Part shown: in pieces, positions 1 through 64,000 of the stretch
Numbering within the stretch: the stretch's first letter is position 1
How the letters are laid out: each line of letters starts with the position of its first letter
From: Candidatus Aenigmatarchaeota archaeon
GTDB lineage: Archaea > Aenigmatarchaeota > Aenigmatarchaeia > GW2011-AR5 > JAGGXF01
NCBI GenBank assembly: GCA_021157845.1
Contig: JAGGVU010000013.1
Location: 11,192-75,191 of the forward strand
Direction of reading: 5' to 3'
DNA length: 64,000 nucleotides
Made by a program: the position numbers and the translations under genes
Notes under the pieces: model-generated
Database searches by the model: none
What the model was told of the DNA's origin: nothing
Seen by the model: only the letters and a program-made list of their open reading frames with translations

Positions 1-59
1 TTATCATTCTTAACAAATATTTAAAAAGGTTTAAGAAAGAATCGCGGCCCATAAGAAAA

Positions 60-243
60 TGCGGTGACCGGGAATTTCACTACCATTTCTCTTTTACATT
101 CAAGCTTTTCTCTTTTTAAGAGAAAAGGTTGATTTGAACCCGAGTCTTAACCTTGGCAAGGTTATGTCCTAACCAAATTTTCCAGTCTTTTCCGCAAGCG
201 CTTTTGCGACGAAGTCGGAAAAGGGCTTCTAGACTATCACCGC
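60..243 (-). tRNA. tRNA-Gly(GCC) with two predicted introns (D-loop, T-loop)
   Basis: Reverse complement reads GCGGTGA-TA-GTCTAGA[~50 nt insert]TTGGTTAGGAC-A-TAACC-TTGCCAA-GGTTA-..-TCGGG-TTCAAAT[~58 nt insert]CCCGG-TCACCGC-A. Acceptor, anticodon and T stems pair. The anticodon loop is uninterrupted. Confidence 0.75.
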
Positions 244-452
244 ATTAGTTTATAATTAAAATACAACATATTTAAAAATCTTTAGATATCGTGAATTTAA
301 TAAAATTCACTTTTAGTTGTACGATAAATCCATATGCGGAAGAGAAGTGCAACGAGGTTTCCACATAAGTTGTGCTCAACATCCCAAGCATTAGCGAACA
401 TCTAATGCGAACGATCAAAAGAGATGAAGAGGTCAGCTGAAGCCTAGTGATT

Positions 453-1049
453 TTACTGTATTCTTCTTTTAAATTCTTCTATTATTTTTTCATATCCTTC
501 TCTTTGTACAATTTCCCATGATTTTTTATATTCTGGTAGAAAACTTATTAACTTTATATCTCGGATGAGTCTTTTTTTATCAAAAAATTTTAGATAAATG
601 TGGTTGTGAATCGCATGAAGAGGAATATGAATTCTTGTTGTGAGCGGCTCTTTTCTATATTTCCTGTTAATATAATCCCAGGCTTTTTTTGATTTTTCTA
701 TATTTCCTCTTTGGATAAACAATTGATGAATCAACTCGTGAACTAAAACATCAATAAAATAATCGGGCTTATCATAAACAGGTAATGTTAACGGATCAGA
801 GAACGGGATACATCTTCCAACTACATAACAATAAATAATTTTAGATTTCCATTTTAAACCAATCACTTTAGAAAGTTCCTTAAGGATATTTTTTTCATCC
901 TTCCTCCACAATTTCTCCACTTTCTCAATATAGTTCAGAATCTGTTTTGCAGAAGGATATTTATCTTTTTTTCTTTTGTAGATTTTAATCCATTCTTTCC
1001 AGTTTTGGTCATAAACCCATGAATATTTGAAAATAATTTTTGGTATCAT
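453..1049 (-). CDS. hypothetical protein with HExxH (VHELIHQ) zincin-like motif
   Basis: 198-aa ORF with a single HELIH motif. No other recognisable domain. Confidence 0.45.
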   Translation of the reverse strand: MIPKIIFKYSWVYDQNWKEWIKIYKRKKDKYPSAKQILNYIEKVEKLWRKDEKNILKELSKVIGLKWKSKIIYCYVVGRCIPFSDPLTLPVYDKPDYFIDVLVHELIHQLFIQRGNIEKSKKAWDYINRKYRKEPLTTRIHIPLHAIHNHIYLKFFDKKRLIRDIKLISFLPEYKKSWEIVQREGYEKIIEEFKRRIQ

Positions 1050-1275
1050 AGTTTATATAATAATTGTATATTATAAAAATCTATTTATCCTAGGCCGGCT
1101 AGGGTACGCTTTTATAAACTTAGTTTCGTTAACTCCTAAATTGTATAATACTCTAAACCAAAAACACCATATCTGAACTATGTGATTTTAAATCATAAAT
1201 TAGCTCACTACTCCGTTAGATATTTAAGGAAGTGGTTATAATAATCACTATCGGTAAACCTTAAAGGTGATATCT

Positions 1276-2184
1276 ATGAATGTATTTGACTTGATTATAT
1301 TGGGCGCTGGCCCGGCTGGCTTATCTGCAGCCATTTATGCAAGCAGGTATAATCTAAATTTTTTAGTTGTCAGAAAAGATAAGGGACTTGCATCAGAAAC
1401 AAATGAAGTTGAAAATTATCTTGGCATATATCCTGTGACAGGGTTAGAACTGACTAACAGATTTGAGACCCATGCAAAAAATTTTGGCACAAAAATAATT
1501 AACGAGGAAATTATATCAATTGAAAAGAAGGATAAGGCTTTTACGGTCAAGACCATTAACGGTGAGTATAAGTCAAGAGCAATAATATATGCAGTTGGTG
1601 GAAAAAAAAGAAAGCTTGAGGTTGAAGGAGAAAAAAAATTTATTGGCAAAGGCGTTAGTTATTGCGCAACATGTGATGCGCCATTTTTTAAAAATAAAAC
1701 AGTTGGTGTAGTTGGTGGAGCAAATGCAGCTGTTGAAGCTGCTCTGCTTTTATCAGAATTTGCTCAAAAAGTCTATATTATATATAGAAAGGATAAACTT
1801 AGGGCAGTTCCATACCTTGTGGAAAAAATTAAGCAGAGAAAAAATATAGAAGTCCTCTATAACAATACTGTAAAAAAAATAAACGGGAAAATTTCTGTTG
1901 AATCTGTCAAGTTGGATAATGAAAAAGAGCTTAAAATGGATGGACTATTTGTTGAAATCGGACATGTGCCAAATTACCAGTTGGCAGAAAAATTGGGCGT
2001 AAAAATATCAGAAGATAAAAGAGTGGTTGTTGATCAAAATATGTCGACAAATATAGCAGGATTTTTTGCTGCTGGAGATGTTACAACAGGGAGTAATAAA
2101 TTTGATCAAATAATAACAGCAGCTGCAGAAGGTGCAATCGCTGCTAGCGCTGCATATAAATTTATTTTAAAGGGAGATGATTAA
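1276..2184 (+). CDS. trxB: thioredoxin-disulfide reductase
   Basis: GAGPAG FAD-binding motif, CATCD redox-active dithiol, second GG(A)NAA dinucleotide motif, GD(V)T motif near the C-terminus. The ATG at 1276 sits 6 nt after GGTGA. The track start at 1267 is a GTG. Confidence 0.9.
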   Translation: MNVFDLIILGAGPAGLSAAIYASRYNLNFLVVRKDKGLASETNEVENYLGIYPVTGLELTNRFETHAKNFGTKIINEEIISIEKKDKAFTVKTINGEYKSRAIIYAVGGKKRKLEVEGEKKFIGKGVSYCATCDAPFFKNKTVGVVGGANAAVEAALLLSEFAQKVYIIYRKDKLRAVPYLVEKIKQRKNIEVLYNNTVKKINGKISVESVKLDNEKELKMDGLFVEIGHVPNYQLAEKLGVKISEDKRVVVDQNMSTNIAGFFAAGDVTTGSNKFDQIITAAAEGAIAASAAYKFILKGDD

Positions 2185-3402
2185 ATGAAAACATTTGACA
2201 TTATAAAGAAGAGGATAAACAGAGTTTCAAAACTTATGAACTTGAGTGATAGAGAAGTTGACGTTATTTTGTCCTATAAAAGAATAAAACATGCAAAATT
2301 GAATATAGGTGAAAAATCATATGAGGCCATGAGAATTTTACATAATGACGCTATAGGTCCCGGGAAAGGAGGCATAAGATACCATCCGGACGTATGCGAA
2401 GACGAAGTAAAATCACTTGCATTTTGGATGAGCCTAAAAAACTCTTTAGCAGGTCTGCCTTATGGCGGTGCAAAGGGTGGAATAAAAGTTAACCCAAAAA
2501 AATTAAATAAAAAGGAACTGGAGAAATTGAGTAGAGCATTTATAAGGGAATTTCACAATGTTCTTGGCCAAGATATAGACATACCTGCCCCTGATGTATA
2601 TACGAATTCAGAGATAATGGGCTGGATGTTGGATGAGTATGAAAAAATAAAAGGCAAACATGAACCAGGAATGATAACTGGAAAGCCACTATCACTTCAG
2701 GGGTGCAAGCTAAGAGCAACTGCAACTGCCAGTGGTGCATTTATTGTCTTGAAGGAGTTTTTAACAAAGATTGGCAAAAACCCATCTGAACTGTGCGTGT
2801 CTATCCAAGGCTTTGGAAATGCCGGCAAAAATATTGCAACTATGCTATATAAGGACGGATTTAAGATTATTGCTGTTGCTGATAGTAAAGGCGGAGTTAT
2901 TGATAAAGATGGGCTAGATATAACAGAAGTGATAAAAACAAAAGATGAGAAAGGGTCAGTCACAGAGTATGGTGACAAAAAAATAACGAATAAAGAGCTT
3001 CTGGAAATGGAAACGGATTTATTAATTCTTGCTGCACTTGAAAACCAGATTACAGAGAAAAATGCAGATAAAATAAAGGCAAAATACATTTTAGAAATAG
3101 CTAACGGTCCTGTAACAGAAGAAGCAGATGAAATACTATACAAAAGGAATATATCAGTAATACCAGACATTTTAGCAAATGCCGGCGGTGTTGTTGTCAG
3201 TTACTTTGAATGGGCCCAAAATAGAACAGGCAACATGTTTGAAGATGACTATCTTGAAAAAAGACTAAAAGATATTATGACATCCTCTTTCCAAAAGGTA
3301 TATGATATGCATAAAAAGAAAAAAATAGATATGAGAACTGCTGCATATATAATAGCAATAAAAAGAATTTTGGATGCAGAAAAAGCAAGGGGACGGTTGT
3401 AA
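2185..3402 (+). CDS. gdhA: glutamate dehydrogenase (Glu/Leu/Phe/Val dehydrogenase family)
   Basis: GPGKGGIRYHP and LPYGGAKGG catalytic motifs, GFGNAG Rossmann motif. The ATG directly follows the trxB stop codon. Confidence 0.9.
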   Translation: MKTFDIIKKRINRVSKLMNLSDREVDVILSYKRIKHAKLNIGEKSYEAMRILHNDAIGPGKGGIRYHPDVCEDEVKSLAFWMSLKNSLAGLPYGGAKGGIKVNPKKLNKKELEKLSRAFIREFHNVLGQDIDIPAPDVYTNSEIMGWMLDEYEKIKGKHEPGMITGKPLSLQGCKLRATATASGAFIVLKEFLTKIGKNPSELCVSIQGFGNAGKNIATMLYKDGFKIIAVADSKGGVIDKDGLDITEVIKTKDEKGSVTEYGDKKITNKELLEMETDLLILAALENQITEKNADKIKAKYILEIANGPVTEEADEILYKRNISVIPDILANAGGVVVSYFEWAQNRTGNMFEDDYLEKRLKDIMTSSFQKVYDMHKKKKIDMRTAAYIIAIKRILDAEKARGRL

Positions 3403-3560
3403 ACTGCTGAATTGCATCAACTTTGGCAGTAAATAATAATTCTGTATTATATGGGAAAAGTAAAACTGTCAGCTAAGCCTATTCAACAATTTGTTGATCT
3501 ATAGTGTATTTGGCGTTAAAGTCAGTTCTTGCCCTAATACAGCTATAGAAAAATATTTAT

Positions 3561-3593
3561 AAAAAATAAAAGGAAAAAATAAAAAAAATAAAA
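3561..3593 (-). terminator. oligo-T tract (archaeal-type terminator candidate) downstream of the 3599..4234 gene
   Basis: On the minus strand, several T-runs (T4-T8) start a few nt after the stop codon. Confidence 0.35.
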
Positions 3594-3598
3594 GATTA

Positions 3599-4234
3599 CT
3601 ACTTCTTGAACTTGTACTTCTTTATATAATTCTTTGAAATGTCTGAAACAGCATCCTTTAGCCCAAGTCCTAATGCAATTGCAAGTCCGAGACCAACCGA
3701 AGCGACAATGACTAATAGTATGTTAGATACTAGTCCGCTTGGCACTCCGAGAACTGGTAATGCTATAGCCACTGCAACATACATTATAAAGAAGAATATT
3801 AGTTTACCGACTATGTTAGAATATATTGTTTCTCCCTTTTTCACTTGTTCTTTTATGTATTCTGCAATCACATATGCTACAATTATAATCAATGCTGCAC
3901 CAATTATAGATGGTATAAATGTTGTAATTCTTACTATCCACCCTGATAATGTCGGAATCTGAAGAACATCTATCGCTGCTGAAATAAACGCAAGGTAAAT
4001 CCACCACCGTGTAATCAGAGCAAATATATCTGTCAGACTTACTCTTGGTTTAGCTGTTTCTGAAACATAGTAATCTAATTTAGCTCTCTGTAGTATGTGC
4101 TTTACAGCCTTGCCTACTAATTTGCCCACAAACAAACCTATTATTAATAAAATAAGTCCGCTTATAAATTTTGGTAAAAAACTTATAAAGTGGGCCCAAA
4201 GTAGACTCATCATGCTGATTGCCTCTATTTCCAT
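3599..4234 (-). CDS. multi-pass membrane protein, unknown function
   Basis: 211 aa with at least five long hydrophobic segments and a Lys-rich C-terminus. Confidence 0.6.
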   Translation of the reverse strand: MEIEAISMMSLLWAHFISFLPKFISGLILLIIGLFVGKLVGKAVKHILQRAKLDYYVSETAKPRVSLTDIFALITRWWIYLAFISAAIDVLQIPTLSGWIVRITTFIPSIIGAALIIIVAYVIAEYIKEQVKKGETIYSNIVGKLIFFFIMYVAVAIALPVLGVPSGLVSNILLVIVASVGLGLAIALGLGLKDAVSDISKNYIKKYKFKK

Positions 4235-4655
4235 TTTTTAACCTCCTTTAATTTAAATTGTATTAAGCAACCAAATACATGATTGCTCATTTTTATTAAC
4301 TTTTTCCCATTAATAAAGGTTTTGGTTTAGGCTTTTCTTACTGCATTCTGATAAAATTTATTGGAGTTTATGTTCAGAGTGTGTTAGATTTTTAATTAAT
4401 TTGTTACTATTGTGCTTATCAGATATAATTATATCTAAGAATGACGCCACATTTGTCTCTTTGATTAAAGTGGCTTCCATGCGCAACATGTTAGTGAGCC
4501 TATCTGTGCGTGGTTTTTGCAACTGAGCATAAATGTTATATGCTCAGAACACAAGCCGACTACTAACGTCGCGCCTAATATTCAGAGCACTCCAAACTTG
4601 AATAGCATCTGGAATATAATTATAAAATATTTGAACCTGAACTAGAACCCGCTAG

Positions 4656-5225
4656 TTAATGTTGTTGTTTTATTGGAAAAATTCCTTCAAGGCAGTAGAC
4701 AGTTAATTTGCCTTCACATTTATCTCTTTCACAGATTGGTGTCATATTACATAAAGGACACAACTTAACAGTTAGCTCATTTTTGTCTACTTCAAGGGTT
4801 CCTTGTTTATCATGCAATTTGTACAGGAGCTTGAGGTATTTACCTTCTGCAATTCTTGGCACTTTGTCCTTGTTTTTCAGCCCAACCCATTCATAGAGCC
4901 TTTTACCACCCTTGGATGAATTGCACTTCTTACAAACTTTTATTGCATTATCAGGAGTATCTGGTCCACCACAAGACTTTGGCAAAATATGCTCAACCGT
5001 CAAATTTTCTTTTGAGCCACAGTAAATACACTCATTTGGTTTCTCATGTTCCTTAATCCATTCTCTAATAGCAGTCGACCATTTTATCTTGCCATCTCTC
5101 AAGGCAATAAAACGATTCATCTGAAATGCTCTTTGATTTATACCAAATCCTGCAGACTTAGAAATTAGTTTAGCGTATTGCCAGAAAATTTCATCCTTTA
5201 TTGTTTTTACAACTGCCGGCGGCAT
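4656..5225 (-). CDS. HNH endonuclease domain protein
   Basis: [38 protein letters not shown] is a classic HNH (CxxC...H...N...H/CxxC) signature. There is an extra C-terminal Cys cluster. Confidence 0.8.
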
Positions 5226-5293
5226 AATTTACCCTCTTTTATCTATAAAGATTGCATCCTCTATAGACTTTAATTCCTATTACGCAACATGAA

Positions 5294-5499
5294 CGCTGGG
5301 AGAGGGATTCGAACCCCCACGTGCATCCATATCAATCAGATAAATCTGATAAATACAATGGCACACTAGCTACCAAGTTTTCTCTGCAACCAGCGTAAAA
5401 CTGGTTCAGTGACTCATCATGTCCGCCGAGTCAGAGTCAAGCCATGTCTTCATCGAAAACCTCAAGGCTAGCGCGTTAACCTGGTTCCGCAATCCCAGC
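5294..5499 (-). tRNA. tRNA-Ser(UGA), type II, with a long anticodon-loop intron and a probable second insert in the variable arm
   Basis: Reverse complement: GCTGGGA-TT-GCGGAACCAGGTTAACGC-G-CTAGC-CTTGAG[~110 nt]A-GCTAG-TGTGC[~36 nt]GCACG-T-GGGGG-TTCGAAT-CCCTC-TCCCAGC-G. Confidence 0.7.
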
Positions 5500-5533
5500 A
5501 CTATAATTATCAGAGCAGGTAAAAATATAAAAA

Positions 5534-5706
5534 CGCCGAGGGCAGGATTTTCACAAATCTTTCTTCGGTTTCAAGTTTCTTTGGGATCGAAGACCGACGT
5601 GCAAAGCACGTCAAGTTGTTTTCGAAATGGATTTGGTTCGAACCTGCACGTCCAGAGGACACACGGTCTCGAGCCGTGCGCGTTAACCTGGTTCCGCCAC
5701 CTCGGC
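5534..5706 (-). tRNA. tRNA-Ser(CGA), type II, with an intron in the T-loop
   Basis: Reverse complement: GCCGAGG-TG-GCGGAACCAGGTTAACGC-G-CACGG-CTCGAGA-CCGTG-TGTCCTCTGGACGT-GCAGG-TTCGAA[~88 nt]T-CCTGC-CCTCGGC-G. Confidence 0.75.
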
Positions 5707-5776
5707 ACTGTTATTTGTATACGCAATAAATATACTTAAAATCATACTTAAAAATATTCCCGATGATTATAAATCT

Positions 5777-5977
5777 ATGAAATTAGCAGTTAAATACGAC
5801 AAAAAAATGAAAATTATTGAACTCGAAGATGGGACAAAAGTCTTAGATTTGCTTAAGAAACTTAAAATAAATTTAGAAGAGGTCATATGCAAAAGAAATA
5901 ACAAAATTGTTACAGAATTTGAAATGCTGAAGAATAAAGATAATATCGAAATAATAAATATAACAACAGGCGGTTAG
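5777..5977 (+). CDS. ThiS/MoaD/TtuB-type ubiquitin-fold sulfur carrier (C-terminal GG)
   Basis: 66 aa ending in ..ITTGG immediately before the stop. Sits two genes upstream of a TtuA/NcsA-type PP-loop ATPase. Confidence 0.65.
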   Translation: MKLAVKYDKKMKIIELEDGTKVLDLLKKLKINLEEVICKRNNKIVTEFEMLKNKDNIEIINITTGG

Positions 5978-6616
5978 ATGAATTACTTTTTTGACCTGGA
6001 TAACACATTGTTAAAGCACAATATTTATACAACTGATTTTTGGATAAAAAATATTGGAGCAAAGACAGCAAAAGAGTTTGGAATAAAAATAACTAAAAAT
6101 AAATGGAAAAAAATATTTGAAGGAGAAATACATATTAATAAGCTTATAAAAAACCAAAATATAGAAACAAAAAAATTTTGGAGCAAGCTAAATAAGGCAG
6201 ATTTAGAAATCAGAAAAAAATTGCTAAAGAACCCAAATGATATAGAACTTTTTGAAGATGTCCAAGTTATAAAGAATCTTAGTGGAAAAAAAGCAATAAT
6301 TTCTAACACAGCACAAGAGTCTATAATTTTTTGTCTTAAACATTTTGGAATTCATAATTATTTTGATATTATAATTGGAAACAACGGAAAAAATGTAAAT
6401 AAGCTGAAACCATTTCCAGACTCTATTCTGGAAGCAATTAAAATTCTTGGCATCAAAAAAAATGATGTAATATTTGTCGGAGATGAGATAAGGGACTTAA
6501 AAGCTGGGAAAGCAGCAGGTGTAAAGACAATTATCATAAATAGAAATGGAAACAAAATAGATTTCGGTGATTTAAAACCAGATAGAATAATTAGATCGCT
6601 AAAAGAGTTGTTATAG
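5978..6616 (+). CDS. HAD-superfamily hydrolase (subfamily IA-like phosphatase)
   Basis: DLDNTL motif I, ISNT motif II, KPFPD Lys motif, VGDEIRD motif IV. Confidence 0.75.
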   Translation: MNYFFDLDNTLLKHNIYTTDFWIKNIGAKTAKEFGIKITKNKWKKIFEGEIHINKLIKNQNIETKKFWSKLNKADLEIRKKLLKNPNDIELFEDVQVIKNLSGKKAIISNTAQESIIFCLKHFGIHNYFDIIIGNNGKNVNKLKPFPDSILEAIKILGIKKNDVIFVGDEIRDLKAGKAAGVKTIIINRNGNKIDFGDLKPDRIIRSLKELL

Positions 6617-7525
6617 ATGAAATGCTCTTGCGGAAGAGAAGCAATATATTATAGAAGGTATGAAGGAAGATTTTACTGCGAAAATTGTCTGAGTAAACAA
6701 ATAGAAAAAACATTCAAACAAACCATTGGAAAATATCATCTCTTGGATAAGAAAGATCATGTTATTGTTGCTGTTTCTGGAGGAAAGGATAGCGGCTCTT
6801 TGTTATACCTCATGAGCAAAGTATTTGGCGAAGTTAGGACAATAAAAATTTCTGCGTTAATAATCGACGAAGGGATAAAGAACTATAGAACTGTCGGAAT
6901 TAAAAAAGCAAAAGAACTCTGCACTGACTTAAATATACCGCTGCACATTGCAAGTTTTAAAGAAGAATTTGGCAAAACTATGGATAAAATAACAAAAAAG
7001 ACCGACAATCCTTGCACATTCTGCGGCGTATTCAAAAGATATCTTCTGAACAAAAAGACCCGTGAACTTGGGGGAACAAAATTAGCAGTTGGACATAATC
7101 TTAACGACGAAGCCGAAAGTATAATGATGAATCTTATACGCGGAGACCTTACAAGATTTGAAAGACTCGGACCAAAGCCAGGCCTTATAAGAAATGAAAA
7201 ATTTATTCCAAGGATCAAACCTCTTATAAAGGTGCCGGAAAAAGAATTGATGTTATTTGCTATGGTTAATAAAATACCATTCTTTAAAAGTAGATGCCCG
7301 TATTCATATAACAATGTTAGGCGGGATGTTATGAATATTATAAATGAGCTGGAGGAAAAATATCCGTCAACAAAGAAGCAAATTGTTGGGTTCTATAATT
7401 CCATAATGAAGAAAATGAAAATTGAGACAGGAGGCAAATTAAAATTCTGCAAACTTTGCGGAGAGCCGACAACCCAAGAAATATGCAAAGCGTGTGAGTT
7501 TAAAAATTTAATATCAAAATTTTAA
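6617..7525 (+). CDS. tRNA 2-thiolation PP-loop ATPase (TtuA/NcsA/TtcA family)
   Basis: N-terminal CxC..CxxC zinc finger, VAVSGGKDS PP-loop, PCTFCG, GHNLNDEAE, C-terminal CxxC..CxxC. Confidence 0.8.
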   Translation: MKCSCGREAIYYRRYEGRFYCENCLSKQIEKTFKQTIGKYHLLDKKDHVIVAVSGGKDSGSLLYLMSKVFGEVRTIKISALIIDEGIKNYRTVGIKKAKELCTDLNIPLHIASFKEEFGKTMDKITKKTDNPCTFCGVFKRYLLNKKTRELGGTKLAVGHNLNDEAESIMMNLIRGDLTRFERLGPKPGLIRNEKFIPRIKPLIKVPEKELMLFAMVNKIPFFKSRCPYSYNNVRRDVMNIINELEEKYPSTKKQIVGFYNSIMKKMKIETGGKLKFCKLCGEPTTQEICKACEFKNLISKF

Positions 7526-7551
7526 TTATCTTCTAATTTGGTGGAAGAAAA

Positions 7552-8382
7552 ATGTATCTGATAATAGTAAGAGTTGGTGAAATTTTTCTGAAATCACCAT
7601 TTGTATTTGATCAGATGAAAAAACGGCTAGCTTATAATATCCGAAATGGACTGGCTGTACAAAACATAAAATCTAAGGTTTATGAGGATCATAGTAAAAT
7701 TTTTATTGAAACAAAAAATCTTAAAAAGACAGAAAAAATTCTTTGTCACACGTTCGGGGTTTCATCGTTCTCAGTTGTAAATAAAATAGATTCGGACATA
7801 AATAAAATTAAGGCGGTAACTAAAAAAATTGCAGCCAAATGGAAAGCCGGAACTAAGTTTGCCGTGAGAACGAAAAGAATTGACAAAACGTTCAGGTATA
7901 CAAGCGAAGAAGTTAATAAAAAGATAGGAAGAGTAATATCCAAGATGGGATTTGCTGTCGATTTAACCAATCCGGACAAAGAAATTTTTATAGATATTTC
8001 AAAGAAAACATATATCTATAGCGAAAAAATAAGTGGGCCTGGTGGGCTTCCGCTAAAGCAGGCGCGTCTGGAATGTGACCTAAGAAAAAAAGAAGATATA
8101 ATCGCGGCGTGGTTTATTATGAAGCGTGGGCTTCTGCCATACTTTTCAAAAAAAAGCAAAAAAAAATTGTTGCGAATTATTGAAAAATGGGCTGTTGGAA
8201 AAGAGCTACGGTTGCCGGACAAAAAAAAGAAAAAATATATGAAAGCAATAATATCTTCTGAAACTGATATTAATAAAATCAAGGCCCTTAAAGATAAAAA
8301 GAAAAAGGTTATTCTGACCCCATTAGTTGGGCTAAATAAAGAGCATATCAAAAATAAGATAAAAAATTTAGAATTATGCTGA
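7552..8382 (+). CDS. THUMP-domain ThiI-like protein with degenerate PP-loop
   Basis: The N-terminus (VRVGEIFLKS...) and ..GPGGLPL.. match the ThiI ferredoxin-like/THUMP region. Where ThiI has SGGxDS this protein has LRKKEDI. The C-terminal PLVGLNKEHI resembles the ThiI PLIGxDKxEI motif. Confidence 0.6.
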   Translation: MYLIIVRVGEIFLKSPFVFDQMKKRLAYNIRNGLAVQNIKSKVYEDHSKIFIETKNLKKTEKILCHTFGVSSFSVVNKIDSDINKIKAVTKKIAAKWKAGTKFAVRTKRIDKTFRYTSEEVNKKIGRVISKMGFAVDLTNPDKEIFIDISKKTYIYSEKISGPGGLPLKQARLECDLRKKEDIIAAWFIMKRGLLPYFSKKSKKKLLRIIEKWAVGKELRLPDKKKKKYMKAIISSETDINKIKALKDKKKKVILTPLVGLNKEHIKNKIKNLELC

Positions 8383-8665
8383 TGGAGAAGAATGACTTCC
8401 AGAAGGTTTTTTTTCTCTTTCTTCATAAATTTTTTCATCAAATTTTTCTAAATTAATTGGTCTCTTAGAAAATTTGAAATTCCCTTCGTAAATCTTATCT
8501 ATTATCTCAAAATAGCTCCTACCATAGATTGGTTCTATATACTCTCTTTTTTCTTCAACCGAAGCTCCGTTTTCAAGAACATGATTGACAAATTCTGTAG
8601 TAATCCCAACGGCTCGTTTCAGAGAATTTCCAAGGTTAAAATATTTTTGTTTAATTGTTCTTACA

Positions 8666-9484
8666 TTATTTGTTTAAGATGGACCTGGCTATGTTTAATA
8701 TATCTTCTGCGTCTTTCTCGTTTATAGAAATTTTGCTACATAACGCACGAATATCAAAAGAGACCAAATCATTTATTGTTATAATTTTATTTTCCATTAA
8801 AGATTTTTCAATAGCTCTTTTGGCATTGAGGATAGTTACTGGGTAAAGCCTTTTACTTGTTATTAAATGTTCTATTCCGTTATTATGCGGATAATTCCAA
8901 CCCGTGAGCAGTATATCTTTAGCTTTAGCGTATTTTATTGCGTGGTCAGAAAATTTTGTATTTGTAATTATCCAAGCCTTGTCAAAATTGTATTTAGTCT
9001 TTCCATTTTTGTATCCTTCTTTTATATCTTCAATTCTCGAATGTATTTCAAGAATTGTTTTTAGCCCAGAAAATCTTTCATACCTCTCATGTCTTTTGCA
9101 CTCCACCAAATATAACTTATCTTTTTTTGCTATTATATCAATCTGGTGCTCCACAGAAGCACCCTTAACTATTATATTCCATTCACATTTATATCCGACT
9201 GAACTAAGCAGTTTATAGACATAGAGCTCAAAGGCTTCTGGCTCTATTTTTGAGAGCGATTCACGTAACGTATAAATTCTAGACGAAACCGGATTTATCT
9301 GCCTTAATTTATCTCTAATACTTTTATATATCTCTCTTGTCGTTATGCCATCGTAAATCTCTTTTTTTATTTCTTCTACTATATGATTCGCTTCGTCTCT
9401 AGTCGCACCGGCATGTGTGCATGTCTGCATAACCTTTCTTTCGTTAAATTCTTCTCTTCTTCCATCTGCTTTTATTACGTACAT
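8666..9484 (-). CDS. ATP-cone domain fused to a PD-(D/E)xK (Mrr-like) restriction endonuclease domain
   Basis: The N-terminal ~85 aa (VIKADGRREEFNERKV...TTREIY) are ATP-cone-like. The following YKLLSSVGY...IDIIAKKDKLYLVECKRH gives a D...ExK nuclease core. Confidence 0.6.
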   Translation of the reverse strand: MYVIKADGRREEFNERKVMQTCTHAGATRDEANHIVEEIKKEIYDGITTREIYKSIRDKLRQINPVSSRIYTLRESLSKIEPEAFELYVYKLLSSVGYKCEWNIIVKGASVEHQIDIIAKKDKLYLVECKRHERYERFSGLKTILEIHSRIEDIKEGYKNGKTKYNFDKAWIITNTKFSDHAIKYAKAKDILLTGWNYPHNNGIEHLITSKRLYPVTILNAKRAIEKSLMENKIITINDLVSFDIRALCSKISINEKDAEDILNIARSILNK

Positions 9485-10743
9485 TTTAAATCACCACATA
9501 CTATTTTTATAAGTCTTTTGGCCTTGAATCTTCCTAAACGTCCTCTTTTTGCCTGAGACTCTGCAAAGATTTTAACTTTATCTGGCTTAAATGAGTCGCC
9601 AAATATCAAAACTGGCACCGGATCAGCTGTGTGTGTTCTGTATCTACACGAAGTTGTGTGGTCCGCTGTCACAATAATTATATCATCTTTTTTTATTAAT
9701 TTGGTTAGTGGCTTAAAGAAAAATAAATCAAAATATTCAATAATCTTTTTCTTATGTAGTGGCATACCTTTATGCCCAAATGCATCTGCACCTTTCAGAT
9801 GTATATAAAAAAAGTCATACCTTGAGAGAACACTTTTTAATTTTTTTATAGTTCTTTTACAATCTTTCCGGACTGCTTTTTTAAGCTCTTTAAAAGTTTT
9901 TAATAGTTTATCTGTTTCCGGGTTTTTATATTTTCTTGCAATGTCCATGCCAACAAGCTTTGATATGCCCCGCTCAACTGGTGTATCACCAAGGCAAATC
10001 CATTTTCCTCCATATTTCTTTGGTAAGTTAGTTAATTTTATCAGACCTTTATTTGCCCCTCTTAATAAAATATAATTTGCTGTTTTTTCGTCTTTTAAAA
10101 TTTCTTTTGCCCGCTCAATAAACTTATTCAATACGTCGGCAGTAAATTGTGCGTCTTTGCTCCTTTTTAAAGGAATTATCTTTTTTATTTTCATCTTTTT
10201 TCTCAAAGCCCTTGGATATTCTAAAAGGTACTTGTTTCGCTCATAACCAGGGTGATTGCTCGATATATATGGTGAAAGTTTTTTGGATTTTAAAAACAAA
10301 AGAAACCTGTACCCAAGAGAATGGTATATTTTTATCTTAATTCCGCGTATTTTTATTTTTTTTAGCTTGCCAATAATTTTTTCTGCTTTTTTTCCAGAAA
10401 TTCGTCCTGCTTCTGTATCTATGATATAACCATTTTCAGCTGTTGCCAAATTTCCGCGTAAAACCAAATCATTTTTTTCAACTCTTAATCCCATTCCAAC
10501 TGCCTCTAATGGTCCGCGACCTGTATTGTAGTTGAGCGGGTTAAAACCAAGAAGAGAAAGAACTCCTGTCTCTGTCTGTGGTGGTATTGATTTATTAATT
10601 AGCATTATTGAGCCATTTACGCCTTCTTCTGAAAGCTTATTAAGAAATGGCTTTTTTGCGCATTCCAATGGCGTCTTCCATCCCAAGTCTTTTAGGGGAT
10701 TGTCAGCAATTCCGTCTAAAACTACAAAAAAAATTTTATTCAT
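9475..10743 (-). CDS. apgM: 2,3-bisphosphoglycerate-independent phosphoglycerate mutase, archaeal type
   Basis: N-terminal FFVVLDGIADNP, HLKGADAFGH and VTADHTT metal-site motifs typical of ApgM. Confidence 0.8.
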   Translation of the reverse strand: MNKIFFVVLDGIADNPLKDLGWKTPLECAKKPFLNKLSEEGVNGSIMLINKSIPPQTETGVLSLLGFNPLNYNTGRGPLEAVGMGLRVEKNDLVLRGNLATAENGYIIDTEAGRISGKKAEKIIGKLKKIKIRGIKIKIYHSLGYRFLLFLKSKKLSPYISSNHPGYERNKYLLEYPRALRKKMKIKKIIPLKRSKDAQFTADVLNKFIERAKEILKDEKTANYILLRGANKGLIKLTNLPKKYGGKWICLGDTPVERGISKLVGMDIARKYKNPETDKLLKTFKELKKAVRKDCKRTIKKLKSVLSRYDFFYIHLKGADAFGHKGMPLHKKKIIEYFDLFFFKPLTKLIKKDDIIIVTADHTTSCRYRTHTADPVPVLIFGDSFKPDKVKIFAESQAKRGRLGRFKAKRLIKIVCGDLKCT

Positions 10744-11041
10744 ATTTTTTTATTCCTGCACAACTATATAAAAATATCTTTAGTAAAACGGGAATAACTT
10801 ATTTTTTAATTAAAAATTCTAAGTTGTCTCAAAAATTTTTTTTACCTCTTTTTCAAAGCAATTATCACAGAGATTATCCTGAAAAATAAAAACAATCGGA
10901 TCTAAATTAACCTTTTTTCCGCATAGTCGACATCTCTGTTCCAAAGAAAACACCTATCTATATAATTAATTACCAAACTATTTATTGTTTCATACTCGCT
11001 AATAAAATTTTAACAACTTTTTACTGAAACTAAGAAAAATA

Positions 11042-12574
11042 CTATACAACTACCTTTAGTAACATTTTTGTTTTTTTTGGCCGCCTAGATTTTATAATAA
11101 ATGAATCTTCATATGCATCCAACGCATTTTTCATTTTGATTTTATTTTCAGCATAAATTTTAAATAACGGTTCGCCATGTGAAATTTTATCACCTATTTT
11201 TTTAAATAACTCTATGCCAGCACCTTTGTCACCAGGACAGCCCGCAGCAATAGCTGTACGGACCAGATTCTTATTATGTATGTTATGGATATACCCAGAT
11301 TTTTTTGCCTTAACTATTCTTGTCTCTTTACCGACTCTTATATCCCCTATAGTCACCTTCTCATTTCCTCCTTGCTCTTTTATTATTTCTCTGAACTTTT
11401 TCTCTGCCAATCCAGAATTAAAAATTTTTACTGCCCTGGCCTTTCCTTCCTCAGCTGAGTAATCTTTGCCAACCATTTTGAAGAGGATACCGGAAAGTGA
11501 AGTTGCCTTGTCTATAAGGTCTTTTGACTTGCTATTTGAAAAAGTATTAAGTATATCTCTCGCCTCAAGAGCCGGACCCATTGAATAACCAAGAGGTTGT
11601 GAAGCGTTTGTAACAGCACATTCTATTTTCATGCCAAACCTTTTCCCGATTTTTATAAACTTCCGTGCAAGTTTGGACGCAACTGACATATCCTTTATTT
11701 TTGCCTGGGTAGGTCCCATTGGCATATCAAGAATAATATATTTAGATCCCATTACTTTTTTCTTTGCAATTATCGAGGGTATCATCATAGCATCAGAGTC
11801 TAGCGGATGTTCTATCTGTATAAATAGATCATCAGCAGGTGCGAGCTTGAATGACCCACCCCATATTATGCATCCACCGGTTTTCTTAACAGTCCTTCTT
11901 ATCGCTCTAGCATCAAGCTGGACAGGAGCAAAAATCTCAAATCTATCTGCTGTTCCTGCTGGATCAGTTATCGCGCGTGAAGAGCTTTTTGGTATAGTCA
12001 GGCCGGCTGCAGCAACTATCGAAACAAGTAATATGCTGGTCTTATCTCCGGGTATGCCACCTATGCTGTGTTTGTCAACAATTTTTCCTCTAAACGTAAA
12101 TTTTTCACTTGTATCTATCATTGCTTTAGTAAATCCGTACGCTTCAGAATCTGATAGGGGCCTAATATCAAATGATGAAATCAGAGAAGCAAGTGCAAGG
12201 TCGCTTAGTTTGTGCTCCAAAACATCATCGACTATCTGCCTTATTTTTTTATTGGTTAGTTCTTTACCGCGTATTCTTTCGCGGATGAATTTTTTTGAAT
12301 TGAGAAATGGTCTGGCCCGTACATCAACAATATCTCCATTCTTAATTTTAAGTATGTCATTCACATCATCGTATATAATTATTTCTCTGGGTTTTACTAT
12401 TTTTTCACTTGTGTTTACTATGCATGTTATGTCTTCTTTTTTGCTTTTGACTATTACACGCTCTAGTGGCTTAACAGCTAGCTTTTTTGCAGTTTTATTA
12501 TTAAGTATAACAATCATTTTTCCGCCAGATGTAAGTCCTGGCAAGCGTGCTTTTAGCTTCATATTTATCCCCAT
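11042..12574 (-). CDS. deoA: AMP phosphorylase (thymidine phosphorylase family with N-terminal extension)
   Basis: KHSIGGIPGDKTS phosphate-binding motif, ~500 aa with an N-terminal extra domain. Overlaps the upstream form III RuBisCO gene. Confidence 0.8.
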   Translation of the reverse strand: MGINMKLKARLPGLTSGGKMIVILNNKTAKKLAVKPLERVIVKSKKEDITCIVNTSEKIVKPREIIIYDDVNDILKIKNGDIVDVRARPFLNSKKFIRERIRGKELTNKKIRQIVDDVLEHKLSDLALASLISSFDIRPLSDSEAYGFTKAMIDTSEKFTFRGKIVDKHSIGGIPGDKTSILLVSIVAAAGLTIPKSSSRAITDPAGTADRFEIFAPVQLDARAIRRTVKKTGGCIIWGGSFKLAPADDLFIQIEHPLDSDAMMIPSIIAKKKVMGSKYIILDMPMGPTQAKIKDMSVASKLARKFIKIGKRFGMKIECAVTNASQPLGYSMGPALEARDILNTFSNSKSKDLIDKATSLSGILFKMVGKDYSAEEGKARAVKIFNSGLAEKKFREIIKEQGGNEKVTIGDIRVGKETRIVKAKKSGYIHNIHNKNLVRTAIAAGCPGDKGAGIELFKKIGDKISHGEPLFKIYAENKIKMKNALDAYEDSFIIKSRRPKKTKMLLKVVV

Positions 12575-13785
12575 TTATCTAGTGCTTGTTTAAGTTCTTT
12601 ATGTGCCTTGGCGTATTTTTTTAGATTAATCTTTTTCATTGAAGCGATTAGTGCCTGTTTCATGGCTTTTGCTCCAGCCCTGGTTCCAGCAGGATGCCCG
12701 TGAACTCCGCCACCGGCCTGTATAACGATGTCATTTCCAAGTATTTTTACGATTTGCGGAACCAACGAAGGATAAACGCCACCAGAAGAAACAGCAAAAA
12801 CGGGTTTAATGTTAAACCATTGCTGTTCAAGATAACTGGATGGCTTTACGTGTTGATACTCAATCATATTTTTTATCAGCACAATTTCCTTTTTATCACC
12901 TTCCATTTTCCCAACTGCTGTTCCTATATGCAGTTGGTCAACACCTATTAGACGAGAGAGTTTAGCAATAACATACATAGAAATCCCGTGCTTCTTATTT
13001 CGCGTAAATGTTGCATGCCCTGCCCGATGAGCATGTATAACCATTTTATAGTTCTGGTTTCTGATCTCCTGCAAGGCCGACCAGCCTGCTGATAGTATAT
13101 CAACCATTATACACTTGCCGCCATGCTCTTTAACAAAGTCAGCCCTTTCAATCATTGTTTTCATTGGAGCTGTTATGTTTGCCGCATATAAAACATTTCT
13201 GCCCTCTTCCTCTTTTATTTTATCTGCCATATCCAATGTATTTATAACCCTGTCTTCAAATTTGCAGAATTTCATTGATGTTAAATTTTCATCATCTTTT
13301 ACAAAATCCAATCCTCCTTTCCAAGCATTATATGCTACAGTTGCCCATTCCTTTGCATTTAGACCAACCTTTGGTTTTACAATTGTTCCAAGATGGGGGC
13401 GAACCTTTGTTTTTATTAATCTTCGAACGCCGCCTATGCCAAATGCAGGGCCTTTGAAAGACTTGATATATGATTTTGGAAATTGTATATCAACAAGACG
13501 TAAATTTTTTAAGAGCTTCATACCAAAAACATTTCCACCCAAACTTGACATGAGCTGTGGAACACTTCCAAACTCAAATAAATCTGAAGGATAAGCAATA
13601 TCAACAGTTTTATTTTTTTTGGAAATTTTCATAATTTTCGGTGATAATTTTTTTTGTATTTTTCTAGTTAAGGTTTTTATTTCTGTCCAAGTTCCAATTG
13701 AGGATTCTGCAGCTATCTGTTGCACGGCCCTTTCCCGACTAACAGAAGCAGTTTCAAAATAATATCTCGCGGTTATAAAATCCAT
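12565..13785 (-). CDS. rbcL: RuBisCO large subunit, form III-like
   Basis: GGLDFVKDDE (carbamylated Lys site), VKPK, HAHRAGHA, SGG and GGGVHGHP motifs are all intact. Confidence 0.9.
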   Translation of the reverse strand: MDFITARYYFETASVSRERAVQQIAAESSIGTWTEIKTLTRKIQKKLSPKIMKISKKNKTVDIAYPSDLFEFGSVPQLMSSLGGNVFGMKLLKNLRLVDIQFPKSYIKSFKGPAFGIGGVRRLIKTKVRPHLGTIVKPKVGLNAKEWATVAYNAWKGGLDFVKDDENLTSMKFCKFEDRVINTLDMADKIKEEEGRNVLYAANITAPMKTMIERADFVKEHGGKCIMVDILSAGWSALQEIRNQNYKMVIHAHRAGHATFTRNKKHGISMYVIAKLSRLIGVDQLHIGTAVGKMEGDKKEIVLIKNMIEYQHVKPSSYLEQQWFNIKPVFAVSSGGVYPSLVPQIVKILGNDIVIQAGGGVHGHPAGTRAGAKAMKQALIASMKKINLKKYAKAHKELKQALDKWG

Positions 13786-13789
13786 GATC

Positions 13790-14608
13790 TCACCTCAATA
13801 TCGCCAAAATATCCTTTGGCTTTTTTATTCCATCCTCCATAACTACGCCTGTTATATAACGCCACGGAGTTATATCAAAGGCCGGATTGATAATCTTTAC
13901 GCCTCTTATTTTTTTATAAACTTCAGATGGCGGCCTTATCTCTATTTTCACTTTTTTCCTTTTATCTATCTTGAATTTTGAGCCGACAACATAAAACGGT
14001 ATATTACTTTCAGACGCAGCAAGTGCCAGAAAGTAGGTACCGATTTTATTTATTACTCCCTCTTTTCGCATGGCGTCGCAACCAACTATAATTATATCAT
14101 CTTTTGGAATAACTGGATCTGTAAACGCTAGCGTTGCTGCATTGTCCTCTATTAATGTTACTGATATATTTTTTATTTTTGCAAGTTCTTTTGCTGTCTT
14201 TATGCCTTGTTGTCTTGGCATTGTTATATCTGCTATGACTGAAAATTTCTTTTTTTTAGCTGCCTCCTTAATGACAGCCAAAGCTTCTGATGAATGACAG
14301 TGGGTATGAACATGGTATCCCCTTTTTATCAACTGTTGACCAGTTGCGGCTATTAATTCAGTCGCCTTATCCAATTCTGCTAAAAGTTTGTCTATCGTTT
14401 CTTTTCGTTTATCTCTCCTAAGCTCATTAATAACATTGTAAAGGACAACTGCTGTCGATCTGGCAGATAAAAGCTTTTTACATTCCTTGTCAAACTCATG
14501 ACCAAATCCGTGAATTCGGGAAAATTTTTTAAGATGCCTGAGCGAAGCAGTTGCAATCTCTTTAGCTCCTTGAATTTTCAGTGATTTGATATCTTGAATA
14601 ACTGACAT
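13790..14608 (-). CDS. ribose-1,5-bisphosphate isomerase (eIF-2B alpha/beta/delta-like, e2b2)
   Basis: eIF-2B-family sequence (VHTHCHSSEA.., GCDAM..G.V.NK.GT) placed immediately upstream of rbcL and deoA on the minus strand. Confidence 0.75.
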   Translation of the reverse strand: MSVIQDIKSLKIQGAKEIATASLRHLKKFSRIHGFGHEFDKECKKLLSARSTAVVLYNVINELRRDKRKETIDKLLAELDKATELIAATGQQLIKRGYHVHTHCHSSEALAVIKEAAKKKKFSVIADITMPRQQGIKTAKELAKIKNISVTLIEDNAATLAFTDPVIPKDDIIIVGCDAMRKEGVINKIGTYFLALAASESNIPFYVVGSKFKIDKRKKVKIEIRPPSEVYKKIRGVKIINPAFDITPWRYITGVVMEDGIKKPKDILAILR

Positions 14609-14661
14609 AATTTAATTTTTCAGCCAGAGAATATAAAGTTTTTGAAAAATAATAGTTTAAT

Positions 14662-16089
14662 TCATACAGGCTTCACTATTGATTTATCATTTTTATCTTC
14701 TATAATATAGCCTTTTTTTCTTATCTCATCTCGTATTTTATCAGCCTTATTCCAATCTTTTTCTTTACGTGCTTTTTCCCTTTCCTCTACCAATTTTTTC
14801 ACATCTTTCGGGATTTCTGTTTTTTCTGACTCGAATTGCAACCCAAGAACATTTTGTGATAAATTTAAGAAAGTAGTTAGTGCATTTTTCAAAGACGCCC
14901 CGCTTTTTGGAGATTCTATGTATTTGTTAAGCAGGGAAGAAAACTCAAAAAGAACTCTCAGTGCTTCTGGCGTGTTAAAATCATCGTTCATCGCTGCTTC
15001 AAATTTTTCTTTTAGGTTTTTTATCTTTGATTCCAGTTCTCTATCAACGGGTAATGTGTTTTTTTCGTATTCTAAAGCGTGCTTCACACTATTAACCATG
15101 TTTTCCAGTTTTTTGCGACTGTTCTTCGCATCTTCTATTGCCTCTTCTTTGAAATCTATCGGCTTTCTATAATGTGTCGAAACTAGGAAATACCTTAGAT
15201 CCTTTGCATCATATTTACCGCCATTTTGCTTTAACAACTCGTGTGCTGTGAAAAAATTTCCAAGTGACTTTGCCATTTTTTCTCCTTTTATGTTCAGAAA
15301 TTCTGTATGAATCCAATATCGGACGAATTGTTTGCCAGTTGCTGATTCTGACTGCGCTATTTCATTTTCATGGTGCGGAAATTTCAAATCTTTACCACCG
15401 CCATGTATATCAAAAGTTTCACCAAGATATTTCATGGACATTGCTGAACATTCAATATGCCATCCCGGTCGGCCATTGCCCCACGGACTATCCCAAGAAG
15501 GCTCACCTGGTTTTGATGCTTTCCACAGAGCAAAATCTCTTGGATGTTCTTTGTCATAATTGTCCTGTTCAACTCTTGCTCCTGCTTTCAGCTGATTAAT
15601 CGAGACACCAGATAATTTTCCATAATCCTTAAACTTAGCAATAGAAAAATAGACATTGCCGCCCTTTACATAACCATACCCGTTTTCAACTATTTTCTTT
15701 ATTAAGCTTATTATATCAGCAATATGTTCTGTTGCCCTGGGATTTATATCTGGTAGCTGGTTGTTATACGCCTTCATATCGTCAAAATATATTTTCTCAT
15801 ATTTTTTTGCAATTTCTTTTATAGTTGTTCCCTCTTTCTGGGCCCGCTTAATCATCTTATCGTCCACATCTGTAACGTTTTGGACGTGCTTCACATCATA
15901 GCCAAGATAGCGGAGATAGCGTATAATTACATCAAAAGCCACGAAAGAACGCATATTGCCTATATGAATATAGTCATAAACAGTTGGGCCACATATATAT
16001 ATACCAACTTTGCTGGATTGCAGTGGCTCAAATATTTCTTTTTTTCTGGTTAGGGAATTATATATTTTTAACTTATCTGTCTTTATCAT
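14662..16089 (-). CDS. cysS: cysteinyl-tRNA synthetase
   Basis: CGPTVYDYIHIGN (HIGH), KMAKSLGN (KMSKS), WH.EC zinc site. I trimmed the start to the ATG at 16089 (MIKTDKLKIYNS...) because the longer track ORF runs into tRNA-Cys. Confidence 0.9.
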   Translation of the reverse strand: MIKTDKLKIYNSLTRKKEIFEPLQSSKVGIYICGPTVYDYIHIGNMRSFVAFDVIIRYLRYLGYDVKHVQNVTDVDDKMIKRAQKEGTTIKEIAKKYEKIYFDDMKAYNNQLPDINPRATEHIADIISLIKKIVENGYGYVKGGNVYFSIAKFKDYGKLSGVSINQLKAGARVEQDNYDKEHPRDFALWKASKPGEPSWDSPWGNGRPGWHIECSAMSMKYLGETFDIHGGGKDLKFPHHENEIAQSESATGKQFVRYWIHTEFLNIKGEKMAKSLGNFFTAHELLKQNGGKYDAKDLRYFLVSTHYRKPIDFKEEAIEDAKNSRKKLENMVNSVKHALEYEKNTLPVDRELESKIKNLKEKFEAAMNDDFNTPEALRVLFEFSSLLNKYIESPKSGASLKNALTTFLNLSQNVLGLQFESEKTEIPKDVKKLVEEREKARKEKDWNKADKIRDEIRKKGYIIEDKNDKSIVKPV

Positions 16090-16109
16090 AATATCCAACT
16101 CGGAACAAA

Positions 16110-16288
16110 AGCGAGGTGGGAGAGTTGAACTCCCTTCTCCCGGTTTCTGCTTCTTTTGACTGAATTTCTTCGGTTTTGGATCCAACCTTTTTTAAAGGTT
16201 GTTTTTGACTGAACTTCTTCGGTTTTGGATCCAACCTTTTTTAAAGGTTGGCCTGCAGCCGGGTGCATAACCGTTCTGCCAACCTCGC
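16110..16288 (-). tRNA. tRNA-Cys(GCA) with a ~108-nt anticodon-loop intron
   Basis: Reverse complement: GCGAGGT-TG-GCAGAACGGTTATGC-A-CCCGG-CTGCAG[intron]A-CCGGG-AGAA-GGGAG-TTCAACT-CTCCC-ACCTCGC-T. Confidence 0.75.
16153..16250 (-). repeat. 49-nt tandem direct duplication (47/49 identical) inside the tRNA-Cys intron
   Basis: Unit 16153-16201 and unit 16202-16250 differ at two positions. Each unit contains the hairpin CAACCTTT-AAA-AAAGGTTG. Confidence 0.9.
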
Positions 16289-16327
16289 ATAATTAAACTT
16301 CTTATGTAAATAATTTAAATAAATGAT

Positions 16328-16954
16328 TTAAAATTTAATAACTTCCTTGGACTTGATTGCATCACGTATTAATCTCTTTATTTCCAACTTTTTTTCTGCC
16401 TCTGCTATTTCATTTATATTTGATTTTGTCCTTGGCTTTTTTGGGACAAAATCACATGGCCGGTGCTTATCAGAATATTTCAGAGTTCCTATTTTGCGTG
16501 CGACTTTTATAATTTCTGCTTTGTCAAACCCTATTAAAGGCCTTATTATTATCATACCAACAGCATCATCTTCTACGACAAGATTTTCGAATGTTTGGCT
16601 TGCCACTTGACCGAGAGACTCGCCTGTCAATAAAGCTACGTATTTTTTTCTACCAATCTTCTCTGCTATCCTGTACATCATCCTTTTACACAAAACACAC
16701 TGAAGATTTTTTGGACATCTTTTATCTATTTCTTCAAGAACATGGCGATAATTAATTAATAACAGTTTTGTATTTTTTTGCCCAGTAATTTTATTGATTG
16801 CTTTTATGCATTGGGAAACTATTTTAAAATCATTTTTTTTCTCAGACGTGGAGAAAAAAATATAATCGATGTGATATGCTTGGTTTGCCATCATATAAGA
16901 TGAAACTGAACTATCTATGCCTCCTGATATTAATGACAAAAGCTTTTTTACCAT
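16328..16954 (-). CDS. ThiI-like PP-loop (AANH) domain protein lacking THUMP
   Basis: LISGGIDSSV PP-loop at the N-terminus, CVLCKRMM, RPLIGFDKAEII. 208 aa with no N-terminal RNA-binding domain. Confidence 0.7.
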   Translation of the reverse strand: MVKKLLSLISGGIDSSVSSYMMANQAYHIDYIFFSTSEKKNDFKIVSQCIKAINKITGQKNTKLLLINYRHVLEEIDKRCPKNLQCVLCKRMMYRIAEKIGRKKYVALLTGESLGQVASQTFENLVVEDDAVGMIIIRPLIGFDKAEIIKVARKIGTLKYSDKHRPCDFVPKKPRTKSNINEIAEAEKKLEIKRLIRDAIKSKEVIKF

Positions 16955-16975
16955 AAATTCACCAAACCTAAAGAA

Positions 16976-17584
16976 TTACGAGTAAAAATGTTGCTGATAG
17001 AACTCATGTTTTTTCATTCCTTTGTCAATAAATTTTTTTTCAGCGAATCCATATGCATGAATAACTCCATTGTCTGCGTGCACTGAAATATCAGACATGA
17101 TTTCAAGGTTGACAAAATGTGCTATATCTTTTAAATCATCTACAAAAACCATAATTGTTGCCCCATTTCTCTTCGAGCGGGATAAAATGTCCATAAGACT
17201 TTCCGCGACTCCATGTCCATGTAAAGAAAAGTCAGAAATATTATCAACTAAAATTTTTTTTGCATCAGAAAGCTCACTTAACTTTTTTGATATCTTAGTT
17301 AAATTTTTTGGGCTTTTTAACACAGAAATATGCCTTTTATTATTATGTTTATAGTTGAGAGCAGAAACATCTATAATATGCAATAAATCTTTTTTCTTAA
17401 ATTCTGGCTTGGCCCTGGCAGCAAGTGAAACAATTTTATTATAATGCTTATTCGTGTTTATGTAAATACACTTTTGCTCCTTTTTTAGACTAGATGATAA
17501 AAAATGATTTATCAGCTCACTCTTTGTCAATTTGTCAGGACCTGAAACAAGAAAAATTGCGTTTTTGTCAAACAAGTTTATCAC
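16976..17584 (-). CDS. RecA/KaiC-superfamily-like protein with deviant Walker A
   Basis: FLVSGPDKLTKSE sits in the Walker A position, with T where the second Gly is expected. ILVDNISDF is Walker B-like. Confidence 0.35.
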   Translation of the reverse strand: MINLFDKNAIFLVSGPDKLTKSELINHFLSSSLKKEQKCIYINTNKHYNKIVSLAARAKPEFKKKDLLHIIDVSALNYKHNNKRHISVLKSPKNLTKISKKLSELSDAKKILVDNISDFSLHGHGVAESLMDILSRSKRNGATIMVFVDDLKDIAHFVNLEIMSDISVHADNGVIHAYGFAEKKFIDKGMKKHEFYQQHFYS

Positions 17585-17595
17585 TAAAGAAATAT

Positions 17596-18006
17596 TTATT
17601 TTTCTGGTTTAAATTGTTTTTTTTTCTTTTCATAGTCAGCTATGGCTGCCTTCAGCCCATCTGCTGCTAGATTTGAGCAGTGTAGTTTAATTGGTGGCAA
17701 GCCGCCCAAAGAAGATGAAATATCCTTCATCGATATTTTTTTTGCCTCCTCAATAGTTTTTCCTTTTGCAAGCTCTGTTAGCATACTCGAAGAAGCTATT
17801 GCAGCAGCACATCCCATAGTTTCAAATTTTATATCTTTTATATACTCTTTTCCATTCTTTTTACCAACCTTTATATAAATAACCATAACGTCTCCGCATA
17901 CTACATTTCCCACTCTTCCAACACCATCTGGCTTTTTTATGCGGCCAACATTTTTTGGGTGCTGAAAATGTTTAATAACCTCTTTGCTGTATTGCCAATT
18001 GCTCAT
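17596..18006 (-). CDS. iscU: Fe-S cluster scaffold IscU/NifU-like
   Basis: NVVCGD, FETMGCAAAIASSS and LHCS cluster-ligand motifs. The start is probably the MSNWQYSKEV ATG at 18006. Confidence 0.85.
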   Translation of the reverse strand: MSNWQYSKEVIKHFQHPKNVGRIKKPDGVGRVGNVVCGDVMVIYIKVGKKNGKEYIKDIKFETMGCAAAIASSSMLTELAKGKTIEEAKKISMKDISSSLGGLPPIKLHCSNLAADGLKAAIADYEKKKKQFKPEK

Positions 18007-18014
18007 ATAATCAC

Positions 18015-18365
18015 CTATAATCCACATACCCCTGTATCGCATGGTGGATTTCTCAAAAATTTAATCATCAGTATAAACAAAAATACTGATACAATTGTTA
18101 AAATAACTCCCACAAACATCATAACTATTGTGAAATTCCTCTTATTACCTATAAACCTGCCAATAGCAGGCATATTTTTTTCAGCAAACCATACTGACAA
18201 AGCAAGTCGCATTTTATTATCAAAGGAAAGAGAACAATCCTTGCCCTTCAGCTTATCAATAAAGCACATCCACCCATCTTTTACGTAAATTCTGTATTTT
18301 GGAAAAAATACACTCGCTACTAGAAAATATAAGACTAAAACCAGACACGGTATACAAAAAATCAT
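18015..18365 (-). CDS. small membrane protein, unknown function
   Basis: 116 aa with two clear hydrophobic helices. Fills the gap between iscS and iscU on the same strand. Confidence 0.4.
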   Translation of the reverse strand: MIFCIPCLVLVLYFLVASVFFPKYRIYVKDGWMCFIDKLKGKDCSLSFDNKMRLALSVWFAEKNMPAIGRFIGNKRNFTIVMMFVGVILTIVSVFLFILMIKFLRNPPCDTGVCGL

Positions 18366-18396
18366 ATGTAACCACTTTATAATTGATTTGACGCAG

Positions 18397-19548
18397 CTAT
18401 TTTAGCGGGCTCAATTTTCTTAGGTTCTTAACAACATTTGGTAAGACCTCGATTACATAGTCTATATCTTCTTTTGTTGTAAACCTACCAGTTGTCAAAC
18501 GAAGAGAACCATGTGCCTCTTCTGGTTTTAAGCCGATTGCTGTTAAAACATGGCTAGGCTCAAGTGATTTTGAAGAACAGGCAGAGCCTGTCGATGCGCA
18601 TATTCCCTGCATATCAAGGTACATCACTAGCGATTCTCCTTCTATGAACCTAAATGAGAAATTTGCATTATTAGGCAACCTTTTATCAGGATGACCATTT
18701 AACCAACAGTCATCTATTTTAAGAATATTTTCTATAAGTGTGTTTCTTAACTTTATAAGTCTTTCAGATTCGCCCCTCATTTCTTTTTTTGCTATTTCAG
18801 CCGCTTTTCCAAATCCAACTATGCCTGCCACATTTTCTGTACTTGAACGAAGACCAAATTCATGCCCACCGCCATGTAGAAGCGGATCTATTTTTACTCC
18901 TTCTCTTATAAACAAAGCTCCAACACCTTTTGGTCCATATATTTTATGGGCATTGGCTGTAATTAAATCTATATTCATTTTTTTAACATCTATATCAATT
19001 TTACCATAACTCTGCGCCGCATCTGTATGAAAATAAACATCGTGCTCTTTTGCTATTTTGCCAATCTCTTTTATTGGCTCTATTGTGCCTATTTCGTTAT
19101 TGGCGTGCATCACAGATATGAGTATTGTATCCTTTCTTATTAACTCTTCTAATTTTTCCAGATCAACTAATCCATATTTATCAACAGGAATAAAGTCCAC
19201 ATCAAATCCTTGTTTTTTAAGCCAACGGGCAGAATTGAGTACACAGTCATGCTCTATCGGTGTTGTAATGATATGCTTACCCTTGTCGCGATTGGCAAAT
19301 GCTACTCCTTTCAGAGCGGTGTTATTAGATTCTGTGCCACTCGATGTAAATATAATTTCTTTTGGGTTTGCTTTTATAACAGATGCTACTTTCTCCCGGG
19401 CCTCTTCCAAAGCGCGCTTAGCTTCTGTTCCAAGTGAATGCAAAGATGAAGCATTACCATATTTCTCGCTGAAATATGGTTTCATTTCCTCTAAAACTCT
19501 TTTGTCAACAGGTGTTGTTGCAGCATAATCAAGATATATTTTTTTCAT
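18397..19548 (-). CDS. iscS: cysteine desulfurase (IscS/NifS class)
   Basis: PLP-Lys motif AHKIYGPKG, MHANNEIGT, active-site STGSACSS. Confidence 0.9.
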   Translation of the reverse strand: MKKIYLDYAATTPVDKRVLEEMKPYFSEKYGNASSLHSLGTEAKRALEEAREKVASVIKANPKEIIFTSSGTESNNTALKGVAFANRDKGKHIITTPIEHDCVLNSARWLKKQGFDVDFIPVDKYGLVDLEKLEELIRKDTILISVMHANNEIGTIEPIKEIGKIAKEHDVYFHTDAAQSYGKIDIDVKKMNIDLITANAHKIYGPKGVGALFIREGVKIDPLLHGGGHEFGLRSSTENVAGIVGFGKAAEIAKKEMRGESERLIKLRNTLIENILKIDDCWLNGHPDKRLPNNANFSFRFIEGESLVMYLDMQGICASTGSACSSKSLEPSHVLTAIGLKPEEAHGSLRLTTGRFTTKEDIDYVIEVLPNVVKNLRKLSPLK

Positions 19549-19616
19549 AATATCACAAAATATATAACAATGTTATATATTTAAGGCTTTTGCTTTAATT
19601 TCACTAGCTAATAAAA

Positions 19617-20024
19617 TTAGAATCGTCTCGACAAAACAGCCAGAGCATGACCTTTTGTTTCTAGAGCCCATTTCTTAATCCAGCCAAATGGTATTGAGTC
19701 AACCTCATAACCATCTGCTTTAAGCGCCTTTTTAAGATCTTTTAAAAATTTTATTGCAAATTTCGGAGATGACAATTCAGGAGACAAATGCGCAAATGGA
19801 AAGAGAACTATATGTTTCGCTCCAACTTTTTCAGCTATAGTTATTATTTCTTTTTTGGCTGTTTTTAATAAATCTTCTTTATCTTTTTTTTCTACACAGG
19901 TTTTCACGACAAGGCAATTATTTATTTGTCTGGCTTTCTCATTATCTGACAAATTTTCCGCTATTTTTGTTTTCTTACTAACCTCGTATCTTATCCAAGA
20001 AGCGTGTATGAATAACAATTGCAT
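19617..20024 (-). CDS. free-standing archaeal ThrRS-type editing domain (tRNA-Thr-ED / DTD-like)
   Basis: MQLLFIHAS..YEV...FPFAHLSPELSSP..A...L......GYEV...PFGW.K......KGHALAVLSR matches the N-terminal editing domain pattern of archaeal ThrRS. Confidence 0.75.
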   Translation of the reverse strand: MQLLFIHASWIRYEVSKKTKIAENLSDNEKARQINNCLVVKTCVEKKDKEDLLKTAKKEIITIAEKVGAKHIVLFPFAHLSPELSSPKFAIKFLKDLKKALKADGYEVDSIPFGWIKKWALETKGHALAVLSRRF

Positions 20025-20088
20025 TTGAACCGAATAACTATAACGGCGTTATATATTTAAATGTTCGTAAATTATTTTAATTGATAAA

Positions 20089-20451
20089 ATGAAACCACCA
20101 TGTGAGATAATAGTTAGAGAAGTTTTGCCAGCATTAAGAGCAACCCTTGCCAGAAAATTACTTAAAAAAGGACTAACACAGATGGAAACTGCAAAATGTC
20201 TTGGTGTTACACAAGGTGCTATTTCTCAATATCTTCGTTCTATGAGAGGACGCGAAAACGCCTTATGTACAAATAAAGAGGTTGATGAAAAAATAACAAA
20301 ACTGGCTGATAAGGTTATGGATGGTGCCGGATCAAAAAAGATTATGACCGAATTCTGTGAAATATGCAAATTGATAAGAAAGAAGGGACTTATTTGCCAA
20401 CAACATCTAAATATATATCCATCTTTAAAAGAGTGTAAAATCTGTTTATAA
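20089..20451 (+). CDS. HTH transcriptional regulator (COG2522-like) with C-terminal Cys cluster
   Basis: LTQMETAKCLGVTQGAISQYL helix-turn-helix. C-terminal CxxC...C...CxxC. Confidence 0.6.
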   Translation: MKPPCEIIVREVLPALRATLARKLLKKGLTQMETAKCLGVTQGAISQYLRSMRGRENALCTNKEVDEKITKLADKVMDGAGSKKIMTEFCEICKLIRKKGLICQQHLNIYPSLKECKICL

Positions 20452-20454
20452 GAT

Positions 20455-21087
20455 TTATAAGCCAGATTTTTTGAATCTGGAAAAGACATAAAATACTATC
20501 GCTATAGAAATAGTTCCGATGGCCAATTTTATTTCGTAGCTCATTATATTTTCTATAAATTGAACTTCTGAAAAGACAATTGGACCAAACCTTAGACCTC
20601 TCATAATAAAAACAGGTATAACTGTGAAAATTGATATTATAACTAAAATGTGAGAAAGTGATTTGAAAAACGCTGATGCTGAACCCGACCCTTTATATAG
20701 AAAAATTAAACCAATCAATGTAAGCAGGATTGATAATAACACTGTCTGTATGACCATCTGGTTTATGTCTCCTATTGATTTTTCATGGATTATGGGCTTG
20801 TCATATATATCAGAGATTTCAGCTGAAATTTTTTCTTTTATCATATTAATGCCCAAACATTGTTCGCTTTCATTGCCGTATTGTTGACAGACCCCCTGTT
20901 GTATTTCACCCATATTTTCATAATCTTCAGATAAATTAAACTCACTCTTTAATTGTGAAAAAGCCATTTGTTCTCCAATCTGTGTTATTATATCTTTTTG
21001 TGTTATTCTATACAATAACACGCCCTGTGTCAGAAGTGGAAGAAACAAAAAAACCAGAAACATACCAATTGCTTTTTTTGAACTCAT
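20455..21087 (-). CDS. membrane protein, last gene of the surface-protein operon
   Basis: An N-terminal and several C-terminal hydrophobic helices. ATGA overlap with the upstream gene. Confidence 0.5.
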   Translation of the reverse strand: MSSKKAIGMFLVFLFLPLLTQGVLLYRITQKDIITQIGEQMAFSQLKSEFNLSEDYENMGEIQQGVCQQYGNESEQCLGINMIKEKISAEISDIYDKPIIHEKSIGDINQMVIQTVLLSILLTLIGLIFLYKGSGSASAFFKSLSHILVIISIFTVIPVFIMRGLRFGPIVFSEVQFIENIMSYEIKLAIGTISIAIVFYVFSRFKKSGL

Positions 21088-22001
21088 TCGCTGACCTCTT
21101 CTACATATTCGTATTCTTCTTCTTTTTCAGGCAAAAATAGATATATGACAAAGATTACAATCAAGACTATGACACCTATAATGGGATATACCCACCATGC
21201 AAATGTCCTTCTTACCCTTTCTATTTCTTTTTCAAGTTCAATTATTTTATCTTTAGCACTCATCAAGTTAAAATACGCATCATAATAGTTGTTATCATCT
21301 ATATTTTTTTTAGCAAGATTTAGCTTTGATTCTGCCTCGCCAAATATTTGCCTCGCTGTTCTCACATTTTTTCCTTTTGATGCCAGCTCGTTGATTGTCT
21401 GGTTGAGCGACTCAAGCTTTGCTTTGTATATATTATACAGTTTTCTTATCATGGCTTTTGTATCCTCATTTGGCAATATTTTCAGCTGTGTAGTTGCTGT
21501 TGACGTTTTCTTTGATGCTGAGGTGGCAGTTATTGTTATATCTTTTATAGATAAATTGGCTACACTTGGAACAGTTATCTTCAGGGTTGTTGATTCTGTC
21601 AGACCTGCATAAATAACACTTATATTTCCGACGCTATACCAACTAGAGTCTATACCTGAAACGGAAAATGTTATATTATTTAATGTTTCGTCACCCGTGT
21701 TTTTTACATTTAGTGTTGTATTTTTTGATTCACCCTGTACAATTTCTATCTTTTTTGGAAAATTTAGAATAGACATATCTTTTGTCAGATTAGACAGTGT
21801 TGTAGTTGTTGTAGTTGTTTCTTCATTATAATATGATGTGAAACCGCATGTTGTGCAATTAATAACTTTGAAGGATAACGTTGTCCCTATATCTGCAACA
21901 GATATAGTTATTGTTCCGCTCTTTTCATAAGAAGGGTCTGCAGAAGCTGCTAATACTAAAAAAAGCATTAAAATAATAACTAAAAAAATATTTCCTTTCA
22001 T
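21084..22001 (-). CDS. secreted, C-terminally TM-anchored surface protein (beta-sandwich + coiled coil + TM)
   Basis: Signal peptide, T-rich linker, LNVKNTGDETLNNITFSVSGIDSSWY module, coiled coil, and a C-terminal hydrophobic anchor followed by an acidic tail. Confidence 0.7.
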   Translation of the reverse strand: MKGNIFLVIILMLFLVLAASADPSYEKSGTITISVADIGTTLSFKVINCTTCGFTSYYNEETTTTTTTLSNLTKDMSILNFPKKIEIVQGESKNTTLNVKNTGDETLNNITFSVSGIDSSWYSVGNISVIYAGLTESTTLKITVPSVANLSIKDITITATSASKKTSTATTQLKILPNEDTKAMIRKLYNIYKAKLESLNQTINELASKGKNVRTARQIFGEAESKLNLAKKNIDDNNYYDAYFNLMSAKDKIIELEKEIERVRRTFAWWVYPIIGVIVLIVIFVIYLFLPEKEEEYEYVEEVSE

Positions 22002-24508
22002 TAGTCATATGCCCCTATGTAATACGAGCCTGTATATGTTCCGGGATACAACGCTCTTGGAATTTTTATTGTTAAGTTTACCTCTGTATCAACCAGATAA
22101 GGTGTTGATGTTGTAAGGTCCTTGAAAGCGTCTGGGTTTGTTGAACCATATGTTGAACCGACTGATAATGATTTAGACGTCCCTGCTGCATTTGTATAAT
22201 ACATAGTTGTTCTCCCAGCCCCGTTGAATGTATAATTGCTGTTAGCACTGTTTGTAAACGTACCTATCTTAAACTTGACATAACTCCCTTTTAAATCCAA
22301 AACAAATTTTATTGTATATTTGCCGCTTCCATCATTTGAAACTTCACCAGAAGAAGGAGAGCTTGATGTTGATACTATTGTCACATAAGCCTTTGATGTA
22401 AATGTCAGAGATGTATTTGCCCAGTTTCCTGCGGTGTCTTTGCAAAATAATGTAAGATTTAAAGTTCCAGTGGGCATATCCATAGCATCTATATTCGTTT
22501 GTGGGCATGTAGATGCTGTGCAACTTGATGCTGACGTTGCTATCGTTTTATTCCACCCAGTCAGCAATGTACCATTTGTGTAACTGACCGTATAATAAGC
22601 TTCTGTTATGTCTGGCGAATAAGTTGCATTCCAATTAATTGTGAAATTCATTTTATTATAAACATCTATGTCAGAGGTTGCACCGTTTATCTGAAATGAG
22701 CTTATAGTTGGAGCCACATCATCTATCGTATAAGTTGATAATGGAGAAGAAGTCGAGCCGCCAACTGATGTGGTTATGGAATTGCCTGCTTCATCTGTAC
22801 CAGTAACATAAAATGAGACAGTGTCACCGTCTGAAACAGCTGTGTCATCTATCTGTGCATAATAAGTTGTAGAGGTTCCTTGTGATGATGCTGAGCCGCA
22901 TATTTCAGCAGTGCATAAAGACATCGTCGCAGAACTCCAGCTTCCGGCTGCCCCAAGTCTGTAGTGCAATGTTATAGAAGATGCTGTATACATGTTATCA
23001 GTTATCGTAACCGTTATATTTCTTTTTTGAGATGACTTGAGATAGGAATTATCACTTGGTGAGGGGGTAGCAGAAGAAGGTGCAGTATCGTCTACATATA
23101 TTGTCTTGGTTGTATCTGGCGAATCTCCCCCGCCGGTTTCTCCAGCATCCACATCGGCTTTTATTATTATCGAATCTCCATCAGATGCCTTTATTGATGT
23201 ATCCTGAGCAGTTGATGTACTTATTGAAAAGGAAGTAGAATATTTCCCTACATATGTCCCTGATTCAGTAACTGCCATGGTTGTTCCATTCGAATCAGAG
23301 CTACTTGTAACTGTTAATGGCTCTGGTGAAGAAGCGCCGGCCTTTGCATAAACGTCAACATAAACAGTATCCGTACTCTTAAAATACGTTGAGGCAGAGC
23401 CAGATGCGGTCTTCCTCGTGATTATTTCATCTGGATTTACATCATATTCAACAGAATCTGTTGTATAAGTTCCGTCTCTGTCCAAATCCGAATAAACATA
23501 AATTGTGTCTTCATCAGCAGCCTGTATGTAATCATTTGCATCACTGCTTGCTGTCTCGCTTGGCTTGAAAGTTCCTTCAAATATTCCAGAATCTACAGCA
23601 GTTTCTGTAACTGTTACAGTTATTCCTGTCCCATCTGTTGTACTGTTAATTGTAACAGAGCCTGTTTGTATTGTCCCGGAATTTGTATTAGCAGCAATAT
23701 TAGTAACCCTTACAGTGAGATCATCCCATGCGTTTACAGTTGACACAGAAGATTTATCTGGTGTGGCCAATATCTCAACATTATCTGCTATTGTCAATGT
23801 TTTTGTTGCGTCTGTACTATCGTCTCCCTCTAAATCGCTTGTTAATGTAATTGTATCGCCCTGTGCAACTTTTAATTTTGTTGAGGATGAACCAGTAGAT
23901 GGTTGCGTCTGAAAAGAGCCTGTATACCATCCATCATATGTAGCTGATTCTGATAATGAAACGGATAAAGAATCTATACTACTCGCAGCTGTTATCGTGC
24001 CGCCACTGTTTTTTGCAGTTGTGATGACAATATAGACAGTGTCACCTATTACAAAACTTGTAGTTTCAGTTCCTGTATTTGGTGCTGATGGTAATGAGCT
24101 ATACGTTTGTATTTCATCTGGGTCGTTATCATATGTGACCGTATTTGTTCCTATGTTTCCATCTGCGTCCAAATCTGCAGAAACGGTTATAGTACTCCCG
24201 TCAGCGACATAGATTATATGGGACGAACTACTGCTCGTTACCTCAGCTGGCCTGAACCAACCTTCATATGTATTGGAACCTACTGACGCAAGCGTGACAG
24301 TTATACCTGTTGAATCTGCGGTACTTGTAACATTGACTGTATAAGAAGATGCTGCAGAATTTGTAACCCGTATAGTAATATTATCCCAAGCGTTTGGAGC
24401 AGTTGTTATTAAATTGCCGTCTGAATCCAAAAGCAAAACTGAGTCTGTTACAGCACTGGCCGAAACAGCCAAGGTTAATACCAAGACTAAAAAAATTATT
24501 AACTTCAT
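22001..24508 (-). CDS. secreted repeat-rich surface protein (S/T-rich, Asp-rich DxDxDG-like loops)
   Basis: Signal peptide MKLIIFLVLVLTLAVSASA. Four related ~100-aa repeats in the N-terminal half. No TM anchor. TAATG junction with the next gene. Confidence 0.75.
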   Translation of the reverse strand: MKLIIFLVLVLTLAVSASAVTDSVLLLDSDGNLITTAPNAWDNITIRVTNSAASSYTVNVTSTADSTGITVTLASVGSNTYEGWFRPAEVTSSSSSHIIYVADGSTITVSADLDADGNIGTNTVTYDNDPDEIQTYSSLPSAPNTGTETTSFVIGDTVYIVITTAKNSGGTITAASSIDSLSVSLSESATYDGWYTGSFQTQPSTGSSSTKLKVAQGDTITLTSDLEGDDSTDATKTLTIADNVEILATPDKSSVSTVNAWDDLTVRVTNIAANTNSGTIQTGSVTINSTTDGTGITVTVTETAVDSGIFEGTFKPSETASSDANDYIQAADEDTIYVYSDLDRDGTYTTDSVEYDVNPDEIITRKTASGSASTYFKSTDTVYVDVYAKAGASSPEPLTVTSSSDSNGTTMAVTESGTYVGKYSTSFSISTSTAQDTSIKASDGDSIIIKADVDAGETGGGDSPDTTKTIYVDDTAPSSATPSPSDNSYLKSSQKRNITVTITDNMYTASSITLHYRLGAAGSWSSATMSLCTAEICGSASSQGTSTTYYAQIDDTAVSDGDTVSFYVTGTDEAGNSITTSVGGSTSSPLSTYTIDDVAPTISSFQINGATSDIDVYNKMNFTINWNATYSPDITEAYYTVSYTNGTLLTGWNKTIATSASSCTASTCPQTNIDAMDMPTGTLNLTLFCKDTAGNWANTSLTFTSKAYVTIVSTSSSPSSGEVSNDGSGKYTIKFVLDLKGSYVKFKIGTFTNSANSNYTFNGAGRTTMYYTNAAGTSKSLSVGSTYGSTNPDAFKDLTTSTPYLVDTEVNLTIKIPRALYPGTYTGSYYIGAYD

Positions 24509-24668
24509 AAATCAGCACCTCTGATTTAAATTTTGTAGTCTGTCAAATATAAAGATTATCTAGAAGAAAAAATCAAAAAATATGATATGGTGTCGCATTT
24601 GAAATTATGTCGGTGGGTTATCCATGTGTGGTTTTCGCAACTGCTAATTGAGCATAATAAAAATTAGC

Positions 24669-27600
24669 CTATTTCTTTTTGAATATTTTATCAAGTTTTT
24701 TGTGCAAGTCTTTTATGTTAGCTGATTGTCTGACTGGTCTATATTTGTAAGAGCCTTGCCTATAAGATGGCTGTGAAAATTTTCCACTTTGAACTACATA
24801 CCAGCCTGCCACTGCTAATATTATAATTACTAAAATAATTGCGATTGTTGACCAGCTTACACCACCGGTCTTTGGTTTCAGCGAAGATATTTCTGCTTCA
24901 AGCGTTTTTGCACTAGCTTCTCCGCTATCAAGCAATTGTGACGCCGTGAAATAGTTGTTTTCATCTATGTTGGTTTTTATCTCCGACAGCTTTGTTTTCA
25001 AAGCTACTAATAAAGTCTCAACCCTTGTTGTGTTTTTGTTTTGCCTCTGAGCAGCTGTTATTAGCTGTTCTAACTCAGAAACTTTTTTTGTCAGGTTAGT
25101 GTATCTCTCTTTTATAACTGCCTGCGTAGCTTCATTTGGCGTGACGCGCAATTTATATGTCTTGGTAGCTTCTTTTGTCAGACTTGCTGCTTTTGCTGTA
25201 AATTCGTAGTCCTTCACAGTTGCGTTGAAAGGTATAGAAAAATTAATTGTAAACGTTGCTGTACTGCCAACGGCAAGCTCTTCAACTTCTTCTGGTGTAA
25301 TTTTATACCAGTCACCAATTCCGCTAAGTGTTAAAGAAACGTGCTCTAATATTTGATTATAATTATTTTTCACTTTTATTTCTATTACTTTTGAATCTCC
25401 CTGAATTATTTCTGTTGTACCCAATGTGGTTAATATTGAAATTGGTGTTTCTGATTCGCCGGCTACTGCAAAATATGAAAACCCTGAAACAGTTGCCTCA
25501 TAATATACATAGCTGGTTGACTCAGTCGTCTTTGTCGTGGGTTGTTCAATCCACTCGTCATTAACATACTTTTTCAGCACAATTGTATCTTTATCTATGC
25601 TATGGCTACTAATCCAAGATTTTGGCACCTTAAACTTTATAATAGCAGAATCGATATCAGAATTAGAAAAGCCGCTTTTGGTTATCTTAATATATTTGTA
25701 AACAGAGCCTTTGTCAGATGAGATTGCTGCCGATGCTCCTGATGGCTTAGATGATTTTTCTATTGTTAATGAACCTGATATTGTATTTTTTGCTTTAATT
25801 ACTACTTTTTCCACTGCAATGTCAGCCCATTTTGAAAACGGATATGTTCTTGACTGGCCTTTTGATACAGAAATAGTTTCTGTCTCTGAGATTGTTGTGT
25901 CTGTGTCACTCCCACTTTGACTACTACTAGACTTGCATGCTCCATTTGAACATCCATATGTACAATAAACTTTTGTCCAATCTCCATCATCACACATAGC
26001 TCTGTTAGATGAATCATAACATTCGTCCGAATATTCACCGTCACCGTACCTTGTACCATCATGATAACAATCTCCTGATGCTGCACACCATTTTCCACTT
26101 CCGTCATAGTCAGATACACAACGGTTAGATGCACAATCGTCATTGCTGTCACAAACTTCTCCATTTGCAAGTGCTGTCCCGTTTACAACTGGATTTATAC
26201 CTGAGAAATGTGGTATTTTCATCCATATCATATGCTTTGTTGTATCAACATAACATAGTGCTGAACTCATGGTTGAGTCTGATTTACTACATGCCATACC
26301 ATCATTTACATATGAAGCATAATCACCTGTTGCATAGTCTGCATACTCGGTGCCTGTTAAATTATCTGTTGAGTTAACACCCCGCTCCCATATTACATTC
26401 CAATCTTCATCATAAAATTTGTCTATTGTAACTGTGAAATCCCAGTCATCATTATATGCACTAGAATTATATGGTATCCCTAATAATACATCGTCATATA
26501 TTTCAGGTCCCATACTTCCAAATCTCCAAGCCTCTGCCATTGCTGACTGCCCCTGAGTGGTGTTGGAAGAATCGTCAAACATTGCATCTGGAGGACCAGA
26601 AGCAAGCATATCAACATTATTGAACTGGACTGTTATATTGTTGCTCGCTTTTCTCATTCTGAAGTTTATCTTTCCGCCGCCCATTATTACTGACATCGGG
26701 TTGAAATCATCTCCAAATGTTTTTTCACTTCCACCTAACATACAGTCATCAGACGGGTAAGGAACATTGCAATCATCAGAATATTTATACATACCTATTT
26801 CTATGTCATCAAAACCACTCTCAATTGCAAATATATTTATTGTGTTATCTGACGAAGTATACGCAAAACAATCATCATCGCTAGTGTCATTTGTTGGTGC
26901 TTTATATTGCAAACCAGTTGGAACTTTTGAGACTTCATTTTCAGCCATAAATTTGAGTTTATAACCATCTTTTGTCATAACCATATATTCTTTTAATTTT
27001 CCTCCAGAATCATTTACACCCATCCATAAAAACATTGGTTCGCGCTCTTCTTTTATTATTTGCATATATCCTAGTGATAAATTATTTCCATCTATATCCG
27101 CAGTATTTCTGTGTAAAAGAGAAAAGTCTGTTATATTCAAAACATCAACAACATTTGTTAATGTTCCTGATACATCAGCGACGGCACTAACAAAAGACAG
27201 ATTTTGGTAAACCTCAATGTCTGTTACAGCCGTATAATTCAAATCAGAAATATCATAGCCATTATTAGTATCATTTAGATATGTTGTATTCATGTATATT
27301 TCTGTTACGTTATCTTTGTAGAACGCAGAAACATTTGTCACATCAGTCCAATCTGATAAATCAACTGTACTATTATAATTAAAAGTTCCACTATCTGAAG
27401 CCAAATTATTACCAGTATACAAAACCAATTTATCAGTTCCATTTAGATAAAACCAATATGTTCCATTATATTCAAGACCTCTTGTATGATTAGTAATATT
27501 ATAATTTTCTTCTTCAACGATTTCGTCTTCTATTTTTCCAGGTTTGAAACTGTTTAGAGTAATTATAACAGGATCGCTCTGAAGCTCTGCTACACTTAAA

Positions 27601-29585
27601 GAAGTTTTTAATGGTGCATCTGCCTGGCTAAATATGTTTATTTTGGTTATAGATGCATTGAAAACAGGTATTGAAAACGCTCCGTTATCATTTTCATCTA
27701 TATCTGTCATCCATGAAAATGTTGCACTGTTATAACTACTATAGTCGACTTCGACCTCTATATGTGCAAAATCAACATAGTCCCCGGTGGACTCCCTTAC
27801 TGAGAAATTTTTCATTGCTGTAGTAACATTCACATCACTCCAATCTGATGCGTCATTCATTGTTATGTTTGTTGCAGACCCCATCAGCTTATAAAGCGTG
27901 GCATTAACTTCCATTGCAGTCCCGCTTGCGTTTACTGTTATATTTTTAAAAGCACCGTAGTAAGTTCCTTCAGACGAATTATAAGCTGTTATGAAAAGCA
28001 ATACATTATTTCCCAATGTATTTCCAGGTATTGTTATATTGAAAAATCCTCCTGACGCATTATATTGATCTGAAACATTGTTTGTATTATTGTTGTCATG
28101 ATTTTCATCTCTCCACGCACTCATGTTATATGGCATCGCCATTCCACTAAAGACCATATTTCCCGGCTCAAATATGTATGGAACTACTGTTAGGCTGTCA
28201 AGACCTGAACCAGTACTGGTATTGACATAACCATATACCCATGTCAAGACTTCTGTAACATTTATGGATATGTTAATATGTGGTGAAGAGCCGTAGTCAG
28301 AAATATTGTTTAAGTTGTAGCTACTGGGCATTGCTTCTTGCGGATAAACCATTATTGAATAATTCCTGTCAACTGGAAGATAAATCGTTGCTTGTTTGAC
28401 TCTGTTATTCATACCAAACTGCTCAGCCACAGGATAACCAAGTTTCGTATCTTTTACCATATATTCAAACTGCTTATTAGCTATTGTGAAGTTAAATTCA
28501 TTTGCTGTATTGTCCTGTGCTGATGCATAGTACCATGTGCCGTTTGCATTAACCAGGCCGTCAACCTGTTTTGTAAAATTGTAGGGTGTTGATAGATACA
28601 TGCTATTCCAATCATTGTCAAATATTGTCATGTTAAATGTTCCTGATGAATTATAAGCAAGATACCATGTGTCGTCATAATTTTCTATATAACCTTTGTA
28701 GGCAGAATCAAGAGGCACATCTTCTACTAAATCTACAGATGTTGGAGTTAAATTTAGCTTTAGAATACCACTAAATGAACTGTTATATGTTGATAAATAC
28801 CAAATGCCATTCAAATACTCCATATCATATATTCTGGTTAAATTATATCCACTTATATTCCAACTATTGTTTACACTCCAATCAGTTATATTATAGCTTG
28901 TTATATTTGTGGCGTTTGCAACATAAAGAAGCCCCGTATCATTGCAATAAGCTAATGCAGACGCATTTGTTAAAGTAGAGGTGGAAGATGAACTGTTAAA
29001 AGTAAAGTCAGAATTATAGACAAGTATATAATTTGAATTATTCAAAACGAAAAATTTGTTTGTAACGGGATTATATGCAAGACCTGTCTTGAAAGAAGTG
29101 TTAATATCATATGACGCCACTTCTGTTACTTCTAAATCTTCACCATAAACTGTCAGGTTAATTGTAGCAGCTTCTTGAAGATAAAAAGAAATATTATTCA
29201 AATTTTCAAATTCCATTGCAGGAAAAGATGGAAGTGATTTGCCAACATAGTCAGCATCTGTGCTGCTGCCAGATTTATAATGAACAATCGATGGCTTATA
29301 CATTATATCATCGATGAGCGGTATTCCTGAAAGGTTGAAAAATCCATTGCCATCACTAGTATTTGAATATGTTCCATTTTCTGGATTCTCCCAGTTGCTG
29401 TAATTATATAATGTAATAGTTATGTTTGTATTATTTAATGGATTCCCATCCGTGTCGTACGTATATCCCCAGAAATCAAACGTATCAGCAAAAACTGCAG
29501 AGCTTAGGCCAATAACTATGAGTGAAAAAACGAGTAATTTGGATAATTTTTTCGTAGAATAAAACAACATAGATTCATCTTTCAT
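24669..29585 (-). CDS. giant (1638 aa) surface protein with N-x-S/T-rich body, Cys-rich module, PGF-pre-PGF-like domain, coiled coil and C-terminal TM anchor
   Basis: N-terminal signal/TM, very many N-x-S/T sequons, ten Cys within 73 residues, a ..YEATVSGFSYFAVAG domain end, then the same beta-sandwich/coiled-coil/TM module as the 305-aa protein. Confidence 0.8.
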   Translation of the reverse strand: MKDESMLFYSTKKLSKLLVFSLIVIGLSSAVFADTFDFWGYTYDTDGNPLNNTNITITLYNYSNWENPENGTYSNTSDGNGFFNLSGIPLIDDIMYKPSIVHYKSGSSTDADYVGKSLPSFPAMEFENLNNISFYLQEAATINLTVYGEDLEVTEVASYDINTSFKTGLAYNPVTNKFFVLNNSNYILVYNSDFTFNSSSSTSTLTNASALAYCNDTGLLYVANATNITSYNITDWSVNNSWNISGYNLTRIYDMEYLNGIWYLSTYNSSFSGILKLNLTPTSVDLVEDVPLDSAYKGYIENYDDTWYLAYNSSGTFNMTIFDNDWNSMYLSTPYNFTKQVDGLVNANGTWYYASAQDNTANEFNFTIANKQFEYMVKDTKLGYPVAEQFGMNNRVKQATIYLPVDRNYSIMVYPQEAMPSSYNLNNISDYGSSPHINISINVTEVLTWVYGYVNTSTGSGLDSLTVVPYIFEPGNMVFSGMAMPYNMSAWRDENHDNNNTNNVSDQYNASGGFFNITIPGNTLGNNVLLFITAYNSSEGTYYGAFKNITVNASGTAMEVNATLYKLMGSATNITMNDASDWSDVNVTTAMKNFSVRESTGDYVDFAHIEVEVDYSSYNSATFSWMTDIDENDNGAFSIPVFNASITKINIFSQADAPLKTSLSVAELQSDPVIITLNSFKPGKIEDEIVEEENYNITNHTRGLEYNGTYWFYLNGTDKLVLYTGNNLASDSGTFNYNSTVDLSDWTDVTNVSAFYKDNVTEIYMNTTYLNDTNNGYDISDLNYTAVTDIEVYQNLSFVSAVADVSGTLTNVVDVLNITDFSLLHRNTADIDGNNLSLGYMQIIKEEREPMFLWMGVNDSGGKLKEYMVMTKDGYKLKFMAENEVSKVPTGLQYKAPTNDTSDDDCFAYTSSDNTINIFAIESGFDDIEIGMYKYSDDCNVPYPSDDCMLGGSEKTFGDDFNPMSVIMGGGKINFRMRKASNNITVQFNNVDMLASGPPDAMFDDSSNTTQGQSAMAEAWRFGSMGPEIYDDVLLGIPYNSSAYNDDWDFTVTIDKFYDEDWNVIWERGVNSTDNLTGTEYADYATGDYASYVNDGMACSKSDSTMSSALCYVDTTKHMIWMKIPHFSGINPVVNGTALANGEVCDSNDDCASNRCVSDYDGSGKWCAASGDCYHDGTRYGDGEYSDECYDSSNRAMCDDGDWTKVYCTYGCSNGACKSSSSQSGSDTDTTISETETISVSKGQSRTYPFSKWADIAVEKVVIKAKNTISGSLTIEKSSKPSGASAAISSDKGSVYKYIKITKSGFSNSDIDSAIIKFKVPKSWISSHSIDKDTIVLKKYVNDEWIEQPTTKTTESTSYVYYEATVSGFSYFAVAGESETPISILTTLGTTEIIQGDSKVIEIKVKNNYNQILEHVSLTLSGIGDWYKITPEEVEELAVGSTATFTINFSIPFNATVKDYEFTAKAASLTKEATKTYKLRVTPNEATQAVIKERYTNLTKKVSELEQLITAAQRQNKNTTRVETLLVALKTKLSEIKTNIDENNYFTASQLLDSGEASAKTLEAEISSLKPKTGGVSWSTIAIILVIIILAVAGWYVVQSGKFSQPSYRQGSYKYRPVRQSANIKDLHKKLDKIFKKK

Positions 29586-29805
29586 CTAAAACCCTCCTTT
29601 TTCTATTCATAATTGTTAAAAATATGTTTTTTCCGAAATAAAAAGTTTTTTTTTGCTTTTTTACAATGGATTGTAAAAAACTTACAAAAGCAGCCAACAA
29701 AAAGCAAATAAGCCACATGTAAAGTTGAAAAATAATTGTGATTATGTATAAAAACAGCCGGACAAAACTTTTATAATCTATAATTATCTATATTTTATTG
29801 TTGAT

Positions 29806-30612
29806 ATGGCAAGAATAATCAGTATTTTATCAGGAAAGGGCGGTGTTGGCAAAACTGTTGTTGCAATAAATTTAGCAACTGCCTTACACAAGTGGTTTGA
29901 TAAAAAGGTTCTGTTAGTTGATTGTAACCTCACAACAGCTCACATTGGTATGTATCTTGGAATGTACTCAACACCGGCAACACTAAATCATGTATTATCT
30001 GACATGATACCAGTAGACAATGCCATTTACAGCCACGAATCTGGTCTGGATATATTGCCCGCGTCTCTTCCTCTAAAAGATTTAAAAAATATCAGGCCAA
30101 AAAAATTAAGAACAAAATTGAAAAAAGTGTTTAAACAGTATGACTTTATTATTTTAGATTCCGCACCTGGGTTTGGCCGTGAAGGTCTGATGGCTTTAGA
30201 AGCATCTGACGAAACACTATTTGTAACAACACCAATAGCACATTCAGCTGCTGATCTGATAAAATGTAGAGAGTTGGCAGAGAAATTGGGAATAGAAGTA
30301 TTGGGTATTATTATGAATATGGTTAAAAGGAGGAATTATGAACTTAGCGAGTCGCAGATGAGTTACCTGACTGATTTGGAAATTATAGGCTCAGTGCCAT
30401 ACAACGAAAGAATAACAGAAAGCGTCGTATCAAAAAATCCTGCTGTTTTGAGCAATAACATATTCAATTACTCATTAAACAAGAGTTTCAAATCACTTGC
30501 TAAAAAGTTGGTTAGAGAAGAAGCAAACCAATCATTTTCAAATAAGTTTCTATCATTTTTTGAAAATTTGTTGATAACGCCGAAAGACGTCCGTGAACTA
30601 ACAAAAAAATAA
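29806..30612 (+). CDS. MinD/ParA-family P-loop ATPase
   Basis: Deviant Walker A SGKGGVGKT at the N-terminus, DSAPG Walker B region. Confidence 0.8.
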   Translation: MARIISILSGKGGVGKTVVAINLATALHKWFDKKVLLVDCNLTTAHIGMYLGMYSTPATLNHVLSDMIPVDNAIYSHESGLDILPASLPLKDLKNIRPKKLRTKLKKVFKQYDFIILDSAPGFGREGLMALEASDETLFVTTPIAHSAADLIKCRELAEKLGIEVLGIIMNMVKRRNYELSESQMSYLTDLEIIGSVPYNERITESVVSKNPAVLSNNIFNYSLNKSFKSLAKKLVREEANQSFSNKFLSFFENLLITPKDVRELTKK

Positions 30613-30640
30613 TGTCACTGTAACGCTGCATAGCATTTAA

Positions 30641-30898
30641 CGCCCCTGACGGGAATTTCAGAGCCTTTTCAGATTTTTTCATTGAAGCTTTTTTCTAAAA
30701 AGGCTCATTTGAACCCGCGACTTCTTGCTTTATCCGACAAAAGTTCTGATCATCCTTTACTAAAAGTAAAGTCACTTCACCTCCTTGTCTTCATCTTAGG
30801 AGGCAAGCACTCTATCCAAATTCCTCCACCATTTTATTTTTCCGCCAGCGCTTTTTCACTGGTTTCACAAATAAAAGGGCTGTCTGAGTTACAGGGGC
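30641..30898 (-). tRNA. tRNA-Arg(CCU) with three predicted introns (D-loop, anticodon loop, T-loop)
   Basis: Reverse complement: GCCCCTG-TA-ACTCAGA[~63 nt]TTGGATAGAGT-G-CTTGC-CTCCTAA[~66 nt]GCAAG-AAGTC-GCGGG-TTCAAAT[~52 nt]CCCGT-CAGGGGC-G. Confidence 0.7.
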
Positions 30899-30937
30899 AT
30901 CAAAATAAATAATAAAAAATAGTATAAAAGCTTTCAG

Positions 30938-32839
30938 TCAGGCGAAAATCCTTAGCTTCTTTGATAAAAGCGCGCTTAGTATGTTTCTGCCTATTTCGCT
31001 CTTTTTGCTGATTTTCACTTGTTTTTTTCTACCAACTAAAGCAGAGAATAAATATGTTTTTTCGCTGTAAAAACTTACTTGCTTTCCGATAAGCTCTTTA
31101 TCAAATGAAAAAACAATAAACGCGCCGGTTTCCTTTGTATCATAATTTACCTCTTTATTGAGAGTTGTTACTTTGGGTGAGATGTCTATGGACAACCCTA
31201 GCTTTTTCTCAAGAGCCCGAATATTTGCCCCGTTTTTTCCAATTACCCTGGGTATTTGCTTATTGTCAACTTTTATTGAAATTTTGTTATCTGATAAAAA
31301 TTCCACATCTGCGTGCTTATCGTATTTTTTTATTTCATGCATGATTTGTTTTTTTGCAAGGTTTTTTATGGACGAGTTTGTCTTCTCCTCTTTAATTTTA
31401 ACTACAACGTTTTCTTCTCCATATGTGTATATCTCATATACCAGTTGTGAATCTGCGAAATCCCTTACCTCCACTAATGGACGTGCCAAATCTTCATTAG
31501 TCATGCCTGTTGGTGAACGGACAGTCATTGCCACCGAATATACCCTTTCAACTCTTCCATCTTTTATAAAAATTATTGTGTCTATGACATGAGGTATCAT
31601 ACCAAGCTCTATTCGACCCATAAATCGCTGTATAGCATCTATGGGTTTTGTAGCGTGTACAACCCCTATCATGCCTATCCCAGATAAACGCAAATCAGAA
31701 AATATATGAAAATCTCCTGTCTTCCTTATCTCATCAAATACTGTATAGTCAGGTCGCACAAGCAGAAGTATATCTGCTGTTTTCGCAAAGCTGCCTTTTA
31801 GTGCTGTATATTGTGTAATCTCCTTTTTAACTTGCAGGTCTCTTGGCATCTCCATCGTCTTAACAATACTTCCTCTCTTCTCGTAAAATTCTGCTAATGC
31901 TGCTGCAAATGTAGACTTACCAGAACCGGGTGGACCTGCTATCAATATCCCATCTGCCCTCTCCGCAAGTCTTTCCTTTAATTTTTCACTCAATATATAA
32001 TCGTCAAGTGTTGCTTTTACTATGGGTCTTACAACTGTTATTTCCAATGCCTCTGAAAACGGTGGCCTTGCTATAGATATACGCATATTTCTCAGCTGAA
32101 TGACACTTGCCTCATAACTTCCCATTTCTATAAAAGAATTTTCTTCATATTTTGCAGCATCTGTTATTTCTGAAATTATTTTTTCAAGGTAGTTTCGGGT
32201 GAGTGGCGTGTTGCCAATTTTAACAAGCTTGAATGCGCCTGGCTTTCCTCTTTTTGCAAGAGGTAGAGCACCTTCTTTCAGGTGCAGGCTCATTGTATCA
32301 TCTGTCAGGAGTTTGCTAAGCTCTGTAAGATCTTTTTTTTCGTAAGGCTCATAATATTGGACAACAACGCCCTCTGCTTCAGCTGCAAGTGCCTGAACCC
32401 GGTCTGATGTGTATAAAACTGCTTTCTCTTTTTTAGCCACTTCTATAATTAATGAGTCAACTCGCCCATATTTTGCAAGCTGTATCTCCTCATATGTCTG
32501 CCGTCTCCCTGTACTTAATATTTTTATTTTCTTAATTTTGTCAAGCTCGTTTAGTCGTTTTATTTCTTCCAATCCTCTAAACCCGATTTCTCTTCCTCTC
32601 GAAGCCTGTGCTTGTAGTTCTTCTAAAACAAATTTTGGTATAATAATTTCAACTTTTCCAATTTCTTTATGATTAATGAGATCAGAAAGAATGCCATTTA
32701 TTATAACACTTGTATCAGGAACTATTTTTTTGTGTGTTGTTTTGTCTGTTTTATTGAGCTTTATCTCCCTGCCCCTGACCTTTATTTTGTCAGATTGTTT
32801 TTTATTTGTAGTCATATTTATCACCTTTATTTTAAACAC
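30938..32839 (-). CDS. PIN domain - PilT-like ATPase - KH domain protein (COG1855-type)
   Basis: N-terminal PIN-like region, Walker [11 protein letters not shown]-terminal KH motif [17 protein letters not shown]. Confidence 0.75.
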
Positions 32840-33093
32840 TAATTACGTAAAGCACTGAAAATAGTGGAGAACAATGGTATTTCTTTGGTAGAAATGCTTT
32901 TAAAGATTTTGTAAGATATGCAAATCTTTAAAAACCATCGTTCATTCTCTTCCAATGGCTACACTTTTAACTATTTCTATTCAAACGATTCAATATCAGC
33001 ACATCTATTTCTCATCTTAGATTTTTGCTTTTCTATATGCAACTAAAGAAAATGGTTTAAAGGTGATTCCAGAATAATTAATTAGGTGAAAAA

Positions 33094-33216
33094 ATGGAAT
33101 GTACTGAATGCGGCTCCACTGAAACCATAAGGAAGGGCGGCATTATTTTCTGCAAAAAATGCGGCACTGTTTTGAGAACAGTAGAATATAGTGGAGCAAA
33201 AGCGGTCTTGTTATAG
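33094..33216 (+). CDS. small zinc-ribbon protein (40 aa), not in the ORF track
   Basis: MECTECGSTETIRKGGIIFCKKCGTVLRTVEYSGAKAVLL. Has CxxC...CxxC and AGGTGA 7 nt upstream of the ATG. Confidence 0.5.
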   Translation: MECTECGSTETIRKGGIIFCKKCGTVLRTVEYSGAKAVLL

Positions 33217-33273
33217 ATTATTAATGAAGGATGTCTTTCTATTGGTCACTATCTACTTTGGAGGTAATTTAGC

Positions 33274-34488
33274 TCAAAAATAATGCTCCAAGTTCTTCAA
33301 TAAAACTCTTTTTTCTTTCCCAGATTTCATATCCCTTATTGTTGCTTTCTTGTCGGCCAAGTCCCTCTCTCCAATAATAATAGTTATATCAAAATTCTTT
33401 TTAGAAGCGTAATCAAGTTGTTTGGAAAGGCTGCGCCCCATCAGCCCAATCTCTACAGGCATTTTCTTTCGCAGTTTTTTCGCTATCTTCATACACCTAA
33501 CAAAAGCGGATTGACCAAGCGGTGCTATATATATTTTTCTTCGGCTGGGTATTTTTTTTTCTAAAACCTTCATCAATCTTTCTATTCCTATGGATATTCC
33601 TACAGCTGGCTCTTTTTTTCCACCAATGGTTTCTGTAAGATTATCATATCGGCCTCCGCCGCCTATACTTACGCCGAGGCCGGCCACAATCTCAAAAACG
33701 TTGCCAGTATAGTACTCAAGACCGCGGACAAGAGACAGATCTGTTACAAGATAATTATCTATTGATAATTCCTTGGCAAGATTAATTAATGAATCTAACT
33801 CTTTCTTTCCTGCACACTCAAAAGAGTCAATTTTATTTTTTTTGATTATAGAAATTAATTTCCCAACCTGGCTGGTTTTTATTATATTGGAGAGCTCTTT
33901 CTCAACAGCAGACCAGCCAATTTTTTCCTGTTTGTCCAATATCCTGAAAACTTCTTTGCTTTTTTTGATTTTTAGCTGCCTTAAGACATATTCAACTAAC
34001 TTCCTATTATTTACCTTTATCTTAAAGTCAACATTCAGTTTTTCGAGAATATCTATCACAACTTGAATACATTCCAAGTCAGCTGCTGCAGATTCTGGAC
34101 CAATTATATCTATATCTGCCTGTGTAAATTCTCTCCAGCGCGCAGACTGCGGCTGATCATATCTCCATACCTTTCCAATTGCATATCTTTTGTATGGCTT
34201 TTTCAGCTGATGAGAAGCAACAACCCTGGCTAATGGAACTGTCAAATCAAACCGCAGTCCCAAAGAACGACCTGACTTATCCTTAAAAGAATAAATCTCT
34301 TTTTCTATCTCTTCTCCTGATTTTTTTGTCAGAAGGGAAAGGTATTCGAAGGCTGGTGTATATAGTGGGGAAAATCCGTATTTTCTGAATATCTTCCTGC
34401 ATAAGTCTAAAACATATTCATATAACTCGGCGTCTTTGCCTATTAAATCTCTTGTTCCTTTTACCGGCTGCAGCATACTATCATCCAT
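33274..34488 (-). CDS. hisS: histidyl-tRNA synthetase
   Basis: KGTRD N-terminal motif, class II motifs (RYDQPQ..R.REF.Q, GGGRYD), C-terminal anticodon-binding domain. Confidence 0.9.
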   Translation of the reverse strand: MDDSMLQPVKGTRDLIGKDAELYEYVLDLCRKIFRKYGFSPLYTPAFEYLSLLTKKSGEEIEKEIYSFKDKSGRSLGLRFDLTVPLARVVASHQLKKPYKRYAIGKVWRYDQPQSARWREFTQADIDIIGPESAAADLECIQVVIDILEKLNVDFKIKVNNRKLVEYVLRQLKIKKSKEVFRILDKQEKIGWSAVEKELSNIIKTSQVGKLISIIKKNKIDSFECAGKKELDSLINLAKELSIDNYLVTDLSLVRGLEYYTGNVFEIVAGLGVSIGGGGRYDNLTETIGGKKEPAVGISIGIERLMKVLEKKIPSRRKIYIAPLGQSAFVRCMKIAKKLRKKMPVEIGLMGRSLSKQLDYASKKNFDITIIIGERDLADKKATIRDMKSGKEKRVLLKNLEHYF

Positions 34489-34794
34489 GGCTGACGATAT
34501 TTATCTAGTTTATTCTTAATATCTAATATTTCTTTTATTTTATATTTATAAATCATTTTCTTGTTAGTTGGCTTCAGTAGAAAGTGGGCTAAAAACATTT
34601 ATAGCTAATAATCAGCTAGAGATTTATGCCTAGTGAGTTCTTTATTTCAATCATATGCTCATTGAGCATAAGATAAAAAGGATTTAGAAAGAATTAATCA
34701 AAACTGGTTTATTACATGAACTTACTTCTTATGGGTTAGCCGTTTCAACCCAAGAATGAAAAATAAAATCTATGAAATTATAAGCTCTATGTAA

Positions 34795-35301
34795 TCATTT
34801 CTTCTTTTTTACCTCAGCAATGTCCCCGATTGTTAGTGGCTCTGCCCTTTTCGGAAGATATTTTCTGAAATCTTCTTCTGGTTGCTTTCTCTTGCTCATG
34901 ATAACCTTCATTTTTCTTTTTCGTTTTTTTTCATCCTTTTTTAGTATTTTTATGCGCAGGGCAAATTCTAGTTTTCTAGCTGTATCCTGGTCTGGTTTTG
35001 TTTCCCCCCTGCAAATTCTATGCAAATAGGAAGCTCTTATCTGAAGAAGTTTTGCAAAATCCTTTAGGTTCTTAAAATTCCTTTTTTCCATCCCTTTTTT
35101 TATTTTTTCTGCAAAATTGTCCACCAATTCTGCTTCTTTTAGTTCTTCGTCTTTTTTTCCATAAACTTTTGCCTTTCTAGTTGGCTTTTCAACAGGTATT
35201 CTCTCGCCTAAAGAGGCACAATATTTACAAACAGATAGAACCGCTCCCTCTAGTTTAATCTTGTATAGACGGCCAGATCTTCCGCACAGTTCGCACTCCA
35301 T
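34795..35301 (-). CDS. mbf1: archaeal multiprotein bridging factor 1 (aMBF1), zinc ribbon + HTH
   Basis: N-terminal CELCG...CxxC zinc ribbon, central XRE-type HTH, Lys-rich C-terminal tail. Confidence 0.75.
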   Translation of the reverse strand: MECELCGRSGRLYKIKLEGAVLSVCKYCASLGERIPVEKPTRKAKVYGKKDEELKEAELVDNFAEKIKKGMEKRNFKNLKDFAKLLQIRASYLHRICRGETKPDQDTARKLEFALRIKILKKDEKKRKRKMKVIMSKRKQPEEDFRKYLPKRAEPLTIGDIAEVKKKK

Positions 35302-35385
35302 GTGATAACCTTAACAATCACTGAAATTAATACAATTTAATAGATAGATAAAGTTTTTAAATCATTTGGGTACCATCCAATATAT

Positions 35386-36006
35386 ATGAAATTAAAAATA
35401 GTTTATAATAACGAAGCAAGAAAAGGATTTAAATCCGGGTGGGGATTTTCCTGCCTGGTTGAGAAAAATGATAAAAAAATACTATTTGATACAGGAGATA
35501 GTTCAGATGCCCTGCTTTACAATATGAAAAAATTGGACATAGACCCAAAACAAATTGATATCGTTGTCATATCACACAACCATTGGGACCATACTGGCGG
35601 GTTAGACGGCTTCTTAAAAAAGAATGAAAATAAGGCAAAAATAATAAATCCTGATGAATTTTCAGAACCTGCCAAAATTGCAAAGGATATTAATTCAACC
35701 GGTTCCCTTCAGAGTTTTCTCGGCCCGGAAGAGCAATCATTATTCATAAAAACGAGAAAAGGATTGATAATTATAGTTGGATGCTCCCATCCCGGAGTTG
35801 ATAAAATTCTGGACGTAGCCAAAAAATACGGAAAGATTTATGCGATTATTGGCGGGTTTCATGGATTTAATAAGCTTGATGCTTTGAAAGATATAAATAT
35901 TATAGGGGCCTGTCACTGCACTAAATATAAGCAGGAGATTAAAGAAAGATTTCCCCAGCAATTCAAAGACATCAAAGCAGGAGATGTTCTGGATTTTGAA
36001 GATTAA
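35386..36006 (+). CDS. metallo-beta-lactamase fold protein (COG1237-like)
   Basis: VISHNHWDHTGG (HxHxDH) motif, GCSHPG and GGFH metal-ligand regions. Confidence 0.75.
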   Translation: MKLKIVYNNEARKGFKSGWGFSCLVEKNDKKILFDTGDSSDALLYNMKKLDIDPKQIDIVVISHNHWDHTGGLDGFLKKNENKAKIINPDEFSEPAKIAKDINSTGSLQSFLGPEEQSLFIKTRKGLIIIVGCSHPGVDKILDVAKKYGKIYAIIGGFHGFNKLDALKDINIIGACHCTKYKQEIKERFPQQFKDIKAGDVLDFED

Positions 36007-36069
36007 AATGATACAGCCAGAAGTGTAAATTATTTATATTCCGTTAATAAAAGAATAATCGGTGATGAA

Positions 36070-36474
36070 ATGATAATAACAGAATCCAAGCCTTTTGGCA
36101 TGATAAAAGACAAATTAAAAAAAACTGATAAAATTTCTTTAAATGCCTGCAACGAATGTGCAAAGCTCTGCGGAACTGGTGGTGAAGAAGGATTAAAAAA
36201 TATGGAAACTAAACTTAAAGAAGCCGGATTCGAAGTTGTTAATAAACTGCTTTTTGCTCCTCTTTGTGATAAAGATTTGGATAAGAAAGTCATGAAAAAT
36301 CTAAAAGGAAACACTATTTTGGTTCTTGCATGCGATGCTGGATTTTATAATATTAAAAAATTATTCAAAAATAAGAAAGTTATCCCCGCCTTAGACACTA
36401 TTGGTTTGGGCGCGTTTGACGAAAGCGGAGATATTAAATTAGTAAGAAGATTTGAGCCATCACCGGGTGAATGA
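36070..36474 (+). CDS. hypothetical Cys-containing protein
   Basis: 134-aa ORF with CNECAKLCG and LACDAG motifs. I do not recognise a family with confidence. Confidence 0.4.
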   Translation: MIITESKPFGMIKDKLKKTDKISLNACNECAKLCGTGGEEGLKNMETKLKEAGFEVVNKLLFAPLCDKDLDKKVMKNLKGNTILVLACDAGFYNIKKLFKNKKVIPALDTIGLGAFDESGDIKLVRRFEPSPGE

Positions 36475-36693
36475 TTTAATCCGGTGATTCAACTAGAATA
36501 CCTTTCGTCGCCAATAGAAAGGCCAATACCAATTATGTAAGCAAGCAATTTATAACCGGTTTTTCTCAACCCTTCTGCTTTTTCTGATTGTTTTTTCAAA
36601 ATAATAATTTCCTCCAACATCTTAAATTACCTATTAATCGCTTGTAAAAATTTTTATAAAGATATTCGTTGTGTGAAATTCACTCTGCCCCGC

Positions 36694-37503
36694 CTATTTG
36701 AATTTTAGAGAGCCAGTATGTTTAAAATAAATTCTGATTGGTTTGTTGAATCTTTTACCCAATTCCTTAATCTCTTTCTGTTTTTCAAACCAAAATTCCT
36801 TTGATAAATTTTTATATTTATCTTCCAACTCAGGAAAGTTCTTTTTTATTGCCTCAAAAACTTCTTTTCTGCACGGATTCAGATTTAAGTCTTCAAAGGA
36901 TAAATGATTGACGAAGGGTGAAACTTCTCTAAAAATCTCTTCTAAGTCAGTTAAGTAGGGAAGTATCGGGCCGACAAAAACATAGGTATAAAATCCTTCT
37001 TGTTTCAATTTCTTTAAAGCTTCTAATCTTGCGTGTGAACTTGGAGAAAACGGCTCAAATACTTTTTTGATATTTTCGTCCAAAGTTGTTATTGTTAAAC
37101 CTAATTTTATGTTTTTGAAGCGTTTAAACAAATCAATATCTCTTGTGATTAAATTGGATTTTGTCAAAATTGATAGTTTGAGATTCGGGTTTAAGTTTTG
37201 AAGAACTTTCCTTGTCAATTGGTATTCTTTGTCAATTGGTTGATATGCATCTCCACCAGTACATAAGATAGCTGTTCCTTCTTTGTCTTTGCTTTCTTTG
37301 GCAACCAATCCTGGTGCATTTATTTTTACATCAACAAACTCGCCCCATTTTTCTTTTTGTTTTCTCCATCTACAAAGAAATTTTAGATAACAATAAATAC
37401 ATCCATGAGTACAACCACGATAGTAGTTAACACCCCAATCTGCACCAGGAATTTTGGTTTTATGTATTACACTTCTTGCTTTTATTTCATATATTTTAAC
37501 CAT
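36694..37503 (-). CDS. radical SAM protein (SplB / COG1533-like)
   Basis: CTHGCIYC (CxxxCxxC) near the N-terminus in the YRGC context typical of the DNA-photolyase-like radical SAM group. Confidence 0.75.
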   Translation of the reverse strand: MVKIYEIKARSVIHKTKIPGADWGVNYYRGCTHGCIYCYLKFLCRWRKQKEKWGEFVDVKINAPGLVAKESKDKEGTAILCTGGDAYQPIDKEYQLTRKVLQNLNPNLKLSILTKSNLITRDIDLFKRFKNIKLGLTITTLDENIKKVFEPFSPSSHARLEALKKLKQEGFYTYVFVGPILPYLTDLEEIFREVSPFVNHLSFEDLNLNPCRKEVFEAIKKNFPELEDKYKNLSKEFWFEKQKEIKELGKRFNKPIRIYFKHTGSLKFK

Positions 37504-37610
37504 AACTAAGAATAAATAAACAGAATTATTTAAATTATACCATTTCGGCGGGGCTCGCTAAAAGAAACATTTATTAAATATCTACTCTCATTATATTTAT
37601 AATAAATCAA

Positions 37611-38005
37611 GAGTGTATATTTTGCAAAATTGCAAATAACGAAGTTAAATCTTTTAAAATGAAGATGAAAAAGTTCTTGCTTTTTTAGATATTAATCCAA
37701 TCAGCATAGGACATACATTAATTATTCCAAAAGAACATTATGAGAATGTGTTTGATATTCCAAAAGAAATTTTAGAGAAGATCATTTTTGTTGCTAAAAC
37801 ACTTGCTGAAAAGTATAAAGAAAAACTTAATATTGCAGGAGTGAATATTTTACACGCTAGTGGAAAAAATGCTCAACAAAGCGTTTTTCATTTCCATATT
37901 CACTTAGTCCCACGATATCCAAAAGATGGAACGAATTTGTGGTTTCATAAATATTCTAAACCAGAAATCAAACTGGAAGATGTATTTAGAAAGATTATTG
38001 AATAA
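37611..38005 (+). pseudogene. HIT-family (histidine triad) gene, frameshifted and lacking an ATG
   Basis: Frame A from 37611 reads ECIFCKIANNEVKSFK. Frame B from 37661 reads EDEKVLAFLDINPISIGHTLIIPKEHYE...HFHIHLVPR. One missing nt near 37658-37661 separates the two frames. Confidence 0.6.
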
Positions 38006-38062
38006 GACGCTCGCATTTGAAAAAAGAAAGTTTAATAAATTTTATAAATTAATTACAAAATA

Positions 38063-38572
38063 ATGAGAGTAGAAAAATGGGATACTGATTTTTATGTTTA
38101 TTTATCAGGAGAAGATATTAAGAAAGTTTGTCATAGGATATCTCCTCAAGAAGATCCTTTTCGCGCAGGACAATATCATTCAATAGTTGCTGAAATAAAG
38201 TATAACCCATTAAGACATAATAAAAGTGTATTAGAAACCTTGACATTAACAGCTACTAGAGATGTAAGTGTACTTAGTAGTGAATATGCTCGTAATGACA
38301 TCTATTTTAGACGTGTAGATGTATATGAATGTGATATATGTAAAAAAAGATTTACTTCAGATGAATGGCCAAACATATGTCCTTTTGACGACACCAAAAT
38401 GAAAATAATAGAGAAGGGGATAGATGTAAAAGTTTACCTTCCACTAGTTGGTGAACTTTTAGAGGGCAAACGCGACCATATAGGTACAAGATATAATATG
38501 CAAGATAAAATTCTGATATTTTACGATAGATACTATCATCAATTAGAGAAGAGGATACACTCGCTTGGATAG
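38063..38572 (+). CDS. hypothetical protein with CxxC...C zinc-ribbon-like element
   Basis: 169-aa ORF containing ECDICKKRFTSDEWPNICPFDD. No recognised family. Confidence 0.45.
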   Translation: MRVEKWDTDFYVYLSGEDIKKVCHRISPQEDPFRAGQYHSIVAEIKYNPLRHNKSVLETLTLTATRDVSVLSSEYARNDIYFRRVDVYECDICKKRFTSDEWPNICPFDDTKMKIIEKGIDVKVYLPLVGELLEGKRDHIGTRYNMQDKILIFYDRYYHQLEKRIHSLG

Positions 38573-38831
38573 ATTTACTTTATCCACAAAGTGGATATTT
38601 ATTAGCAGGTACTTTAAATAATTCGGCTCGCGGGCGGACTTCTCCGCTCATTTCACCCACTCGACCCTAACGGGACAACTAACACTTATTATGCAAGATT
38701 TTCCTAACAGGTCGCATAATAGTCATTTTTGCCTTCTCAATCAGAAATAAAAACATCGGCCTTTGCTACACATTAAGTTATCCAAAAAGAAGTGAAAAAA
38801 GTATAAAATCCACTGACTTTAAAAATATTAG

Positions 38832-39059
38832 CTAGAAATATTCGATTCTTTTTTTCAGCTTGCTTAAATATGGACGAATTTTGCCTGATATTACCATAGC
38901 AGATGCTGCAAGTCCAATCCAATCAAGACAAGCCACAGCTTCCTCAAGATATGAAATCTCTTCAATTGGCTTGGAATAAATAAAAACCAGACTGGTTATC
39001 ATCATTCCATCTGCTGCCAAAATACCTAAATCAAGTTTATTTATCTTGGAAAATTTCAT
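38832..39059 (-). CDS. small membrane protein
   Basis: 75 aa with two hydrophobic helices. Confidence 0.4.
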   Translation of the reverse strand: MKFSKINKLDLGILAADGMMITSLVFIYSKPIEEISYLEEAVACLDWIGLAASAMVISGKIRPYLSKLKKRIEYF

Positions 39060-39247
39060 AATAAAAACCTACATATTTTTGACGGCATATTTTCTAAACC
39101 AATTCTAATAATTTATTCAGTTTTCTTATTTTAGTTAATTACTTATTAATAAGTAAAATTAAACTATTTAAATATTATAATCTTTCAAAGTCTTGAAATT
39201 CAGTTAAACTTTTAAATAAACTATAACAAAGGTTATTAAGTGATTTT

Positions 39248-42166
39248 ATGCTTGACTGGAGAAAGATAGAAGCAGATGTTCAACAATTCTGGAAGGCCAA
39301 AAAAGTAGTTGAATCTGTGACAGATTTTAATAAAAATTACGCCAAACGTGGTAAAAAATTTTATCTTCTGGATGGGCCACCGTATGTAAACGGCATACCG
39401 CATGTCGGTCATGTAAAAACCATGGTGTTCAAGGATATATGGGCAAAATTTATGTTTATGCGTGGCTTTGCCTCATGGTTTCAGCCGGGCTTTGACTGTG
39501 GCGGCTTGCCAATAGAGAATAAAGTCGAAGAAAAATTAAAGATAAAATCAAAAAAGGACATTGAGAAGATCGGTGTTGATAAATTTATAGAAGAATGCAA
39601 AAAATTTGCAGAAGGAAATGAGTCCGTATGGATGAATTTCTATAAGAAGATAGGCGTTTGGAAGGGCTGGCTAGAGCCGTATATGACACATAAAAACTAT
39701 TATCTGGAAGCTGGTTGGTGGACAGTAAAACAGCTTTATGAGAAAGGTATGCTAGTTGAGGGGTATAAGCCGGGTTTCTGGTGCCCGCATTGTGAAACTG
39801 TTTTATCTGGTTATGAAGTCACGGACTCTTACAAAGATATAGAAGACCCCTCCATATATGTTAAATTTCCTGTTTTGGGCAAAAAGAACGAATATCTGCT
39901 TGTATGGACAACGACACCATGGACACTACCTGCAAATGTAGCAATAGTTGCGCACCCAGATGAAATATACGTAAAAATCAAAGTTGAAAAAGAAACATGG
40001 ATATTAGCAAAAAAATTAGTAGAAGAAGTTATGAACAAAGTAGGTAAAAAATATAAAATCATAGAGGAAATCAAAGGAAGTGAACTAGAAGGAATTAAAT
40101 ATAAACCTGTTATCGAAGCAAAGGTGCAAAAAAAACTCGAAAATAATGATAAGGCCCATAGGGTTATTTTATCAGTACCTATACTGAAAACTAAGATTGT
40201 TTCCAAAACATATCTAAAGAAAAAAGTTGAAGAAGGTGGAACATTTGGTCATATGGTTTCCATGGACACTGGAACCGGTCTCGTGCACACCGCTCCTGGG
40301 CATGGGGATGTTGACAACAAACTTGGAAGATATTATAATCTACCAGAGCCGTCACCTGTTGATGAGCATGGATGTTTCACAGAAGATGTAGAAAAATGGA
40401 AAGGCATGTTTGTTAAAGATGCTGATAAAGAAATAATAAAATATTTGAAAGATAAAGGATTTCTTGTCAAGGCTGAAAAGATAGTACATGCATATCCGCT
40501 TTGTTGGAGATGTAAATCCCCGCTTTTATACAGAATGAGCAAGCAGTGGTTCCTGAAAATAGATATAATAAAAAGCAAGATGCTAAAAGAAAACAAAAAA
40601 GTAAACTGGCTCCCTGAATTTGCAAGACAGAGATTTGAAAATCTTTTAACAGATTCGCCGGACTGGGCAATAACAAGACAAAGATATTGGGGAATTCCAA
40701 TTCCAATATGGGAATGTAAATGCGGCAATAGAAAGGTTATCGGCTCTATAAAAGAACTGAAAGAAAATGCTGTTTCTGATATAGATGATAATATAGACCT
40801 GCACAAGCATGAGGTGGATAAAATAAAATTGAAATGCCCAGAATGTGGGGATGAAATGAATAGAATACCAGATATAATGGACGTGTGGTTTGACTCTGGC
40901 ATTTCACCATGGGCGTCATTGGGCTACCCGTTTAGAAACAAAGAGCTTTTCGAAATATTGTGGCCAGTTGACCTAGTAGATGAATCCCAAGACCAGATTA
41001 GAGGATGGTTTTATGCGTTGATGTTTTTATCAACTGCTGTATTTAATAAAAAGCCATATGAAACTGTCTGCCTAAACGGGTGGACACTGGATGAGAAAGG
41101 AGAAAAGATGTCAAAGTCCCTCGGAAATGTAATATTTGCAGAGGATGCCTACAAAGAACTCGGTGCAGACCTGCTGAGATTTTACTTTTGCGTTGACTTG
41201 GCTCCGTGGGATCTAGAAAAATTCAGCATAAAAAAAGCGAAAGAATATAATAAATTTTTCACAATTTTGTTAAACATATATAATTTTATTAATACATACG
41301 GAAAGGAGAATGAAAAAATAAAAACTATAGAAAAAATAGAAGACAGGTGGATATTATCCAAGCTTAATAGACTAATAAAAAACACGACAGAAAACATAAA
41401 AAATTTTAATTTGCACTATGCTGGCCGCGACCTTATAAAATTTGTAATTGAGGATTTCTCAAGAACTTACATAAAACTTATTCGAAACCGAATGGATGAA
41501 AATACATGCGCCATAGTCCGCCACATATTGGAGCGGGTGCTTAAGCTTATGGCACCGATAGCCCCGTTCATAACAGAATATGTATATCAGGCAATGAATA
41601 AAAAAAAGTCAATTCATCTCGAGCAATGGCCAGAAGAGGATAAAAATTTAATAGACCAAAAGATAGAAAATAAGGTTGATGGTGTTCTTGATATAATAAC
41701 AGCCATGAATGCTCAGAGGCGAGAGGTGGGGATAAAACTTAGGTGGCCACTACAAAAGGTCAGTATAGAATATGAAAATTTGGAAGGAACAGAAGAAATA
41801 ATAAAGTCGCTTGGCAATGTTAAGGAAGTAATCTTTGAAAAGGTAAAAAAACCGTCAAAAACCATAACAATCAAAAATAAGAAAGCAAACATATTTTTAG
41901 ACACAAAAATTACAGATGATTTAAAGAAAGAGTGTTTATATAGGGAAGTACAAAGACTTGTTCAATTAATGAGAAAAAGAAATAAGCTCGTAGTTAGCAA
42001 TAAAATAAATCTTTATCTTAGCGAAGAGCTTAAGCCGGTAATAAAAAAATTCGAACAGACCCTCAAAGAGAATGTGCAGGCAAAAAACATAATATATACG
42101 AATATAAAAGAAAAAAATCTAAAATTTGAAAATAAAGCATTTGGGGTTAAAATAGAAAAAATATGA
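39248..42166 (+). CDS. ileS: isoleucyl-tRNA synthetase
   Basis: PPYVNGIPHVGH (HIGH), WTTTPWTLPAN editing-domain signature, KMSKSLGN. Confidence 0.85.
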   Translation: MLDWRKIEADVQQFWKAKKVVESVTDFNKNYAKRGKKFYLLDGPPYVNGIPHVGHVKTMVFKDIWAKFMFMRGFASWFQPGFDCGGLPIENKVEEKLKIKSKKDIEKIGVDKFIEECKKFAEGNESVWMNFYKKIGVWKGWLEPYMTHKNYYLEAGWWTVKQLYEKGMLVEGYKPGFWCPHCETVLSGYEVTDSYKDIEDPSIYVKFPVLGKKNEYLLVWTTTPWTLPANVAIVAHPDEIYVKIKVEKETWILAKKLVEEVMNKVGKKYKIIEEIKGSELEGIKYKPVIEAKVQKKLENNDKAHRVILSVPILKTKIVSKTYLKKKVEEGGTFGHMVSMDTGTGLVHTAPGHGDVDNKLGRYYNLPEPSPVDEHGCFTEDVEKWKGMFVKDADKEIIKYLKDKGFLVKAEKIVHAYPLCWRCKSPLLYRMSKQWFLKIDIIKSKMLKENKKVNWLPEFARQRFENLLTDSPDWAITRQRYWGIPIPIWECKCGNRKVIGSIKELKENAVSDIDDNIDLHKHEVDKIKLKCPECGDEMNRIPDIMDVWFDSGISPWASLGYPFRNKELFEILWPVDLVDESQDQIRGWFYALMFLSTAVFNKKPYETVCLNGWTLDEKGEKMSKSLGNVIFAEDAYKELGADLLRFYFCVDLAPWDLEKFSIKKAKEYNKFFTILLNIYNFINTYGKENEKIKTIEKIEDRWILSKLNRLIKNTTENIKNFNLHYAGRDLIKFVIEDFSRTYIKLIRNRMDENTCAIVRHILERVLKLMAPIAPFITEYVYQAMNKKKSIHLEQWPEEDKNLIDQKIENKVDGVLDIITAMNAQRREVGIKLRWPLQKVSIEYENLEGTEEIIKSLGNVKEVIFEKVKKPSKTITIKNKKANIFLDTKITDDLKKECLYREVQRLVQLMRKRNKLVVSNKINLYLSEELKPVIKKFEQTLKENVQAKNIIYTNIKEKNLKFENKAFGVKIEKI

Positions 42167-42213
42167 TGTGCGCAATTAAAAATACATTGTGTTAACCATC
42201 TGATCTTAATTAA

Positions 42214-43284
42214 GTGAACGACATGAAACAAGTTATAAATTTTCTTAAAAATATAAAAAGGCGCGATCACATTATAATAGTTTTTCACAACGATGGTGAC
42301 GGTATTTGCTCATGCCTACTGATGAAGAAATATCTGGAAAAAAAAGGAGTTGAACCACAGTTCATAATAAGCCAGCCAATGCCTGTACTAAAAAGCCTCG
42401 TGGACAAGATAAAAACATTTGATACAAATAAAATTATTTTTCTTGATTTAGCAATAGACCAGCAGGAAGATATTGTCAAGGAGCTACAAAAATATACAAA
42501 GATTATGATAATAGATCATCATAAGATTGTAAAAAAACTGAAAAATGTTGCATACTATAATCCAAGAATGTATCGGGCTGATGTCTATCAGTCAGCCAGT
42601 TACTGTGTGTATAAAATCGTATCAAAATTGACAGATATGAAAAATTATCTCTGGGTTGCAATTGTTGGCATAATTTCTGATTTTGATGTTAAAGATTCTT
42701 TAGATTTGTTGGAAGATGGAAAAAGGCAGTATCCTGATACAATAAAGTCCACAAAGCAGGAGGAAATACACAAATCGTTTTTTGGAAAATTATCTGATAT
42801 TATAAATGCTGCAAAAGCCAGTAATAGACTAACAGCAGAGGAAATAGTAAAAATTCTTGAAGATGTTAAAGATCCGAAAGATATAACATACACAAACAAA
42901 TTCATTAAGCTTATGAATGCTTATCAGGAAGTTGAAGATGAACTTGAAAACATAAAAGCTAATATGCGCAAAAAAATAGAGATAAACAAAAACATTATTT
43001 TTTGTGAACTTGATACGAAATACAATATAGGATCTGCTGTTTCAACATTAATTAGCAAGAATTATCCTAAAAAAATAGTTATTGTATATCAAAAAAGAAA
43101 GAATGTCAAAGTAAATGCTAGAAGTCAAAATAAAAAAATGAATGTAGCAACAATTTTAAGAAATGCGGCGGCTGTAAATAAAAAAATATCTGCAGGCGGA
43201 CACGAAGCAGCTGCCGGTGCCTTAATACCTTTAGAGTATTGGGAAGATTTCAAGAATAAATTGATAAAAATCGTAAATAAATAG
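42214..43284 (+). CDS. DHH/DHHA1 phosphoesterase (RecJ/GAN-like)
   Basis: FHNDGDGICS, IIDHH and GGHEAAAG motifs. ATG at 42226 is an alternative start. Confidence 0.75.
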   Translation: MNDMKQVINFLKNIKRRDHIIIVFHNDGDGICSCLLMKKYLEKKGVEPQFIISQPMPVLKSLVDKIKTFDTNKIIFLDLAIDQQEDIVKELQKYTKIMIIDHHKIVKKLKNVAYYNPRMYRADVYQSASYCVYKIVSKLTDMKNYLWVAIVGIISDFDVKDSLDLLEDGKRQYPDTIKSTKQEEIHKSFFGKLSDIINAAKASNRLTAEEIVKILEDVKDPKDITYTNKFIKLMNAYQEVEDELENIKANMRKKIEINKNIIFCELDTKYNIGSAVSTLISKNYPKKIVIVYQKRKNVKVNARSQNKKMNVATILRNAAAVNKKISAGGHEAAAGALIPLEYWEDFKNKLIKIVNK

Positions 43285-43287
43285 CAA

Positions 43288-43941
43288 TTACATTTTTGCC
43301 AAAACAAAACAATGGTCTTTCTGATATGGGCTCAGCTCAATTTCACTTTCTATTTTAAATCCCGCTTTTTTTAGTTTTTTTATTTCCTGCTTGTAAACAT
43401 CTTTAGGTGATTTTACAACATCAATGCTTTGCGATTTTATGGCGAGCATGAGATATCCGCCGGGTTTTAAAAATTCTTTACAGTTTCTTATTGCTATTTC
43501 AGTTTCATCTGGCTGTGAAACGTCAACATAAACCAAATCAACTTGCTCAACATATGGATATTCTTCCGGCTTTCTCGCGTCCGCCATTATCGGCATTATA
43601 TTTTTTCTTTCTTTTACCACCTTTATTAGCTCTCTCATCATTCTCTCCGCAAATTCAATCCCGTATATTAACCCACTTTTTCCAATTATATCGCTTACAT
43701 GACTTGCTGTTGTTCCAGCGCTTATTCCTAAATATAAAATTACAGAGCCGGACTTAATGGGAAATATTTTTAATCCGTTTAAAATGGCTGCTGCCAACTT
43801 TGAGCGTGTTGGATCCCATTTTCTATATTGAAAACCATGCACGTCGATAAGTTTTTCTCCATATACTCGTATATGTGGTGTGAGATTTTGGGTGTAAATA
43901 TTATTACCTTTTCTTAAAATGGTGTCAAATATTTTTTTCAT
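43288..43941 (-). CDS. flpA: fibrillarin (rRNA/tRNA 2'-O-methyltransferase)
   Basis: Fibrillarin pattern: WDP.RSKLAA, VLYLGISAGTT.SHVSD SAM-binding motif. Confidence 0.9.
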   Translation of the reverse strand: MKKIFDTILRKGNNIYTQNLTPHIRVYGEKLIDVHGFQYRKWDPTRSKLAAAILNGLKIFPIKSGSVILYLGISAGTTASHVSDIIGKSGLIYGIEFAERMMRELIKVVKERKNIMPIMADARKPEEYPYVEQVDLVYVDVSQPDETEIAIRNCKEFLKPGGYLMLAIKSQSIDVVKSPKDVYKQEIKKLKKAGFKIESEIELSPYQKDHCFVLAKM

Positions 43942-44930
43942 TTTCTCATCTTCCTCATAGCCCGCTCCAATTCTTCTTTCAATTTTGGCTCAAACCGATT
44001 TGAATAAAAATCTATTCTTGCCGCCATCATAAGCTTTGACGAAACCAGCCTTGCAATTTTTCCTCTTATATGTTTTGGGGAATTTTGAATGTATTTGCTC
44101 ATGAAAATCAGGCCATATTTAGGAGACTTGATATGTTTCTTGTTTCTCAGGTGCCTGAATAATGCTTTCTCTGCTCCAAGAATCTGAATGGTTGACGACG
44201 AAAGCTTGGCCAGATTTTGTAAGGAACCGGCTTTTGACAACAGCCTAGCACCCAAAAGTGGATCTACAAGTGATGAAATGTTCGGACATATTTCTTTCAT
44301 AGAATTTTTGATATAATCCTCAATTTGCTTTCTCATTGCAATGGCCTGACATATAAAATAGGCATATTTTTTTACTATTTCTTCATCGCACTTGTCAAAT
44401 TTTATTCCTGTTGATTTTCTGAACTTGGGTATATTTTCTCTGGCCCCATATTCTGATACGATTTTTGCATATTTTTCATTATCTGCCTTTAACTCTGGAT
44501 AGTGCAAGCCAAACCATTCGGTTAGATGTTCTGAAAAAACATTTATCTGTTTTGTTAACTCATCTAAAGTGTTGGACGCCTGTATAATTAATTTGTCTTT
44601 TGTAATAGAAATACTGGCATTTGCGTTAGTTAATAAAATACCGAGCTCAGAAAGGAACCTATTCAGATCGCTATTTGTTTTGGCAAATCCAAGGCTTATT
44701 GCATAATCTCTAAAGTTTTCTCTCATAAATTTTAATGCTATTTTGTCTTGCTTAATTTCATACCCAGACAGTGATTTTAGAAAACTCTGAGAAAAGTTCC
44801 CAGTTAATTTTTTAAAGGCATTTTCTGCATTAGGCGAAAAAAGCTCGTAATAAATTAGCCTGCCTTTACTATCAAAAGCGAAAAACCCTATGGTTGACTT
44901 GCATATATGTGCAACCTGCTTTTTAGACAT
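43938..44930 (-). CDS. nop5: Nop56/58 (Nop5) C/D box sRNP core protein
   Basis: NOP domain motifs (LGA.KALFRHL...PKYG.I). ATGA overlap with flpA. Confidence 0.85.
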   Translation of the reverse strand: MSKKQVAHICKSTIGFFAFDSKGRLIYYELFSPNAENAFKKLTGNFSQSFLKSLSGYEIKQDKIALKFMRENFRDYAISLGFAKTNSDLNRFLSELGILLTNANASISITKDKLIIQASNTLDELTKQINVFSEHLTEWFGLHYPELKADNEKYAKIVSEYGARENIPKFRKSTGIKFDKCDEEIVKKYAYFICQAIAMRKQIEDYIKNSMKEICPNISSLVDPLLGARLLSKAGSLQNLAKLSSSTIQILGAEKALFRHLRNKKHIKSPKYGLIFMSKYIQNSPKHIRGKIARLVSSKLMMAARIDFYSNRFEPKLKEELERAMRKMRK

Positions 44931-45023
44931 AGTTAACTTATCGGGACAATCCTTTAAAAATTAAAGGTTTAAAGCTTTCTGTTAATAAAATCTAAATATT
45001 AATAAAGATTGGTGACGTGATAT

Positions 45024-45215
45024 ATGGGAAGAATCAAAACAAAAGAAATAAAAGATGCCGCGCTTGAATTATTAAAGAAATATCCGGACAAATGGAAAAC
45101 ATCATTTGATGAAAATAAAAAAATTGCCGATGAGCTAAAAATATTCAGTAATAAAAAAACAAGAAACGATGTTATCGGATATTTAACAAGAAAAATCGCT
45201 CAAAGAAATAACTAA
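45024..45215 (+). CDS. rps17e: 30S ribosomal protein S17e
   Basis: MGRIKTKEIK...YPDKW...F..NKK......KK.RN.V.GYLTR matches the archaeal S17e pattern. Confidence 0.8.
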   Translation: MGRIKTKEIKDAALELLKKYPDKWKTSFDENKKIADELKIFSNKKTRNDVIGYLTRKIAQRNN

Positions 45216-46258
45216 CGGTGTGCATATTTTTTAACATCTATGCCACGTAACTCCAGCCATTGCCTCGTTCTACCGGTTATAATAAGCGGTCTCTGCTTTA
45301 ATGACACTATATTGCTAGAGCCAACCAATGCCATAGATATTTTTAACTCCTCTTCTATCTTTTTTATTTTTTCTAAAACATGTTCTTTAGTTTTTATAGC
45401 TGGTTGTAAAAAGGGTAATGCCAGCCCAGCCAAAGACGCGCCAAGTGCCAAAGATTTGGCTACGTCTATACCACTACGCAAACCACCAGAAGAAATAATC
45501 GGTAATTTTACATAATTGAGACATTCAATTAATGATACGGCTGTCGGTATCCCCCAATTTTCAAACGTTTTTCCGTGGATACCGCCTCTATAATATTCAA
45601 CCAGTGACCAGCTCGTTCCGCCATGACCTGCTACATCAATAGCAGATACTCCGGCCTTTTCAAGCTGCGAGGCAGTTTCTCTGCTTATACCTGCTCCAGT
45701 TTCTTTTGCAATGATTGCTATACTTTTGGAAAGCTCTCTGATTTTTTCCAAAATTGATGAAAAGTCTTTATCCCCCTCTTTCTGCACCAATTCTTGCAGG
45801 GGGTTTAGGTGGATTGCCAGAACATCGGCATCTATCATGTCTATAAGTGATTTTATTTTGTCTGTATCATATTTTTTCAATTGTGCCATGCCTATATTTC
45901 CAATTAAAAATATATCTGGCGCAACATCTCTCACCTTATATGTTTCCTCTAACGCTTTATCATCTAATGCTGCGCGCTGCGAACCAATTCCCATTGCTAT
46001 GCCAGACTGCTGTGCGGCCCACGCAAGGTTTTTATTTATTTTTTTTGCTTTCTCAGTTCCGCCTGTTAAAGCTTCTATAAGAATCGGTGCATTTAGTTTC
46101 TTTCCTAGAAAACTTGTTGTTATATCTACATCATCATAATTCAGCTCAGGTAAAGAATTGTGAACAAAAAAAATATCCTCAAATCCTGTCTGTCCCGATT
46201 CAACATTTTTTTTCAAACATATATTTATATGATCTTCTTTTCGGCTCTTAATAGACAT
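45212..46258 (-). CDS. fni: isopentenyl-diphosphate delta-isomerase, type 2 (FMN-dependent)
   Basis: RKEDHINICL N-terminus, TIM-barrel FMN motifs (ETGAG, SGGLRSG). Confidence 0.85.
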   Translation of the reverse strand: MSIKSRKEDHINICLKKNVESGQTGFEDIFFVHNSLPELNYDDVDITTSFLGKKLNAPILIEALTGGTEKAKKINKNLAWAAQQSGIAMGIGSQRAALDDKALEETYKVRDVAPDIFLIGNIGMAQLKKYDTDKIKSLIDMIDADVLAIHLNPLQELVQKEGDKDFSSILEKIRELSKSIAIIAKETGAGISRETASQLEKAGVSAIDVAGHGGTSWSLVEYYRGGIHGKTFENWGIPTAVSLIECLNYVKLPIISSGGLRSGIDVAKSLALGASLAGLALPFLQPAIKTKEHVLEKIKKIEEELKISMALVGSSNIVSLKQRPLIITGRTRQWLELRGIDVKKYAHR

Positions 46259-46267
46259 AATAAAAAG

Positions 46268-46576
46268 TTATTTTAAATGTATAAATAAATATTCTGTCAA
46301 ACCATCTCTTTCTCCTGTTGGCTCAAATCCATTTTTAAGATAAAAATTAATAGAATCTTCAGTCGCCTGCACAGTTACCTCAGCTATGCCCATTTTCTTC
46401 AATAATTCTAAAGCTTCTTTAAGCGCTGCTGAACCATAACCCTGGTTACGATTTTTTTCATCTATCCAAATATCATAAAGGACTGTTCCGTGGGAACGAA
46501 ACTCTATCCTCCCTACCTTTTTGTTTTCATCAAGGATATCAAACCTTAGCCTATCCGCCTCTTTCAAATATATCAT
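46268..46576 (-). CDS. GNAT-family N-acetyltransferase
   Basis: NRNQGYGSAALKEALELLKK acetyl-CoA binding motif. Confidence 0.7.
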   Translation of the reverse strand: MIYLKEADRLRFDILDENKKVGRIEFRSHGTVLYDIWIDEKNRNQGYGSAALKEALELLKKMGIAEVTVQATEDSINFYLKNGFEPTGERDGLTEYLFIHLK

Positions 46577-46615
46577 AGATATCAGAACAAGAGAAAAATA
46601 TTTAAAACTGCGGTT

Positions 46616-47437
46616 TTAAAATTCAACAACTGTTCCAGTGACTTGTTTCCCAAGGAGGGCGTTTTTTATTCTTCCTTGTTTTAGGCCATTTAATATTACG
46701 CATTTTGTTCCTTCTTTTGCTATGTTAGCCAATTCCATAACCTTGCCAAGCATGCCTGATGTCACATCTGTATGAGAAGACCCTGAAAGGTAATTCTTAA
46801 CTTGGGTAAGATTTTCATTCGTAATTTTTTCAATTAATTTTGCATTTTTATCCTCTTTCGGATTTGCTGTGAATATTCCATCAACATCTGTAGCGTGTAT
46901 AATGCTGTCTGCACCCAAGTTTTTTGCAAGAAATGGCGCTATTTGATCACCTGATAAAATTGAGCACTTCTGCTCCGAATCGTATGCAGGAACGCCGTAA
47001 AGGACAGGCACAAGACCAATATCAACAAATCCCTTTATTACAGACGTATCCATCGAAATAAGTTTTCCATTTTTCATAATAGCTGTAGCAGAAGCTTGAA
47101 CTGGGATTGCCGGAACTCCTTTTTTTATAAGCTCTCCTGTTACTATTGTATTTAGCTCATTCTGAAGCCGCTGCGTTTCAGCGAAATCAACTAATTGTTT
47201 ATTATTAGAGATTCCCATGTGAATGCCTGTTCTCTTAACTATAGGATGGCCGTATGAACCAGCGCCATGCAATATTATCAATTTTTTATCCATCTTTTTG
47301 TAAGCTTCAGCTATTTCTGTCGTTATCCTGTCTAACTGCTCATAGTTGACCTTAGGCTCATCAGATGACTTTTCCGTTATTATGCTCCCACCTATTTTTA
47401 GTATTATCATGAAACCACCAATTATTTTATTTGACAA
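46616..47437 (-). CDS. isopentenyl phosphate kinase (amino-acid kinase family)
   Basis: LKIGGSIIT, HGAGSYGH, and a C-terminal amino-acid-kinase fold. The start may be the internal MIILKIGG at 47410. Confidence 0.75.
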   Translation of the reverse strand: MSNKIIGGFMIILKIGGSIITEKSSDEPKVNYEQLDRITTEIAEAYKKMDKKLIILHGAGSYGHPIVKRTGIHMGISNNKQLVDFAETQRLQNELNTIVTGELIKKGVPAIPVQASATAIMKNGKLISMDTSVIKGFVDIGLVPVLYGVPAYDSEQKCSILSGDQIAPFLAKNLGADSIIHATDVDGIFTANPKEDKNAKLIEKITNENLTQVKNYLSGSSHTDVTSGMLGKVMELANIAKEGTKCVILNGLKQGRIKNALLGKQVTGTVVEF

Positions 47438-47449
47438 AAATAATAAAAA

Positions 47450-47619
47450 TGCGCCTGGGCAGAATCGAACTGCCGATCTCCGCCATTCTTAGAATCATGT
47501 TTACACCAAAGCTTTTTCCTAAAAAGGCTCATGTGAGGGCGGTGTCATACCATTTTCCCCATCTTGCTCTTACACTAATCCTTTTCTAACGCTTTTTAAA
47601 AGGGTTAGACCACAGGCGC
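47450..47619 (-). tRNA. tRNA-Val(CAC) with two predicted introns (D-loop, anticodon loop)
   Basis: Reverse complement: GCGCCTG-TG-GTCTAA[~52 nt]TGGTATGAC-A-CCGCC-CTCACA[~46 nt]T-GGCGG-AGATC-GGCAG-TTCGATT-CTGCC-CAGGCGC-A. Confidence 0.7.
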
Positions 47620-48270
47620 TTTTCCAATAAATGTTCCAACTTTCTTTCCTTTTAAAATATCCAGAATTACCTTAGGATTTTTTCCATTACACACAATTGT
47701 CGGAATTTCATTTTTAGATATAATTTCTATTGCCTTATAATCCAAAACACCATAATTGTTTGGATGTGGCTTTATTTTTTCTTTCATCAGATGAGTAAAA
47801 GGTATGAAATCCATTTTTTTAGCATGCTTATATTTTCTTGGGTCTTTTGTGTAAATACCATCTACATTTGTCAGTTTTATGAACAAATCTGCTCCAATTT
47901 TACTGGCAGCCATGGCAGCATCCGCGTCTGTACTTATTCCTGGTCTTGATGCCCCAACTACTTGTATTCTTTTTCTTCTCGTAAGCGAGTTTAAATCTAT
48001 ACAAGGCGCAACACCAATTGCAAAAGCCAAAAATTTATTATTTGCATTTACCAAGTCAACAAATATCTCCTCTTTTTCTTTGTTTGAAAGTTTGAAGTTT
48101 TTTATCAATTTTTCATAACTTCTTGTTAATCTCCCGCCCCCAACACATAAAATCAGCTTATTAGTTTTTGATAAATTTCTTAAAACAGAAATAAGCTTCC
48201 TGAAATATACCTCTTTTGGTCCGTCTTTACCTACGCAAAGAGACCCGCCTACTTTTATAACAATATGCAT
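47605..48270 (-). CDS. pyrH: uridylate (UMP) kinase, archaeal type
   Basis: IKVGGSL, GGG, and STDADAAMAA...NVDGIYTKDP amino-acid-kinase motifs at a length typical of archaeal PyrH. Confidence 0.7.
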   Translation of the reverse strand: MHIVIKVGGSLCVGKDGPKEVYFRKLISVLRNLSKTNKLILCVGGGRLTRSYEKLIKNFKLSNKEKEEIFVDLVNANNKFLAFAIGVAPCIDLNSLTRRKRIQVVGASRPGISTDADAAMAASKIGADLFIKLTNVDGIYTKDPRKYKHAKKMDFIPFTHLMKEKIKPHPNNYGVLDYKAIEIISKNEIPTIVCNGKNPKVILDILKGKKVGTFIGKAPVV

Positions 48271-48355
48271 AATTAAACTATAATGTTGTAAATATAAAAT
48301 CTTTGCTATACAAAAAATAACTATATTTTTAAACTTTACTACAGATTTTTATTTA

Positions 48356-49471
48356 GTGTTTGATATGAAATTTATAATCGATATCAGCAATTATAATGGA
48401 AAAAACGAGAGAATAACTGGATTTAAGAAGATGCACGATGCCTCGCTGAATATACCAACACCAATAAAAATTCTAACACACGAAGGATTTTTATACTTTA
48501 AAAAATATGGCATGAAAGAAGAACTGAAAAATGAGATAAAAGATGTATTTAAAGAGATAAAAACAAAAAATCCCAAAAAAGGAGTCGCTGTAAGACGAGC
48601 TTATTTTGTTCCGGGGTTAGAAAATCCACCAGGTCCACGCTCTTCTGCTGTAGAGGATTTAAAAACAGCAATAGAAAATGTGAAGAAAATATTAAAATTT
48701 GCAATAGAAAACAAATTTGACAAGAAAGGTTCTGAAATAGAAGTTTTTTTTCACCCGTTCATAAATCCAAAAATACCTTCTAGTGGCGGATGCGTAACCC
48801 CAAATGAAAATTACATACTAATAGAAGCAATATATGGAAATGACGAATCAGTTCAAAGCTTTCCGCACGACAAATATAAGATTGATATCGAGAAAAAGGA
48901 AATTTTGAATAAAAAGGTGGAAAAAAAGGAGAAAACTCTTTCCGCAACAGGAACCGAATACAGAGAAGTAGACATACCAAAAAAATTACAAACCAAACAA
49001 GTTCTAACAGACGAGCAAATAATAAAGATAGCGGAAATGTGGAAAAAATTAAGTCTTTTATTTGGACCCCATAGGCTAGAATTTGACATAATTGACAATA
49101 AAATATTTTTCATAGAGTGCACCGCCTTTAAATCAGAAAAGTTAGAGAAAAAATACAGAAAAATGACAAAAGGTTACATAAAGAGAATAAAAACTGATTC
49201 TGATATAAATAATATACGTGGATGTAAAATAATTTTTATAGACCCAGAAGTGATAAGAAAACGAAAAATGGGAATTTTAACAAAATTGGCCTGTACGCTA
49301 CCAAAAAATACAACCATTCTTTTTCCTGGTTCGGCAACTACTGCCCACGCTTCTATAATATTCAGAGAAATGGGACATAATTTAATATACACAGGAAATA
49401 GGGTCTTTAAAGATGGAGAAAAGGTGCGTATAGAGGATAAAGAGGAACCGCGGGTTTTTAAAGATGATTGA
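48356..49471 (+). CDS. PPDK_N-like ATP-grasp domain fused to a PEP-utiliser (phosphohistidine swivel) domain
   Basis: The central region resembles the PEP synthase/PPDK nucleotide-binding domain. The C-terminal PGSATTAHASIIFREMGHNLIYTG resembles the mobile His domain. Confidence 0.55.
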   Translation: MFDMKFIIDISNYNGKNERITGFKKMHDASLNIPTPIKILTHEGFLYFKKYGMKEELKNEIKDVFKEIKTKNPKKGVAVRRAYFVPGLENPPGPRSSAVEDLKTAIENVKKILKFAIENKFDKKGSEIEVFFHPFINPKIPSSGGCVTPNENYILIEAIYGNDESVQSFPHDKYKIDIEKKEILNKKVEKKEKTLSATGTEYREVDIPKKLQTKQVLTDEQIIKIAEMWKKLSLLFGPHRLEFDIIDNKIFFIECTAFKSEKLEKKYRKMTKGYIKRIKTDSDINNIRGCKIIFIDPEVIRKRKMGILTKLACTLPKNTTILFPGSATTAHASIIFREMGHNLIYTGNRVFKDGEKVRIEDKEEPRVFKDD

Positions 49472-50336
49472 TTTTGGAAGAGAATTGATCAACTTAAACG
49501 ATACTAATTTAATAGATAAAAACACAATTGGGCCAAAGGCATATAGGCTTGCTGAGCTTAAAAATATTGGTCTAAATGTTCCGAATGCTTTCTTCATTTC
49601 TAGTGTAGTTTTTGATGAATTTATTTTGCAAAGTGAAGAGCTTCAAGAGCTTATAACAAAGCTCATAAAATCAGAAGATTTGGAAGATAGGCTAAAAATC
49701 GCAGATGAAGTTAAAAAAAATATAATGAAGGTGGAATTTCCCGAAAAGATGAGAATAAAGATAATTCAAAAATTTGAAGAAAATAAATTTTCTAAAGTTT
49801 CTGTTCGGTCCGCTGCTTTATGTGAAGATACAAAAAATCTTTCATTTGCCGGTCAATTCAAAACATTTTTGAATGTGGAAAAGGAGCAGATTATTGAAAG
49901 TATTAAGAAATGCTGGGCATCCCTCTTCTCTAAACAAGTCATGCTTTACGCATATTATAATAATATTGATTTTCACGAATTAAAAATGTCTGTAATTATA
50001 CAAGAAATGATACAGGCTGAAAAGGCAGGTGTGATGTTTACAAAAAATATCAAGAATGGAAATATAAATGAATTATTAATTGAATTTTCCAATGGTTTAT
50101 GTGAAAATATAGTATCTGGAATTGTAAATCCAAGTATCATAATAATAGAAAAGAAGAGCGGAAGGATATTGCAAAAAAAACTCATAAATAAAAATTCTAT
50201 ATCAGATAAAGAAATAAAACTGATATATGAAGCTGGGTTAAAAATAGAAAAAAATTACGGATCGCCGCAGGATATAGAATGGTCTATTCTAAGCAATAAG
50301 CTTTTTATACTGCAAACAAGGCCAATAACAACCTAA
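49464..50336 (+). CDS. PEP synthase/pyruvate phosphate dikinase N-terminal (PPDK_N) domain protein
   Basis: GPKAYRLAELKNIGLNVPNAF, VRSAALCEDTKNLSFAGQ, and DIEWSI...LFILQTRPIT at the C-terminus. Confidence 0.7.
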   Translation: MIDFGRELINLNDTNLIDKNTIGPKAYRLAELKNIGLNVPNAFFISSVVFDEFILQSEELQELITKLIKSEDLEDRLKIADEVKKNIMKVEFPEKMRIKIIQKFEENKFSKVSVRSAALCEDTKNLSFAGQFKTFLNVEKEQIIESIKKCWASLFSKQVMLYAYYNNIDFHELKMSVIIQEMIQAEKAGVMFTKNIKNGNINELLIEFSNGLCENIVSGIVNPSIIIIEKKSGRILQKKLINKNSISDKEIKLIYEAGLKIEKNYGSPQDIEWSILSNKLFILQTRPITT

Positions 50337-50453
50337 TGATATTGGTCGTATTATGAACTTATACGGTGAATAAACTCTTCCGTCGAACATAAAATTCTTT
50401 AGAAATGAACTAACAAAAAGATAAAAATAAAAAAAACGGGTTAGTGCGCCCAA

Positions 50454-50546
50454 CTACTTTCTCTTTTTCTTCTTTTTTGTTTTTTTCTTTGCTTTTTTCT
50501 TTGTTTTTTTCTTTGCTTTTTTCTTAGCCTTTTTCTTCTTGGCCAT
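50454..50546 (-). CDS. candidate 30-aa poly-lysine peptide (MAKKKKAKKKAKKKTKKKAKKKTKKKKKRK)
   Basis: An ATG lies 6 nt downstream of AAGGAGTGA and the frame is open to a TAG. It is not in the track (under 60 aa) and could also be a non-coding purine-rich tract. Confidence 0.35.
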   Translation of the reverse strand: MAKKKKAKKKAKKKTKKKAKKKTKKKKKRK

Positions 50547-50694
50547 TTTATATCACTCCTTGAAAATTTTTTAAATAATCTAATTCAATAGTGTACTTTA
50601 CTAGTATATATAATTTTCTGTTATTTGATTTTGAAAAATTATAAGAGAACTAACTCGAAAATTTATTAATTTCAATAAAAATTTTGAATTAAAA

Positions 50695-50868
50695 TGGGCC
50701 CGGCGAGATTTGAACTCACGCTCTCCAGTTAGCTCAGCCATTTCAGGCAGGTCAAATTTGTGCCTGAAAGTCGTATAAGACTGGCGCTTTAATTGCCCAA
50801 ACTTTTCTTTTCCATTGAAGCTTTTCTTTTTGAAAAAGAAAAGGTTCACCAGGCTAAGCTACGGGCCC
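50695..50868 (-). tRNA. tRNA-Ile(UAU) with two predicted introns (D-loop, anticodon loop)
   Basis: Reverse complement: GGGCCCG-TA-GCTTAGCCTGG[~57 nt]TAAAGC-G-CCAGT-CTTATA[~43 nt]A-ACTGG-AGAGC-GTGAG-TTCAAAT-CTCGC-CGGGCCC-A. Confidence 0.65.
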
Positions 50869-50929
50869 AATTTTCATGAATAGTTTAGAGTGAAATGTTT
50901 TAAAGGTTTTTATAATAGTAGTTATATTA

Positions 50930-51823
50930 ATGCTAGTAAAAAATATTTTAGAGCAAAAAATAATAAAGATGTTTGAGGATTATAATTTTTCTACATTTAT
51001 TTATCATGGTTGTTTTGATATAGCTGCAAAAAAAAGAAAAATGCTCTTTGTAAAGATATTAAAAAATATAGATGCACTTCAAGAAGAGCATGCCCTAAAC
51101 TTAAAAATACTTGCGAAAAATTTTGATGCATTTCCTCTGCTAGTTGGTATGCAAACAAACAGAGAAAAAATAAAAAATAATCTTGTATATAGCAGATTTG
51201 GCATTTATACGGTAAATCCAGAAACACTGGAAAATATAATCTCATCAAAGTTTCCAAAGGTATTTAGATATAAAGGTGGCCTTTTTGTAAATATAGATTC
51301 TAAAAAATTAAGAAAGGCTAGAAAAAGAAAAAAGTTAACTCAAAAAGAGCTTGGAGAAAAGATAAATGTAACAAAAAAATGCATATACGAGCACGAACAT
51401 AAAGATATCAAAATATATTATCAGCTTGCGAAAAAGCTAGAAAATATTCTTGATAAACGCATTATCAAGCCAATAAAACCGGAGTCTCATTTGATTATCA
51501 AACCACTAGAGCATTTTGCACAAAAGAGTATGTTTGAGAGAATGGTAATAAAAGAATTCAAACGAATCGGTTTTGAAACTTCAGCTGTTGATAAAAGTCC
51601 ATTTGATATATTTGCTGAAAGGGGTGAAAAAATCCTTACAAGTGTTGAAGAAAAAAATCTGCGTAATTTAGAGAAGCTTCTTAAATTCTCTGAATTTTCT
51701 AATTCCCATCCTCTTCTTGTAAGAAAGAAAAAAACAGAGTGCTGCGTAAAATGTATAGAAAAAAAAGAACTTGAAAAGTTTGAAAGCTCAGAAGAACTGA
51801 TAGAATTTCTTAAAGAGGTGTAA
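50930..51823 (+). CDS. archaeal HTH (XRE-type) transcriptional regulator, COG1395-like
   Basis: Central KLTQKELGEKINVTKKCIYEHE helix-turn-helix within a ~300-aa archaeal-type architecture. Confidence 0.55.
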   Translation: MLVKNILEQKIIKMFEDYNFSTFIYHGCFDIAAKKRKMLFVKILKNIDALQEEHALNLKILAKNFDAFPLLVGMQTNREKIKNNLVYSRFGIYTVNPETLENIISSKFPKVFRYKGGLFVNIDSKKLRKARKRKKLTQKELGEKINVTKKCIYEHEHKDIKIYYQLAKKLENILDKRIIKPIKPESHLIIKPLEHFAQKSMFERMVIKEFKRIGFETSAVDKSPFDIFAERGEKILTSVEEKNLRNLEKLLKFSEFSNSHPLLVRKKKTECCVKCIEKKELEKFESSEELIEFLKEV

Positions 51824-51825
51824 TT

Positions 51826-52884
51826 ATGTTTGAAAAAGAAATTATGTCATTAAAAAACATAAAGCAAACAATACTAAAAAAAATGAAAAGCAGAAAAGCA
51901 ATCATAAAGAGCCTGAATAAAAAGATATCTTATCTTAGTAATTTAGATAAAAATTTAAAAAAAATTACACCTGAAAAAATCAAACTTAACAAAGATATGC
52001 TCTTCAAGTTTGAAAACCTGTTGCCATTGACAAAAGAATATTGGTGGTTATGGTTTATATCAGAAGAAAAACAGCTTGTTCTCACATTTGGCCGGAATTA
52101 TAGCAATTTTAAGGTAAATAAAAAGCTTGTAAAAAAGTCTTCTGGTTCTGCAAAACAATGTTTTGTTGTTGGCTGGTTCTTCGATAAGAAAAAAACGAGA
52201 GTATTCAACTGCACTAAAAAGTTTATTGTTGGGAAAAACTTTGTAAAATCAGTAGATGGTGAAATAATTATAAAAGGCGAATATCCGAATTTTGATATAA
52301 AAATATCAAAAAAATCTAGGATATTATTTTCTGGCAAATTAAGAAAGCATAAATATGGGTATAAACTAGAAAGATATTCCAAAGCCATGTTTCATTATGA
52401 TATTTTGAATGTATATTCTAACTTTTATGGAAAATTAAACAATAAGAAACTAAGCGGATTTATAAATCTGCAAAAGGTTATTATCCGAACCCCATTTGTT
52501 CCGTGGAACTGGTGCAGAATTAGGTGTAAAAATGGAAGCATAAACTTTTTTATACCCTATATAAATATTTCAAATATTAAGCAAATTCTTTCTTCTAATA
52601 TAAAAATAACAATAGGAAAAAAACTTTTCAGGTTTAAAAACGTTGATATAATTAAGACCGCCAACAATATGCGATGGGTGATAAAAGCAAAAAACCTATT
52701 TATAGTTTTGGAGTCATATGAAAAAGAAAAATTTGAACTACAAAACATAGGAAGACATTTTTATATAGAATATCTTGTTAAGGTTAAAGACTTTTATCTT
52801 AAAAAGGGAGAAAAAATATATACCATGAAGGACATCGGACAAGGATACGGGATGCTGGAAGATGCATTTGGATATGTAATATGA
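51826..52884 (+). CDS. hypothetical protein
   Basis: 352-aa ORF that starts 3 nt after the regulator's stop. No recognised motif. Confidence 0.45.
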   Translation: MFEKEIMSLKNIKQTILKKMKSRKAIIKSLNKKISYLSNLDKNLKKITPEKIKLNKDMLFKFENLLPLTKEYWWLWFISEEKQLVLTFGRNYSNFKVNKKLVKKSSGSAKQCFVVGWFFDKKKTRVFNCTKKFIVGKNFVKSVDGEIIIKGEYPNFDIKISKKSRILFSGKLRKHKYGYKLERYSKAMFHYDILNVYSNFYGKLNNKKLSGFINLQKVIIRTPFVPWNWCRIRCKNGSINFFIPYINISNIKQILSSNIKITIGKKLFRFKNVDIIKTANNMRWVIKAKNLFIVLESYEKEKFELQNIGRHFYIEYLVKVKDFYLKKGEKIYTMKDIGQGYGMLEDAFGYVI

Positions 52885-52972
52885 TATCAGAGTTAAAATT
52901 ATACAATAGCAGCGATTAGTTCACTTAACATAATAATTAAATAGTTATATCCTCTATATAACTGGTGATAAC

Positions 52973-53905
52973 ATGATTAAAATATTCAAAAAGAATAAAG
53001 CAAGAGTTTATGAGCTAAAAAAAATAAGTAATGGCAGCTGGATATCTTTAATAAATCCAACAGAAGAAGAAATAGAATATATATCAAAAAAATTAAAAGT
53101 ACCAAAAGATTTTTTAACAAGTGTCCTTGACGAAGATGAAAAGCCAAGAATAGAGAAAGAGGATGGCGTGACTTTAGTGGTTTTTAGAGTTCCTTACAAA
53201 AAATATATTTCAAATAAATTAAAAATAACAACACTGCCCATAGGCATAATAATAACTAAGAAAAATATAATTACTATTTGCCTGAAAGAAAATAAAATAA
53301 TTGATGACTTTACAGAAGGAAAAATAAAACTGTTTTCTGTAGATAAGCGTATAAGATTCACATTGCAAATACTGGCGCGCGCAAACCATTACTTTATAAA
53401 ATATTTAAATGATATAGAGAAAGAAATAAATAAAACAGAAAAAAGCCTGATGAAATCGCTGAGAAATAAAGAGATTATTTCTTTGTTACAGCTAGAAAAA
53501 ATTCTTGTTTATTTCAATACCTCCACAGTAGGAAATGATAATGTACTGGAAAAAATTTCAAAAGGAAAAATTATTAACCTAGCTGAAGAGGATGAAGATA
53601 TTTTAGAAGATATAATAATAGAAACCCGACAAGCAATTTTGATGAGTAAAATCTTTAGTAATATTCTTAGCAGCACCATGGATGCATATACATCTGTTAT
53701 ATCAAATAACCTGAATATAGTTATGAAGTTTTTGGCATCAATTACGATAATACTTTCTATACCAACAATAGTGGCCAGTATTTATGGAATGAATGTCAAG
53801 CTACCACTACAGACAAACCCGCATGCATTTTTTATAACACTATTAATATCACTCATACTTTCTGGTTCACTTGCATACATTTTTGCAAAGAAGAACTGGT
53901 TATAA
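52973..53905 (+). CDS. corA: CorA-family magnesium transporter
   Basis: YGMNV (GMN) motif followed by two C-terminal TM helices. Confidence 0.85.
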   Translation: MIKIFKKNKARVYELKKISNGSWISLINPTEEEIEYISKKLKVPKDFLTSVLDEDEKPRIEKEDGVTLVVFRVPYKKYISNKLKITTLPIGIIITKKNIITICLKENKIIDDFTEGKIKLFSVDKRIRFTLQILARANHYFIKYLNDIEKEINKTEKSLMKSLRNKEIISLLQLEKILVYFNTSTVGNDNVLEKISKGKIINLAEEDEDILEDIIIETRQAILMSKIFSNILSSTMDAYTSVISNNLNIVMKFLASITIILSIPTIVASIYGMNVKLPLQTNPHAFFITLLISLILSGSLAYIFAKKNWL

Positions 53906-54012
53906 ATTCTTCGTAAAATTACGTAATCTGATGGTAGTATCACAAAAACCAATAGATTTAAATATACTTCTATGCACATAAATTCTTGTAACTATAATTA
54001 GCAATAAATAAT

Positions 54013-54019
54013 GGGGTGA
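54013..54019 (+). promoter_or_regulatory. Shine-Dalgarno-like GGGGTGA upstream of the thermosome gene
   Basis: GGGGTGA lies 4 nt upstream of the ATG at 54024. An A/T-rich TTTAAATATA box lies about 60 nt upstream. Confidence 0.5.
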
Positions 54020-54023
54020 TAAA

Positions 54024-55655
54024 ATGAATGGACAAATGGGTGGTCAACCTATTTTGGTTCTTCCTGAGGGAACTCTAAGACAATTAGGAAAGGATGCGCA
54101 AAAAGCAAATATAGCTGCAGCGAAAGCTGTTGCTGAAACTGTTAAAACTACGCTAGGACCGCGTGGTATGGATAAAATGCTAGTAGATACGATAGGAGAC
54201 GTTGTAATAACAAATGACGGTGCTACTATACTAGATGAGATGGAAATAGAGCATCCAGCGGCAAAAATGATGGTAGAAGTTGCAAAAACACAGGAGGACG
54301 AGGTTGGTGATGGAACAACAACAGCAGTTGTTTTATCCGGAGAATTGCTAAAAACAGCTGAATTACTATTAGAACAAAACATACACCCAACTGTAATTAT
54401 TAAGGGATATAGAATGGCAAAAAAGAAAGTACTCGAGGCTCTGAACATATTGGGGAAAGACGTAACAGTAAATGATAAGGATATTCTAAGAAAGATAGCA
54501 CTAACTGCTATGACTGGAAAAGGATCAGAAGCTGCTAAAGACTCGCTAGGAGAGCTTGCAGTAAAAGCTGTTGAAGCAGTCATGGATAATGGAAAAATTA
54601 ACACAGAAAATATACAAATAGAGAAAAGGCAGGGCGGAAGCATAGATGATACTGAATTAATACAGGGAGTCGTAATAGACAAAGAAATAGTTCACGCTAA
54701 TATGCCGAAGCTTATAAAAAATGCCAAAGTAGCATTAATTGATTCCGCATTAGAAGTTAAGGAGACAGAAACAGATGCACAGATAAGAATATCCAAACCA
54801 ACTGAGCTAAAGGCATTCATGGAACAGGAGGCAGAAATGATAAAAGATATGGTCAATAAAATTGTTAGTTCTGGTGCGAACGTCGTATTTTGCCAAAAAG
54901 GTATTGATGACTTAGCCCAGCATTATTTGGCGAAAAATGGAATAGCAGCGGTAAGAAGGGTAAAAAAGAGTGATATGGATAAATTAGCAAAAGCGACCGG
55001 AGCAAATATAATTACAAGTATAGAGGAATTAAGCAAAGAAGATCTCGGTGAGGCAGGGGTTGTTGAGGAGAAAAAGATAGCTGACGAAGAAATGGTAATT
55101 GTAAAGGAGTGTAAGAATCCAAAAGCTGTCTCAATACTTATAAGAGGAGGAACAGAGCATGTTGTCGATGAGGTCAAGAGGGCAATGGAAGACGCTATTC
55201 AGGGTGTTGCTGGCGCTATAGAAGTTGGTAAATTTATTTCTGGTGGTGGTTCTGCAGAAGTAGAACTCGGAAAAATTTTGAGAAATTATGCAGAAAGTGT
55301 TGGTGGACGGGAACAATTGGCAATAAACGCATTTGCCGACGCATTAGAAGTTATACCACGCACATTGGCAGAATCTGCTGGCATGGACCCTATAGATGCG
55401 CTAGTTAAGCTGAGAACAAAACATGAAAAGGGAGAAAAAAACTATGGTGTCGATGTTGTTTCGGCTGGGATAGCAGATATGATAAATCTCGGGGTTATAG
55501 AGCCGCTAAAAATAAAAACCCAGGCCATAAAATCAGCAACAGAAGCAGCTGAAATGATTTTAAGAATAGATGATACAATTACAGCGTCAAAAATAAACAA
55601 AGGTGGTTCCTCGTCCATGCCTCCTAGTGGAGCAGGGATGGGCGGCATGATGTAG
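54024..55655 (+). CDS. ths: thermosome subunit (group II chaperonin)
   Basis: [29 protein letters not shown], and a C-terminal GGMGGMM tail. Confidence 0.95.
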
Positions 55656-55773
55656 CCCCAGTTATTTTTCTTTTTTTGCTATTTCTTTTTTATCATTTTT
55701 TAAATGTCCTATAAATACTGAAACCTTTTTATATAGCCGTAATAATTATTTTAGTAATAAGAGGTGTATATTT

Positions 55774-56226
55774 ATGGGAGAAGATTTTGAGATTGTGCCA
55801 CTAAATCCTATACGAAGACTTGAAAAAAGACTTGAAAAATTAGAAAATAGTAAAGATAAGGACATATTTTCAGATTTGCTTCAGATGATAAAAATAAACC
55901 AAGAAACTATGGACCAATTAACAAAATTAAATACAGATCTGATAAAAGAAATGAGCAATCTGTCGTTAAAAGTAAATGATCTGACTGAAAAACTAGAGGA
56001 TTTTGTTGAAAGAATAGAAGTTGAATCTGTATCAGATACAGATCAAAAATTGGTCGAAGAAAATAAACAACTGAGAGAAAAAAGTGAAGAACTAAGTGAA
56101 AAAATAGAAAAATTGGAAAAGAAAATTAATTCAGTACTTTTAAATACGCTTATAAAAAAAAGAGCTGTTTTAAGGCCTCCTAAACGACCAGTTACACCAA
56201 GAAACTTAACTTCACAATCGGTCTAA
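55774..56226 (+). CDS. coiled-coil protein, first gene of the pilus-like locus
   Basis: 150 aa with heptad-like Leu/Glu/Lys-rich sequence and a basic Pro-rich C-terminus. Confidence 0.5.
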   Translation: MGEDFEIVPLNPIRRLEKRLEKLENSKDKDIFSDLLQMIKINQETMDQLTKLNTDLIKEMSNLSLKVNDLTEKLEDFVERIEVESVSDTDQKLVEENKQLREKSEELSEKIEKLEKKINSVLLNTLIKKRAVLRPPKRPVTPRNLTSQSV

Positions 56227-56241
56227 ATTATAGTGGGAGAA

Positions 56242-56835
56242 ATGAAAGGACAGACCCAAATTGTTACAACCATGTTGCTTACTATGGTAACTGTTGCTGT
56301 AGTCGGGACTGTCTATTTTTATGGACTTCCTTTAATAGAAAAAAATAAAGATATAGCAACGTTGCAAAAGACAGAGGATTTTATAAAACTTCTGGATGAT
56401 AAAATAAAAATTGTTGCAAACGGTGGATCAGCAGAACTTCCGTTCAATATACCGGGTCTGTTTATTTTTAATAATTCTAATGGGACAATAGAAATTAAGG
56501 TAAAAACCAGACGAACCATATACGCAACTGGAGCAGAAGTTCCGCTTGTAGGAGATTTAGAAGGAGGGAATGTCTGGGGCGTGAATAAACAAGAAATAAT
56601 ATATGTTAAGGCTGAAAAAGTGGGAAATGCGTTTGTAAACAGTTATAATCTAAATTATAAGCAGCTTGTAGGTAATGATTGCTATAAAATTGTTCTTGAA
56701 AGTAAAACTGGCAGTGATATTGTAACAGAAGAGGGACATAATATTGTTATATCGCATGTTGGTATTGATTCGTCAGAGAAATGTGGCGGGACAAAAACAT
56801 TATATAAATCAATTGTACAAATAGCTATTGTATGA
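56242..56835 (+). CDS. type IV pilin-like protein (class III signal peptide MKG|Q)
   Basis: MKGQTQIVTTMLLTMVTVAVVGTVYF has a short basic leader, Gly at -1 and a hydrophobic helix. The ATG at 56242 is preferred over the GTG at 56233. Confidence 0.65.
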   Translation: MKGQTQIVTTMLLTMVTVAVVGTVYFYGLPLIEKNKDIATLQKTEDFIKLLDDKIKIVANGGSAELPFNIPGLFIFNNSNGTIEIKVKTRRTIYATGAEVPLVGDLEGGNVWGVNKQEIIYVKAEKVGNAFVNSYNLNYKQLVGNDCYKIVLESKTGSDIVTEEGHNIVISHVGIDSSEKCGGTKTLYKSIVQIAIV

Positions 56836-57260
56836 AAGGGCAAATCAAGATCGTTAATGAACTTCTAATTTTTGCAATAGGTATGGGCATAGCTGTCGTA
56901 ATTATACTTATATTTCAAACCGTTAGAGATGTAACGTCCCAAGTAGCTATAAAAGACCAAACAGAAGAGGTTGGAAATCTTATAAGCTCGTACATATTGA
57001 AGGCAAACCAGTCCAACGCGTACTACGAAGCACGCCTACAAATACCTGAAAAAATAGGTGGACATAAATATTATATAGATGTTAAGGACAAAGATGGAGA
57101 GGCCGTGTTAACGCTTGTTAGTAGTAGTGGTTATTCCTTTTCCCAAGAACTTTTTAATATAGACAAAAACAAAATAATTACAGAAAAAATTGCAAGCAGT
57201 GCCAAATATATTAGTATAAGCTCAGATAAAAACCGTATATATTTAAACAGGCAAAGCTGA
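56832..57260 (+). CDS. type IV pilin-like protein (class III signal peptide MKG|Q)
   Basis: MKGQIKIVNELLIFAIGMGIAVVIILIF. ATGA overlap with the preceding pilin gene. Confidence 0.65.
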   Translation: MKGQIKIVNELLIFAIGMGIAVVIILIFQTVRDVTSQVAIKDQTEEVGNLISSYILKANQSNAYYEARLQIPEKIGGHKYYIDVKDKDGEAVLTLVSSSGYSFSQELFNIDKNKIITEKIASSAKYISISSDKNRIYLNRQS

Positions 57261-57314
57261 CGATTAAAAATTATTATTCAGCTAATGTTAGAATATAAAT
57301 AATAAGGTGTAAAT

Positions 57315-59495
57315 ATGGTTAATATAAAAATTGAACCTAAACCAAAAATAAGCCCATCTGTTGAAATAATGGATAAAAACTCTGTTGAACAGGCACCCAT
57401 TTCAGTAAATATCGATGAGTATGATAATAAGGTTTATTTTGGCCTTGAAAAAGAAAGGAAAAAACCAAAAATAAAACTCAAAATAATCAGGAAAAGACCG
57501 CAAAAAAAAGATATAGCAGAACCAACTAATAAAGAGTCGTATAAACAACCATCCAAAAAGTTGCCAACGACTGGCAAATTAGTGGGGACAAAACCATCGC
57601 CCAAAAAGGAGATGGTTGGCCAAAAGATACCTGATACAACAGCCGCACTGCAAGCCAAAACTTTACAAACCAGAGCTAAAATTAAACCGACTGAAGCTAG
57701 CCTGAAAACAACCGAAACTAATCCAACAAATGCGCTACAGACAGAACAAATCGAACCTAAAATTAAACAACCAAAATCTATTGCTAATATAAATAAAAGT
57801 GTAAAGGAGATTGAATATGCTACGCCAACGATGGTAAAAATTACAGCACCAGCATATCGTGAAATAGTGCAGGACAAGACTCCCTATGAATTTGTTGGTG
57901 AAAGTGGGGCAAAGCCTGAACAGGCTAGCCATGTAGAAGGCATAGAACTTCCTGAAATTGTAAAAGAAGATGTAAAACTTGAAGAACTTGAAGAAACAGA
58001 TTTAAAGACAATAAATATAAAATATCCTCTAATACCAGCAGAGCCAAAAAAAGGAGAAAAAATATTTGCATGGGCAGAAATAAGATGGTCTCATAAATCA
58101 AATGAGCTCGAATATATAATTCATGAGCCTGAATTAACTGGAGAAGAAAAAAACCTTATTGAAGATATAAAAGCCTTTATAGAGGAAAAGACAGATATAA
58201 ATTTTAATGAGATAAGAAAAAAAGAAGCACTAGATTATATAGTTAATATTTTCAACGACGCGCTTGAATATTTTAGGGTTTACCTCACAAAAGAAAAGAG
58301 AGAAATTTTTAAGTATTATATTTTCAGGGACTATATCGGGCTTGGTATATTGGAACCATTTCTAAACGATGAACATCTTGAAGACATTTCTTGTGATGGG
58401 GCGGGCATACCGATTTATATCTATCATAGAGACCCAAGGCTCGGCTCCTTAAGGACAAACGTCTTTTTTGAAAACGAAAAGGAACTTGAAAACTTTGTAA
58501 TTAAACTTTCTGAGAAATGTGGGAAATCGATATCTGTTGCCAAACCACTCTTGGACGGAGCTCTTCCAGACGGCTCAAGGGTCCAAGCTACACTTAAGGC
58601 AGATGTAGCTATGCGAGGAAGTAATTTCACTATAAGAAAATTTACAAAAAATCCGTTAACACCCACAGATTTGCTTAAATATGGAACAATAGACCTAACT
58701 ACTATGTCTTATTTTTGGCTTGCTATAGAACATGGTCTCTCTGTTTTGATATCCGGCGGGACAGCGACTGGCAAAACTTCTATGCTCAATGTTTTGTCGC
58801 TATTTATAAAGCCATCTGAAAAAATTGTCAGTATAGAAGATACACCTGAGTTAAGGTTAAGTCACCCACACTGGATCTCAGAAGTCTCGCGAACGTCCAT
58901 AGCAACAGAAAAGGAGCAGATAGACTTATTTGAACTATTGAAGGAGTCATTAAGACAAAGACCAGATTATATAATTGTTGGAGAGGTTCGTGGTGCTGAA
59001 GCCTATGTATTATTTCAGCAAATGGCAACCGGTCATGCTGGCCTATCAACTATCCATGCAGAAGATTTTCCAAAGCTGTTAGACAGACTTTCAACCAAAC
59101 CGATTGAACTCCCAATAAGCTTAGTACAAAATCTTGATATTATCGTTTTTCTTAAAAGAATAAAACAGAAAAAAAGATATATAAGAAGGGTGGACTCTAT
59201 TGTGGAAATTATAGGATTTGATAGAGAAAAAAATATACCAATAGTAAACAATCTCTTATCCTGGAACCCAAGAACTGACAAGTTTGATATAATAAATAAA
59301 AGCTATATTCTGAAAAAGATATGCGAGAAAACAAATATGAATGAAGAAGAAATTCGGAAGGAAATAAAACAACGGGCAGTTCTTCTTAAATGGATGGTTG
59401 AAAAAAATATAACAGATTATAAAAAGGTCGTTGATATAATTAATCTATACTATTCTTATGGCAGTTTGTTGATTGACAAAATAAGTGAAAGCTGA
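57315..59495 (+). CDS. type II/IV secretion-family ATPase (ArlI/FlaI/PilB-like) with ~220-aa low-complexity N-terminal extension
   Basis: Walker A SGGTATGKTS, Walker B/Asp box, IVGEVRGAEA, His box GHAGLSTIHA. The N-terminus is K/P/T/Q-rich. Confidence 0.85.
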   Translation: MVNIKIEPKPKISPSVEIMDKNSVEQAPISVNIDEYDNKVYFGLEKERKKPKIKLKIIRKRPQKKDIAEPTNKESYKQPSKKLPTTGKLVGTKPSPKKEMVGQKIPDTTAALQAKTLQTRAKIKPTEASLKTTETNPTNALQTEQIEPKIKQPKSIANINKSVKEIEYATPTMVKITAPAYREIVQDKTPYEFVGESGAKPEQASHVEGIELPEIVKEDVKLEELEETDLKTINIKYPLIPAEPKKGEKIFAWAEIRWSHKSNELEYIIHEPELTGEEKNLIEDIKAFIEEKTDINFNEIRKKEALDYIVNIFNDALEYFRVYLTKEKREIFKYYIFRDYIGLGILEPFLNDEHLEDISCDGAGIPIYIYHRDPRLGSLRTNVFFENEKELENFVIKLSEKCGKSISVAKPLLDGALPDGSRVQATLKADVAMRGSNFTIRKFTKNPLTPTDLLKYGTIDLTTMSYFWLAIEHGLSVLISGGTATGKTSMLNVLSLFIKPSEKIVSIEDTPELRLSHPHWISEVSRTSIATEKEQIDLFELLKESLRQRPDYIIVGEVRGAEAYVLFQQMATGHAGLSTIHAEDFPKLLDRLSTKPIELPISLVQNLDIIVFLKRIKQKKRYIRRVDSIVEIIGFDREKNIPIVNNLLSWNPRTDKFDIINKSYILKKICEKTNMNEEEIRKEIKQRAVLLKWMVEKNITDYKKVVDIINLYYSYGSLLIDKISES

Positions 59496-60358
59496 TGTCA
59501 AGTTCGTATACTAAATTTTGTTATAATTTATTTGGAGATTTTTCTAGACGTATAAAAGATAAATTTTTAGATATAGAGAAGGATATCAAGACAGGAGGTC
59601 TAAAATATACACTGGAAGAATGGATATCGTTGGCTATTACTACTGTCGGCATAACATTTTTTCTTGTAGCAATTTCATTATCTGTAATTTTTACAATTTT
59701 ATTCAAGAAAATTTCAGCTGCTGTTTTATTATCTGGAACATTTTCATTTGTGCTATCATCAATCGTACTTTTTTTATTTTACACATATCCGGCAGTAAAA
59801 GCAAAAGTAAATCAATCGCAAGTAGATAAAAACCTCCCATTTGCTATAACTTATCTTTCATCTATAGCGTCTGGTGAGAGTGAGCCGGCAATGCTTTTTA
59901 AGGCTATAAGCAAGTTTAAAGAATATGGAAAACTAGCAGAAGAATCAAAAGAAATAACGCGTAATATTGAACTTTTTGGGATGAGTACAATAAATGCGAT
60001 GAGAAGGCAGTCTGCGAAAACCTCCTCAAGAAAGTTCGGCGAACTTTTGACAGGGATAATCGCAACACTGGAAAGCGGTACCAGCCTGTTCAATTTTTTA
60101 AAAGACAAATCTGAATTATTTATGAATGAGTACAGAGCAAACATAAAAAAATATACACAGAAGATTTCACTCTTTGTCGAGGTTTACCTAACGCTTATTA
60201 TAATAGGCTCAATATTTTTTATAACATTATCATCTATAATGGGGATAATATCTGCCGGAACAACAATTATGATGTTGCAGATGTTCATAGTATTTATTTT
60301 TCTGCCGTTAATATCTATATCATTCATAATATTGATTAAATCTATGTCACCTGACTGA
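59495..60358 (+). CDS. T2SSF-domain polytopic membrane platform protein (TadB/FlaJ-like), part 1
   Basis: One cytoplasmic helical domain flanked by TM helices. The start overlaps the ATPase stop. Confidence 0.65.
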   Translation: MSSSYTKFCYNLFGDFSRRIKDKFLDIEKDIKTGGLKYTLEEWISLAITTVGITFFLVAISLSVIFTILFKKISAAVLLSGTFSFVLSSIVLFLFYTYPAVKAKVNQSQVDKNLPFAITYLSSIASGESEPAMLFKAISKFKEYGKLAEESKEITRNIELFGMSTINAMRRQSAKTSSRKFGELLTGIIATLESGTSLFNFLKDKSELFMNEYRANIKKYTQKISLFVEVYLTLIIIGSIFFITLSSIMGIISAGTTIMMLQMFIVFIFLPLISISFIILIKSMSPD

Positions 60359-60362
60359 GCTT

Positions 60363-61295
60363 ATGAAAATAAAACGATTATATATAGAAATTATGGCTTT
60401 TTTAGTAGTGTTAATAGCATCTTTTCTTATATCTGAAGACAAAATAATATTTGTCAATATATTTTTCATAGGTTCTGTGCTTATTGTAGTGCCACGTTCT
60501 ATAAAAAATTATCTGGAATTCAGACATATACAGGCAATAGAGAACGAATTTCCGAATTTTTTGAGAGACCTTTCAGAAGAAGTAAGATCTGGGTTAAGTA
60601 TTGTGCAGGCATTTGGAATTGTTTCAAAGTCGGATTATGGTCCCCTTTCACCAGAAATAAAAAAAATGAATAATCAGCTCTCGTGGAATATCAGACTGGA
60701 AAGGGTACTCCAAATGTTTAAAGAAAGGCTAAACAAAAGCGATATAATAGTAAAATCAATAACCATAATCTCAGAAGCACAGCGCTCTGGAGGTAATATT
60801 GCAGAAATCCTTGAAAAACTTGCTGATAACGTTGAAAAAATAAGGCAGGTGAAAAATGAAAAAGCTACCCTATTACATCAACAGGTCATAACACTTTACG
60901 CTATTTTTTTCATATTTATAGGAATATCAATAGCGCTACTAAAGTTTTTACTGCCAATGATGGCCATCCAGCAAGGCAGCGGCTTTGAAATGCAGGGGCT
61001 GGCATTTGGCACAAGCCCGTGTGAACAATGTCTAACTACTAATATAGCAACATGTTTTCCGTGTAAAATGTCATTTACTATTTGTCAACTATTTGGATTT
61101 GGCCCGATAGAAAAAGCGGACTGCTATTTTAGAACACTATTTTTTTCCATGATAATTATACAGGGCTTATTTACTGGATTAATTGCCGGACAGATTGAAA
61201 CCGGATCAACCGTTGGCGGAATAAAACACAGCCTGATAATGTTTTCATCTGGATTTATAATATTTCTAATCTTGATAAGGATTGGATTTATATGA
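60363..61295 (+). CDS. T2SSF-domain polytopic membrane platform protein (TadC/FlaJ-like), part 2
   Basis: Same architecture as part 1, plus an extra Cys-containing loop (CEQC...CFPC). Confidence 0.65.
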   Translation: MKIKRLYIEIMAFLVVLIASFLISEDKIIFVNIFFIGSVLIVVPRSIKNYLEFRHIQAIENEFPNFLRDLSEEVRSGLSIVQAFGIVSKSDYGPLSPEIKKMNNQLSWNIRLERVLQMFKERLNKSDIIVKSITIISEAQRSGGNIAEILEKLADNVEKIRQVKNEKATLLHQQVITLYAIFFIFIGISIALLKFLLPMMAIQQGSGFEMQGLAFGTSPCEQCLTTNIATCFPCKMSFTICQLFGFGPIEKADCYFRTLFFSMIIIQGLFTGLIAGQIETGSTVGGIKHSLIMFSSGFIIFLILIRIGFI

Positions 61296-61816
61296 AAGGA
61301 GATACAAACATAGAATTCATTTTATCTGCTGGGGTGTTTCTCATTGTTGTTGCTTTCTTAAGTTTTCATATATTGAGTTTTGTTCCTATTTTTCATTCAG
61401 AGTCGAGGGCCAATATACTAAAGTCTAAGACTTTTCAGGTTTCTGAAATGTTAATAATGAGTACGGGAAGTCCGCAAAATTGGGACGAAAGTGAGGTAAC
61501 TATAAATGATATGAAGAAAATAGGTTTGACAGTTGGCGAAGATTACGTGTTAGACAAAAATAAGATTGACAAACTTCAGAATTGGTGCAATAATTATTAT
61601 AGAACAGTTATTAATTTATCAAACTTAGATTACAGGATGTCTCTGATTATAAATATGACAGACATCGATGGAAACAGCATTATGTTATGCGCGCCAGAGG
61701 GAATTAGTTATAAAAATAAAAATTGGATATATAGATTTGCAATTATCGATGAGGATGACAATGGGATAGTAGATGAAAATGATAAGATAGTTAAGCTAAA
61801 AATATCAGTGTTTTAG
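61292..61816 (+). CDS. type IV pilin-like protein (MKG|D leader)
   Basis: MKGDTNIEFILSAGVFLIVVAFLSF. ATGA overlap with the platform gene. Confidence 0.6.
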   Translation: MKGDTNIEFILSAGVFLIVVAFLSFHILSFVPIFHSESRANILKSKTFQVSEMLIMSTGSPQNWDESEVTINDMKKIGLTVGEDYVLDKNKIDKLQNWCNNYYRTVINLSNLDYRMSLIINMTDIDGNSIMLCAPEGISYKNKNWIYRFAIIDEDDNGIVDENDKIVKLKISVF

Positions 61817-61915
61817 TACGGGCTAGGTTTTTGGCTGACAGTTAAAACAAACATAAATGCGGTGTCATATTTTCCAATTAGGTCACAACTATCATAGTTT
61901 TTAAGGTGTTTTGAA

Positions 61916-63190
61916 ATGGCAAGAGGGTTTGTAAAAATTTTGGAGGCTTTGATTGCATCTATTATCATACTTAGTTCTGTTTCCTATTTTATTAATATTC
62001 GAGAGGGCAAAAGTATGTGGAGTGAAAAAATAACGCAGATAGAAGCGTATGATGCTTTAGCAGTATTGGACAAAACAGGAGCTCTGCAAAAAGCTATATG
62101 GTCAAATAATGTCAGCCTTACAGCAAGTGATGGTCTAATTAAAAAAATGTTTAGGCCAATGACAGATTTTTCACTTGAGGTCGATGGTCTTCCAAAACCA
62201 ATAATTTATGTTGGCTGCTTGTGTAATAACGAAGAAACAGAGAGGTTACGAAATATGCTTCTTCCCGGCTCATCTCCAAAAATAGACTATTTTCTTTTGG
62301 ACGGCCGACCCATACAAATTAGGATAAATACCACAGATCTTTCTGATTTAGAAAATATAGACTTGCTTTTTTCATTTAGCAAAAGCGAATATGAAAATAA
62401 TAAAGATCGGATAGAACAATTTTTAAGAAATAATGGCGGGGTAGTGCTTCTTGATAATATAACGGAAGCTGATTTATCGTATTTGAATAATATTGGTTTT
62501 GGTCTTAATTGGTCGTCGAGCTTATCACAAGAGAAGAATAGCTTTTGGAGTCAATCTCCAGATAAGTTATCATATAGGATATCTAAATACTTCTCAAAAG
62601 TTCCGTTCCGTGTGAACACTAATTTTGGTGTGGGCACTTTTTACATAGGAGGAAATTCGTATGATATTGAAACTCATATTAATGCAACTACAGAATGGGT
62701 CGAATTTCCAGCAGGATCTGATATTAATTATACAGAAGGTGAACTCTTTAACATTGGCGACTGGACAATAGAAGTTACGAGAATAAATGCTAATATAACT
62801 GATGAAGGATATAACTCAGTCGATTTGACTATAAAAGATAGAAATTTTAATTTTTCAATACCTGTAGCTGCCGATGCAAACCAAATAACAAAAGACAACA
62901 AAACTATTTTATATAATATAAATTCAGCTGTAAAAGTAAATTATGATGTATATAAAGGTGGGGGAAGAACAGCATGGGTCTCATGGTATCCGGCTAATTA
63001 TTCTGATATGAATCAGTTATTGAAATCAATTATACTCTGGACATCTGGAGAAAAATTTGTGTTTTATTCGCCATCCTTCAAAAAAACAGAATACAAGACA
63101 AAACCGAAAACGTATAATAAGGTAACTAGGCTTATAATTGAAAAACAACCATATGAGGTAAATCTTTATATTTGGAATGTCTTTTTCTAA
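61916..63190 (+). CDS. large pilin-like / pilus-associated protein (MARG|F leader)
   Basis: MARGFVKILEALIASIIILSSVSYF leader plus helix, then a ~400-aa Asn-rich extracellular part. Confidence 0.55.
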   Translation: MARGFVKILEALIASIIILSSVSYFINIREGKSMWSEKITQIEAYDALAVLDKTGALQKAIWSNNVSLTASDGLIKKMFRPMTDFSLEVDGLPKPIIYVGCLCNNEETERLRNMLLPGSSPKIDYFLLDGRPIQIRINTTDLSDLENIDLLFSFSKSEYENNKDRIEQFLRNNGGVVLLDNITEADLSYLNNIGFGLNWSSSLSQEKNSFWSQSPDKLSYRISKYFSKVPFRVNTNFGVGTFYIGGNSYDIETHINATTEWVEFPAGSDINYTEGELFNIGDWTIEVTRINANITDEGYNSVDLTIKDRNFNFSIPVAADANQITKDNKTILYNINSAVKVNYDVYKGGGRTAWVSWYPANYSDMNQLLKSIILWTSGEKFVFYSPSFKKTEYKTKPKTYNKVTRLIIEKQPYEVNLYIWNVFF

Positions 63191-63304
63191 TTTTTAATGA
63201 AATTTTAGCAATTTATAATTGGTTTGTAAATGCCATCTGGCATCACATTTATATACGCGCATTCTTAATAAAAATATTTAATATGCTGTTCAACAATAAT
63301 AGTT

Positions 63305-63988
63305 ATGTTTTGCGTAAATTGCGGAAAAAAGATCTCTAAAGGCAGGCTATGCGATACATGTTTGTCAAAATATCACGAATTATTTAAATTCAAAAAGCCT
63401 GTCTTAAGGATAAAGGTATGTGACTGTGGACGATTCTTTTTTAAAGGTTGGAAGGAAAAATCCGAGCTAGTTAAGACATTAGTAAAGTTAAATATGAAGC
63501 TATCGTGGAATGCGAAAATAAGAAAAAAAGAGATAATTTCAAAAGAGCATGGAAATAAAATTTTTATTACGGTTCATGCAGAAGGAAAAGTAGATGGCGT
63601 AAATATTAAAGAAAAAAAGTCATTTCAAGTTATAAAGATAAACAATAAGTGTGACATATGTTCAAAAATATCAGGAAATTATTACGAAGCTGTTATACAA
63701 CTAAGGGATGTATCTCTTTCAACATTGATGGACATAATTTCAAAAGATGAAAAAAAGTTTATAACCAAAATAAAGCATGTTAAGAACGGGTTTGATATAT
63801 TTTTCATGAAAAAACCATTGGCAAAGAGCAAATCCAAACAACTTAAACTTTTAGGTTTAAATATTAAAGCGTCATATAAACTTGTTGGAAAAAAGAAAGG
63901 AAAAGAACTGTATAGAGATTTTTACTCAGTTAGGAGGAAATCTGATGGAGATAAAAGTCGGAAAAATAAGAATACCAAAAGGGAATGA
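63305..63988 (+). CDS. NMD3-family protein (short archaeal form)
   Basis: N-terminal CVNCG...CDTC, then CDCG, then CDICSKISGNYYEAVIQLR, which is characteristic of NMD3. Confidence 0.6.
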   Translation: MFCVNCGKKISKGRLCDTCLSKYHELFKFKKPVLRIKVCDCGRFFFKGWKEKSELVKTLVKLNMKLSWNAKIRKKEIISKEHGNKIFITVHAEGKVDGVNIKEKKSFQVIKINNKCDICSKISGNYYEAVIQLRDVSLSTLMDIISKDEKKFITKIKHVKNGFDIFFMKKPLAKSKSKQLKLLGLNIKASYKLVGKKKGKELYRDFYSVRRKSDGDKSRKNKNTKRE

Positions 63989-64000
63989 AGTATTTGGGCT

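Follow-up and report, generated by a model that had tools for sequence, protein, structure and literature searches.

The window (i.e., the whole 64,000-nt stretch of DNA that was analyzed) contains seven tRNA genes, all of them on the minus strand and all interrupted (Table 1). ARAGORN reported no tRNAs in the unspliced window, and the sole Rfam tRNA match there was Ile(UAU) (50868..50695), with inserts of 63 and 44 nt. A custom scan for an acceptor stem plus a T-arm, which would miss a tRNA interrupted within a stem, returned seven credible tRNA matches in the window. In silico excision of 13 inserts led ARAGORN to call every one of them (i.e., Gly-GCC, Ser-UGA, Ser-CGA, Cys-GCA, Arg-CCU, Val-CAC, and Ile-UAU); standard finders missed these genes because introns interrupt them. 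Each spliced product is a canonical tRNA whose discriminator base fits, and a TATA-like box and a T-run flank each gene. These results reproduce a first-pass annotation of the sequence, which had placed seven interrupted minus-strand tRNA genes between positions 60 and 50868: the scan and ARAGORN recovered the same anticodons, strand, outer coordinates, and intron counts (2, 2, 1, 1, 3, 2, and 2), and all seven spliced sequences were accepted as cloverleaves. Neither ARAGORN nor Rfam detected an uninterrupted tRNA on either strand of the window. Split or permuted tRNA genes were ruled out, as all seven genes are colinear, each within 170-258 nt.

By gene content, the window is archaeal; among named homologs, the best belong to Aenigmatarchaeota, with protein identities of only 46-70%. 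Judging from these genes, the host is an uncultivated, low-GC DPANN archaeon, most likely an Aenigmatarchaeote.

Table 1. Positions and properties of the interrupted tRNA genes, their introns, and the Nop5 and fibrillarin genes
Feature	Positions	Strand	Structure or site	Length (nt)	Junction motif	ddG (kcal/mol)	Remarks
tRNA-Gly(GCC)	60..243	-	3 exons, 2 introns				Scan; ARAGORN after splicing; TATA-like box 5', T-run 3'
Gly intron 1	178..228	-	D-loop ~15/16	51	Weak HBh'-like; H 3/4, outer 1, inner 2	7.6	Family A (AAGCCCUUUU..AAAAGCGCUUGCGGAAAA); junction uncertain by 1 nt
Gly intron 2	74..132	-	T-loop 59/60	59	hBH; T-stem 5 bp, H 4/4 (UUCA/UGAA), inner 1	0.1	Family B
tRNA-Ser(UGA)	5294..5499	-	3 exons, 2 introns				Scan; ARAGORN after splicing
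Ser(UGA) intron 1	5372..5460	-	37/38	89	H 2/4, under motif-listing cut-off; outer 5 bp, inner 5 bp	8.8	Box C/D-like layout
Ser(UGA) intron 2	5325..5355	-	Variable-arm loop	31	Strict hBHBh' (5/4/3)	4.0
tRNA-Ser(CGA)	5534..5706	-	2 exons, 1 intron				Scan; ARAGORN after splicing
Ser(CGA) intron	5548..5636	-	T-loop 59/60	89	Strict hBHBh' (5/4/6)	0.4
tRNA-Cys(GCA)	16110..16288	-	2 exons, 1 intron				20 nt upstream of cysS
Cys intron	16145..16252	-	37/38	108	hBH (5/4/0)	0.7	Two tandem 49-nt units
tRNA-Arg(CCU)	30641..30898	-	4 exons, 3 introns				Orthologs in L087, L090, L113, L114, L115
Arg intron 1	30821..30883	-	D-loop 15/16	63	H 3/4	0.7	Family A
Arg intron 2	30730..30796	-	37/38	67	BHB 5/3/7		K-turn (box C'/D'-like) hairpin
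Arg intron 3	30655..30707	-	T-loop 59/60	53	Strict hBHBh' (5/4/13)		Family B
Nop5 and fibrillarin genes	43288-44930
tRNA-Val(CAC)	47450..47619	-	3 exons, 2 introns				Orthologs in L091, L111, L110
Val intron 1	47553..47604	-	D-loop 15/16	51-52	Weak; H 3/4	8.7	Family-A-like; 3' junction uncertain by 1 nt
Val intron 2	47486..47531	-	37/38	46	BHB 5/3/3		Family B
tRNA-Ile(UAU)	50695..50868	-	3 exons, 2 introns				Rfam RF00005, 45.7 bits, two inserts; scan; ARAGORN after splicing
Ile intron 1	50793..50848	-	D-loop ~19/20	56	hBHBh' 3/4/4, or 4/4/3 shifted by one nt	0.1	Family B
Ile intron 2	50731..50773	-	37/38	43	hBH 5/4/1	2.2

Insertion sites and splice junctions

The 13 inserts (31-108 nt) occupy the 37/38 site in five genes (Ser-UGA, Cys, Arg, Val, and Ile), the T-loop 59/60 site in three (Gly, Ser-CGA, and Arg), the D-loop in four (~15/16 in Gly, Arg, and Val and ~19/20 in Ile), and the variable arm in one (Ser-UGA). 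Eight of the 13 positions are non-canonical, which bears out the earlier statement that most of them are. For Gly, Val, and Ile, the exact D-loop cut is uncertain within 1-2 nt, since ARAGORN also accepts alternative cuts.

Bulge-helix-bulge (BHB) or relaxed motifs fit 10 of the 13 introns (4 strict hBHBh' and 6 hBH or H 3/4); in the other three (i.e., the Gly and Val D-loop introns and the Ser-UGA 37/38 intron), the motif is poor by the rule applied here (H with 2-3 of 4 pairs; ddG of 7.6-8.8 kcal/mol). Adopting the motif locally costs at most 0.7 kcal/mol in six introns and 2-4 kcal/mol in four others. At the same site as the weak Val D-loop intron, the L110 ortholog has an H of 4/4 and an inner helix of 6. 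Read from the sequence, the central helix of the Ser(UGA) 37/38 intron contains two U.U mismatches. Removal of the other intron of this gene leaves a variable arm of GUGCC-AUU-GGCAC. All seven T-loop introns from four genomes lie exactly at 59/60 and form a perfect 4-bp central helix. Covariation of the central helix was computed for this T-loop class, in which nt 57 covaries with the intron (A57-U in three cases, G57-C in three, and G57.U in one).

Conservation and intron families

Among orthologs of tRNA-Arg(CCU), that of L090 carries only the 37/38 intron and has an intact T-loop without Arg intron 3, and Arg intron 1 is missing in both L087 and L090. The D-loop of the L087 gene (AGUUUGGAUA) is identical to the predicted spliced sequence, and this match with an intron-less ortholog fixes the Arg D-loop junction. 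In tRNA-Val, differences from a relative with 83% identity amount to 1 of 72 exon positions versus 57 of 131 intron positions (p = 2e-12), and those from a strain with 98-99% identity amount to 0 of 72 and 7 of 131, respectively. We read the inserts as BHB-type introns on four grounds: excision restores cloverleaves, BHB, hBH, or HBh' motifs can be drawn at most junctions, the exons stay fixed as the introns diverge, and orthologs without single introns show exactly the predicted spliced sequence. The sequence evidence thus supports the view that they behave as archaeal introns spliced by proteins.

In the sequence obtained from seven related genomes, 16 tRNA genes could be identified, and every one is interrupted. 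The first-pass description of a "100% interrupted" set holds for the window (7/7) but is not confined to it; as the tRNA genes identified in the related genomes share this state, it is a trait of the lineage.

The introns fall into a few sequence families, among them A and B, which are common to different tRNAs, insertion sites, and genomes. Family A includes the Gly and Arg D-loop introns of the window and the tRNA-His D-loop intron of L114; the Gly intron is homologous to both the Arg intron (score of 31) and the His intron (score of 39; null maximum of 21). Family B comprises the Gly and Arg T-loop, Ile D-loop, and Val 37/38 introns. Gly intron 2 and Ile intron 1 scored 53, the first 23 nt of Val intron 2 match Arg intron 3 at 22 positions (score of 41), and Val intron 2 and its L110 ortholog scored 59. 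Overall, family pairs scored 29-59, compared with shuffled maxima of 21-23. The intron motifs were not found outside introns, either elsewhere in the window or in 115 loci. Since the families are common to different tRNAs, sites, and genomes, they appear to have spread by duplication or transposition, a mode also proposed for Thermoproteales.

Maturation pathway and alternative explanations

We consider it very likely that all seven are functional tRNA genes of a DPANN archaeon, with BHB-type introns spliced by EndA and an RtcB-type ligase. Each gene would be transcribed from an archaeal TATA-type promoter of its own, end at a T-run terminator, and yield a colinear precursor interrupted by one, two, or three short BHB-type introns (31-108 nt). 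The 4-bp central helix of the BHB or hBH/HBh' motif would arise by base pairing between the 3' part of the intron and exon nucleotides beside the insertion site. In 37/38 introns these exon nucleotides would be nt 32-35, in 59/60 introns T-loop nt 54-57, and in D-loop introns D-stem nt 10-13. We infer that EndA would cut within the two 3-nt bulges and that an RtcB-type ligase would then join the exons. Because the tRNA genes encode no CCA, it would be added posttranscriptionally, after splicing. With 8 of 13 introns at non-canonical sites and several motifs relaxed, EndA would have to possess broad specificity, and tRNA maturation would presumably depend on such a relaxed-specificity endonuclease and a ligase. 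Genes for EndA and RtcB are both absent from the window, and no EndA or RtcB Pfam family was found among the called genes of related loci.

The loci could instead be decaying tRNA pseudogenes with small-repeat insertions that are never spliced, the functional tRNAs being encoded elsewhere. The failure of standard finders on these loci and the repeat-like families of the inserts would suit decay, but this explanation is very improbable, as the exons are perfectly conserved between strains and near-invariant (1/72) in the 83% relative while the inserts diverge, every insert is bounded so that its excision restores a full cloverleaf, BHB covariation is present, and promoters and terminators are intact. 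Moreover, neither the window nor the sequence obtained from six related genomes yielded an uninterrupted tRNA. It is scarcely conceivable that the inserts represent self-splicing introns (group I or II) or expansion segments kept in the mature tRNA. If retained, the D- and T-loop inserts would abolish the tertiary contacts of G18/G19 with the T-loop. Group I introns are known in DPANN archaeal rRNA genes (PMC6125680), but the inserts here are merely 31-108 nt long, compared with the expected length of at least ~200 nt, and neither a ribozyme core nor any Rfam intron family was matched, even at E ≤ 10. The window comes from a metagenome assembly, and an assembly or chimera artefact might be suspected; this suspicion can practically be dismissed, given that the same interrupted sequences were recovered on independent ENA, JGI, and Logan contigs (including an identical copy of tRNA-Cys(GCA) on the ENA/JGI contig L001) and that interrupted orthologs are present in NCBI MAGs.

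Another proposal, which would complement the splicing explanation, treats the introns as modular mobile RNA elements, some with L7Ae-type K-turns or box C/D guide modules. Assembled on the precursor with L7Ae, Nop5, and fibrillarin, they would direct 2'-O-methylation, either of the host tRNA or of another RNA, before or after excision; alternatively, the elements would act as a chaperone for BHB folding, again before or after excision. We regard this active role as possible but rather doubtful. In its favor, a conserved scaffold motif is common to several genomes. All six orthologs of the Arg(CCU) 37/38 intron keep GAGGUGA-N-[NNGA]-hairpin-[G/U]AU-GA. The hairpins of this internal, C'/D'-type K-turn have entirely different sequences with pairing kept by compensatory stem changes (6/6), and the 4n.4b pair is Watson-Crick in five of the six, with four pair types. 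The Ser(UGA) 37/38 intron, read from the sequence, has a terminal stem (GUUUUC/GAAAAC), a C box (AUGAAGA), a 12-nt C-to-D' spacer, and D' (CUGA), C' (AUGAUGA), and D-like (CAGA) boxes. Nop5 and fibrillarin are encoded in the window, and intron guides have a precedent in the tRNA-Trp intron, which guides Cm34 and Um39 (PMC7994747). K-turn-like hairpins are over-represented (30 observed versus 8.9 +/- 3.1 in shuffles), although this enrichment is inflated because shuffling also destroys ordinary helices. On the other hand, the terminal C/D pair of the Arg intron is degenerate, with C and D boxes degenerate or absent in several orthologs. The Arg D' guide-like stretch can base-pair with nt 28-36 of the host tRNA (seven Watson-Crick and two G.U pairs), and the N+5 rule points to nt 31, which to our knowledge is no known Nm site. 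GAGGUGA is also complementary to the 3' end of 16S rRNA; no rRNA lies in the window. No convincing guide target was found in the window, for the Ser(UGA) intron or otherwise, convincing K-turns are missing from the introns of families A and B, and no L7Ae gene was found among the scanned window ORFs of at least 100 aa.

Comparison with known systems

Ectopic and multiple tRNA introns are known from Cyanidioschyzon merolae and nucleomorphs (PMC3728597; PMC4090602). As in the window, these introns occur in D- and T-arms, number up to three per gene, and depend on BHB recognition; in contrast, the hosts are eukaryotic, many of the introns are far shorter (3-24 nt), and permuted genes were not seen in this window. 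The archaeal pre-tRNA-Trp intron contains a box C/D guide RNA (Clouet-d'Orval 2001; Singh 2004; summarised in PMC7994747). It resembles the introns described here in combining the 37/38 site with a K-turn and box C/D-like elements, in the presence of Nop5 and fibrillarin, and in a guide-like stretch complementary to the host anticodon arm. The introns in the window differ in their hosts (Arg(CCU) and Ser(UGA)), their degenerate terminal boxes, and their predicted target (nt 31).

The likeness to Thermoproteales and ARMAN drawn in the first-pass annotation is apt, and disruption of DPANN tRNA genes is already described in the available text of Kaneta et al. 2018 (PMC5829648). That text reports increased disruption in several DPANN lineages and incomplete tRNA sets, probably since disrupted genes escape detection; the four newly analysed DPANN named in it are Pacearchaeota, Woesearchaeota, Nanohaloarchaea, and Mancarchaeum, with Aenigmatarchaeota not among them. 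We found no earlier description for this lineage in the literature. Broad-specificity EndA in DPANN includes the epsilon2 type of ARMAN-2 (PMC3239211 and PMC3488258) and an alpha4 type with an L3 loop (PMC5829648). The disrupted DPANN genes share with the present ones the superphylum, non-canonical and multiple introns, and relaxed motifs, whereas the available portions of the three papers mention neither families of introns nor K-turns within them.

Multi-intron tRNA genes and intron transposition were described in Thermoproteales (Sugahara 2008; Fujishima 2010; reviewed in PMC4090602 and PMC4033280). In both systems, a gene can hold as many as three BHB-type introns, non-canonical sites (59/60 among them) are numerous, more than half of the genes carry multiple introns, and near-identical introns recur in unrelated tRNAs, at canonical as well as non-canonical sites. 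However, the present host is a low-GC (33%), presumably mesophilic DPANN archaeon rather than a hyperthermophilic crenarchaeon, the recurrent D-loop site at ~15/16 is missing from the site list in PMC4090602, and the families are conserved between genomes that are only ~64% identical in a conserved protein. A further difference is that 16 of 16 identifiable tRNA genes in the sampled DNA are interrupted here. Interrupted tRNA genes are a known archaeal phenomenon, present here in nearly complete form.

Recovery of interrupted tRNA genes

ARAGORN predicted no tRNA on either strand of the window (0/7 of the genes in the table; G+C content, ~33%). Rfam reported a single one at both gathering and permissive thresholds (1/7 genes), tRNA-Ile, the alignment of which contains inserts of 63 nt (D-loop) and 44 nt (anticodon loop). 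Because these tools, in default and permissive settings, missed six to seven of the genes, we wrote a scan for T-loops starting with a TTCRA-type sequence on a 5-bp T-stem that directly adjoins the 3' strand of a 7-bp acceptor stem; the intervening sequence could be as long as 450 nt. Exactly seven credible matches were obtained, all on the minus strand. The first-pass annotation had described seven minus-strand tRNA genes with 13 inserts. When these inserts were removed in silico, ARAGORN called all seven products with the anticodons proposed there; the gene list, including intron counts and locations, is therefore right gene by gene, and its reading as a set of interrupted tRNA genes describes a real phenomenon. 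All seven genes have an A/T-rich TATA-like box at about -25 to -40 and a downstream T-run, and none encodes CCA (0/7).

Features of the window and of loci from related genomes (helix lengths are outer/central/inner, in bp)
Feature	Position	Strand	Detected by	Introns and motif class
tRNA-Gly	243..60	-	custom scan	D-loop, weak; T-loop, hBH with small inner helix
tRNA-Ser(UGA)	5499..5294	-	custom scan	37/38, weak; variable arm, strict hBHBh' 5/4/3
tRNA-Ser(CGA)	5706..5534	-	custom scan	T-loop, strict hBHBh' 5/4/6
tRNA-Cys	16288..16110	-	custom scan	37/38, hBH with small inner helix
tRNA-Arg(CCU)	30898..30641	-	custom scan	D-loop, weak score but cheap to form; 37/38, one mismatch in central helix; 59/60 (T-loop), strict hBHBh' 5/4/13
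tRNA-Val	47619..47450	-	custom scan	D-loop, weak; 37/38, one mismatch in central helix
tRNA-Ile(UAU)	50868..50695	-	custom scan, Rfam	D-loop, strict hBHBh' 3/4/4; 37/38, hBH with small inner helix
Arg(CCU) 37/38 intron	30730-30796	-
Ser(UGA) 37/38 intron	5372-5460	-
Tandem units of Cys intron	~16153-16250	-
AAAGCG-N4-CGGAAA sites	within introns 178-228, 30821-30883	-
AAAGCG-N4-CGGAAA sites, L114	4708-4723, 14913-14928, 20665-20680
tRNA-Ser, L114	20490-20748			D-loop, 30/31, 59/60
tRNA-Arg, L115	11874-12031
IleRS-like gene, L114	1-3888
Fibrillarin and Nop5 genes	43288-44930	-
SNORD45-like match	26239-26310	-	Rfam
HNH endonuclease ORF	4656-5225	-
Intergenic fold	4465-4660	-
AMP phosphorylase/RuBisCO/IF-2B cluster	11042-14608	-
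ThiI THUMP domain	7552-8382	+
ThiI PP-loop domain	16328-16954	-
ThrRS editing domain	19617-20024	-
PPDK_N domain	48356-50336	+
Lys/Ala/Thr-repeat ORF	~50455-50546	-

Archaea usually decode AUA with a CAU tRNA that carries agmatidine; a tRNA-Ile with the anticodon UAU is known in a few lineages (e.g., Nanoarchaeum and Korarchaeum), and its presence here may reflect a loss of TiaS. A small ORF of ~30 codons lies 3' of this gene, is preceded by an SD-like GGAG, and encodes almost exclusively Lys/Ala/Thr repeats (MAKKKKAKKKAKKK...). A hidden tRNA at 4230-4665 was rejected, as no Rfam family matched, and so was a GC-rich stretch (38590-38790) as a candidate RNA, with no Rfam match and a fold no better than shuffles. 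The intergenic segment at 4465-4660 folds much better than shuffled sequences (z = -3.9; 0/200) into a rod with a 7-bp closing stem (GCGCGAC/GUUGCGC); it matches no Rfam family and may be an unannotated small RNA. An HNH endonuclease ORF is located immediately 3' of the tandem tRNA-Ser genes. The CysRS and tRNA-Cys genes lie directly upstream of a cluster encoding AMP phosphorylase, the large subunit of a RuBisCO that is presumably of form III, and a protein of the IF-2B family, presumably ribose-1,5-bisphosphate isomerase; this cluster is the archaeal AMP salvage pathway. Several genes look split: the PPDK_N domain spans two overlapping ORFs (as it does in a 98% strain), 8 kb separate the sequences for the THUMP and PP-loop domains of ThiI, and a ThrRS editing domain is free-standing.

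Splice-site anatomy and comparison with related genomes

In a BHB motif, the central helix joins four exon nucleotides to four intron nucleotides, the two runs ending two positions ahead of the 5' cut and the 3' cut, respectively; cleavage falls behind the second nucleotide of each 3-nt bulge. This geometry was validated here by the Cys, Ile, and T-loop introns, and every candidate site pair was scored by the lengths of its outer, central (H), and inner helices. The 13 introns occupy positions 37/38 (five), 59/60 (three), ~15/16 (three), ~19/20 (one), and the variable-arm loop (one). Forcing the motif in the local fold costs 0.7 kcal/mol or less for six introns and 2 to 4 kcal/mol for four; the cost is 7.6 to 8.8 kcal/mol for three weak ones, namely, the Gly and Val D-loop introns and the Ser(UGA) 37/38 intron, whose cut fell below the cut-off of the scoring list and whose two U.U mismatches in H were read directly from the sequence. 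The Arg D-loop intron scores as poorly as those of Gly and Val (H, 3/4; outer helix, 1; inner helix, 2), yet its motif is cheap to form.

D-loop introns are of the HBh' type: the 5' strand of the D-stem supplies H, the outer helix has 0 to 2 bp, and CCC/ACC at the 5' end of the intron is paired with GGG/GGU close to the 3' end. Their inner helices reach 6 to 9 bp in relatives, much better than in the window copies. The 3' junction of the Val D-loop intron is possible at y = 67 or y = 68, the latter being preferred for the better motif of the ortholog at the related locus L110. T-loop introns lie exactly at 59/60 in all seven cases from four genomes, with a perfect central helix (7/7) formed by T-loop nucleotides 54-57 and an intron YGAA; nucleotide 57 covaries with the intron (A-U in three, G-C in three, and G.U in one; n = 7).

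Aenigmatarchaeota are a DPANN phylum, and the PIN-ATPase-KH protein adjoining tRNA-Arg has its best named homologs (61 to 64% identity) in Candidatus Aenigmatarchaeota metagenome-assembled genomes; further relatives (70% and 66%) come from contigs syntenic with the window. Among the matches listed in the contig search, the best for CysRS was from Theionarchaea (53%). A metagenome scan with isopentenyl phosphate kinase returned nothing but same-species contigs and distant archaea, and a homolog search with ApgM found no relative above 48% identity. In the loci retrieved from seven related genomes we identified 16 tRNA genes; all are interrupted (~32 introns), and ARAGORN called no uninterrupted tRNA there. 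The more distant archaea from those searches have ordinary tRNAs.

The tRNA-Arg(CCU) ortholog at L090 contains the 37/38 intron only (Rfam, 52 bits), that at L087 has the 37/38 and 59/60 introns, and the window gene has three. The uninterrupted D-loop at L087, AGUUUGGAUA, is exactly the predicted 15/16 splice of the window gene, and the intact T-loop at L090 agrees with the 59/60 splice. With one, two, and three introns, respectively, these genes form a series well suited to dating the gain and loss of introns. The window tRNA-Val gene and that of a 98-99% strain differ at 0/72 exon and 7/131 intron positions; against a relative whose neighboring kinase is 83% identical, the counts are 1/72 and 57/131, respectively (Fisher p = 2e-12), and both introns keep their sites. 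More distant named Aenigmatarchaeota are similar (GCA_039091535.1, GCA_016187335.1, and one contig held by both JGI and NCBI), with three introns in Arg(CCU) and a D-loop intron in His. One tRNA-Ser of L114 (GCA_016187335.1) is interrupted at 30/31 instead of 37/38. An apparent second insert of 13 nt occurs in the D-arm of the L115 tRNA-Arg, and an IleRS-like class I synthetase of L114 carries an intein domain.

Intron families and conserved modules

Two families occur among the window introns (scores, 29 to 53; shuffled maximum, 23): family A comprises the Gly and Arg D-loop introns, and family B comprises the T-loop introns of Gly and Arg, the D-loop intron of Ile, and the 37/38 intron of Val. 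The window Gly D-loop intron also resembles the tRNA-His D-loop intron of GCA_016187335.1 (score, 39). The Cys intron contains two tandem 49-nt units, each a hairpin (CAACCUUUAAAAAAGGUUG) plus a tail, and shares hairpin cassettes with the L110 Val 37/38 intron (score, 44). Five copies of the motif AAAGCG-N4-CGGAAA were found, two of them in the window and three in L114; all lie inside noncanonical tRNA introns (5/5), and neither the rest of the window nor the 115 loci fetched contain another. The remaining intron motifs are likewise restricted to tRNA genes. These two distant genomes share the AAAGCG motif within a scaffold, AGCCCUUUU..hairpin..AAAAGCG..CGGAAAAG, the 5' arm of which has two alternative pairing partners downstream. 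A scan of viral contigs did not find the family A motif. Its reading as a K-turn (GA across the 5' splice site, a stem, and GCG-GA) was not adopted; the T-loop members have no 5' GA.

The Arg(CCU) 37/38 intron contains GAGGUGA, 1 nt, a 4-nt NNGA box, a hairpin, and [G/U]AU-GA in all six orthologs compared (window, L087, L090, L113, L114, and L115). The hairpin sequence is wholly different in each genome, with pairing always kept through compensatory changes; the pair flanking the tandem G.A is Watson-Crick in 5/6 (four pair types), and a U.U follows in 4/6. This arrangement is the signature of a putative box C'/D'-type K-turn. The Ser(UGA) 37/38 intron, as read from its sequence, has a more complete layout of box C/D type that includes a 12-nt spacer and a terminal stem. 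The window encodes adjacent fibrillarin and Nop5 genes, and the organism therefore has box C/D RNP machinery; L7Ae was not found among the scanned window ORFs of at least 100 aa. In a methylation-target search within the window, the putative Arg guide paired with its own anticodon arm, for which the N+5 rule gives nucleotide 31, and GAGGUGA is presumably complementary to the conserved 16S 3' end. A guide function for these Arg and Ser elements is a lead rather than a finding. A known precedent for a box C/D element in a tRNA intron is that of tRNA-Trp (PMC7994747); the K-turn of the Arg intron points to a second case of an RNP module in such a place. Within a 1,638-aa ORF, and on its strand, Rfam gave a weak SNORD45-like C/D box match (29 bits; E = 0.16; below gathering), which is probably due to chance.

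It is conceivable, though we consider it rather unlikely, that a limited repertoire of mobile, modular BHB introns interrupts essentially every tRNA gene of the lineage and that their conserved modules are functional. Such modules, shared across genes, sites, and genomes, include the scaffold AGCCCUUUU..AAAGCG-N4-CGGAAA, A/U-rich hairpin cassettes, and the Arg K-turn unit. Possible roles include modification of the host tRNA or of the 3' end of the 16S through recruited L7Ae, Nop5, and fibrillarin, folding switches presenting relaxed splice sites to EndA, and driving intron spread. If true, selection or active mobility, not drift, would maintain the intron load.

Proposed splicing scheme and relation to known systems

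In the best-supported scheme, the enzymes of which we infer, colinear tRNA precursors would be transcribed, cut by EndA at BHB, hBH, or HBh' motifs, joined by RtcB, and completed by CCA addition. No EndA or RtcB gene was detected in the window, nor did the related loci have one among their called genes. The HBh'-like introns at 15/16, nearly devoid of an outer helix, predict a broad-specificity EndA in Aenigmatarchaeota. Kaneta et al. 2018 (PMC5829648) describe DPANN EndAs as alpha4, (alpha-beta)2, or epsilon2, link an L3-loop alpha4 EndA to increased tRNA disruption, and report incomplete tRNA sets in new DPANN genomes. The DPANN tRNAs that continue to be reported as "missing" may largely be genes interrupted like these, and such undetected genes affect completeness estimates and inferences on codon usage or tRNA import.

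Our literature search found no paper on Aenigmatarchaeota tRNA introns. Multi-intron BHB tRNA genes and transposed intron families are an already known phenomenon, to which the window adds another case; what is notable here is the completeness of interruption in the sampled DNA, the low-GC DPANN host, the recurrent D-loop 15/16 site, and the conserved modules with a K-turn. The intron families of the window show the pattern of sharing that has been interpreted in Thermoproteales as intron transposition (PMC4090602, PMC4033280). Most earlier accounts of such families and of extreme intron accumulation concern the hyperthermophilic Thermoproteales; both also occur here, in a low-GC DPANN lineage.

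Follow-up and report, generated by a model that had tools for sequence, protein, structure and literature searches.

The closest described counterpart of the introns reported here is found in the Thermoproteales, for which a large-scale transposition of tRNA introns is described (Fujishima et al. 2010, Mol Biol Evol 27:2233, as summarised in PMC4090602, PMC4033280 and PMC10714607). Translocatable tRNA introns of this order are also described in an excerpt of a 2015 review, which states that no such intron was known in class II tRNAs (PMC4390854). Passages of further papers give a list of intron sites that includes 20/21, 37/38 and 59/60 (PMC4090602), link the leaders of split tRNA genes to introns of relatives (PMC10714607) and report heightened disruption of tRNA genes in DPANN lineages (PMC5829648). 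Our searches of the literature turned up no account of such a sequence family of introns in Aenigmatarchaeota or elsewhere among DPANN archaea.

We analyse a 64 kb stretch of DNA (the window; all positions count from its first letter) and the related sequences of other genomes. An earlier note on the window had proposed that homologous inserts occupy the T-loop, D-loop and anticodon loop of four tRNA genes, and that they had spread by copy-and-paste as in Thermoproteales. The pattern named in that comparison, similar introns across isotypes and at different positions, is found here on both counts.

tRNA genes and introns of the window

The window has a GC content of 33% and encodes archaeal proteins, among them thermosome, fibrillarin, Nop5, ribosomal protein S17e and several aminoacyl-tRNA synthetases. 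Compared with species-representative genomes, the thermosome reaches 72% identity at most, with top matches in MAGs labelled Aenigmatarchaeota (DPANN). By this identity (72%) and the GC content the host lineage is not Thermoproteales, which is a taxonomic circumstance and no mechanistic criterion. Three JGI metagenomes contain closely matching contigs: L001 and L356 show 100% identity to the window or share an identical protein with it, and three more (L233, L275, L293) are 98.5-99% identical to it.

We searched for tRNA genes by reading the sequence, by a de novo search for bulge-helix-bulge (BHB) motifs and by running ARAGORN on spliced sequences. This yields 7 tRNA genes with 13 introns, every gene on the minus strand: Gly(GCC) with 2 introns, Ser(CGA) with 1, Ser(UGA) with 2, Cys(GCA) with 1, Arg(CCU) with 3, Val(CAC) with 2 and Ile(UAU) with 2. 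Default runs on the window give 0 tRNAs with ARAGORN and 1 with Rfam. Once the introns are taken out, ARAGORN recognises standard cloverleaves of Gly(gcc), Arg(cct), Val(cac) and Ile(tat), as well as of Cys and Ser(tga). The four genes that host the family studied here (family A) and their introns are as follows, with predicted splice sites written as a slash:

60..243, minus strand: tRNA-Gly(GCC) gene with two introns; spliced, a 74 nt tRNA-Gly(gcc); an identical allele is on L356
74..132, minus strand: Gly_T, family A intron of 59 nt in the T-loop at 59/60; core 132..91; BHB cgggTTCA[AA/T]...TGAA[AT/T]cccgg, strict, h=5, h'=1
176..226, minus strand: Gly_D, intron of about 51 nt on the 5' side of the D-loop, of a family B related to family A; boundaries approximate
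30641..30898, minus strand: tRNA-Arg(CCU) gene with three introns; spliced, a 76 nt tRNA-Arg(cct)
30655..30707, minus strand: Arg_T, family A intron of 53 nt in the T-loop at 59/60; core 30707..30674; strict BHB, h=5, h'=13
30730..30796, minus strand: canonical 37/38 intron of tRNA-Arg, 67 nt, not family A; parsed by hand, relaxed BHB
30819..30880, minus strand: Arg_D, family B intron of about 62 nt in the D-loop; boundaries approximate
47450..47619, minus strand: tRNA-Val(CAC) gene with two introns; spliced, it folds as tRNA-Val(cac)
47486..47531, minus strand: Val_AC, family A intron of 46 nt in the anticodon loop at 37/38; core 47531..47498
47553..47604, minus strand: D-loop intron of tRNA-Val, family B-like, about 52 nt; boundaries approximate
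50695..50868, minus strand: tRNA-Ile(UAU) gene with two introns; Rfam tRNA match of 45.7 bits; spliced, it folds as tRNA-Ile(tat)
50793..50848, minus strand: Ile_D, family A intron of 56 nt after G19, at 19/20; core 50848..50807; BHB cttaGCCT[GG/T]...GGGC[AA/T]taaag, strict, h=3, h'=4
50731..50773, minus strand: canonical 37/38 intron of tRNA-Ile, 43 nt, not family A; BHB CTTA[TA/C]...TGAG[CT/A], h=5

These boundaries agree within 1 nt with the placements that the earlier note gave for the four inserts. Beyond that account, the Arg gene proves to have three introns and a 5' half that begins at 30898. The cloverleaf of this gene requires removal of the canonical 67 nt intron. Removal of Gly_D is likewise required for the Gly cloverleaf; this intron resembles Arg_D (z=6.1 against dinucleotide shuffles), and the BHB search returned no strict motif for it. 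The BHB of Val_AC is relaxed, with 3/4 pairs in the central helix CUCA/UAAG, h=5 and h'=3 by hand check, and the L233 allele of this intron has a better h' (GAGCC/GGUUC). A strict alternative for Val (ACAC/GTGT) would splice within the anticodon stem and give a product that is not tRNA-like, and we rejected it. For Ile_D, a boundary after U20 with the 3' exon ATTAAAGC would leave a D-loop of 12 nt, and 19/20 is preferred. Arg(UCU) or Ser anticodon readings of the Ile gene are rejected because its canonical BHB (CUUA/UGAG) fixes UAU.

The separate loci and individual promoters of split tRNAs are not seen here: all four family A host genes are contiguous. We also rejected the family A element as promoter of a downstream gene: the ORF that follows tRNA-Gly is only 18 codons long, with a separate promoter ahead of the real gene, and tRNA-Arg has no co-directional gene downstream.

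Homology and splice geometry of family A

The motif CCTTTT-N(4-30)-AAAAGCTT has 4 occurrences in the 64 kb window, all of them at the four inserts, where 0.18 are expected; none of 100 shuffles attains 4. We compared the introns pairwise by Smith-Waterman local alignment against 300 dinucleotide shuffles. Gly_T and Ile_D align with z=10.4 and Arg_T and Val_AC with z=8.6, scores that 0 of 300 shuffles attain, and Arg_T and Ile_D with z=4.6 (attained by 1 of 300). The two T-loop introns, Gly_T and Arg_T, are only weakly alike (z=2.2), and the closest pairs are therefore those in different loops. The 5' splice site (T[G/C]A[A/G]CCTTTT) is the exact starting point of the homology, which extends about 46 nt through AAAAGCTT-N-RRTG-N-AAA; between Arg and Val it takes in the intron 3' end too. 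A covariance model of the core (R1) finds the four copies and nothing else in the window, with E values from 2e-11 to 2e-8 and scores of 51.3 bits for Gly_T, 52.2 for Arg_T, 44.7 for Val_AC and 55.3 for Ile_D. Arg_T has a folding z of -5.3.

The four inserts are thus homologous, as had been claimed, and they are also found in three different loops: BHB boundaries and spliced cloverleaves keep the positions distinct at 59/60, 19/20 and 37/38. Two outcomes had been named beforehand as speaking against the claim, namely similarity at the level of shuffled sequence and a single common position once the genes were re-annotated; neither appeared.

The strict cases show how one element fits these different loops. 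Their outer helix is always a tRNA stem (D-, anticodon- or T-stem), and the next four loop nucleotides pair with the four intron nucleotides that immediately precede the last two intron bases. Each 3-nt bulge is predicted to be cut behind its second base. The insertion lies six nucleotides beyond the outer helix: 53+6 gives 59/60, 31+6 gives 37/38 and 13+6 gives the D-loop site, which is 19/20 in the window Ile gene, where one extra pair lengthens the helix, and 20/21 in a tRNA-Asn gene of another genome (L332). The 4-nt intron strand is TGAA in T-loops, TAAG in Val, GCAG in an Arg(GCG) gene (L232), GGGC in the Ile D-loop and CGCT in the Asn D-loop of L332. The intron 5' arm has two pairing options. 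One partner is a distal A-rich arm, and the inner helix so formed is BHB-competent (13 bp in Arg_T); the other is a copy of this arm that lies closer by, with which it forms a local hairpin. To the splicing endonuclease, the three cloverleaf positions would be one geometry (outer helix, 4-bp helix, 2 nt), and this modelled equivalence makes the difference in cloverleaf position less exotic than it sounds.

Across genomes, the 5' splice site lies exactly 1 nt ahead of the core, in a strict BHB, in 9/16 intron copies.

Copies in other genomes and the conserved core

Two initial loose pattern scans of other genomes listed mostly chance bacterial matches; genuine copies were filtered out by script, and two tighter scans were added. 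Copy counts from the loose scans refer to copies among the matches listed. Five candidates (L125, L254, L091, L188, L323) were judged to be chance matches. The intron copies found in tRNA genes elsewhere are:

L303/L307: Asp(GUC), 59/60; 57/59 identical to window Gly_T; BHB relaxed only; L303 may be another species
L204: Glu(UUC), 59/60; 49/53 identical to Arg_T; strict BHB; may be a species other than the window's
L338: His(GUG), 59/60; 50/53 identical to Arg_T; strict BHB
L221: Glu(CUC), anticodon loop and 59/60; two copies in one gene; strict BHB at 59/60
L232: Arg(GCG), 37/38; strict BHB; GC-rich contig (0.58-0.59 for L232 and L248)
L248: Arg(CCU), 37/38; GC-rich contig (same range)
L351: His(GUG), 37/38; MAG labelled Iainarchaeum, GC 0.63
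L332: Asn(GUU), 20/21; strict BHB
L324: Ser(UGA), class II, 59/60; strict BHB; Aenigmatarchaeota MAG CS3-C152
L326: second class II tRNA, 59/60; Aenigmatarchaeota MAG CS3-C152

Family introns are thus carried by Gly, Ile, Arg and Val in the window and by Asp, Glu (two genes), His, Ser, Asn and Arg(GCG) elsewhere, and overall they occupy 19/20, 20/21, 37/38 and 59/60. The near-identical copies in unrelated tRNAs support a spread between tRNA genes. The tRNA-Ser host in L324 matters because a class II host is reported as not known in the excerpt of PMC4390854.

What the copies have in common is a core that consists of a covarying hairpin and a RAUGGAAAA tail; the module reads RAACC-UUUU hairpin, AAAAG-C-UUY, RAUGGAAAA. 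Among 11 hand-picked copies, 96.6% of hairpin cells are paired and 7 pairs are changed on both sides, which 0/500 shuffles match. The figures for 37 distinct copies are 98.6% of cells paired and 45 double-change cells (again 0/500 shuffles), in an alignment fitted by the model and so favouring structure. The alignment of 11 sequences has 17 invariant columns, and the copies share a 13-nt segment, AAAAGCTTCAATG, that is dispensable for the BHB. Conservation of the core extends over MAGs whose GC contents span 0.27 to 0.63. The sequence TTCAATGGAAA has an apparent resemblance to archaeal ORB origin boxes.

This core is not intron-specific. The exact 24-nt variant CCTTTT-N(3-25)-AAAAGCTTTRATGGAAAA has 13 matches in a 596-Gb genome collection, and 11 of these are in DPANN MAGs labelled Woesearchaeota, Aenigmatarchaeota, Micrarchaeota and Iainarchaeota. 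One of the 11 lies in a tRNA (L351), one in a 594-nt insertion of a 16S rRNA gene (L344) and the rest outside RNA genes, as do further copies in L229, L253, L278 and L053; a copy in L242 directly follows the 3' end of a complete tRNA-Glu. With R1, the scores of free-standing copies range from 36 to 51 bits, and 6/16 of these copies abut the stop codon of a long ORF. We rejected the possibility that they are introns, since they show no BHB enrichment (3/17 are bracketed by BHBs, against 37% of random positions). Two Aenigmatarchaeota species have the element in an orthologous secY-adk spacer, where it is identical over 30/30 consecutive bases while the flanking CDS are about 83% identical. The window Ile_D core agrees with an intergenic copy in L342 at 37/42 aligned positions. 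The free-standing core, found in several DPANN-labelled phyla and lacking BHBs, is under constraint. The R1 search finds no free-standing copy in the window.

The core matches no Rfam family, with no hit at the four intron sites even at E<=10, and it does not show the RUGAUGA and CUGA boxes at the canonical spacing of C/D box sRNAs; its sequences are unfit for a K-turn, C/D box or H/ACA identity. We also rejected carriage by viruses, as the 4 pattern matches among viral contigs all score no higher than 34 bits. The string AAAAGC-TTTAAT in the core resembles the BRE/TATA of the window, whose promoters read AAAGCTTTAAAC and GAAAGCTTTTATAC. It is TTT in all free copies and mostly TTC/TTG in intron copies (Fisher p=3e-5), an association confounded by search patterns and taxonomy. 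The T/C position covaries with hairpin position 2 (A-U 21, G-C 14, C-G 1), which indicates a structural rather than a TATA constraint, and the spacing of a promoter (TATA about 25-30 nt ahead of the start) fits L342 and L350 only.

Proposed spread of the family and comparison with known systems

Now we consider how the copies came to their positions. The tRNA-Ile(UAU) orthologs that adjoin the thermosome gene vary: those in L002, L004 and L007 are without the D-loop intron and have other non-canonical introns; the ortholog in L061 has a simpler hairpin intron at 21/22. In the distant relative L038 (thermosome 63% identical), a related Ile intron lies at the same D-loop site by hand alignment, where the automated BHB search chose otherwise. 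Because of this hand-aligned counterpart, the Ile D-loop copy looks old, and it appears to have been inherited and not recently moved.

Within the species, L233 (98.5% identical to the window) has an Ile locus that differs from that of the window, over about 220 nt, by one SNP and by a central stretch of ~35 nt in the D-loop intron. This stretch concentrates two indels, of 8 and 7 nt, together with several substitutions. The L233 patch holds 19 nt (TTTTTAGGAAAAAGCTTCG) identical to the Val anticodon intron of the L233 genome, and the window's version of the patch resembles Gly_T. The Val intron differs between the two genomes at 5/46 positions, also clustered. Since the new Ile_D patch matches the Val intron of the same genome, introns of different genes and positions trade sequence within the time span of one species. 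This exchange and the cross-tRNA copies support a family that would both spread and be homogenised. We found no empty-site allele of the same gene within the species (L233, L275 and L356 all have introns).

Our preferred explanation, to which we give a probability of about 0.75, is one family of short BHB introns that spread by copy-and-paste among tRNA genes, with patch exchange between copies. The homology, the positions, the BHB geometry, the near-identical copies in unrelated tRNAs and the patch replacement are read directly from the sequences; we infer the splicing, the direction and the mechanism of spread. Archaeal BHB introns in general are cleaved by EndA, and RtcB joins the exons. 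Family A introns would be short (46-59 nt) members of this class. In the predicted pre-tRNA fold, the D-, anticodon- or T-stem would serve as outer helix, the first four loop nucleotides would pair with a 4-nt segment close to the intron 3' end, two 3-nt bulges would expose the splice sites, and the intron 5' arm (RARCCUUUU...) would form the inner helix with the distal A-rich arm; by analogy with established BHB introns, tRNA splicing endonuclease and ligase would then excise the intron. Any stem-closed hairpin loop could host this geometry, and the element may fit six nucleotides past a D-, anticodon- or T-stem provided that its 4-nt guide suits the loop in question, as TGAA does in T-loops, TAAG in Val and GGGC in the Ile D-loop. 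Spread would be by copy-and-paste, and the copies of the family would continue to swap patches through ectopic recombination. T-loop-to-T-loop spread could be ordinary recombination via nearly identical T-arms, and a shared function of the core module could contribute to the similarity of the introns. The relaxed BHB of the Val copy and the h'=1 of Gly_T also count against the explanation.

The claim of copy-and-paste spread in the earlier note is supported by the near-identical copies in unrelated tRNAs and the patchy Ile orthologs, but patch exchange accounts for part of the similarity.

How much of the pattern could arise without ongoing movement? That the likeness is compositional, a matter of AT-rich inserts able to form hairpins, can practically be dismissed: T-runs and A-runs of low complexity in a genome of 33% GC would lend themselves to it, but the motif count and best pair scores lie beyond those of dinucleotide shuffles (even Arg_T/Ile_D at 1/300), and neither the 17 invariant columns, nor the shared BHB-dispensable 13 nt, nor the concentration of the exact 24-nt variant in DPANN MAGs (11 of 13 matches in 596 Gb) fits with it. 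A more serious contender, which we nevertheless consider the lesser possibility, is that the introns are old: colonisation would be ancient, inheritance vertical, and similarity kept up mainly by ectopic gene conversion. Such concerted evolution would account for a replacement limited to the Ile intron core between 98.5% identical genomes, for the Val intron as source of the new patch, for the clustering of the 5/46 Val differences and for the related L038 intron at the same Ile site by hand alignment. Conversion, however, presupposes copies at different sites, so that an initial transfer between positions is still needed; near-identity of whole introns in unrelated tRNAs (57/59, both ends included) looks like the copying of an entire unit, and the D-loop intron is missing from the Ile orthologs of L002, L004 and L007.

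Selection, and not mobility, would produce the similarity if the core were a functional module of the whole lineage, either promoter- or terminator-like punctuation or a hairpin bound by protein or RNA, which introns captured or from which they arose. We think this improbable. It would draw on the free-standing copies (36-51 bits in DPANN MAGs of four phylum labels), on their want of BHBs, on the conserved secY-adk spacer copy, on the 6/16 copies that abut stop codons and the one that abuts a tRNA 3' end, and on the TATA-like string with its uniform TTT in free copies. Against the promoter version stand the covariation of the T/C position with the hairpin, the fit of promoter spacing to L342 and L350 only and the confounding of the context association by search patterns and taxonomy. 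The window moreover has no free-standing copy, and independent recruitment would leave the whole-intron identity between unrelated tRNAs unexplained. In a variant of the same idea, the introns are what remains of split-tRNA halves that became fused, and a terminator and a promoter lay between trailer and leader. We rejected this model: in intron copies, transcription that began some 25 nt after the TATA-like string would start no earlier than the distal arm, and a pairing-competent 3' half could therefore not be produced.

Copy-and-paste spread with patch exchange thus remains the reading we prefer, and a broader version of it can be offered, though we would bet against it. The introns may be one guise of a DPANN-wide structured module of roughly 35-60 nt under purifying selection and independent of the BHB, and non-canonical introns may arise when this module lands in a tRNA hairpin loop, gaining a 4-nt guide and a distal arm. 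So read, the module is a functional RNA/DNA element or a miniature mobile element, sited by stop codons and tRNA 3' ends and in a 16S rRNA insertion.

Until now, the case for introns moving from one tRNA gene to another came from a single order, the Thermoproteales; the present DPANN lineage, closest to Aenigmatarchaeota, is a second and unrelated one with the same pattern. The question also becomes more tractable here, with a single geometric rule for the sites, a site-adapted 4-nt guide and patches moving between ~98.5% identical genomes. The intron load explains why standard finders miss most tRNAs (0 or 1 of 7 found), and this affects completeness estimates of DPANN MAGs. If the core is truly an independent functional or mobile module, it points to the origin of non-canonical tRNA introns, and if the module does land in tRNA loops, archaeal tRNA introns would have a concrete source and a mechanism of birth.

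Comparison with known systems places the family as follows. Canonical archaeal BHB introns (Marck and Grosjean 2003; Thompson and Daniels 1988) have the same hBHBh' form, 4-bp central helix and 3-nt bulges, and would be cleaved likewise after the second bulge nucleotide; they differ in that here one sequence family occupies three loops and several motifs are relaxed. Split tRNAs (Nanoarchaeum equitans; the tri-split genes of Caldivirga) share with the family a DPANN host and a 5' arm and distal 3' arm that pair like trailer and leader, but the window genes are contiguous. Like the C/D box sRNA in the euryarchaeal tRNA-Trp intron, the family has a conserved structured module that is both intronic and free-standing, although its core has neither the C/D arrangement nor an Rfam match. 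Miniature inverted-repeat and REP-like elements are similar as short palindromic units scattered through the intergenic spacers of many genomes; in contrast to them, no target-site duplication or transposase was identified here, and the spacer copy is conserved as a functional element would be. Closest are the transposed introns of Thermoproteales, with highly similar BHB introns across isoacceptor genes at sites both canonical and non-canonical, genes with several introns and a quick positional turnover between relatives. The present family differs from them in its host, an uncultured AT-rich DPANN archaeon closest to Aenigmatarchaeota and not a crenarchaeote, in the class II tRNA-Ser of L324, and in a covarying hairpin core with an invariant tail that also occurs outside tRNA genes, a comparison made through secondary descriptions of the Thermoproteales introns. 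We conclude that the pattern of tRNA intron transposition is a known phenomenon in a new lineage, and that the core module is the less certain and more novel part.

Intron families within the window tRNA genes

All seven tRNA genes of the window lie on the minus strand. ARAGORN at default settings recovers none of the seven and Rfam, at its gathering threshold, recovers one; these standard tools miss almost all of the genes because nearly every gene has two to three introns. Beside family A, the related bulge-helix-bulge (BHB) introns of Gly(GCC), Arg(CCU), Ile(UAU) and Val(CAC), we find a second intron family, B, which follows the pattern GCCCTTTT...AAAAGCGCT[T/G]GCGGAAAA and occupies the 5' side of the D-loop in Gly, Arg and Val:

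176-226, minus strand: family B intron, 5' side of the Gly D-loop
30819-30880, minus strand: family B intron, 5' side of the Arg D-loop
47553-47604, minus strand: family B intron, 5' side of the Val D-loop

The Gly and Arg copies resemble each other with z=6.1, and no strict BHB was found for any of the three D-loop introns. Families A and B are linked by intermediates at three loci of other genomes and metagenomes, one in the T-loop of a tRNA-Gly(UCC) (L211) and the others at L053 and L221.

Similarities among a further set of introns point to what looks like a third family, made up of the Cys(GCA) intron of the window, a related intron at 37/38 of a tRNA-Glu(UUC) elsewhere (L204), and the Ser(CGA) T-loop intron (window 5548-5636), which shares the string AAACCGAAGAA. 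Within the Cys(GCA) intron itself (16145-16252, minus strand), a unit of ~53 nt is tandemly duplicated.

Anticodon introns and C/D-box-like strings

Two anticodon introns have GATGAAGAC in common:

5372-5460, minus strand: Ser(UGA) anticodon intron
30730-30796, minus strand: Arg(CCU) anticodon intron

Both contain C/D-box-like strings (ATGATGA, CTGA) at non-canonical spacing, and Rfam returned no snoRNA match at either intron. Elsewhere in the window, a weak C/D-box snoRNA-like Rfam match, to SNORD45 (26239-26310, minus strand; E=0.16, and 29 bits where the gathering score is 42), falls within a 1638-aa ORF and is probably due to chance.

Insertions in 16S rRNA, tandem arrays and features beside tRNA genes

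Large insertions are present in two 16S rRNA genes (L344 4162-5446 and L338 371-2149): one of 594 nt at model position ~1033 in L344, with a copy of the conserved module, the hairpin and RAUGGAAAA tail of family A, near its 3' end, and one of about 300 extra nt in L338. In a MAG labelled Woesearchaeota, AAAAGC-N6-GGAAAA units form tandem arrays:

L340 640-700: array
L341 60-160: array
L343 4052-4130 and 4959-5030: arrays
L345 1000-1115: array

Some arrays lie inside putative ORFs, where they translate to KPFEKSFDGK near the N-terminus.

At L226 (113-464) the module is situated between two tRNA genes. Ahead of it stands a 14-nt sequence that partly duplicates the downstream tRNA's 5' end, and further upstream part of a tRNA 3' end is duplicated as well; the arrangement resembles the traces that insertion or recombination would leave at tRNA genes. 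On the contig whose tRNA-Gly allele is identical to that of the window (L356), a short phage-integrase-family gene (143 aa; 5441-5872) lies near tRNA-Gly, ~1.9 kb beyond the window start, and may be the remnant of an integrated element.

A tRNA-Ile with anticodon UAU

The tRNA-Ile of the window (50695-50868, minus strand) has the anticodon UAU, as do its orthologs at five other loci (L002, L004, L007, L038 and L061). Archaea normally decode AUA with a modified CAU tRNA. A tRNA-Ile with UAU is unusual among them and has been reported for Nanoarchaeum and Korarchaeum.

Follow-up and report, generated by a model that had tools for sequence, protein, structure and literature searches.

Introners of algae and fungi are short non-coding repeats that make or occupy introns; they are spliceosomal and have defined terminal inverted repeats (TIRs) and target-site duplications (TSDs). 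In bacteria, REP and BIME elements lie in a fixed orientation right past stop codons, and REPs are mobilised by RAYT transposases. The archaeal repeat module described here resembles both as a short non-coding repeat in introns or past stop codons, but neither TIRs and TSDs nor mobilisation by a RAYT transposase were found for it.

Bacterial intrastrand triplex repeats (PIT, TM-ECO and BoxC) are intergenic and have been connected with local rearrangements of the genome (Holder et al. 2015, PMC4666352). The archaeal module shares with PIT and TM-ECO the layout of a short multi-copy repeat in which a pyrimidine tract, a loop, a purine tract, a second loop and a second purine tract follow one another (purine motif, class II), the conservation of the tracts next to a variable first loop, and the occurrence in intergenic DNA. 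As is characteristic of intrastrand triplex repeats, its third tract matches the purine tract in mirror register. In contrast to TM-ECO, a G/C-rich (CCCTCNCCC...) repeat of proteobacteria that is confined to intergenic DNA and shows no strand bias (PMC4666352), the archaeal module is A/T-rich, has a GC-clamped second loop and a bias to the sense strand of expressed genes, and also lies inside RNA genes as a part of spliced introns, so that it is neither strictly intergenic nor free of strand bias.

For the Thermoproteales, the account of Fujishima et al. 2010 given in PMC4090602 describes transposed tRNA introns with up to three introns per tRNA, a requirement for bulge-helix-bulge (BHB) motifs at the junctions and a spread presumed to take place at the DNA level. 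In these three respects, as far as that account goes, the present introns appear to be alike. Measured against the same account, the module differs by its occurrence in DPANN and several euryarchaeal groups of low G+C, by a conserved unit that is a sub-intron module with a mirror purine tract and not the whole intron, and by additional copies in rRNA, past stop codons and beside tRNAs.

Disrupted tRNA genes in DPANN and Hadesarchaea have been tied to L3-loop endonucleases, and non-canonical and multiple introns are reported to be markedly increased in these lineages, whose tRNA sets are incomplete with standard finders (PMC5829648). That study covers the enzyme and the intron positions and not a shared sequence module. 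The DNA analysed here, referred to as the window, is a stretch of 64,000 nt from contig JAGGVU010000013.1 of a Candidatus Aenigmatarchaeota archaeon; no endonuclease gene was recognised in the window.

A tRNA-Arg(CCU) gene with three inserts

The gene model of tRNA-Arg(CCU) comprises the following parts:

30641..30898, minus strand: tRNA-Arg(CCU) gene, 258 nt, four exons and three inserts, 7-bp acceptor stem GCCCCTG/CAGGGGC
30884..30898, minus strand: exon 1, nt 1-15, with acceptor 5' strand, D-stem 5' strand, A14 and G15
30821..30883, minus strand: insert 1, D-loop, 63 nt, position 15/16
30838..30879, minus strand: 'family 2' module of insert 1, CCCTTTT-ATTTGTGAAACCAGTG-AAAAAG-CGCTGGCG-GAAAA
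30797..30820, minus strand: exon 2, with remainder of the D-loop, D-stem 3' strand, anticodon stem 5' strand and loop to A37
30730..30796, minus strand: insert 2, anticodon loop 37/38, 67 nt
30708..30729, minus strand: exon 3, A38 to A59
30655..30707, minus strand: insert 3, T-loop 59/60, 53 nt
30674..30703, minus strand: 'family 1' module of insert 3, CCTTTTT-AG-AAAAAAG-CTTCAAT-GAAAAAA
30641..30654, minus strand: exon 4, U60 to discriminator G73

A gene of 258 nt with three inserts had already been proposed in the preliminary description, and both this model and the call made on the joined exons agree with it: ARAGORN identifies them as a 75-nt tRNA-Arg(cct) in which every stem is intact, a perfect cloverleaf. 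The pre-tRNA folds with z = -5.4. In the unspliced window the same program called none of the seven tRNAs (0/7), in keeping with the incomplete sets reported for DPANN and Hadesarchaea. After in-silico splicing, ARAGORN-perfect tRNAs were obtained for Arg, Gly, Val, Ile, Cys and Ser(CGA), and the remaining tRNAs of the window have the same interrupted build as tRNA-Arg.

The whole Arg locus is intact in contigs of four independent metagenome runs, where its exons carry no substitutions while the flanking ORF has 5-6 SNPs. No intron-less alleles or empty sites were found in the DNA contigs of five metagenome runs. Joints observed at tRNA-Ile were rejected as intron-less alleles and represent cross-mapping of intron-less tRNAs from other abundant archaea. 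An exact look-up of the HisRS encoded in the window returned no record in the contig index. A pseudogene or an assembly artefact, as might be suspected of a gene that standard tRNA finders miss, is extremely unlikely because of the perfect cloverleaf obtained by splicing and the intact locus in four metagenomes, with exons that remain unchanged next to a variable ORF; in addition, all other tRNAs of the window are built alike. The tRNA-Arg(CCU) gene is a genuine and apparently functional three-intron gene.

Splice junctions

A BHB motif was defined as a 4-bp helix with a 3-nt bulge at either end, the two bulges being on opposite strands and each being cut after its second nucleotide (the cut is marked by a slash below). 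This cutting rule was checked on the anticodon intron of the window's tRNA-Ile (CUUA:UGAG). The T-loop insert of tRNA-Arg has a perfect hBHBh' motif with the central helix UUCA:UGAA (4/4), the bulges AA/U and AU/U, the 5-bp T stem and an inner helix of 12 bp (GAGCCUUUUUAGA:UCUGAAAAGGCUC). A good BHB is formed by the anticodon insert, with the central helix CUCC:GGAU (3/4), the bulges UA/A and AA/A, the 5-bp anticodon stem and an inner helix of 7 bp. For the D-loop insert, a relaxed BHB was found, consisting of the central helix ACUC:GAGG (3/4), the bulges AG/A and AA/U and the inner helix CA-CC-UUUUAUUU : AAAUAAAA-GG-UG, without an outer exon helix; a second register, CUCA:GGAG, fits equally well. 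At the end of exon 1, this alternative register (CTCA:GGAG in the DNA) would shift the junction by 1 nt in the 3' direction. Analogous relaxed motifs are present in the D-loop inserts of tRNA-Gly and tRNA-Val and at the loci L053 and L058 of other genomes. The expectation of three independent BHB motifs in tRNA-Arg is thus borne out for the T-loop and the anticodon loop, whereas the D-loop offers the relaxed form only and, lacking a canonical BHB, would need a broad-specificity endonuclease. No splicing endonuclease was found among the 40 window ORFs scanned with Pfam.

At the RNA level, contigs from three metatranscriptomes omit exactly 59 nt of the 16S rRNA of a related Aenigmarchaeote (locus L096) at the sites predicted from the BHB, with zero depth inside, and a contig from a fourth RNA run crosses this junction with 0 mismatches. 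The omitted insert carries the module. No RNA runs were found for the window's tRNA or its thermosome gene, and the RNA runs holding L096 rRNA contained no reads on the module-bearing tRNA-Arg(UCU) of that organism. tRNA-Arg(CCU) itself is presumably spliced.

The anticodon-loop insert

As first described, insert 2 (GATGAAGACAAGG) starts like the anticodon-loop insert of tRNA-Ser(UGA) (GATGAAGACATGG), but the 9-mer core common to the two is close to chance frequency, with 14 matches in the window (at most one mismatch) against 11.6 expected. The helix that had been suggested between AAGGAGG of this intron and CCTCCT around the anticodon can form; the splice sites, however, are set by CUCC:GGAU beside the 3' splice site. 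Direct reading of the sequence places AAGGAGG in a 12-nt spacer between a C-box-like GAUGAAGA and GUGA, so that a box C/D guide fits better than an anticodon-intron helix.

Box C/D RNAs were taken to have the boxes C (RUGAUGA) and D (CUGA), internal D' and C' boxes and guides of about 12 nt. In Euryarchaeota, a box C/D sRNA resides in the intron of tRNA-Trp. The layout of insert 2 is GAUGAAGA, 12 nt, GUGA, a hairpin, GAUGAUC, 11-12 nt and CGGA. The C-box-like GAUGAAGA, the 12-nt spacers and the D'/C' boxes of the Arg and Ser(UGA) inserts recall the tRNA-Trp case, and the Arg spacer could base-pair with the anticodon loop of the same tRNA. Genes for fibrillarin and Nop5 are present nearby in the window. 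In contrast to the tRNA-Trp sRNA, the boxes here are imperfect, with CGGA or CAGA as D, and have no Rfam match, and the guide is a putative one.

'Family 1' and 'family 2' modules in the window

Further module-bearing inserts are present in three other tRNA genes of the window:

178..228, minus strand: D-loop insert of tRNA-Gly(GCC) (gene 243..60), with a family 2 module at 225..188
74..132, minus strand: T-loop insert of tRNA-Gly, with a family 1 module at 128..92
47553..47604, minus strand: D-loop insert of tRNA-Val(CAC) (gene 47619..47450), with a degenerate family 2 module at 47604..47582
47486..47531, minus strand: anticodon-loop insert of tRNA-Val, with a degenerate family 1 module
50794..50847, minus strand: D-loop insert of tRNA-Ile(UAU) (gene 50868..50695), with a family 1 module at 50844..50808

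The D-loop inserts of Gly, Arg and Val, which were known from the preliminary description, could be placed at 228..178, 30883..30821 and 47604..47553, and the three copies share one site, after nt 15. Their common motif GCCCTTTT..AAAAGCGCTKGCGGAAAA is exact in Gly and Arg (two matches against 0.01 expected for the gapped pattern, and two against 0.15 expected for an 18-mer version). The Val copy, correctly recognised as more diverged, consists of CCCTTTTAAAAAGCGTTAG, a gap and AAAAGG and corresponds to the CGTTAGCG variant known from other genomes minus 3 nt in the loop; a strain variant of the Val insert has 10 nt of deletions inside. In the window, family 2 is hosted by Gly, Arg and Val, and family 1 by the T-loops of Gly and Arg, the anticodon loop of Val and the D-loop of Ile, which means that family 1 uses the D-loop too. 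Closely similar introns are therefore found in non-orthologous tRNAs at different positions, as in a transposed intron family, and other genomes add dozens of further cases.

Family 2 had been regarded as restricted to the D-loop and as a second family apart from the first. The restriction holds for the three window copies only, since elsewhere the module is found in T-, anticodon and D-loops, in rRNA and in intergenic DNA. The separation does not hold: both families consist of a pyrimidine tract, a hairpin, a purine tract, a short loop and a mirror purine tract and differ mainly in the 8-nt loop, and the label of a second family is misleading because the architecture is shared entirely. It is very improbable that a lineage-specific intron family arose in this genome, separate from the other one, and spread from D-loop to D-loop only. 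Such a family would explain the common site after nt 15 of the three window copies and of the D-loop copies in other genomes (L053, L058, L091). Yet three out of three copies in one loop type are expected by chance in about one case in nine if the three loops are equally likely, the identical core recurs in T- and anticodon loops, rRNA and intergenic DNA of many phyla, and family 1, with the same architecture, has also entered the D-loop of tRNA-Ile.

Architecture of the module

The module has a length of about 35-55 nt and can be written as [N-A-R] CC(C)-TTTT(+extension), a variable hairpin loop, (extension')AAAAG, a loop of 8 nt with a GC clamp and GAAAA(+extension''). The 8-nt loop is CGYTNGCG in family 2 and CTTSAATG in family 1. 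The pyrimidine tract CC(C)TTTT... pairs with the purine tract ...AAAAG, and the last purine tract mirrors the middle one. One example reads, from tract 1 to tract 3, CCCTTTTCTTTTT-loop-AAAAAGAAAAG-CGCTAGCG-GAAAAGAAAAAG.

In a mirror test of family 2, 99 of 161 stem positions were identical at register 0, compared to 30-44% at slid registers, and none of 2000 permutations scored as high (0/2000); the purine combinations were AA 63, GG 31, AG 8 and GA 7. Family 1, in spite of its different loop, gave 26/32 against 11-16/32 at other registers. Conservation of the core is in part imposed by the exact-match search pattern. The three tracts thus covary, and the module may form a triple helix of the purine motif (A.A-U and G.G-C). 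To our knowledge, purine-motif triplexes are well documented for DNA and not for RNA; G.U and A.C mismatches (2 vs 3) are too few to tell on which strand the structure is selected.

Plain Watson-Crick pairing of tract 1 with tract 3 was rejected as it fails on the long asymmetric mirror tracts and in the register test. Such pairing accounts for short symmetric cases and for the inner helix of anticodon and D-loop introns. A K-turn was rejected by inspection, with no G.A/A.G arrangement that fits. In the window and 29 related loci, the module had no Rfam match at gathering or permissive thresholds.

Distribution and mobility

A scan of species-representative contigs (one genome per species) yielded more than 118 module loci compared to about 1 expected by our estimate, nearly all of them archaeal and most from DPANN. 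The loci belong almost exclusively to archaeal MAGs of Aenigmarchaeota, Woese-, Pace-, Micr-, Iain- and Altiarchaeota, Hadesarchaea, Methanophagales and Thermoplasmata. Genes of tRNA or rRNA harbour more than half of the copies, in sense orientation. The tRNA contexts are the T-loop (at least 25), the anticodon loop (at least 13), the D-loop (about 7) and the region 3' of tRNAs (6), and the rRNA contexts are SSU (L096) and LSU (L024, L061). As most hosts carry more than one insert, brute-force removal of single inserts followed by ARAGORN recovered no more than 25 of them. Among the 60 other copies, 24 are located 0-25 nt past a same-strand stop codon, including the S12-S7, S17-L14 and L18e-L13 spacers; these 24 compare with 10 that face an opposite-strand start. 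Strict BHB motifs exceed shuffled controls in tRNA copies and not in ORF-adjacent ones, and the idea that the module is a self-contained BHB was rejected on these grounds. Viral contigs contained no match to the module, and no description of it was found in the literature with exact motif strings and keywords.

The module is multi-copy within genomes. For the copy at 30674..30703, this is indicated by contig breaks and raised depth at this position in four metagenomes. Tandem, partial and antisense copies exist as well. Flanking direct repeats of 11-31 nt were above a 99% control in 10/122 copies (about 8%) and are of variable length, and general target-site duplication was rejected on account of this small number. 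At locus L078, a 14-nt duplicate keeps both the stop codon of S17 and the Shine-Dalgarno sequence of the next gene. The module does not match a MITE or DNA transposon, as it lacks terminal inverted repeats and a fixed-length target-site duplication; the ends CCCTTTT... and ...GGAAAA form a mirror and not an inverted repeat. No transposase associated with the module was identified. The module appears to be mobile at the DNA level.

Proposed origin of the introns

The tRNA-Arg gene is likely to be a working gene with three BHB-type introns, of which those in the D-loop and the T-loop are built on a dispersed and most likely mobile archaeal repeat. Each of these two introns would have one copy of the module as its core, which would itself be a dispersed DNA repeat of many archaeal lineages, chiefly DPANN, and not an intron. 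Outside RNA genes, the module would be harmless directly past stop codons and beside tRNA genes. Within tRNA and rRNA genes, it would persist only where its 5' end NAGCC(C)UUUU pairs near the 3' end of the insert and where, in addition, 4 nt of this 3' end pair with the upstream exon. Both pairings would build the bulge-helix-bulge, which would be cut by the splicing endonuclease before a ligase reseals the exons. A more far-reaching proposal, which is put forward tentatively, is that a pan-archaeal mobile element whose single strand (DNA or RNA) folds as an intramolecular purine-motif triplex acts as the seed of new BHB introns in genes for tRNA and rRNA.

It is rather unlikely that the module owes its persistence to a selected function of its own and not to mobility, with introns as merely one useful or tolerated place, although selected function and mobility are compatible with each other. 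Candidates for such a function are a structural RNA or DNA element (the triple helix), a protein-binding site and an intercistronic terminator-plus-promoter cassette. A selected structure is implied by the three-way covariation, the copies tend to be oriented in the sense of their host gene, and they are found at the loci of highest expression (tRNA, rRNA, ribosomal-protein operons, thermosome). Furthermore, in about a dozen cases (L056, L063, L004, L005, L047), the TATA-like box of minimal AT-rich copies (TTTTAGAAAAA) lies 24-30 nt before a start codon or the 5' end of a tRNA, and NAGCC-TTTT resembles the organism's own tRNA promoters AAAACC-TTTAAAAC and GAAAGC-TTTTATAC. This spacing is suggestive but not general, and a promoter cassette was rejected. 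The next start codon follows at widely varying distances (-9 to 99 nt), whereas the distance to the upstream stop peaks sharply at 0-1 nt; in 10 of 60 cases the copy is directed into the 3' end of a gene that converges on it, and many tRNA-borne copies have GC-rich hairpins in place of the TATA-like loop. Bacterial triplex repeats of similar design are also without promoter or terminator activity (PMC4666352).

The inserts could further be read as boundaries of tandem tRNA gene pieces that are joined in trans via GAGCCUUUU:AAAAGGCUC pairing, the T-run of the module terminating the upstream piece and an internal promoter starting the next. In the split tRNAs of Nanoarchaeum, 5' trailer and 3' leader are complementary. 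The sequences around the module show a similar complementarity, and a TATA-like core and a T4-6 run are present. However, the T-runs are short, mostly 4, and the module-bearing 16S insert lies within a continuous rRNA. As the pieces are contiguous and co-linear, cis splicing is simpler than joining in trans, and the latter is highly unlikely.

Implications

Multi-intron tRNAs and 'transposed' intron families are already known. With the module, intron gain at three tRNA positions, rRNA introns, intergenic insertions and many archaeal phyla are linked by one compact unit, which offers a handle on BHB intron gain through occupied and empty sites, the dating of its spread and the search for the enzyme. 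The incomplete tRNA sets that standard finders report for DPANN would be due to the module, and a module model would improve tRNA annotation. Purine-motif triple helices are rarely backed by comparative evidence, and the three-way covariation provides such evidence for a natural element of wide conservation. If the proposal of a mobile triplex element is true, this element would be the archaeal counterpart of eukaryotic introners, and the heavy disruption of tRNA genes in DPANN would largely be the footprint of one repeat class. The triplex would then be either the feature that is recognised for mobilisation or the cause of a local instability by which the module is copied.

Interrupted tRNA genes of the window

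The window is archaeal, with a G+C content of about 33%, and codes for a thermosome, form III RuBisCO, aminoacyl-tRNA synthetases of classes I and II, a protein with PIN, ATPase, and KH parts (PIN-ATPase-KH), and the pair fibrillarin and Nop5. Of the loci that were fetched, the closest with a name belongs to an Aenigmarchaeota MAG (72% thermosome identity), and the sequence was found again in hydrothermal-vent and sediment metagenomes. ARAGORN detected no tRNA in the raw 64 kb, and Rfam found the Ile gene only. Scanning for acceptor stems and the T-loop motif identified seven tRNA genes, all encoded on the minus strand and all interrupted, with 12 inserts in total.

tRNA genes of the window
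60-243, minus strand, tRNA-Gly(GCC), interrupted
5294-5499, minus strand, tRNA-Ser(UGA), interrupted
5534-5706, minus strand, tRNA-Ser(CGA), interrupted
16110-16288, minus strand, tRNA-Cys(GCA), interrupted
30641-30898, minus strand, tRNA-Arg(CCU), interrupted by three inserts
47450-47619, minus strand, tRNA-Val(CAC), interrupted
50695-50868, minus strand, tRNA-Ile(UAU), interrupted

Once the three inserts are removed, the exons of tRNA-Arg(CCU) (GCCCCTGTAACTCAG / TTTGGATAGAGTGCTTGCCTCCTA / AGCAAGAAGTCGCGGGTTCAAA / TCCCGTCAGGGGCG) join into a flawless 75-nt tRNA-Arg(cct) cloverleaf according to ARAGORN, and in-silico insert removal likewise restores Gly(GCC), Val(CAC), Ile(UAU), Cys(GCA), and Ser(CGA). 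The preliminary description had named a pseudogene as a possible objection to its reading. The whole locus is present in contigs from four independent metagenome runs without any exon change, whereas the adjoining ORF has 5-6 SNPs; a pseudogene or artefact was therefore rejected, and tRNA-Arg(CCU) is a real three-intron tRNA gene. It is of the same kind as the three-intron tRNAs already known in outline from Thermoproteales, and such genes are expected in DPANN archaea.

Other inserts of the window have features of their own. In tRNA-Cys(GCA), the anticodon insert (108 nt) arose as a unit of about 50 nt (CCAACCTTTAAAAAAGGTTGGATCCAAAACCGAAGAAGTTCAGTCAAAAA) duplicated in tandem. It has AAACCGAAGAA in common with the T-loop insert of tRNA-Ser(CGA), which is 89 nt long, and the two make up a third insert family. 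The variable arm of tRNA-Ser(UGA) holds an extra insert of 31 nt, for which a central helix is predicted (CCAT:ATGG, 4/4). Directly downstream of the two tRNA-Ser genes lies an HNH endonuclease ORF (4656-5225, minus strand), possibly a nuclease of mobile-element type. A gene cluster at 11042-14608 (minus strand) encodes an AMP-phosphorylase-like protein, form III RuBisCO, and an e/aIF-2B-family protein of the ribose-1,5-bisphosphate isomerase type, which we take to be the archaeal AMP salvage pathway. At 50400-50523, contig depth in four metagenome runs exceeds that of neighbouring sequence 50- to 1000-fold and many loose ends occur, which points to a repeat or low-complexity stretch common to other genomes.

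A common sequence plan of the inserts

Seven of the 12 inserts contain a repeat module that follows one plan in both insert families. Tract 1 (CC(C)TTTT, then an extension) leads into a hairpin loop that varies between copies. Tract 2 is complementary to tract 1 and ends in AAAAG; a loop of 8 nt then separates it from tract 3, which is GAAAA with an extension. In family 1 (CCTTTT..AAAAGCTTSAATG.AAAA) the 8-nt loop is CTTSAATG, and of the copies in the window two lie in T-loops, one in an anticodon loop, and one in a D-loop. In family 2 it is the near-palindrome CGYTNGCG, which covaries (CG..CG, CC..GG; inside U:A or C:G) and holds CUUG or UUCG-type tetraloops. The motif previously described for the D-loop inserts was recovered: GCCCTTTT..AAAAGCGCTKGCGGAAAA is exact in the Gly and Arg inserts, far above chance, and the diverged Val insert (CCCTTTTAAAAAGCGTTAG, a gap, then AAAAGG) is a loop variant common elsewhere that has lost 3 nt. 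The proposal of a second, separate family was not upheld, as the two share the whole plan and differ mainly in the 8-nt loop. Nor is family 2 restricted to D-loops, since copies elsewhere reside in T-, anticodon-, and D-loops, in rRNA, and between genes.

Splice motifs and RNA evidence

Bulge-helix-bulge (BHB) motifs were assigned with the standard geometry of four exon nucleotides, two nucleotides, and the cut, opposite four intron nucleotides, two nucleotides, and the cut, first checked on the canonical tRNA-Ile anticodon intron of the window (CUUA UA/C ... UGAG CU/A; slashes mark cuts). Of the three independent BHB motifs to be looked for in tRNA-Arg, those of the T-loop and anticodon inserts were found, and the D-loop insert has a relaxed motif only. 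Insert 3 (T-loop, 53 nt, 59/60) has a textbook hBHBh' motif (UUCA:UGAA) with the T stem as outer helix and an inner helix of 12-13 bp (GAGCCUUUUUAGA:UCUGAAAAGGCUC). Insert 2 (anticodon loop, 67 nt, 37/38) has CUCC:GGAU (3/4 pairs), with the anticodon stem as a further helix and an inner helix of 7 bp. In insert 1 (D-loop, 63 nt), the 5' strand of the D-stem pairs as ACUC:GAGG, with GAGG ending 2 nt before the 3' junction, bulges AG/A and AA/U, and a long inner helix (CA-CC-UUUUAUUU:AAAUAAAA-GG-UG); an outer exon helix is absent from the predicted motif. A register 1 nt further (CUCA:GGAG) fits equally well, so the junction is uncertain by about 1 nt. The same relaxed build recurs in the Gly and Val D-loop inserts and in three D-loop copies of other genomes (L053, L058, L091). 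DPANN and Hadesarchaea endonucleases with an extra loop have been associated with many non-canonical introns (PMC5829648). No splicing endonuclease gene was found within the window.

A search among RNA runs found none that contained the window organism. RNA evidence, at contig level, comes from L096, a locus of an Aenigmarchaeote other than the window organism.

34-2375, minus strand, 16S rRNA gene of L096 with two or more inserts, of which metatranscriptome contigs skip those of 59 nt and 144 nt

The 59-nt insert forms a perfect BHB (GUGC CA/G AAGCCC-UUUUU...GGAAAAUAAUAGA-AGGGCUU GCAC AU/G CCGCCGCGGUAA), and taking it out restores the universal GTGCCAGCCGCCGCGGTAA. Three metatranscriptomes gave contigs that leave out precisely these 59 nt, with zero depth inside the insert. 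A fourth run gave a contig that matches 300 nt of variable flanking sequence without a mismatch; it continues directly over the junction and lacks the 144-nt insert as well. Although intron-less relatives might conceivably have supplied such contigs, they show that mature RNA lacks a module-bearing insert where its splice sites were predicted.

Hosts and genomic contexts

A scan of species-representative genomes with CCCTTTTN{0,30}AAAAGCGYTNGCGGAAA yielded at least 118 loci with at least 128 family 2 copies, against about one chance match by our own estimate.

Hosts by MAG label, among the matches listed (loci)
Aenigmarchaeota, about 34; Woesearchaeota, 13; Thermoplasmata, 7
Micrarchaeota, Iainarchaeum, Altiarchaeota, Methanophagales, 4 each
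Nanoarchaeia, Methanobacteriota, 3 each; Pacearchaeota, Hadesarchaea, 2 each

Contexts, among the matches listed (copies)
T-loops, directly after GGTTCRAA, 25
Anticodon loops, at least 13
D-loops, about 7
Just 3' of a tRNA, 6
16S rRNA, universal 515 region, 1 (L096)
23S rRNA, 2 (L024, L061)

Many further host MAGs among these matches are unclassified archaea, and four loci bear a bacterial label. In two of the latter (L034, L107) the gap is long and forms no hairpin, which is consistent with chance matching; one (L050) has a proper hairpin module, and in one (L098) the module lies beside a tRNA end of archaeal type. The family 2 pattern was not found in any viral contig. When metagenomes were scanned for family 1, 34 loci emerged, for the most part from the same sediment communities; in roughly half, the copy sits in a tRNA gene, in T-, anticodon-, or D-loops. 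The module repeat was not found in Rfam or the searchable literature.

Among the approximately 60 other copies listed, 24 start 0-25 nt past a same-strand stop codon, eight of them at 0-1 nt. The ORFs on either side are separate, complete genes, for example S12/S7, L23/L2, S17/L14, L18e/L13, and L30/L15. Strict BHB motifs exceed shuffled controls in tRNA-borne copies and show no excess in ORF-adjacent copies; thus, the module alone is not an intron. In copies within RNA genes, the module 5' end NAGCC(C)UUUU pairs with its complement just upstream of the four exon-pairing nucleotides.

In two MAGs, one labelled Altiarchaeota, the module (L003, 6113-6144; L055, 544-580) lies within a conserved RNA-like sequence, between GACGAAGCGAACAACCNCTGACAG and ..GATGACTAATAGGCGAACYGAGGGGC, with C/D-box-like motifs and no Rfam match. 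Seven Thermoplasmata loci (L039, L080, L085, L087, L094, L095, L118) share a longer conserved unit, GAGCCCTTTCTTCAG, module, ATGTATCAGTTCTTTTTGGGATGAAGCAC, which may be a larger repeat or non-coding RNA.

The mirror tract

Outside the invariant core, the sequence of tract 3 is that of tract 2 read backwards, or, put differently, the parallel complement of tract 1. In 101 distinct family 2 hairpins among the matches listed, the mirror register is identical at 99 of 161 stem positions, compared with 30-44% for registers shifted by 1-3 nt. With tract 3 exchanged at random between copies, the number fell to 49 +/- 7, and 99 was not attained in any of 2000 permutations. Purine positions of tracts 2 and 3 in these matches combine as AA (63), GG (31), AG (8), and GA (7). 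Family 1, with its different loop, has the same mirror (26/32 vs 11-16/32 slid). Examples are L029 (CCCTTTTTCTTTCTCTT..AAGAGAAAGAAAAG-CGCTGGCG-GAAAAGAAAGAGAA) and the Gly T-loop copy of the window (CTTTTCTCTT..AAGAGAAAAG-CTTGAATGT-AAAAGAGAAA).

Antiparallel Watson-Crick pairing cannot explain mirror tracts, and we know of no way in which replication could generate them. The natural reading of this covariation is that the module would form an intramolecular purine-motif triple helix of A.A-U(T) and G.G-C triples, with the third strand antiparallel to the duplex's purine strand; the opposite strand would give a pyrimidine motif. In anticodon- and D-loop introns, tract 3 and the following GG also pair with CCUUUU by Watson-Crick rules to make the inner helix of the BHB, so the module may switch between folds. 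The bacterial PIT, TM-ECO, and BoxC repeats are defined by the same Py-loop-Pu-loop-Pu layout; they adopt triplex structures in vitro and mark intergenic sites that are unstable (PMC4666352).

Probable mobility of the module

Mobility is supported by many copies per genome with assembler breaks at the module, by diverse, non-homologous insertion contexts, by tandem, partial, and antisense copies, and by flanking direct repeats of 11-31 nt at 10 of 122 copies among the matches listed. In L078, the duplicate AAAAGGTGGAATAA keeps both the S17 stop codon and the ribosome-binding site of the next gene, and the antisense copies of L098 and L011 are accompanied by 17-18 nt of duplicated tRNA 3' end, so that an intact gene copy is kept. 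The peak at 0-1 nt after TAA/TAG fits insertion beside an A-A/G site, with survival only where harmless. Against mobility, inverted terminal repeats, a constant duplication length, and a linked enzyme were not found, and no empty sites were seen in metagenome contigs.

The module is antisense to a tRNA in L098 (5361-5413 region), L011, and L028, and a degenerate antisense copy lies within an anticodon intron in L150 (8510). In L002 (Candidatus Altarchaeum, JAGWDQ010000088.1, 4900-5100), the family 2 module and an identical 31-nt spacer are arranged in tandem.

Box C/D likeness of the anticodon inserts

Insert 2 consists of GAUGAAGA, 12 nt, GUGA, a hairpin, GAUGAUC, 11-12 nt, and CGGA, which suggests, as a lead, an imperfect box C/D sRNA; Rfam gave no box C/D support for it. 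The anticodon insert of tRNA-Ser(UGA) looks like a better candidate, with GUUUUC-GAUGAAGA, 12 nt, CUGA, then AUGAUGA, then CAGA-GAAAAC, and a terminal stem GUUUUC/GAAAAC. The near-identical start reported for both inserts was confirmed (GAUGAAGAC) and would be shared because both are box C/D-like. AAGGAGG, for which a helix with the anticodon had been proposed, lies inside the first 12-nt spacer of insert 2; it can pair with the anticodon loop and could equally pair with a 16S 3' end. The box C/D methylation machinery is present, as the window encodes the following pair.

43288-44930, minus strand, fibrillarin and Nop5 gene pair, 13 kb from tRNA-Arg(CCU)

Inside a 1638-aa ORF (24669-29585), the stretch 26239-26310 (minus strand) weakly matches the box C/D family SNORD45 (29 bits, E = 0.16).

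Implications

Overall, the earlier observation was largely right, and its interpretation in part only. What is new is that a compact repeat found across phyla, with covariation of the triplex type, underlies the D-loop and T-loop inserts of tRNA-Arg, and that the same repeat is also present in rRNA introns and intercistronic spacers. The nearest known kinds are transposed BHB intron families and intrastrand triplex repeats. Tentatively, and with the odds against it, the module could be an archaeal 'introner-like' triplex element.
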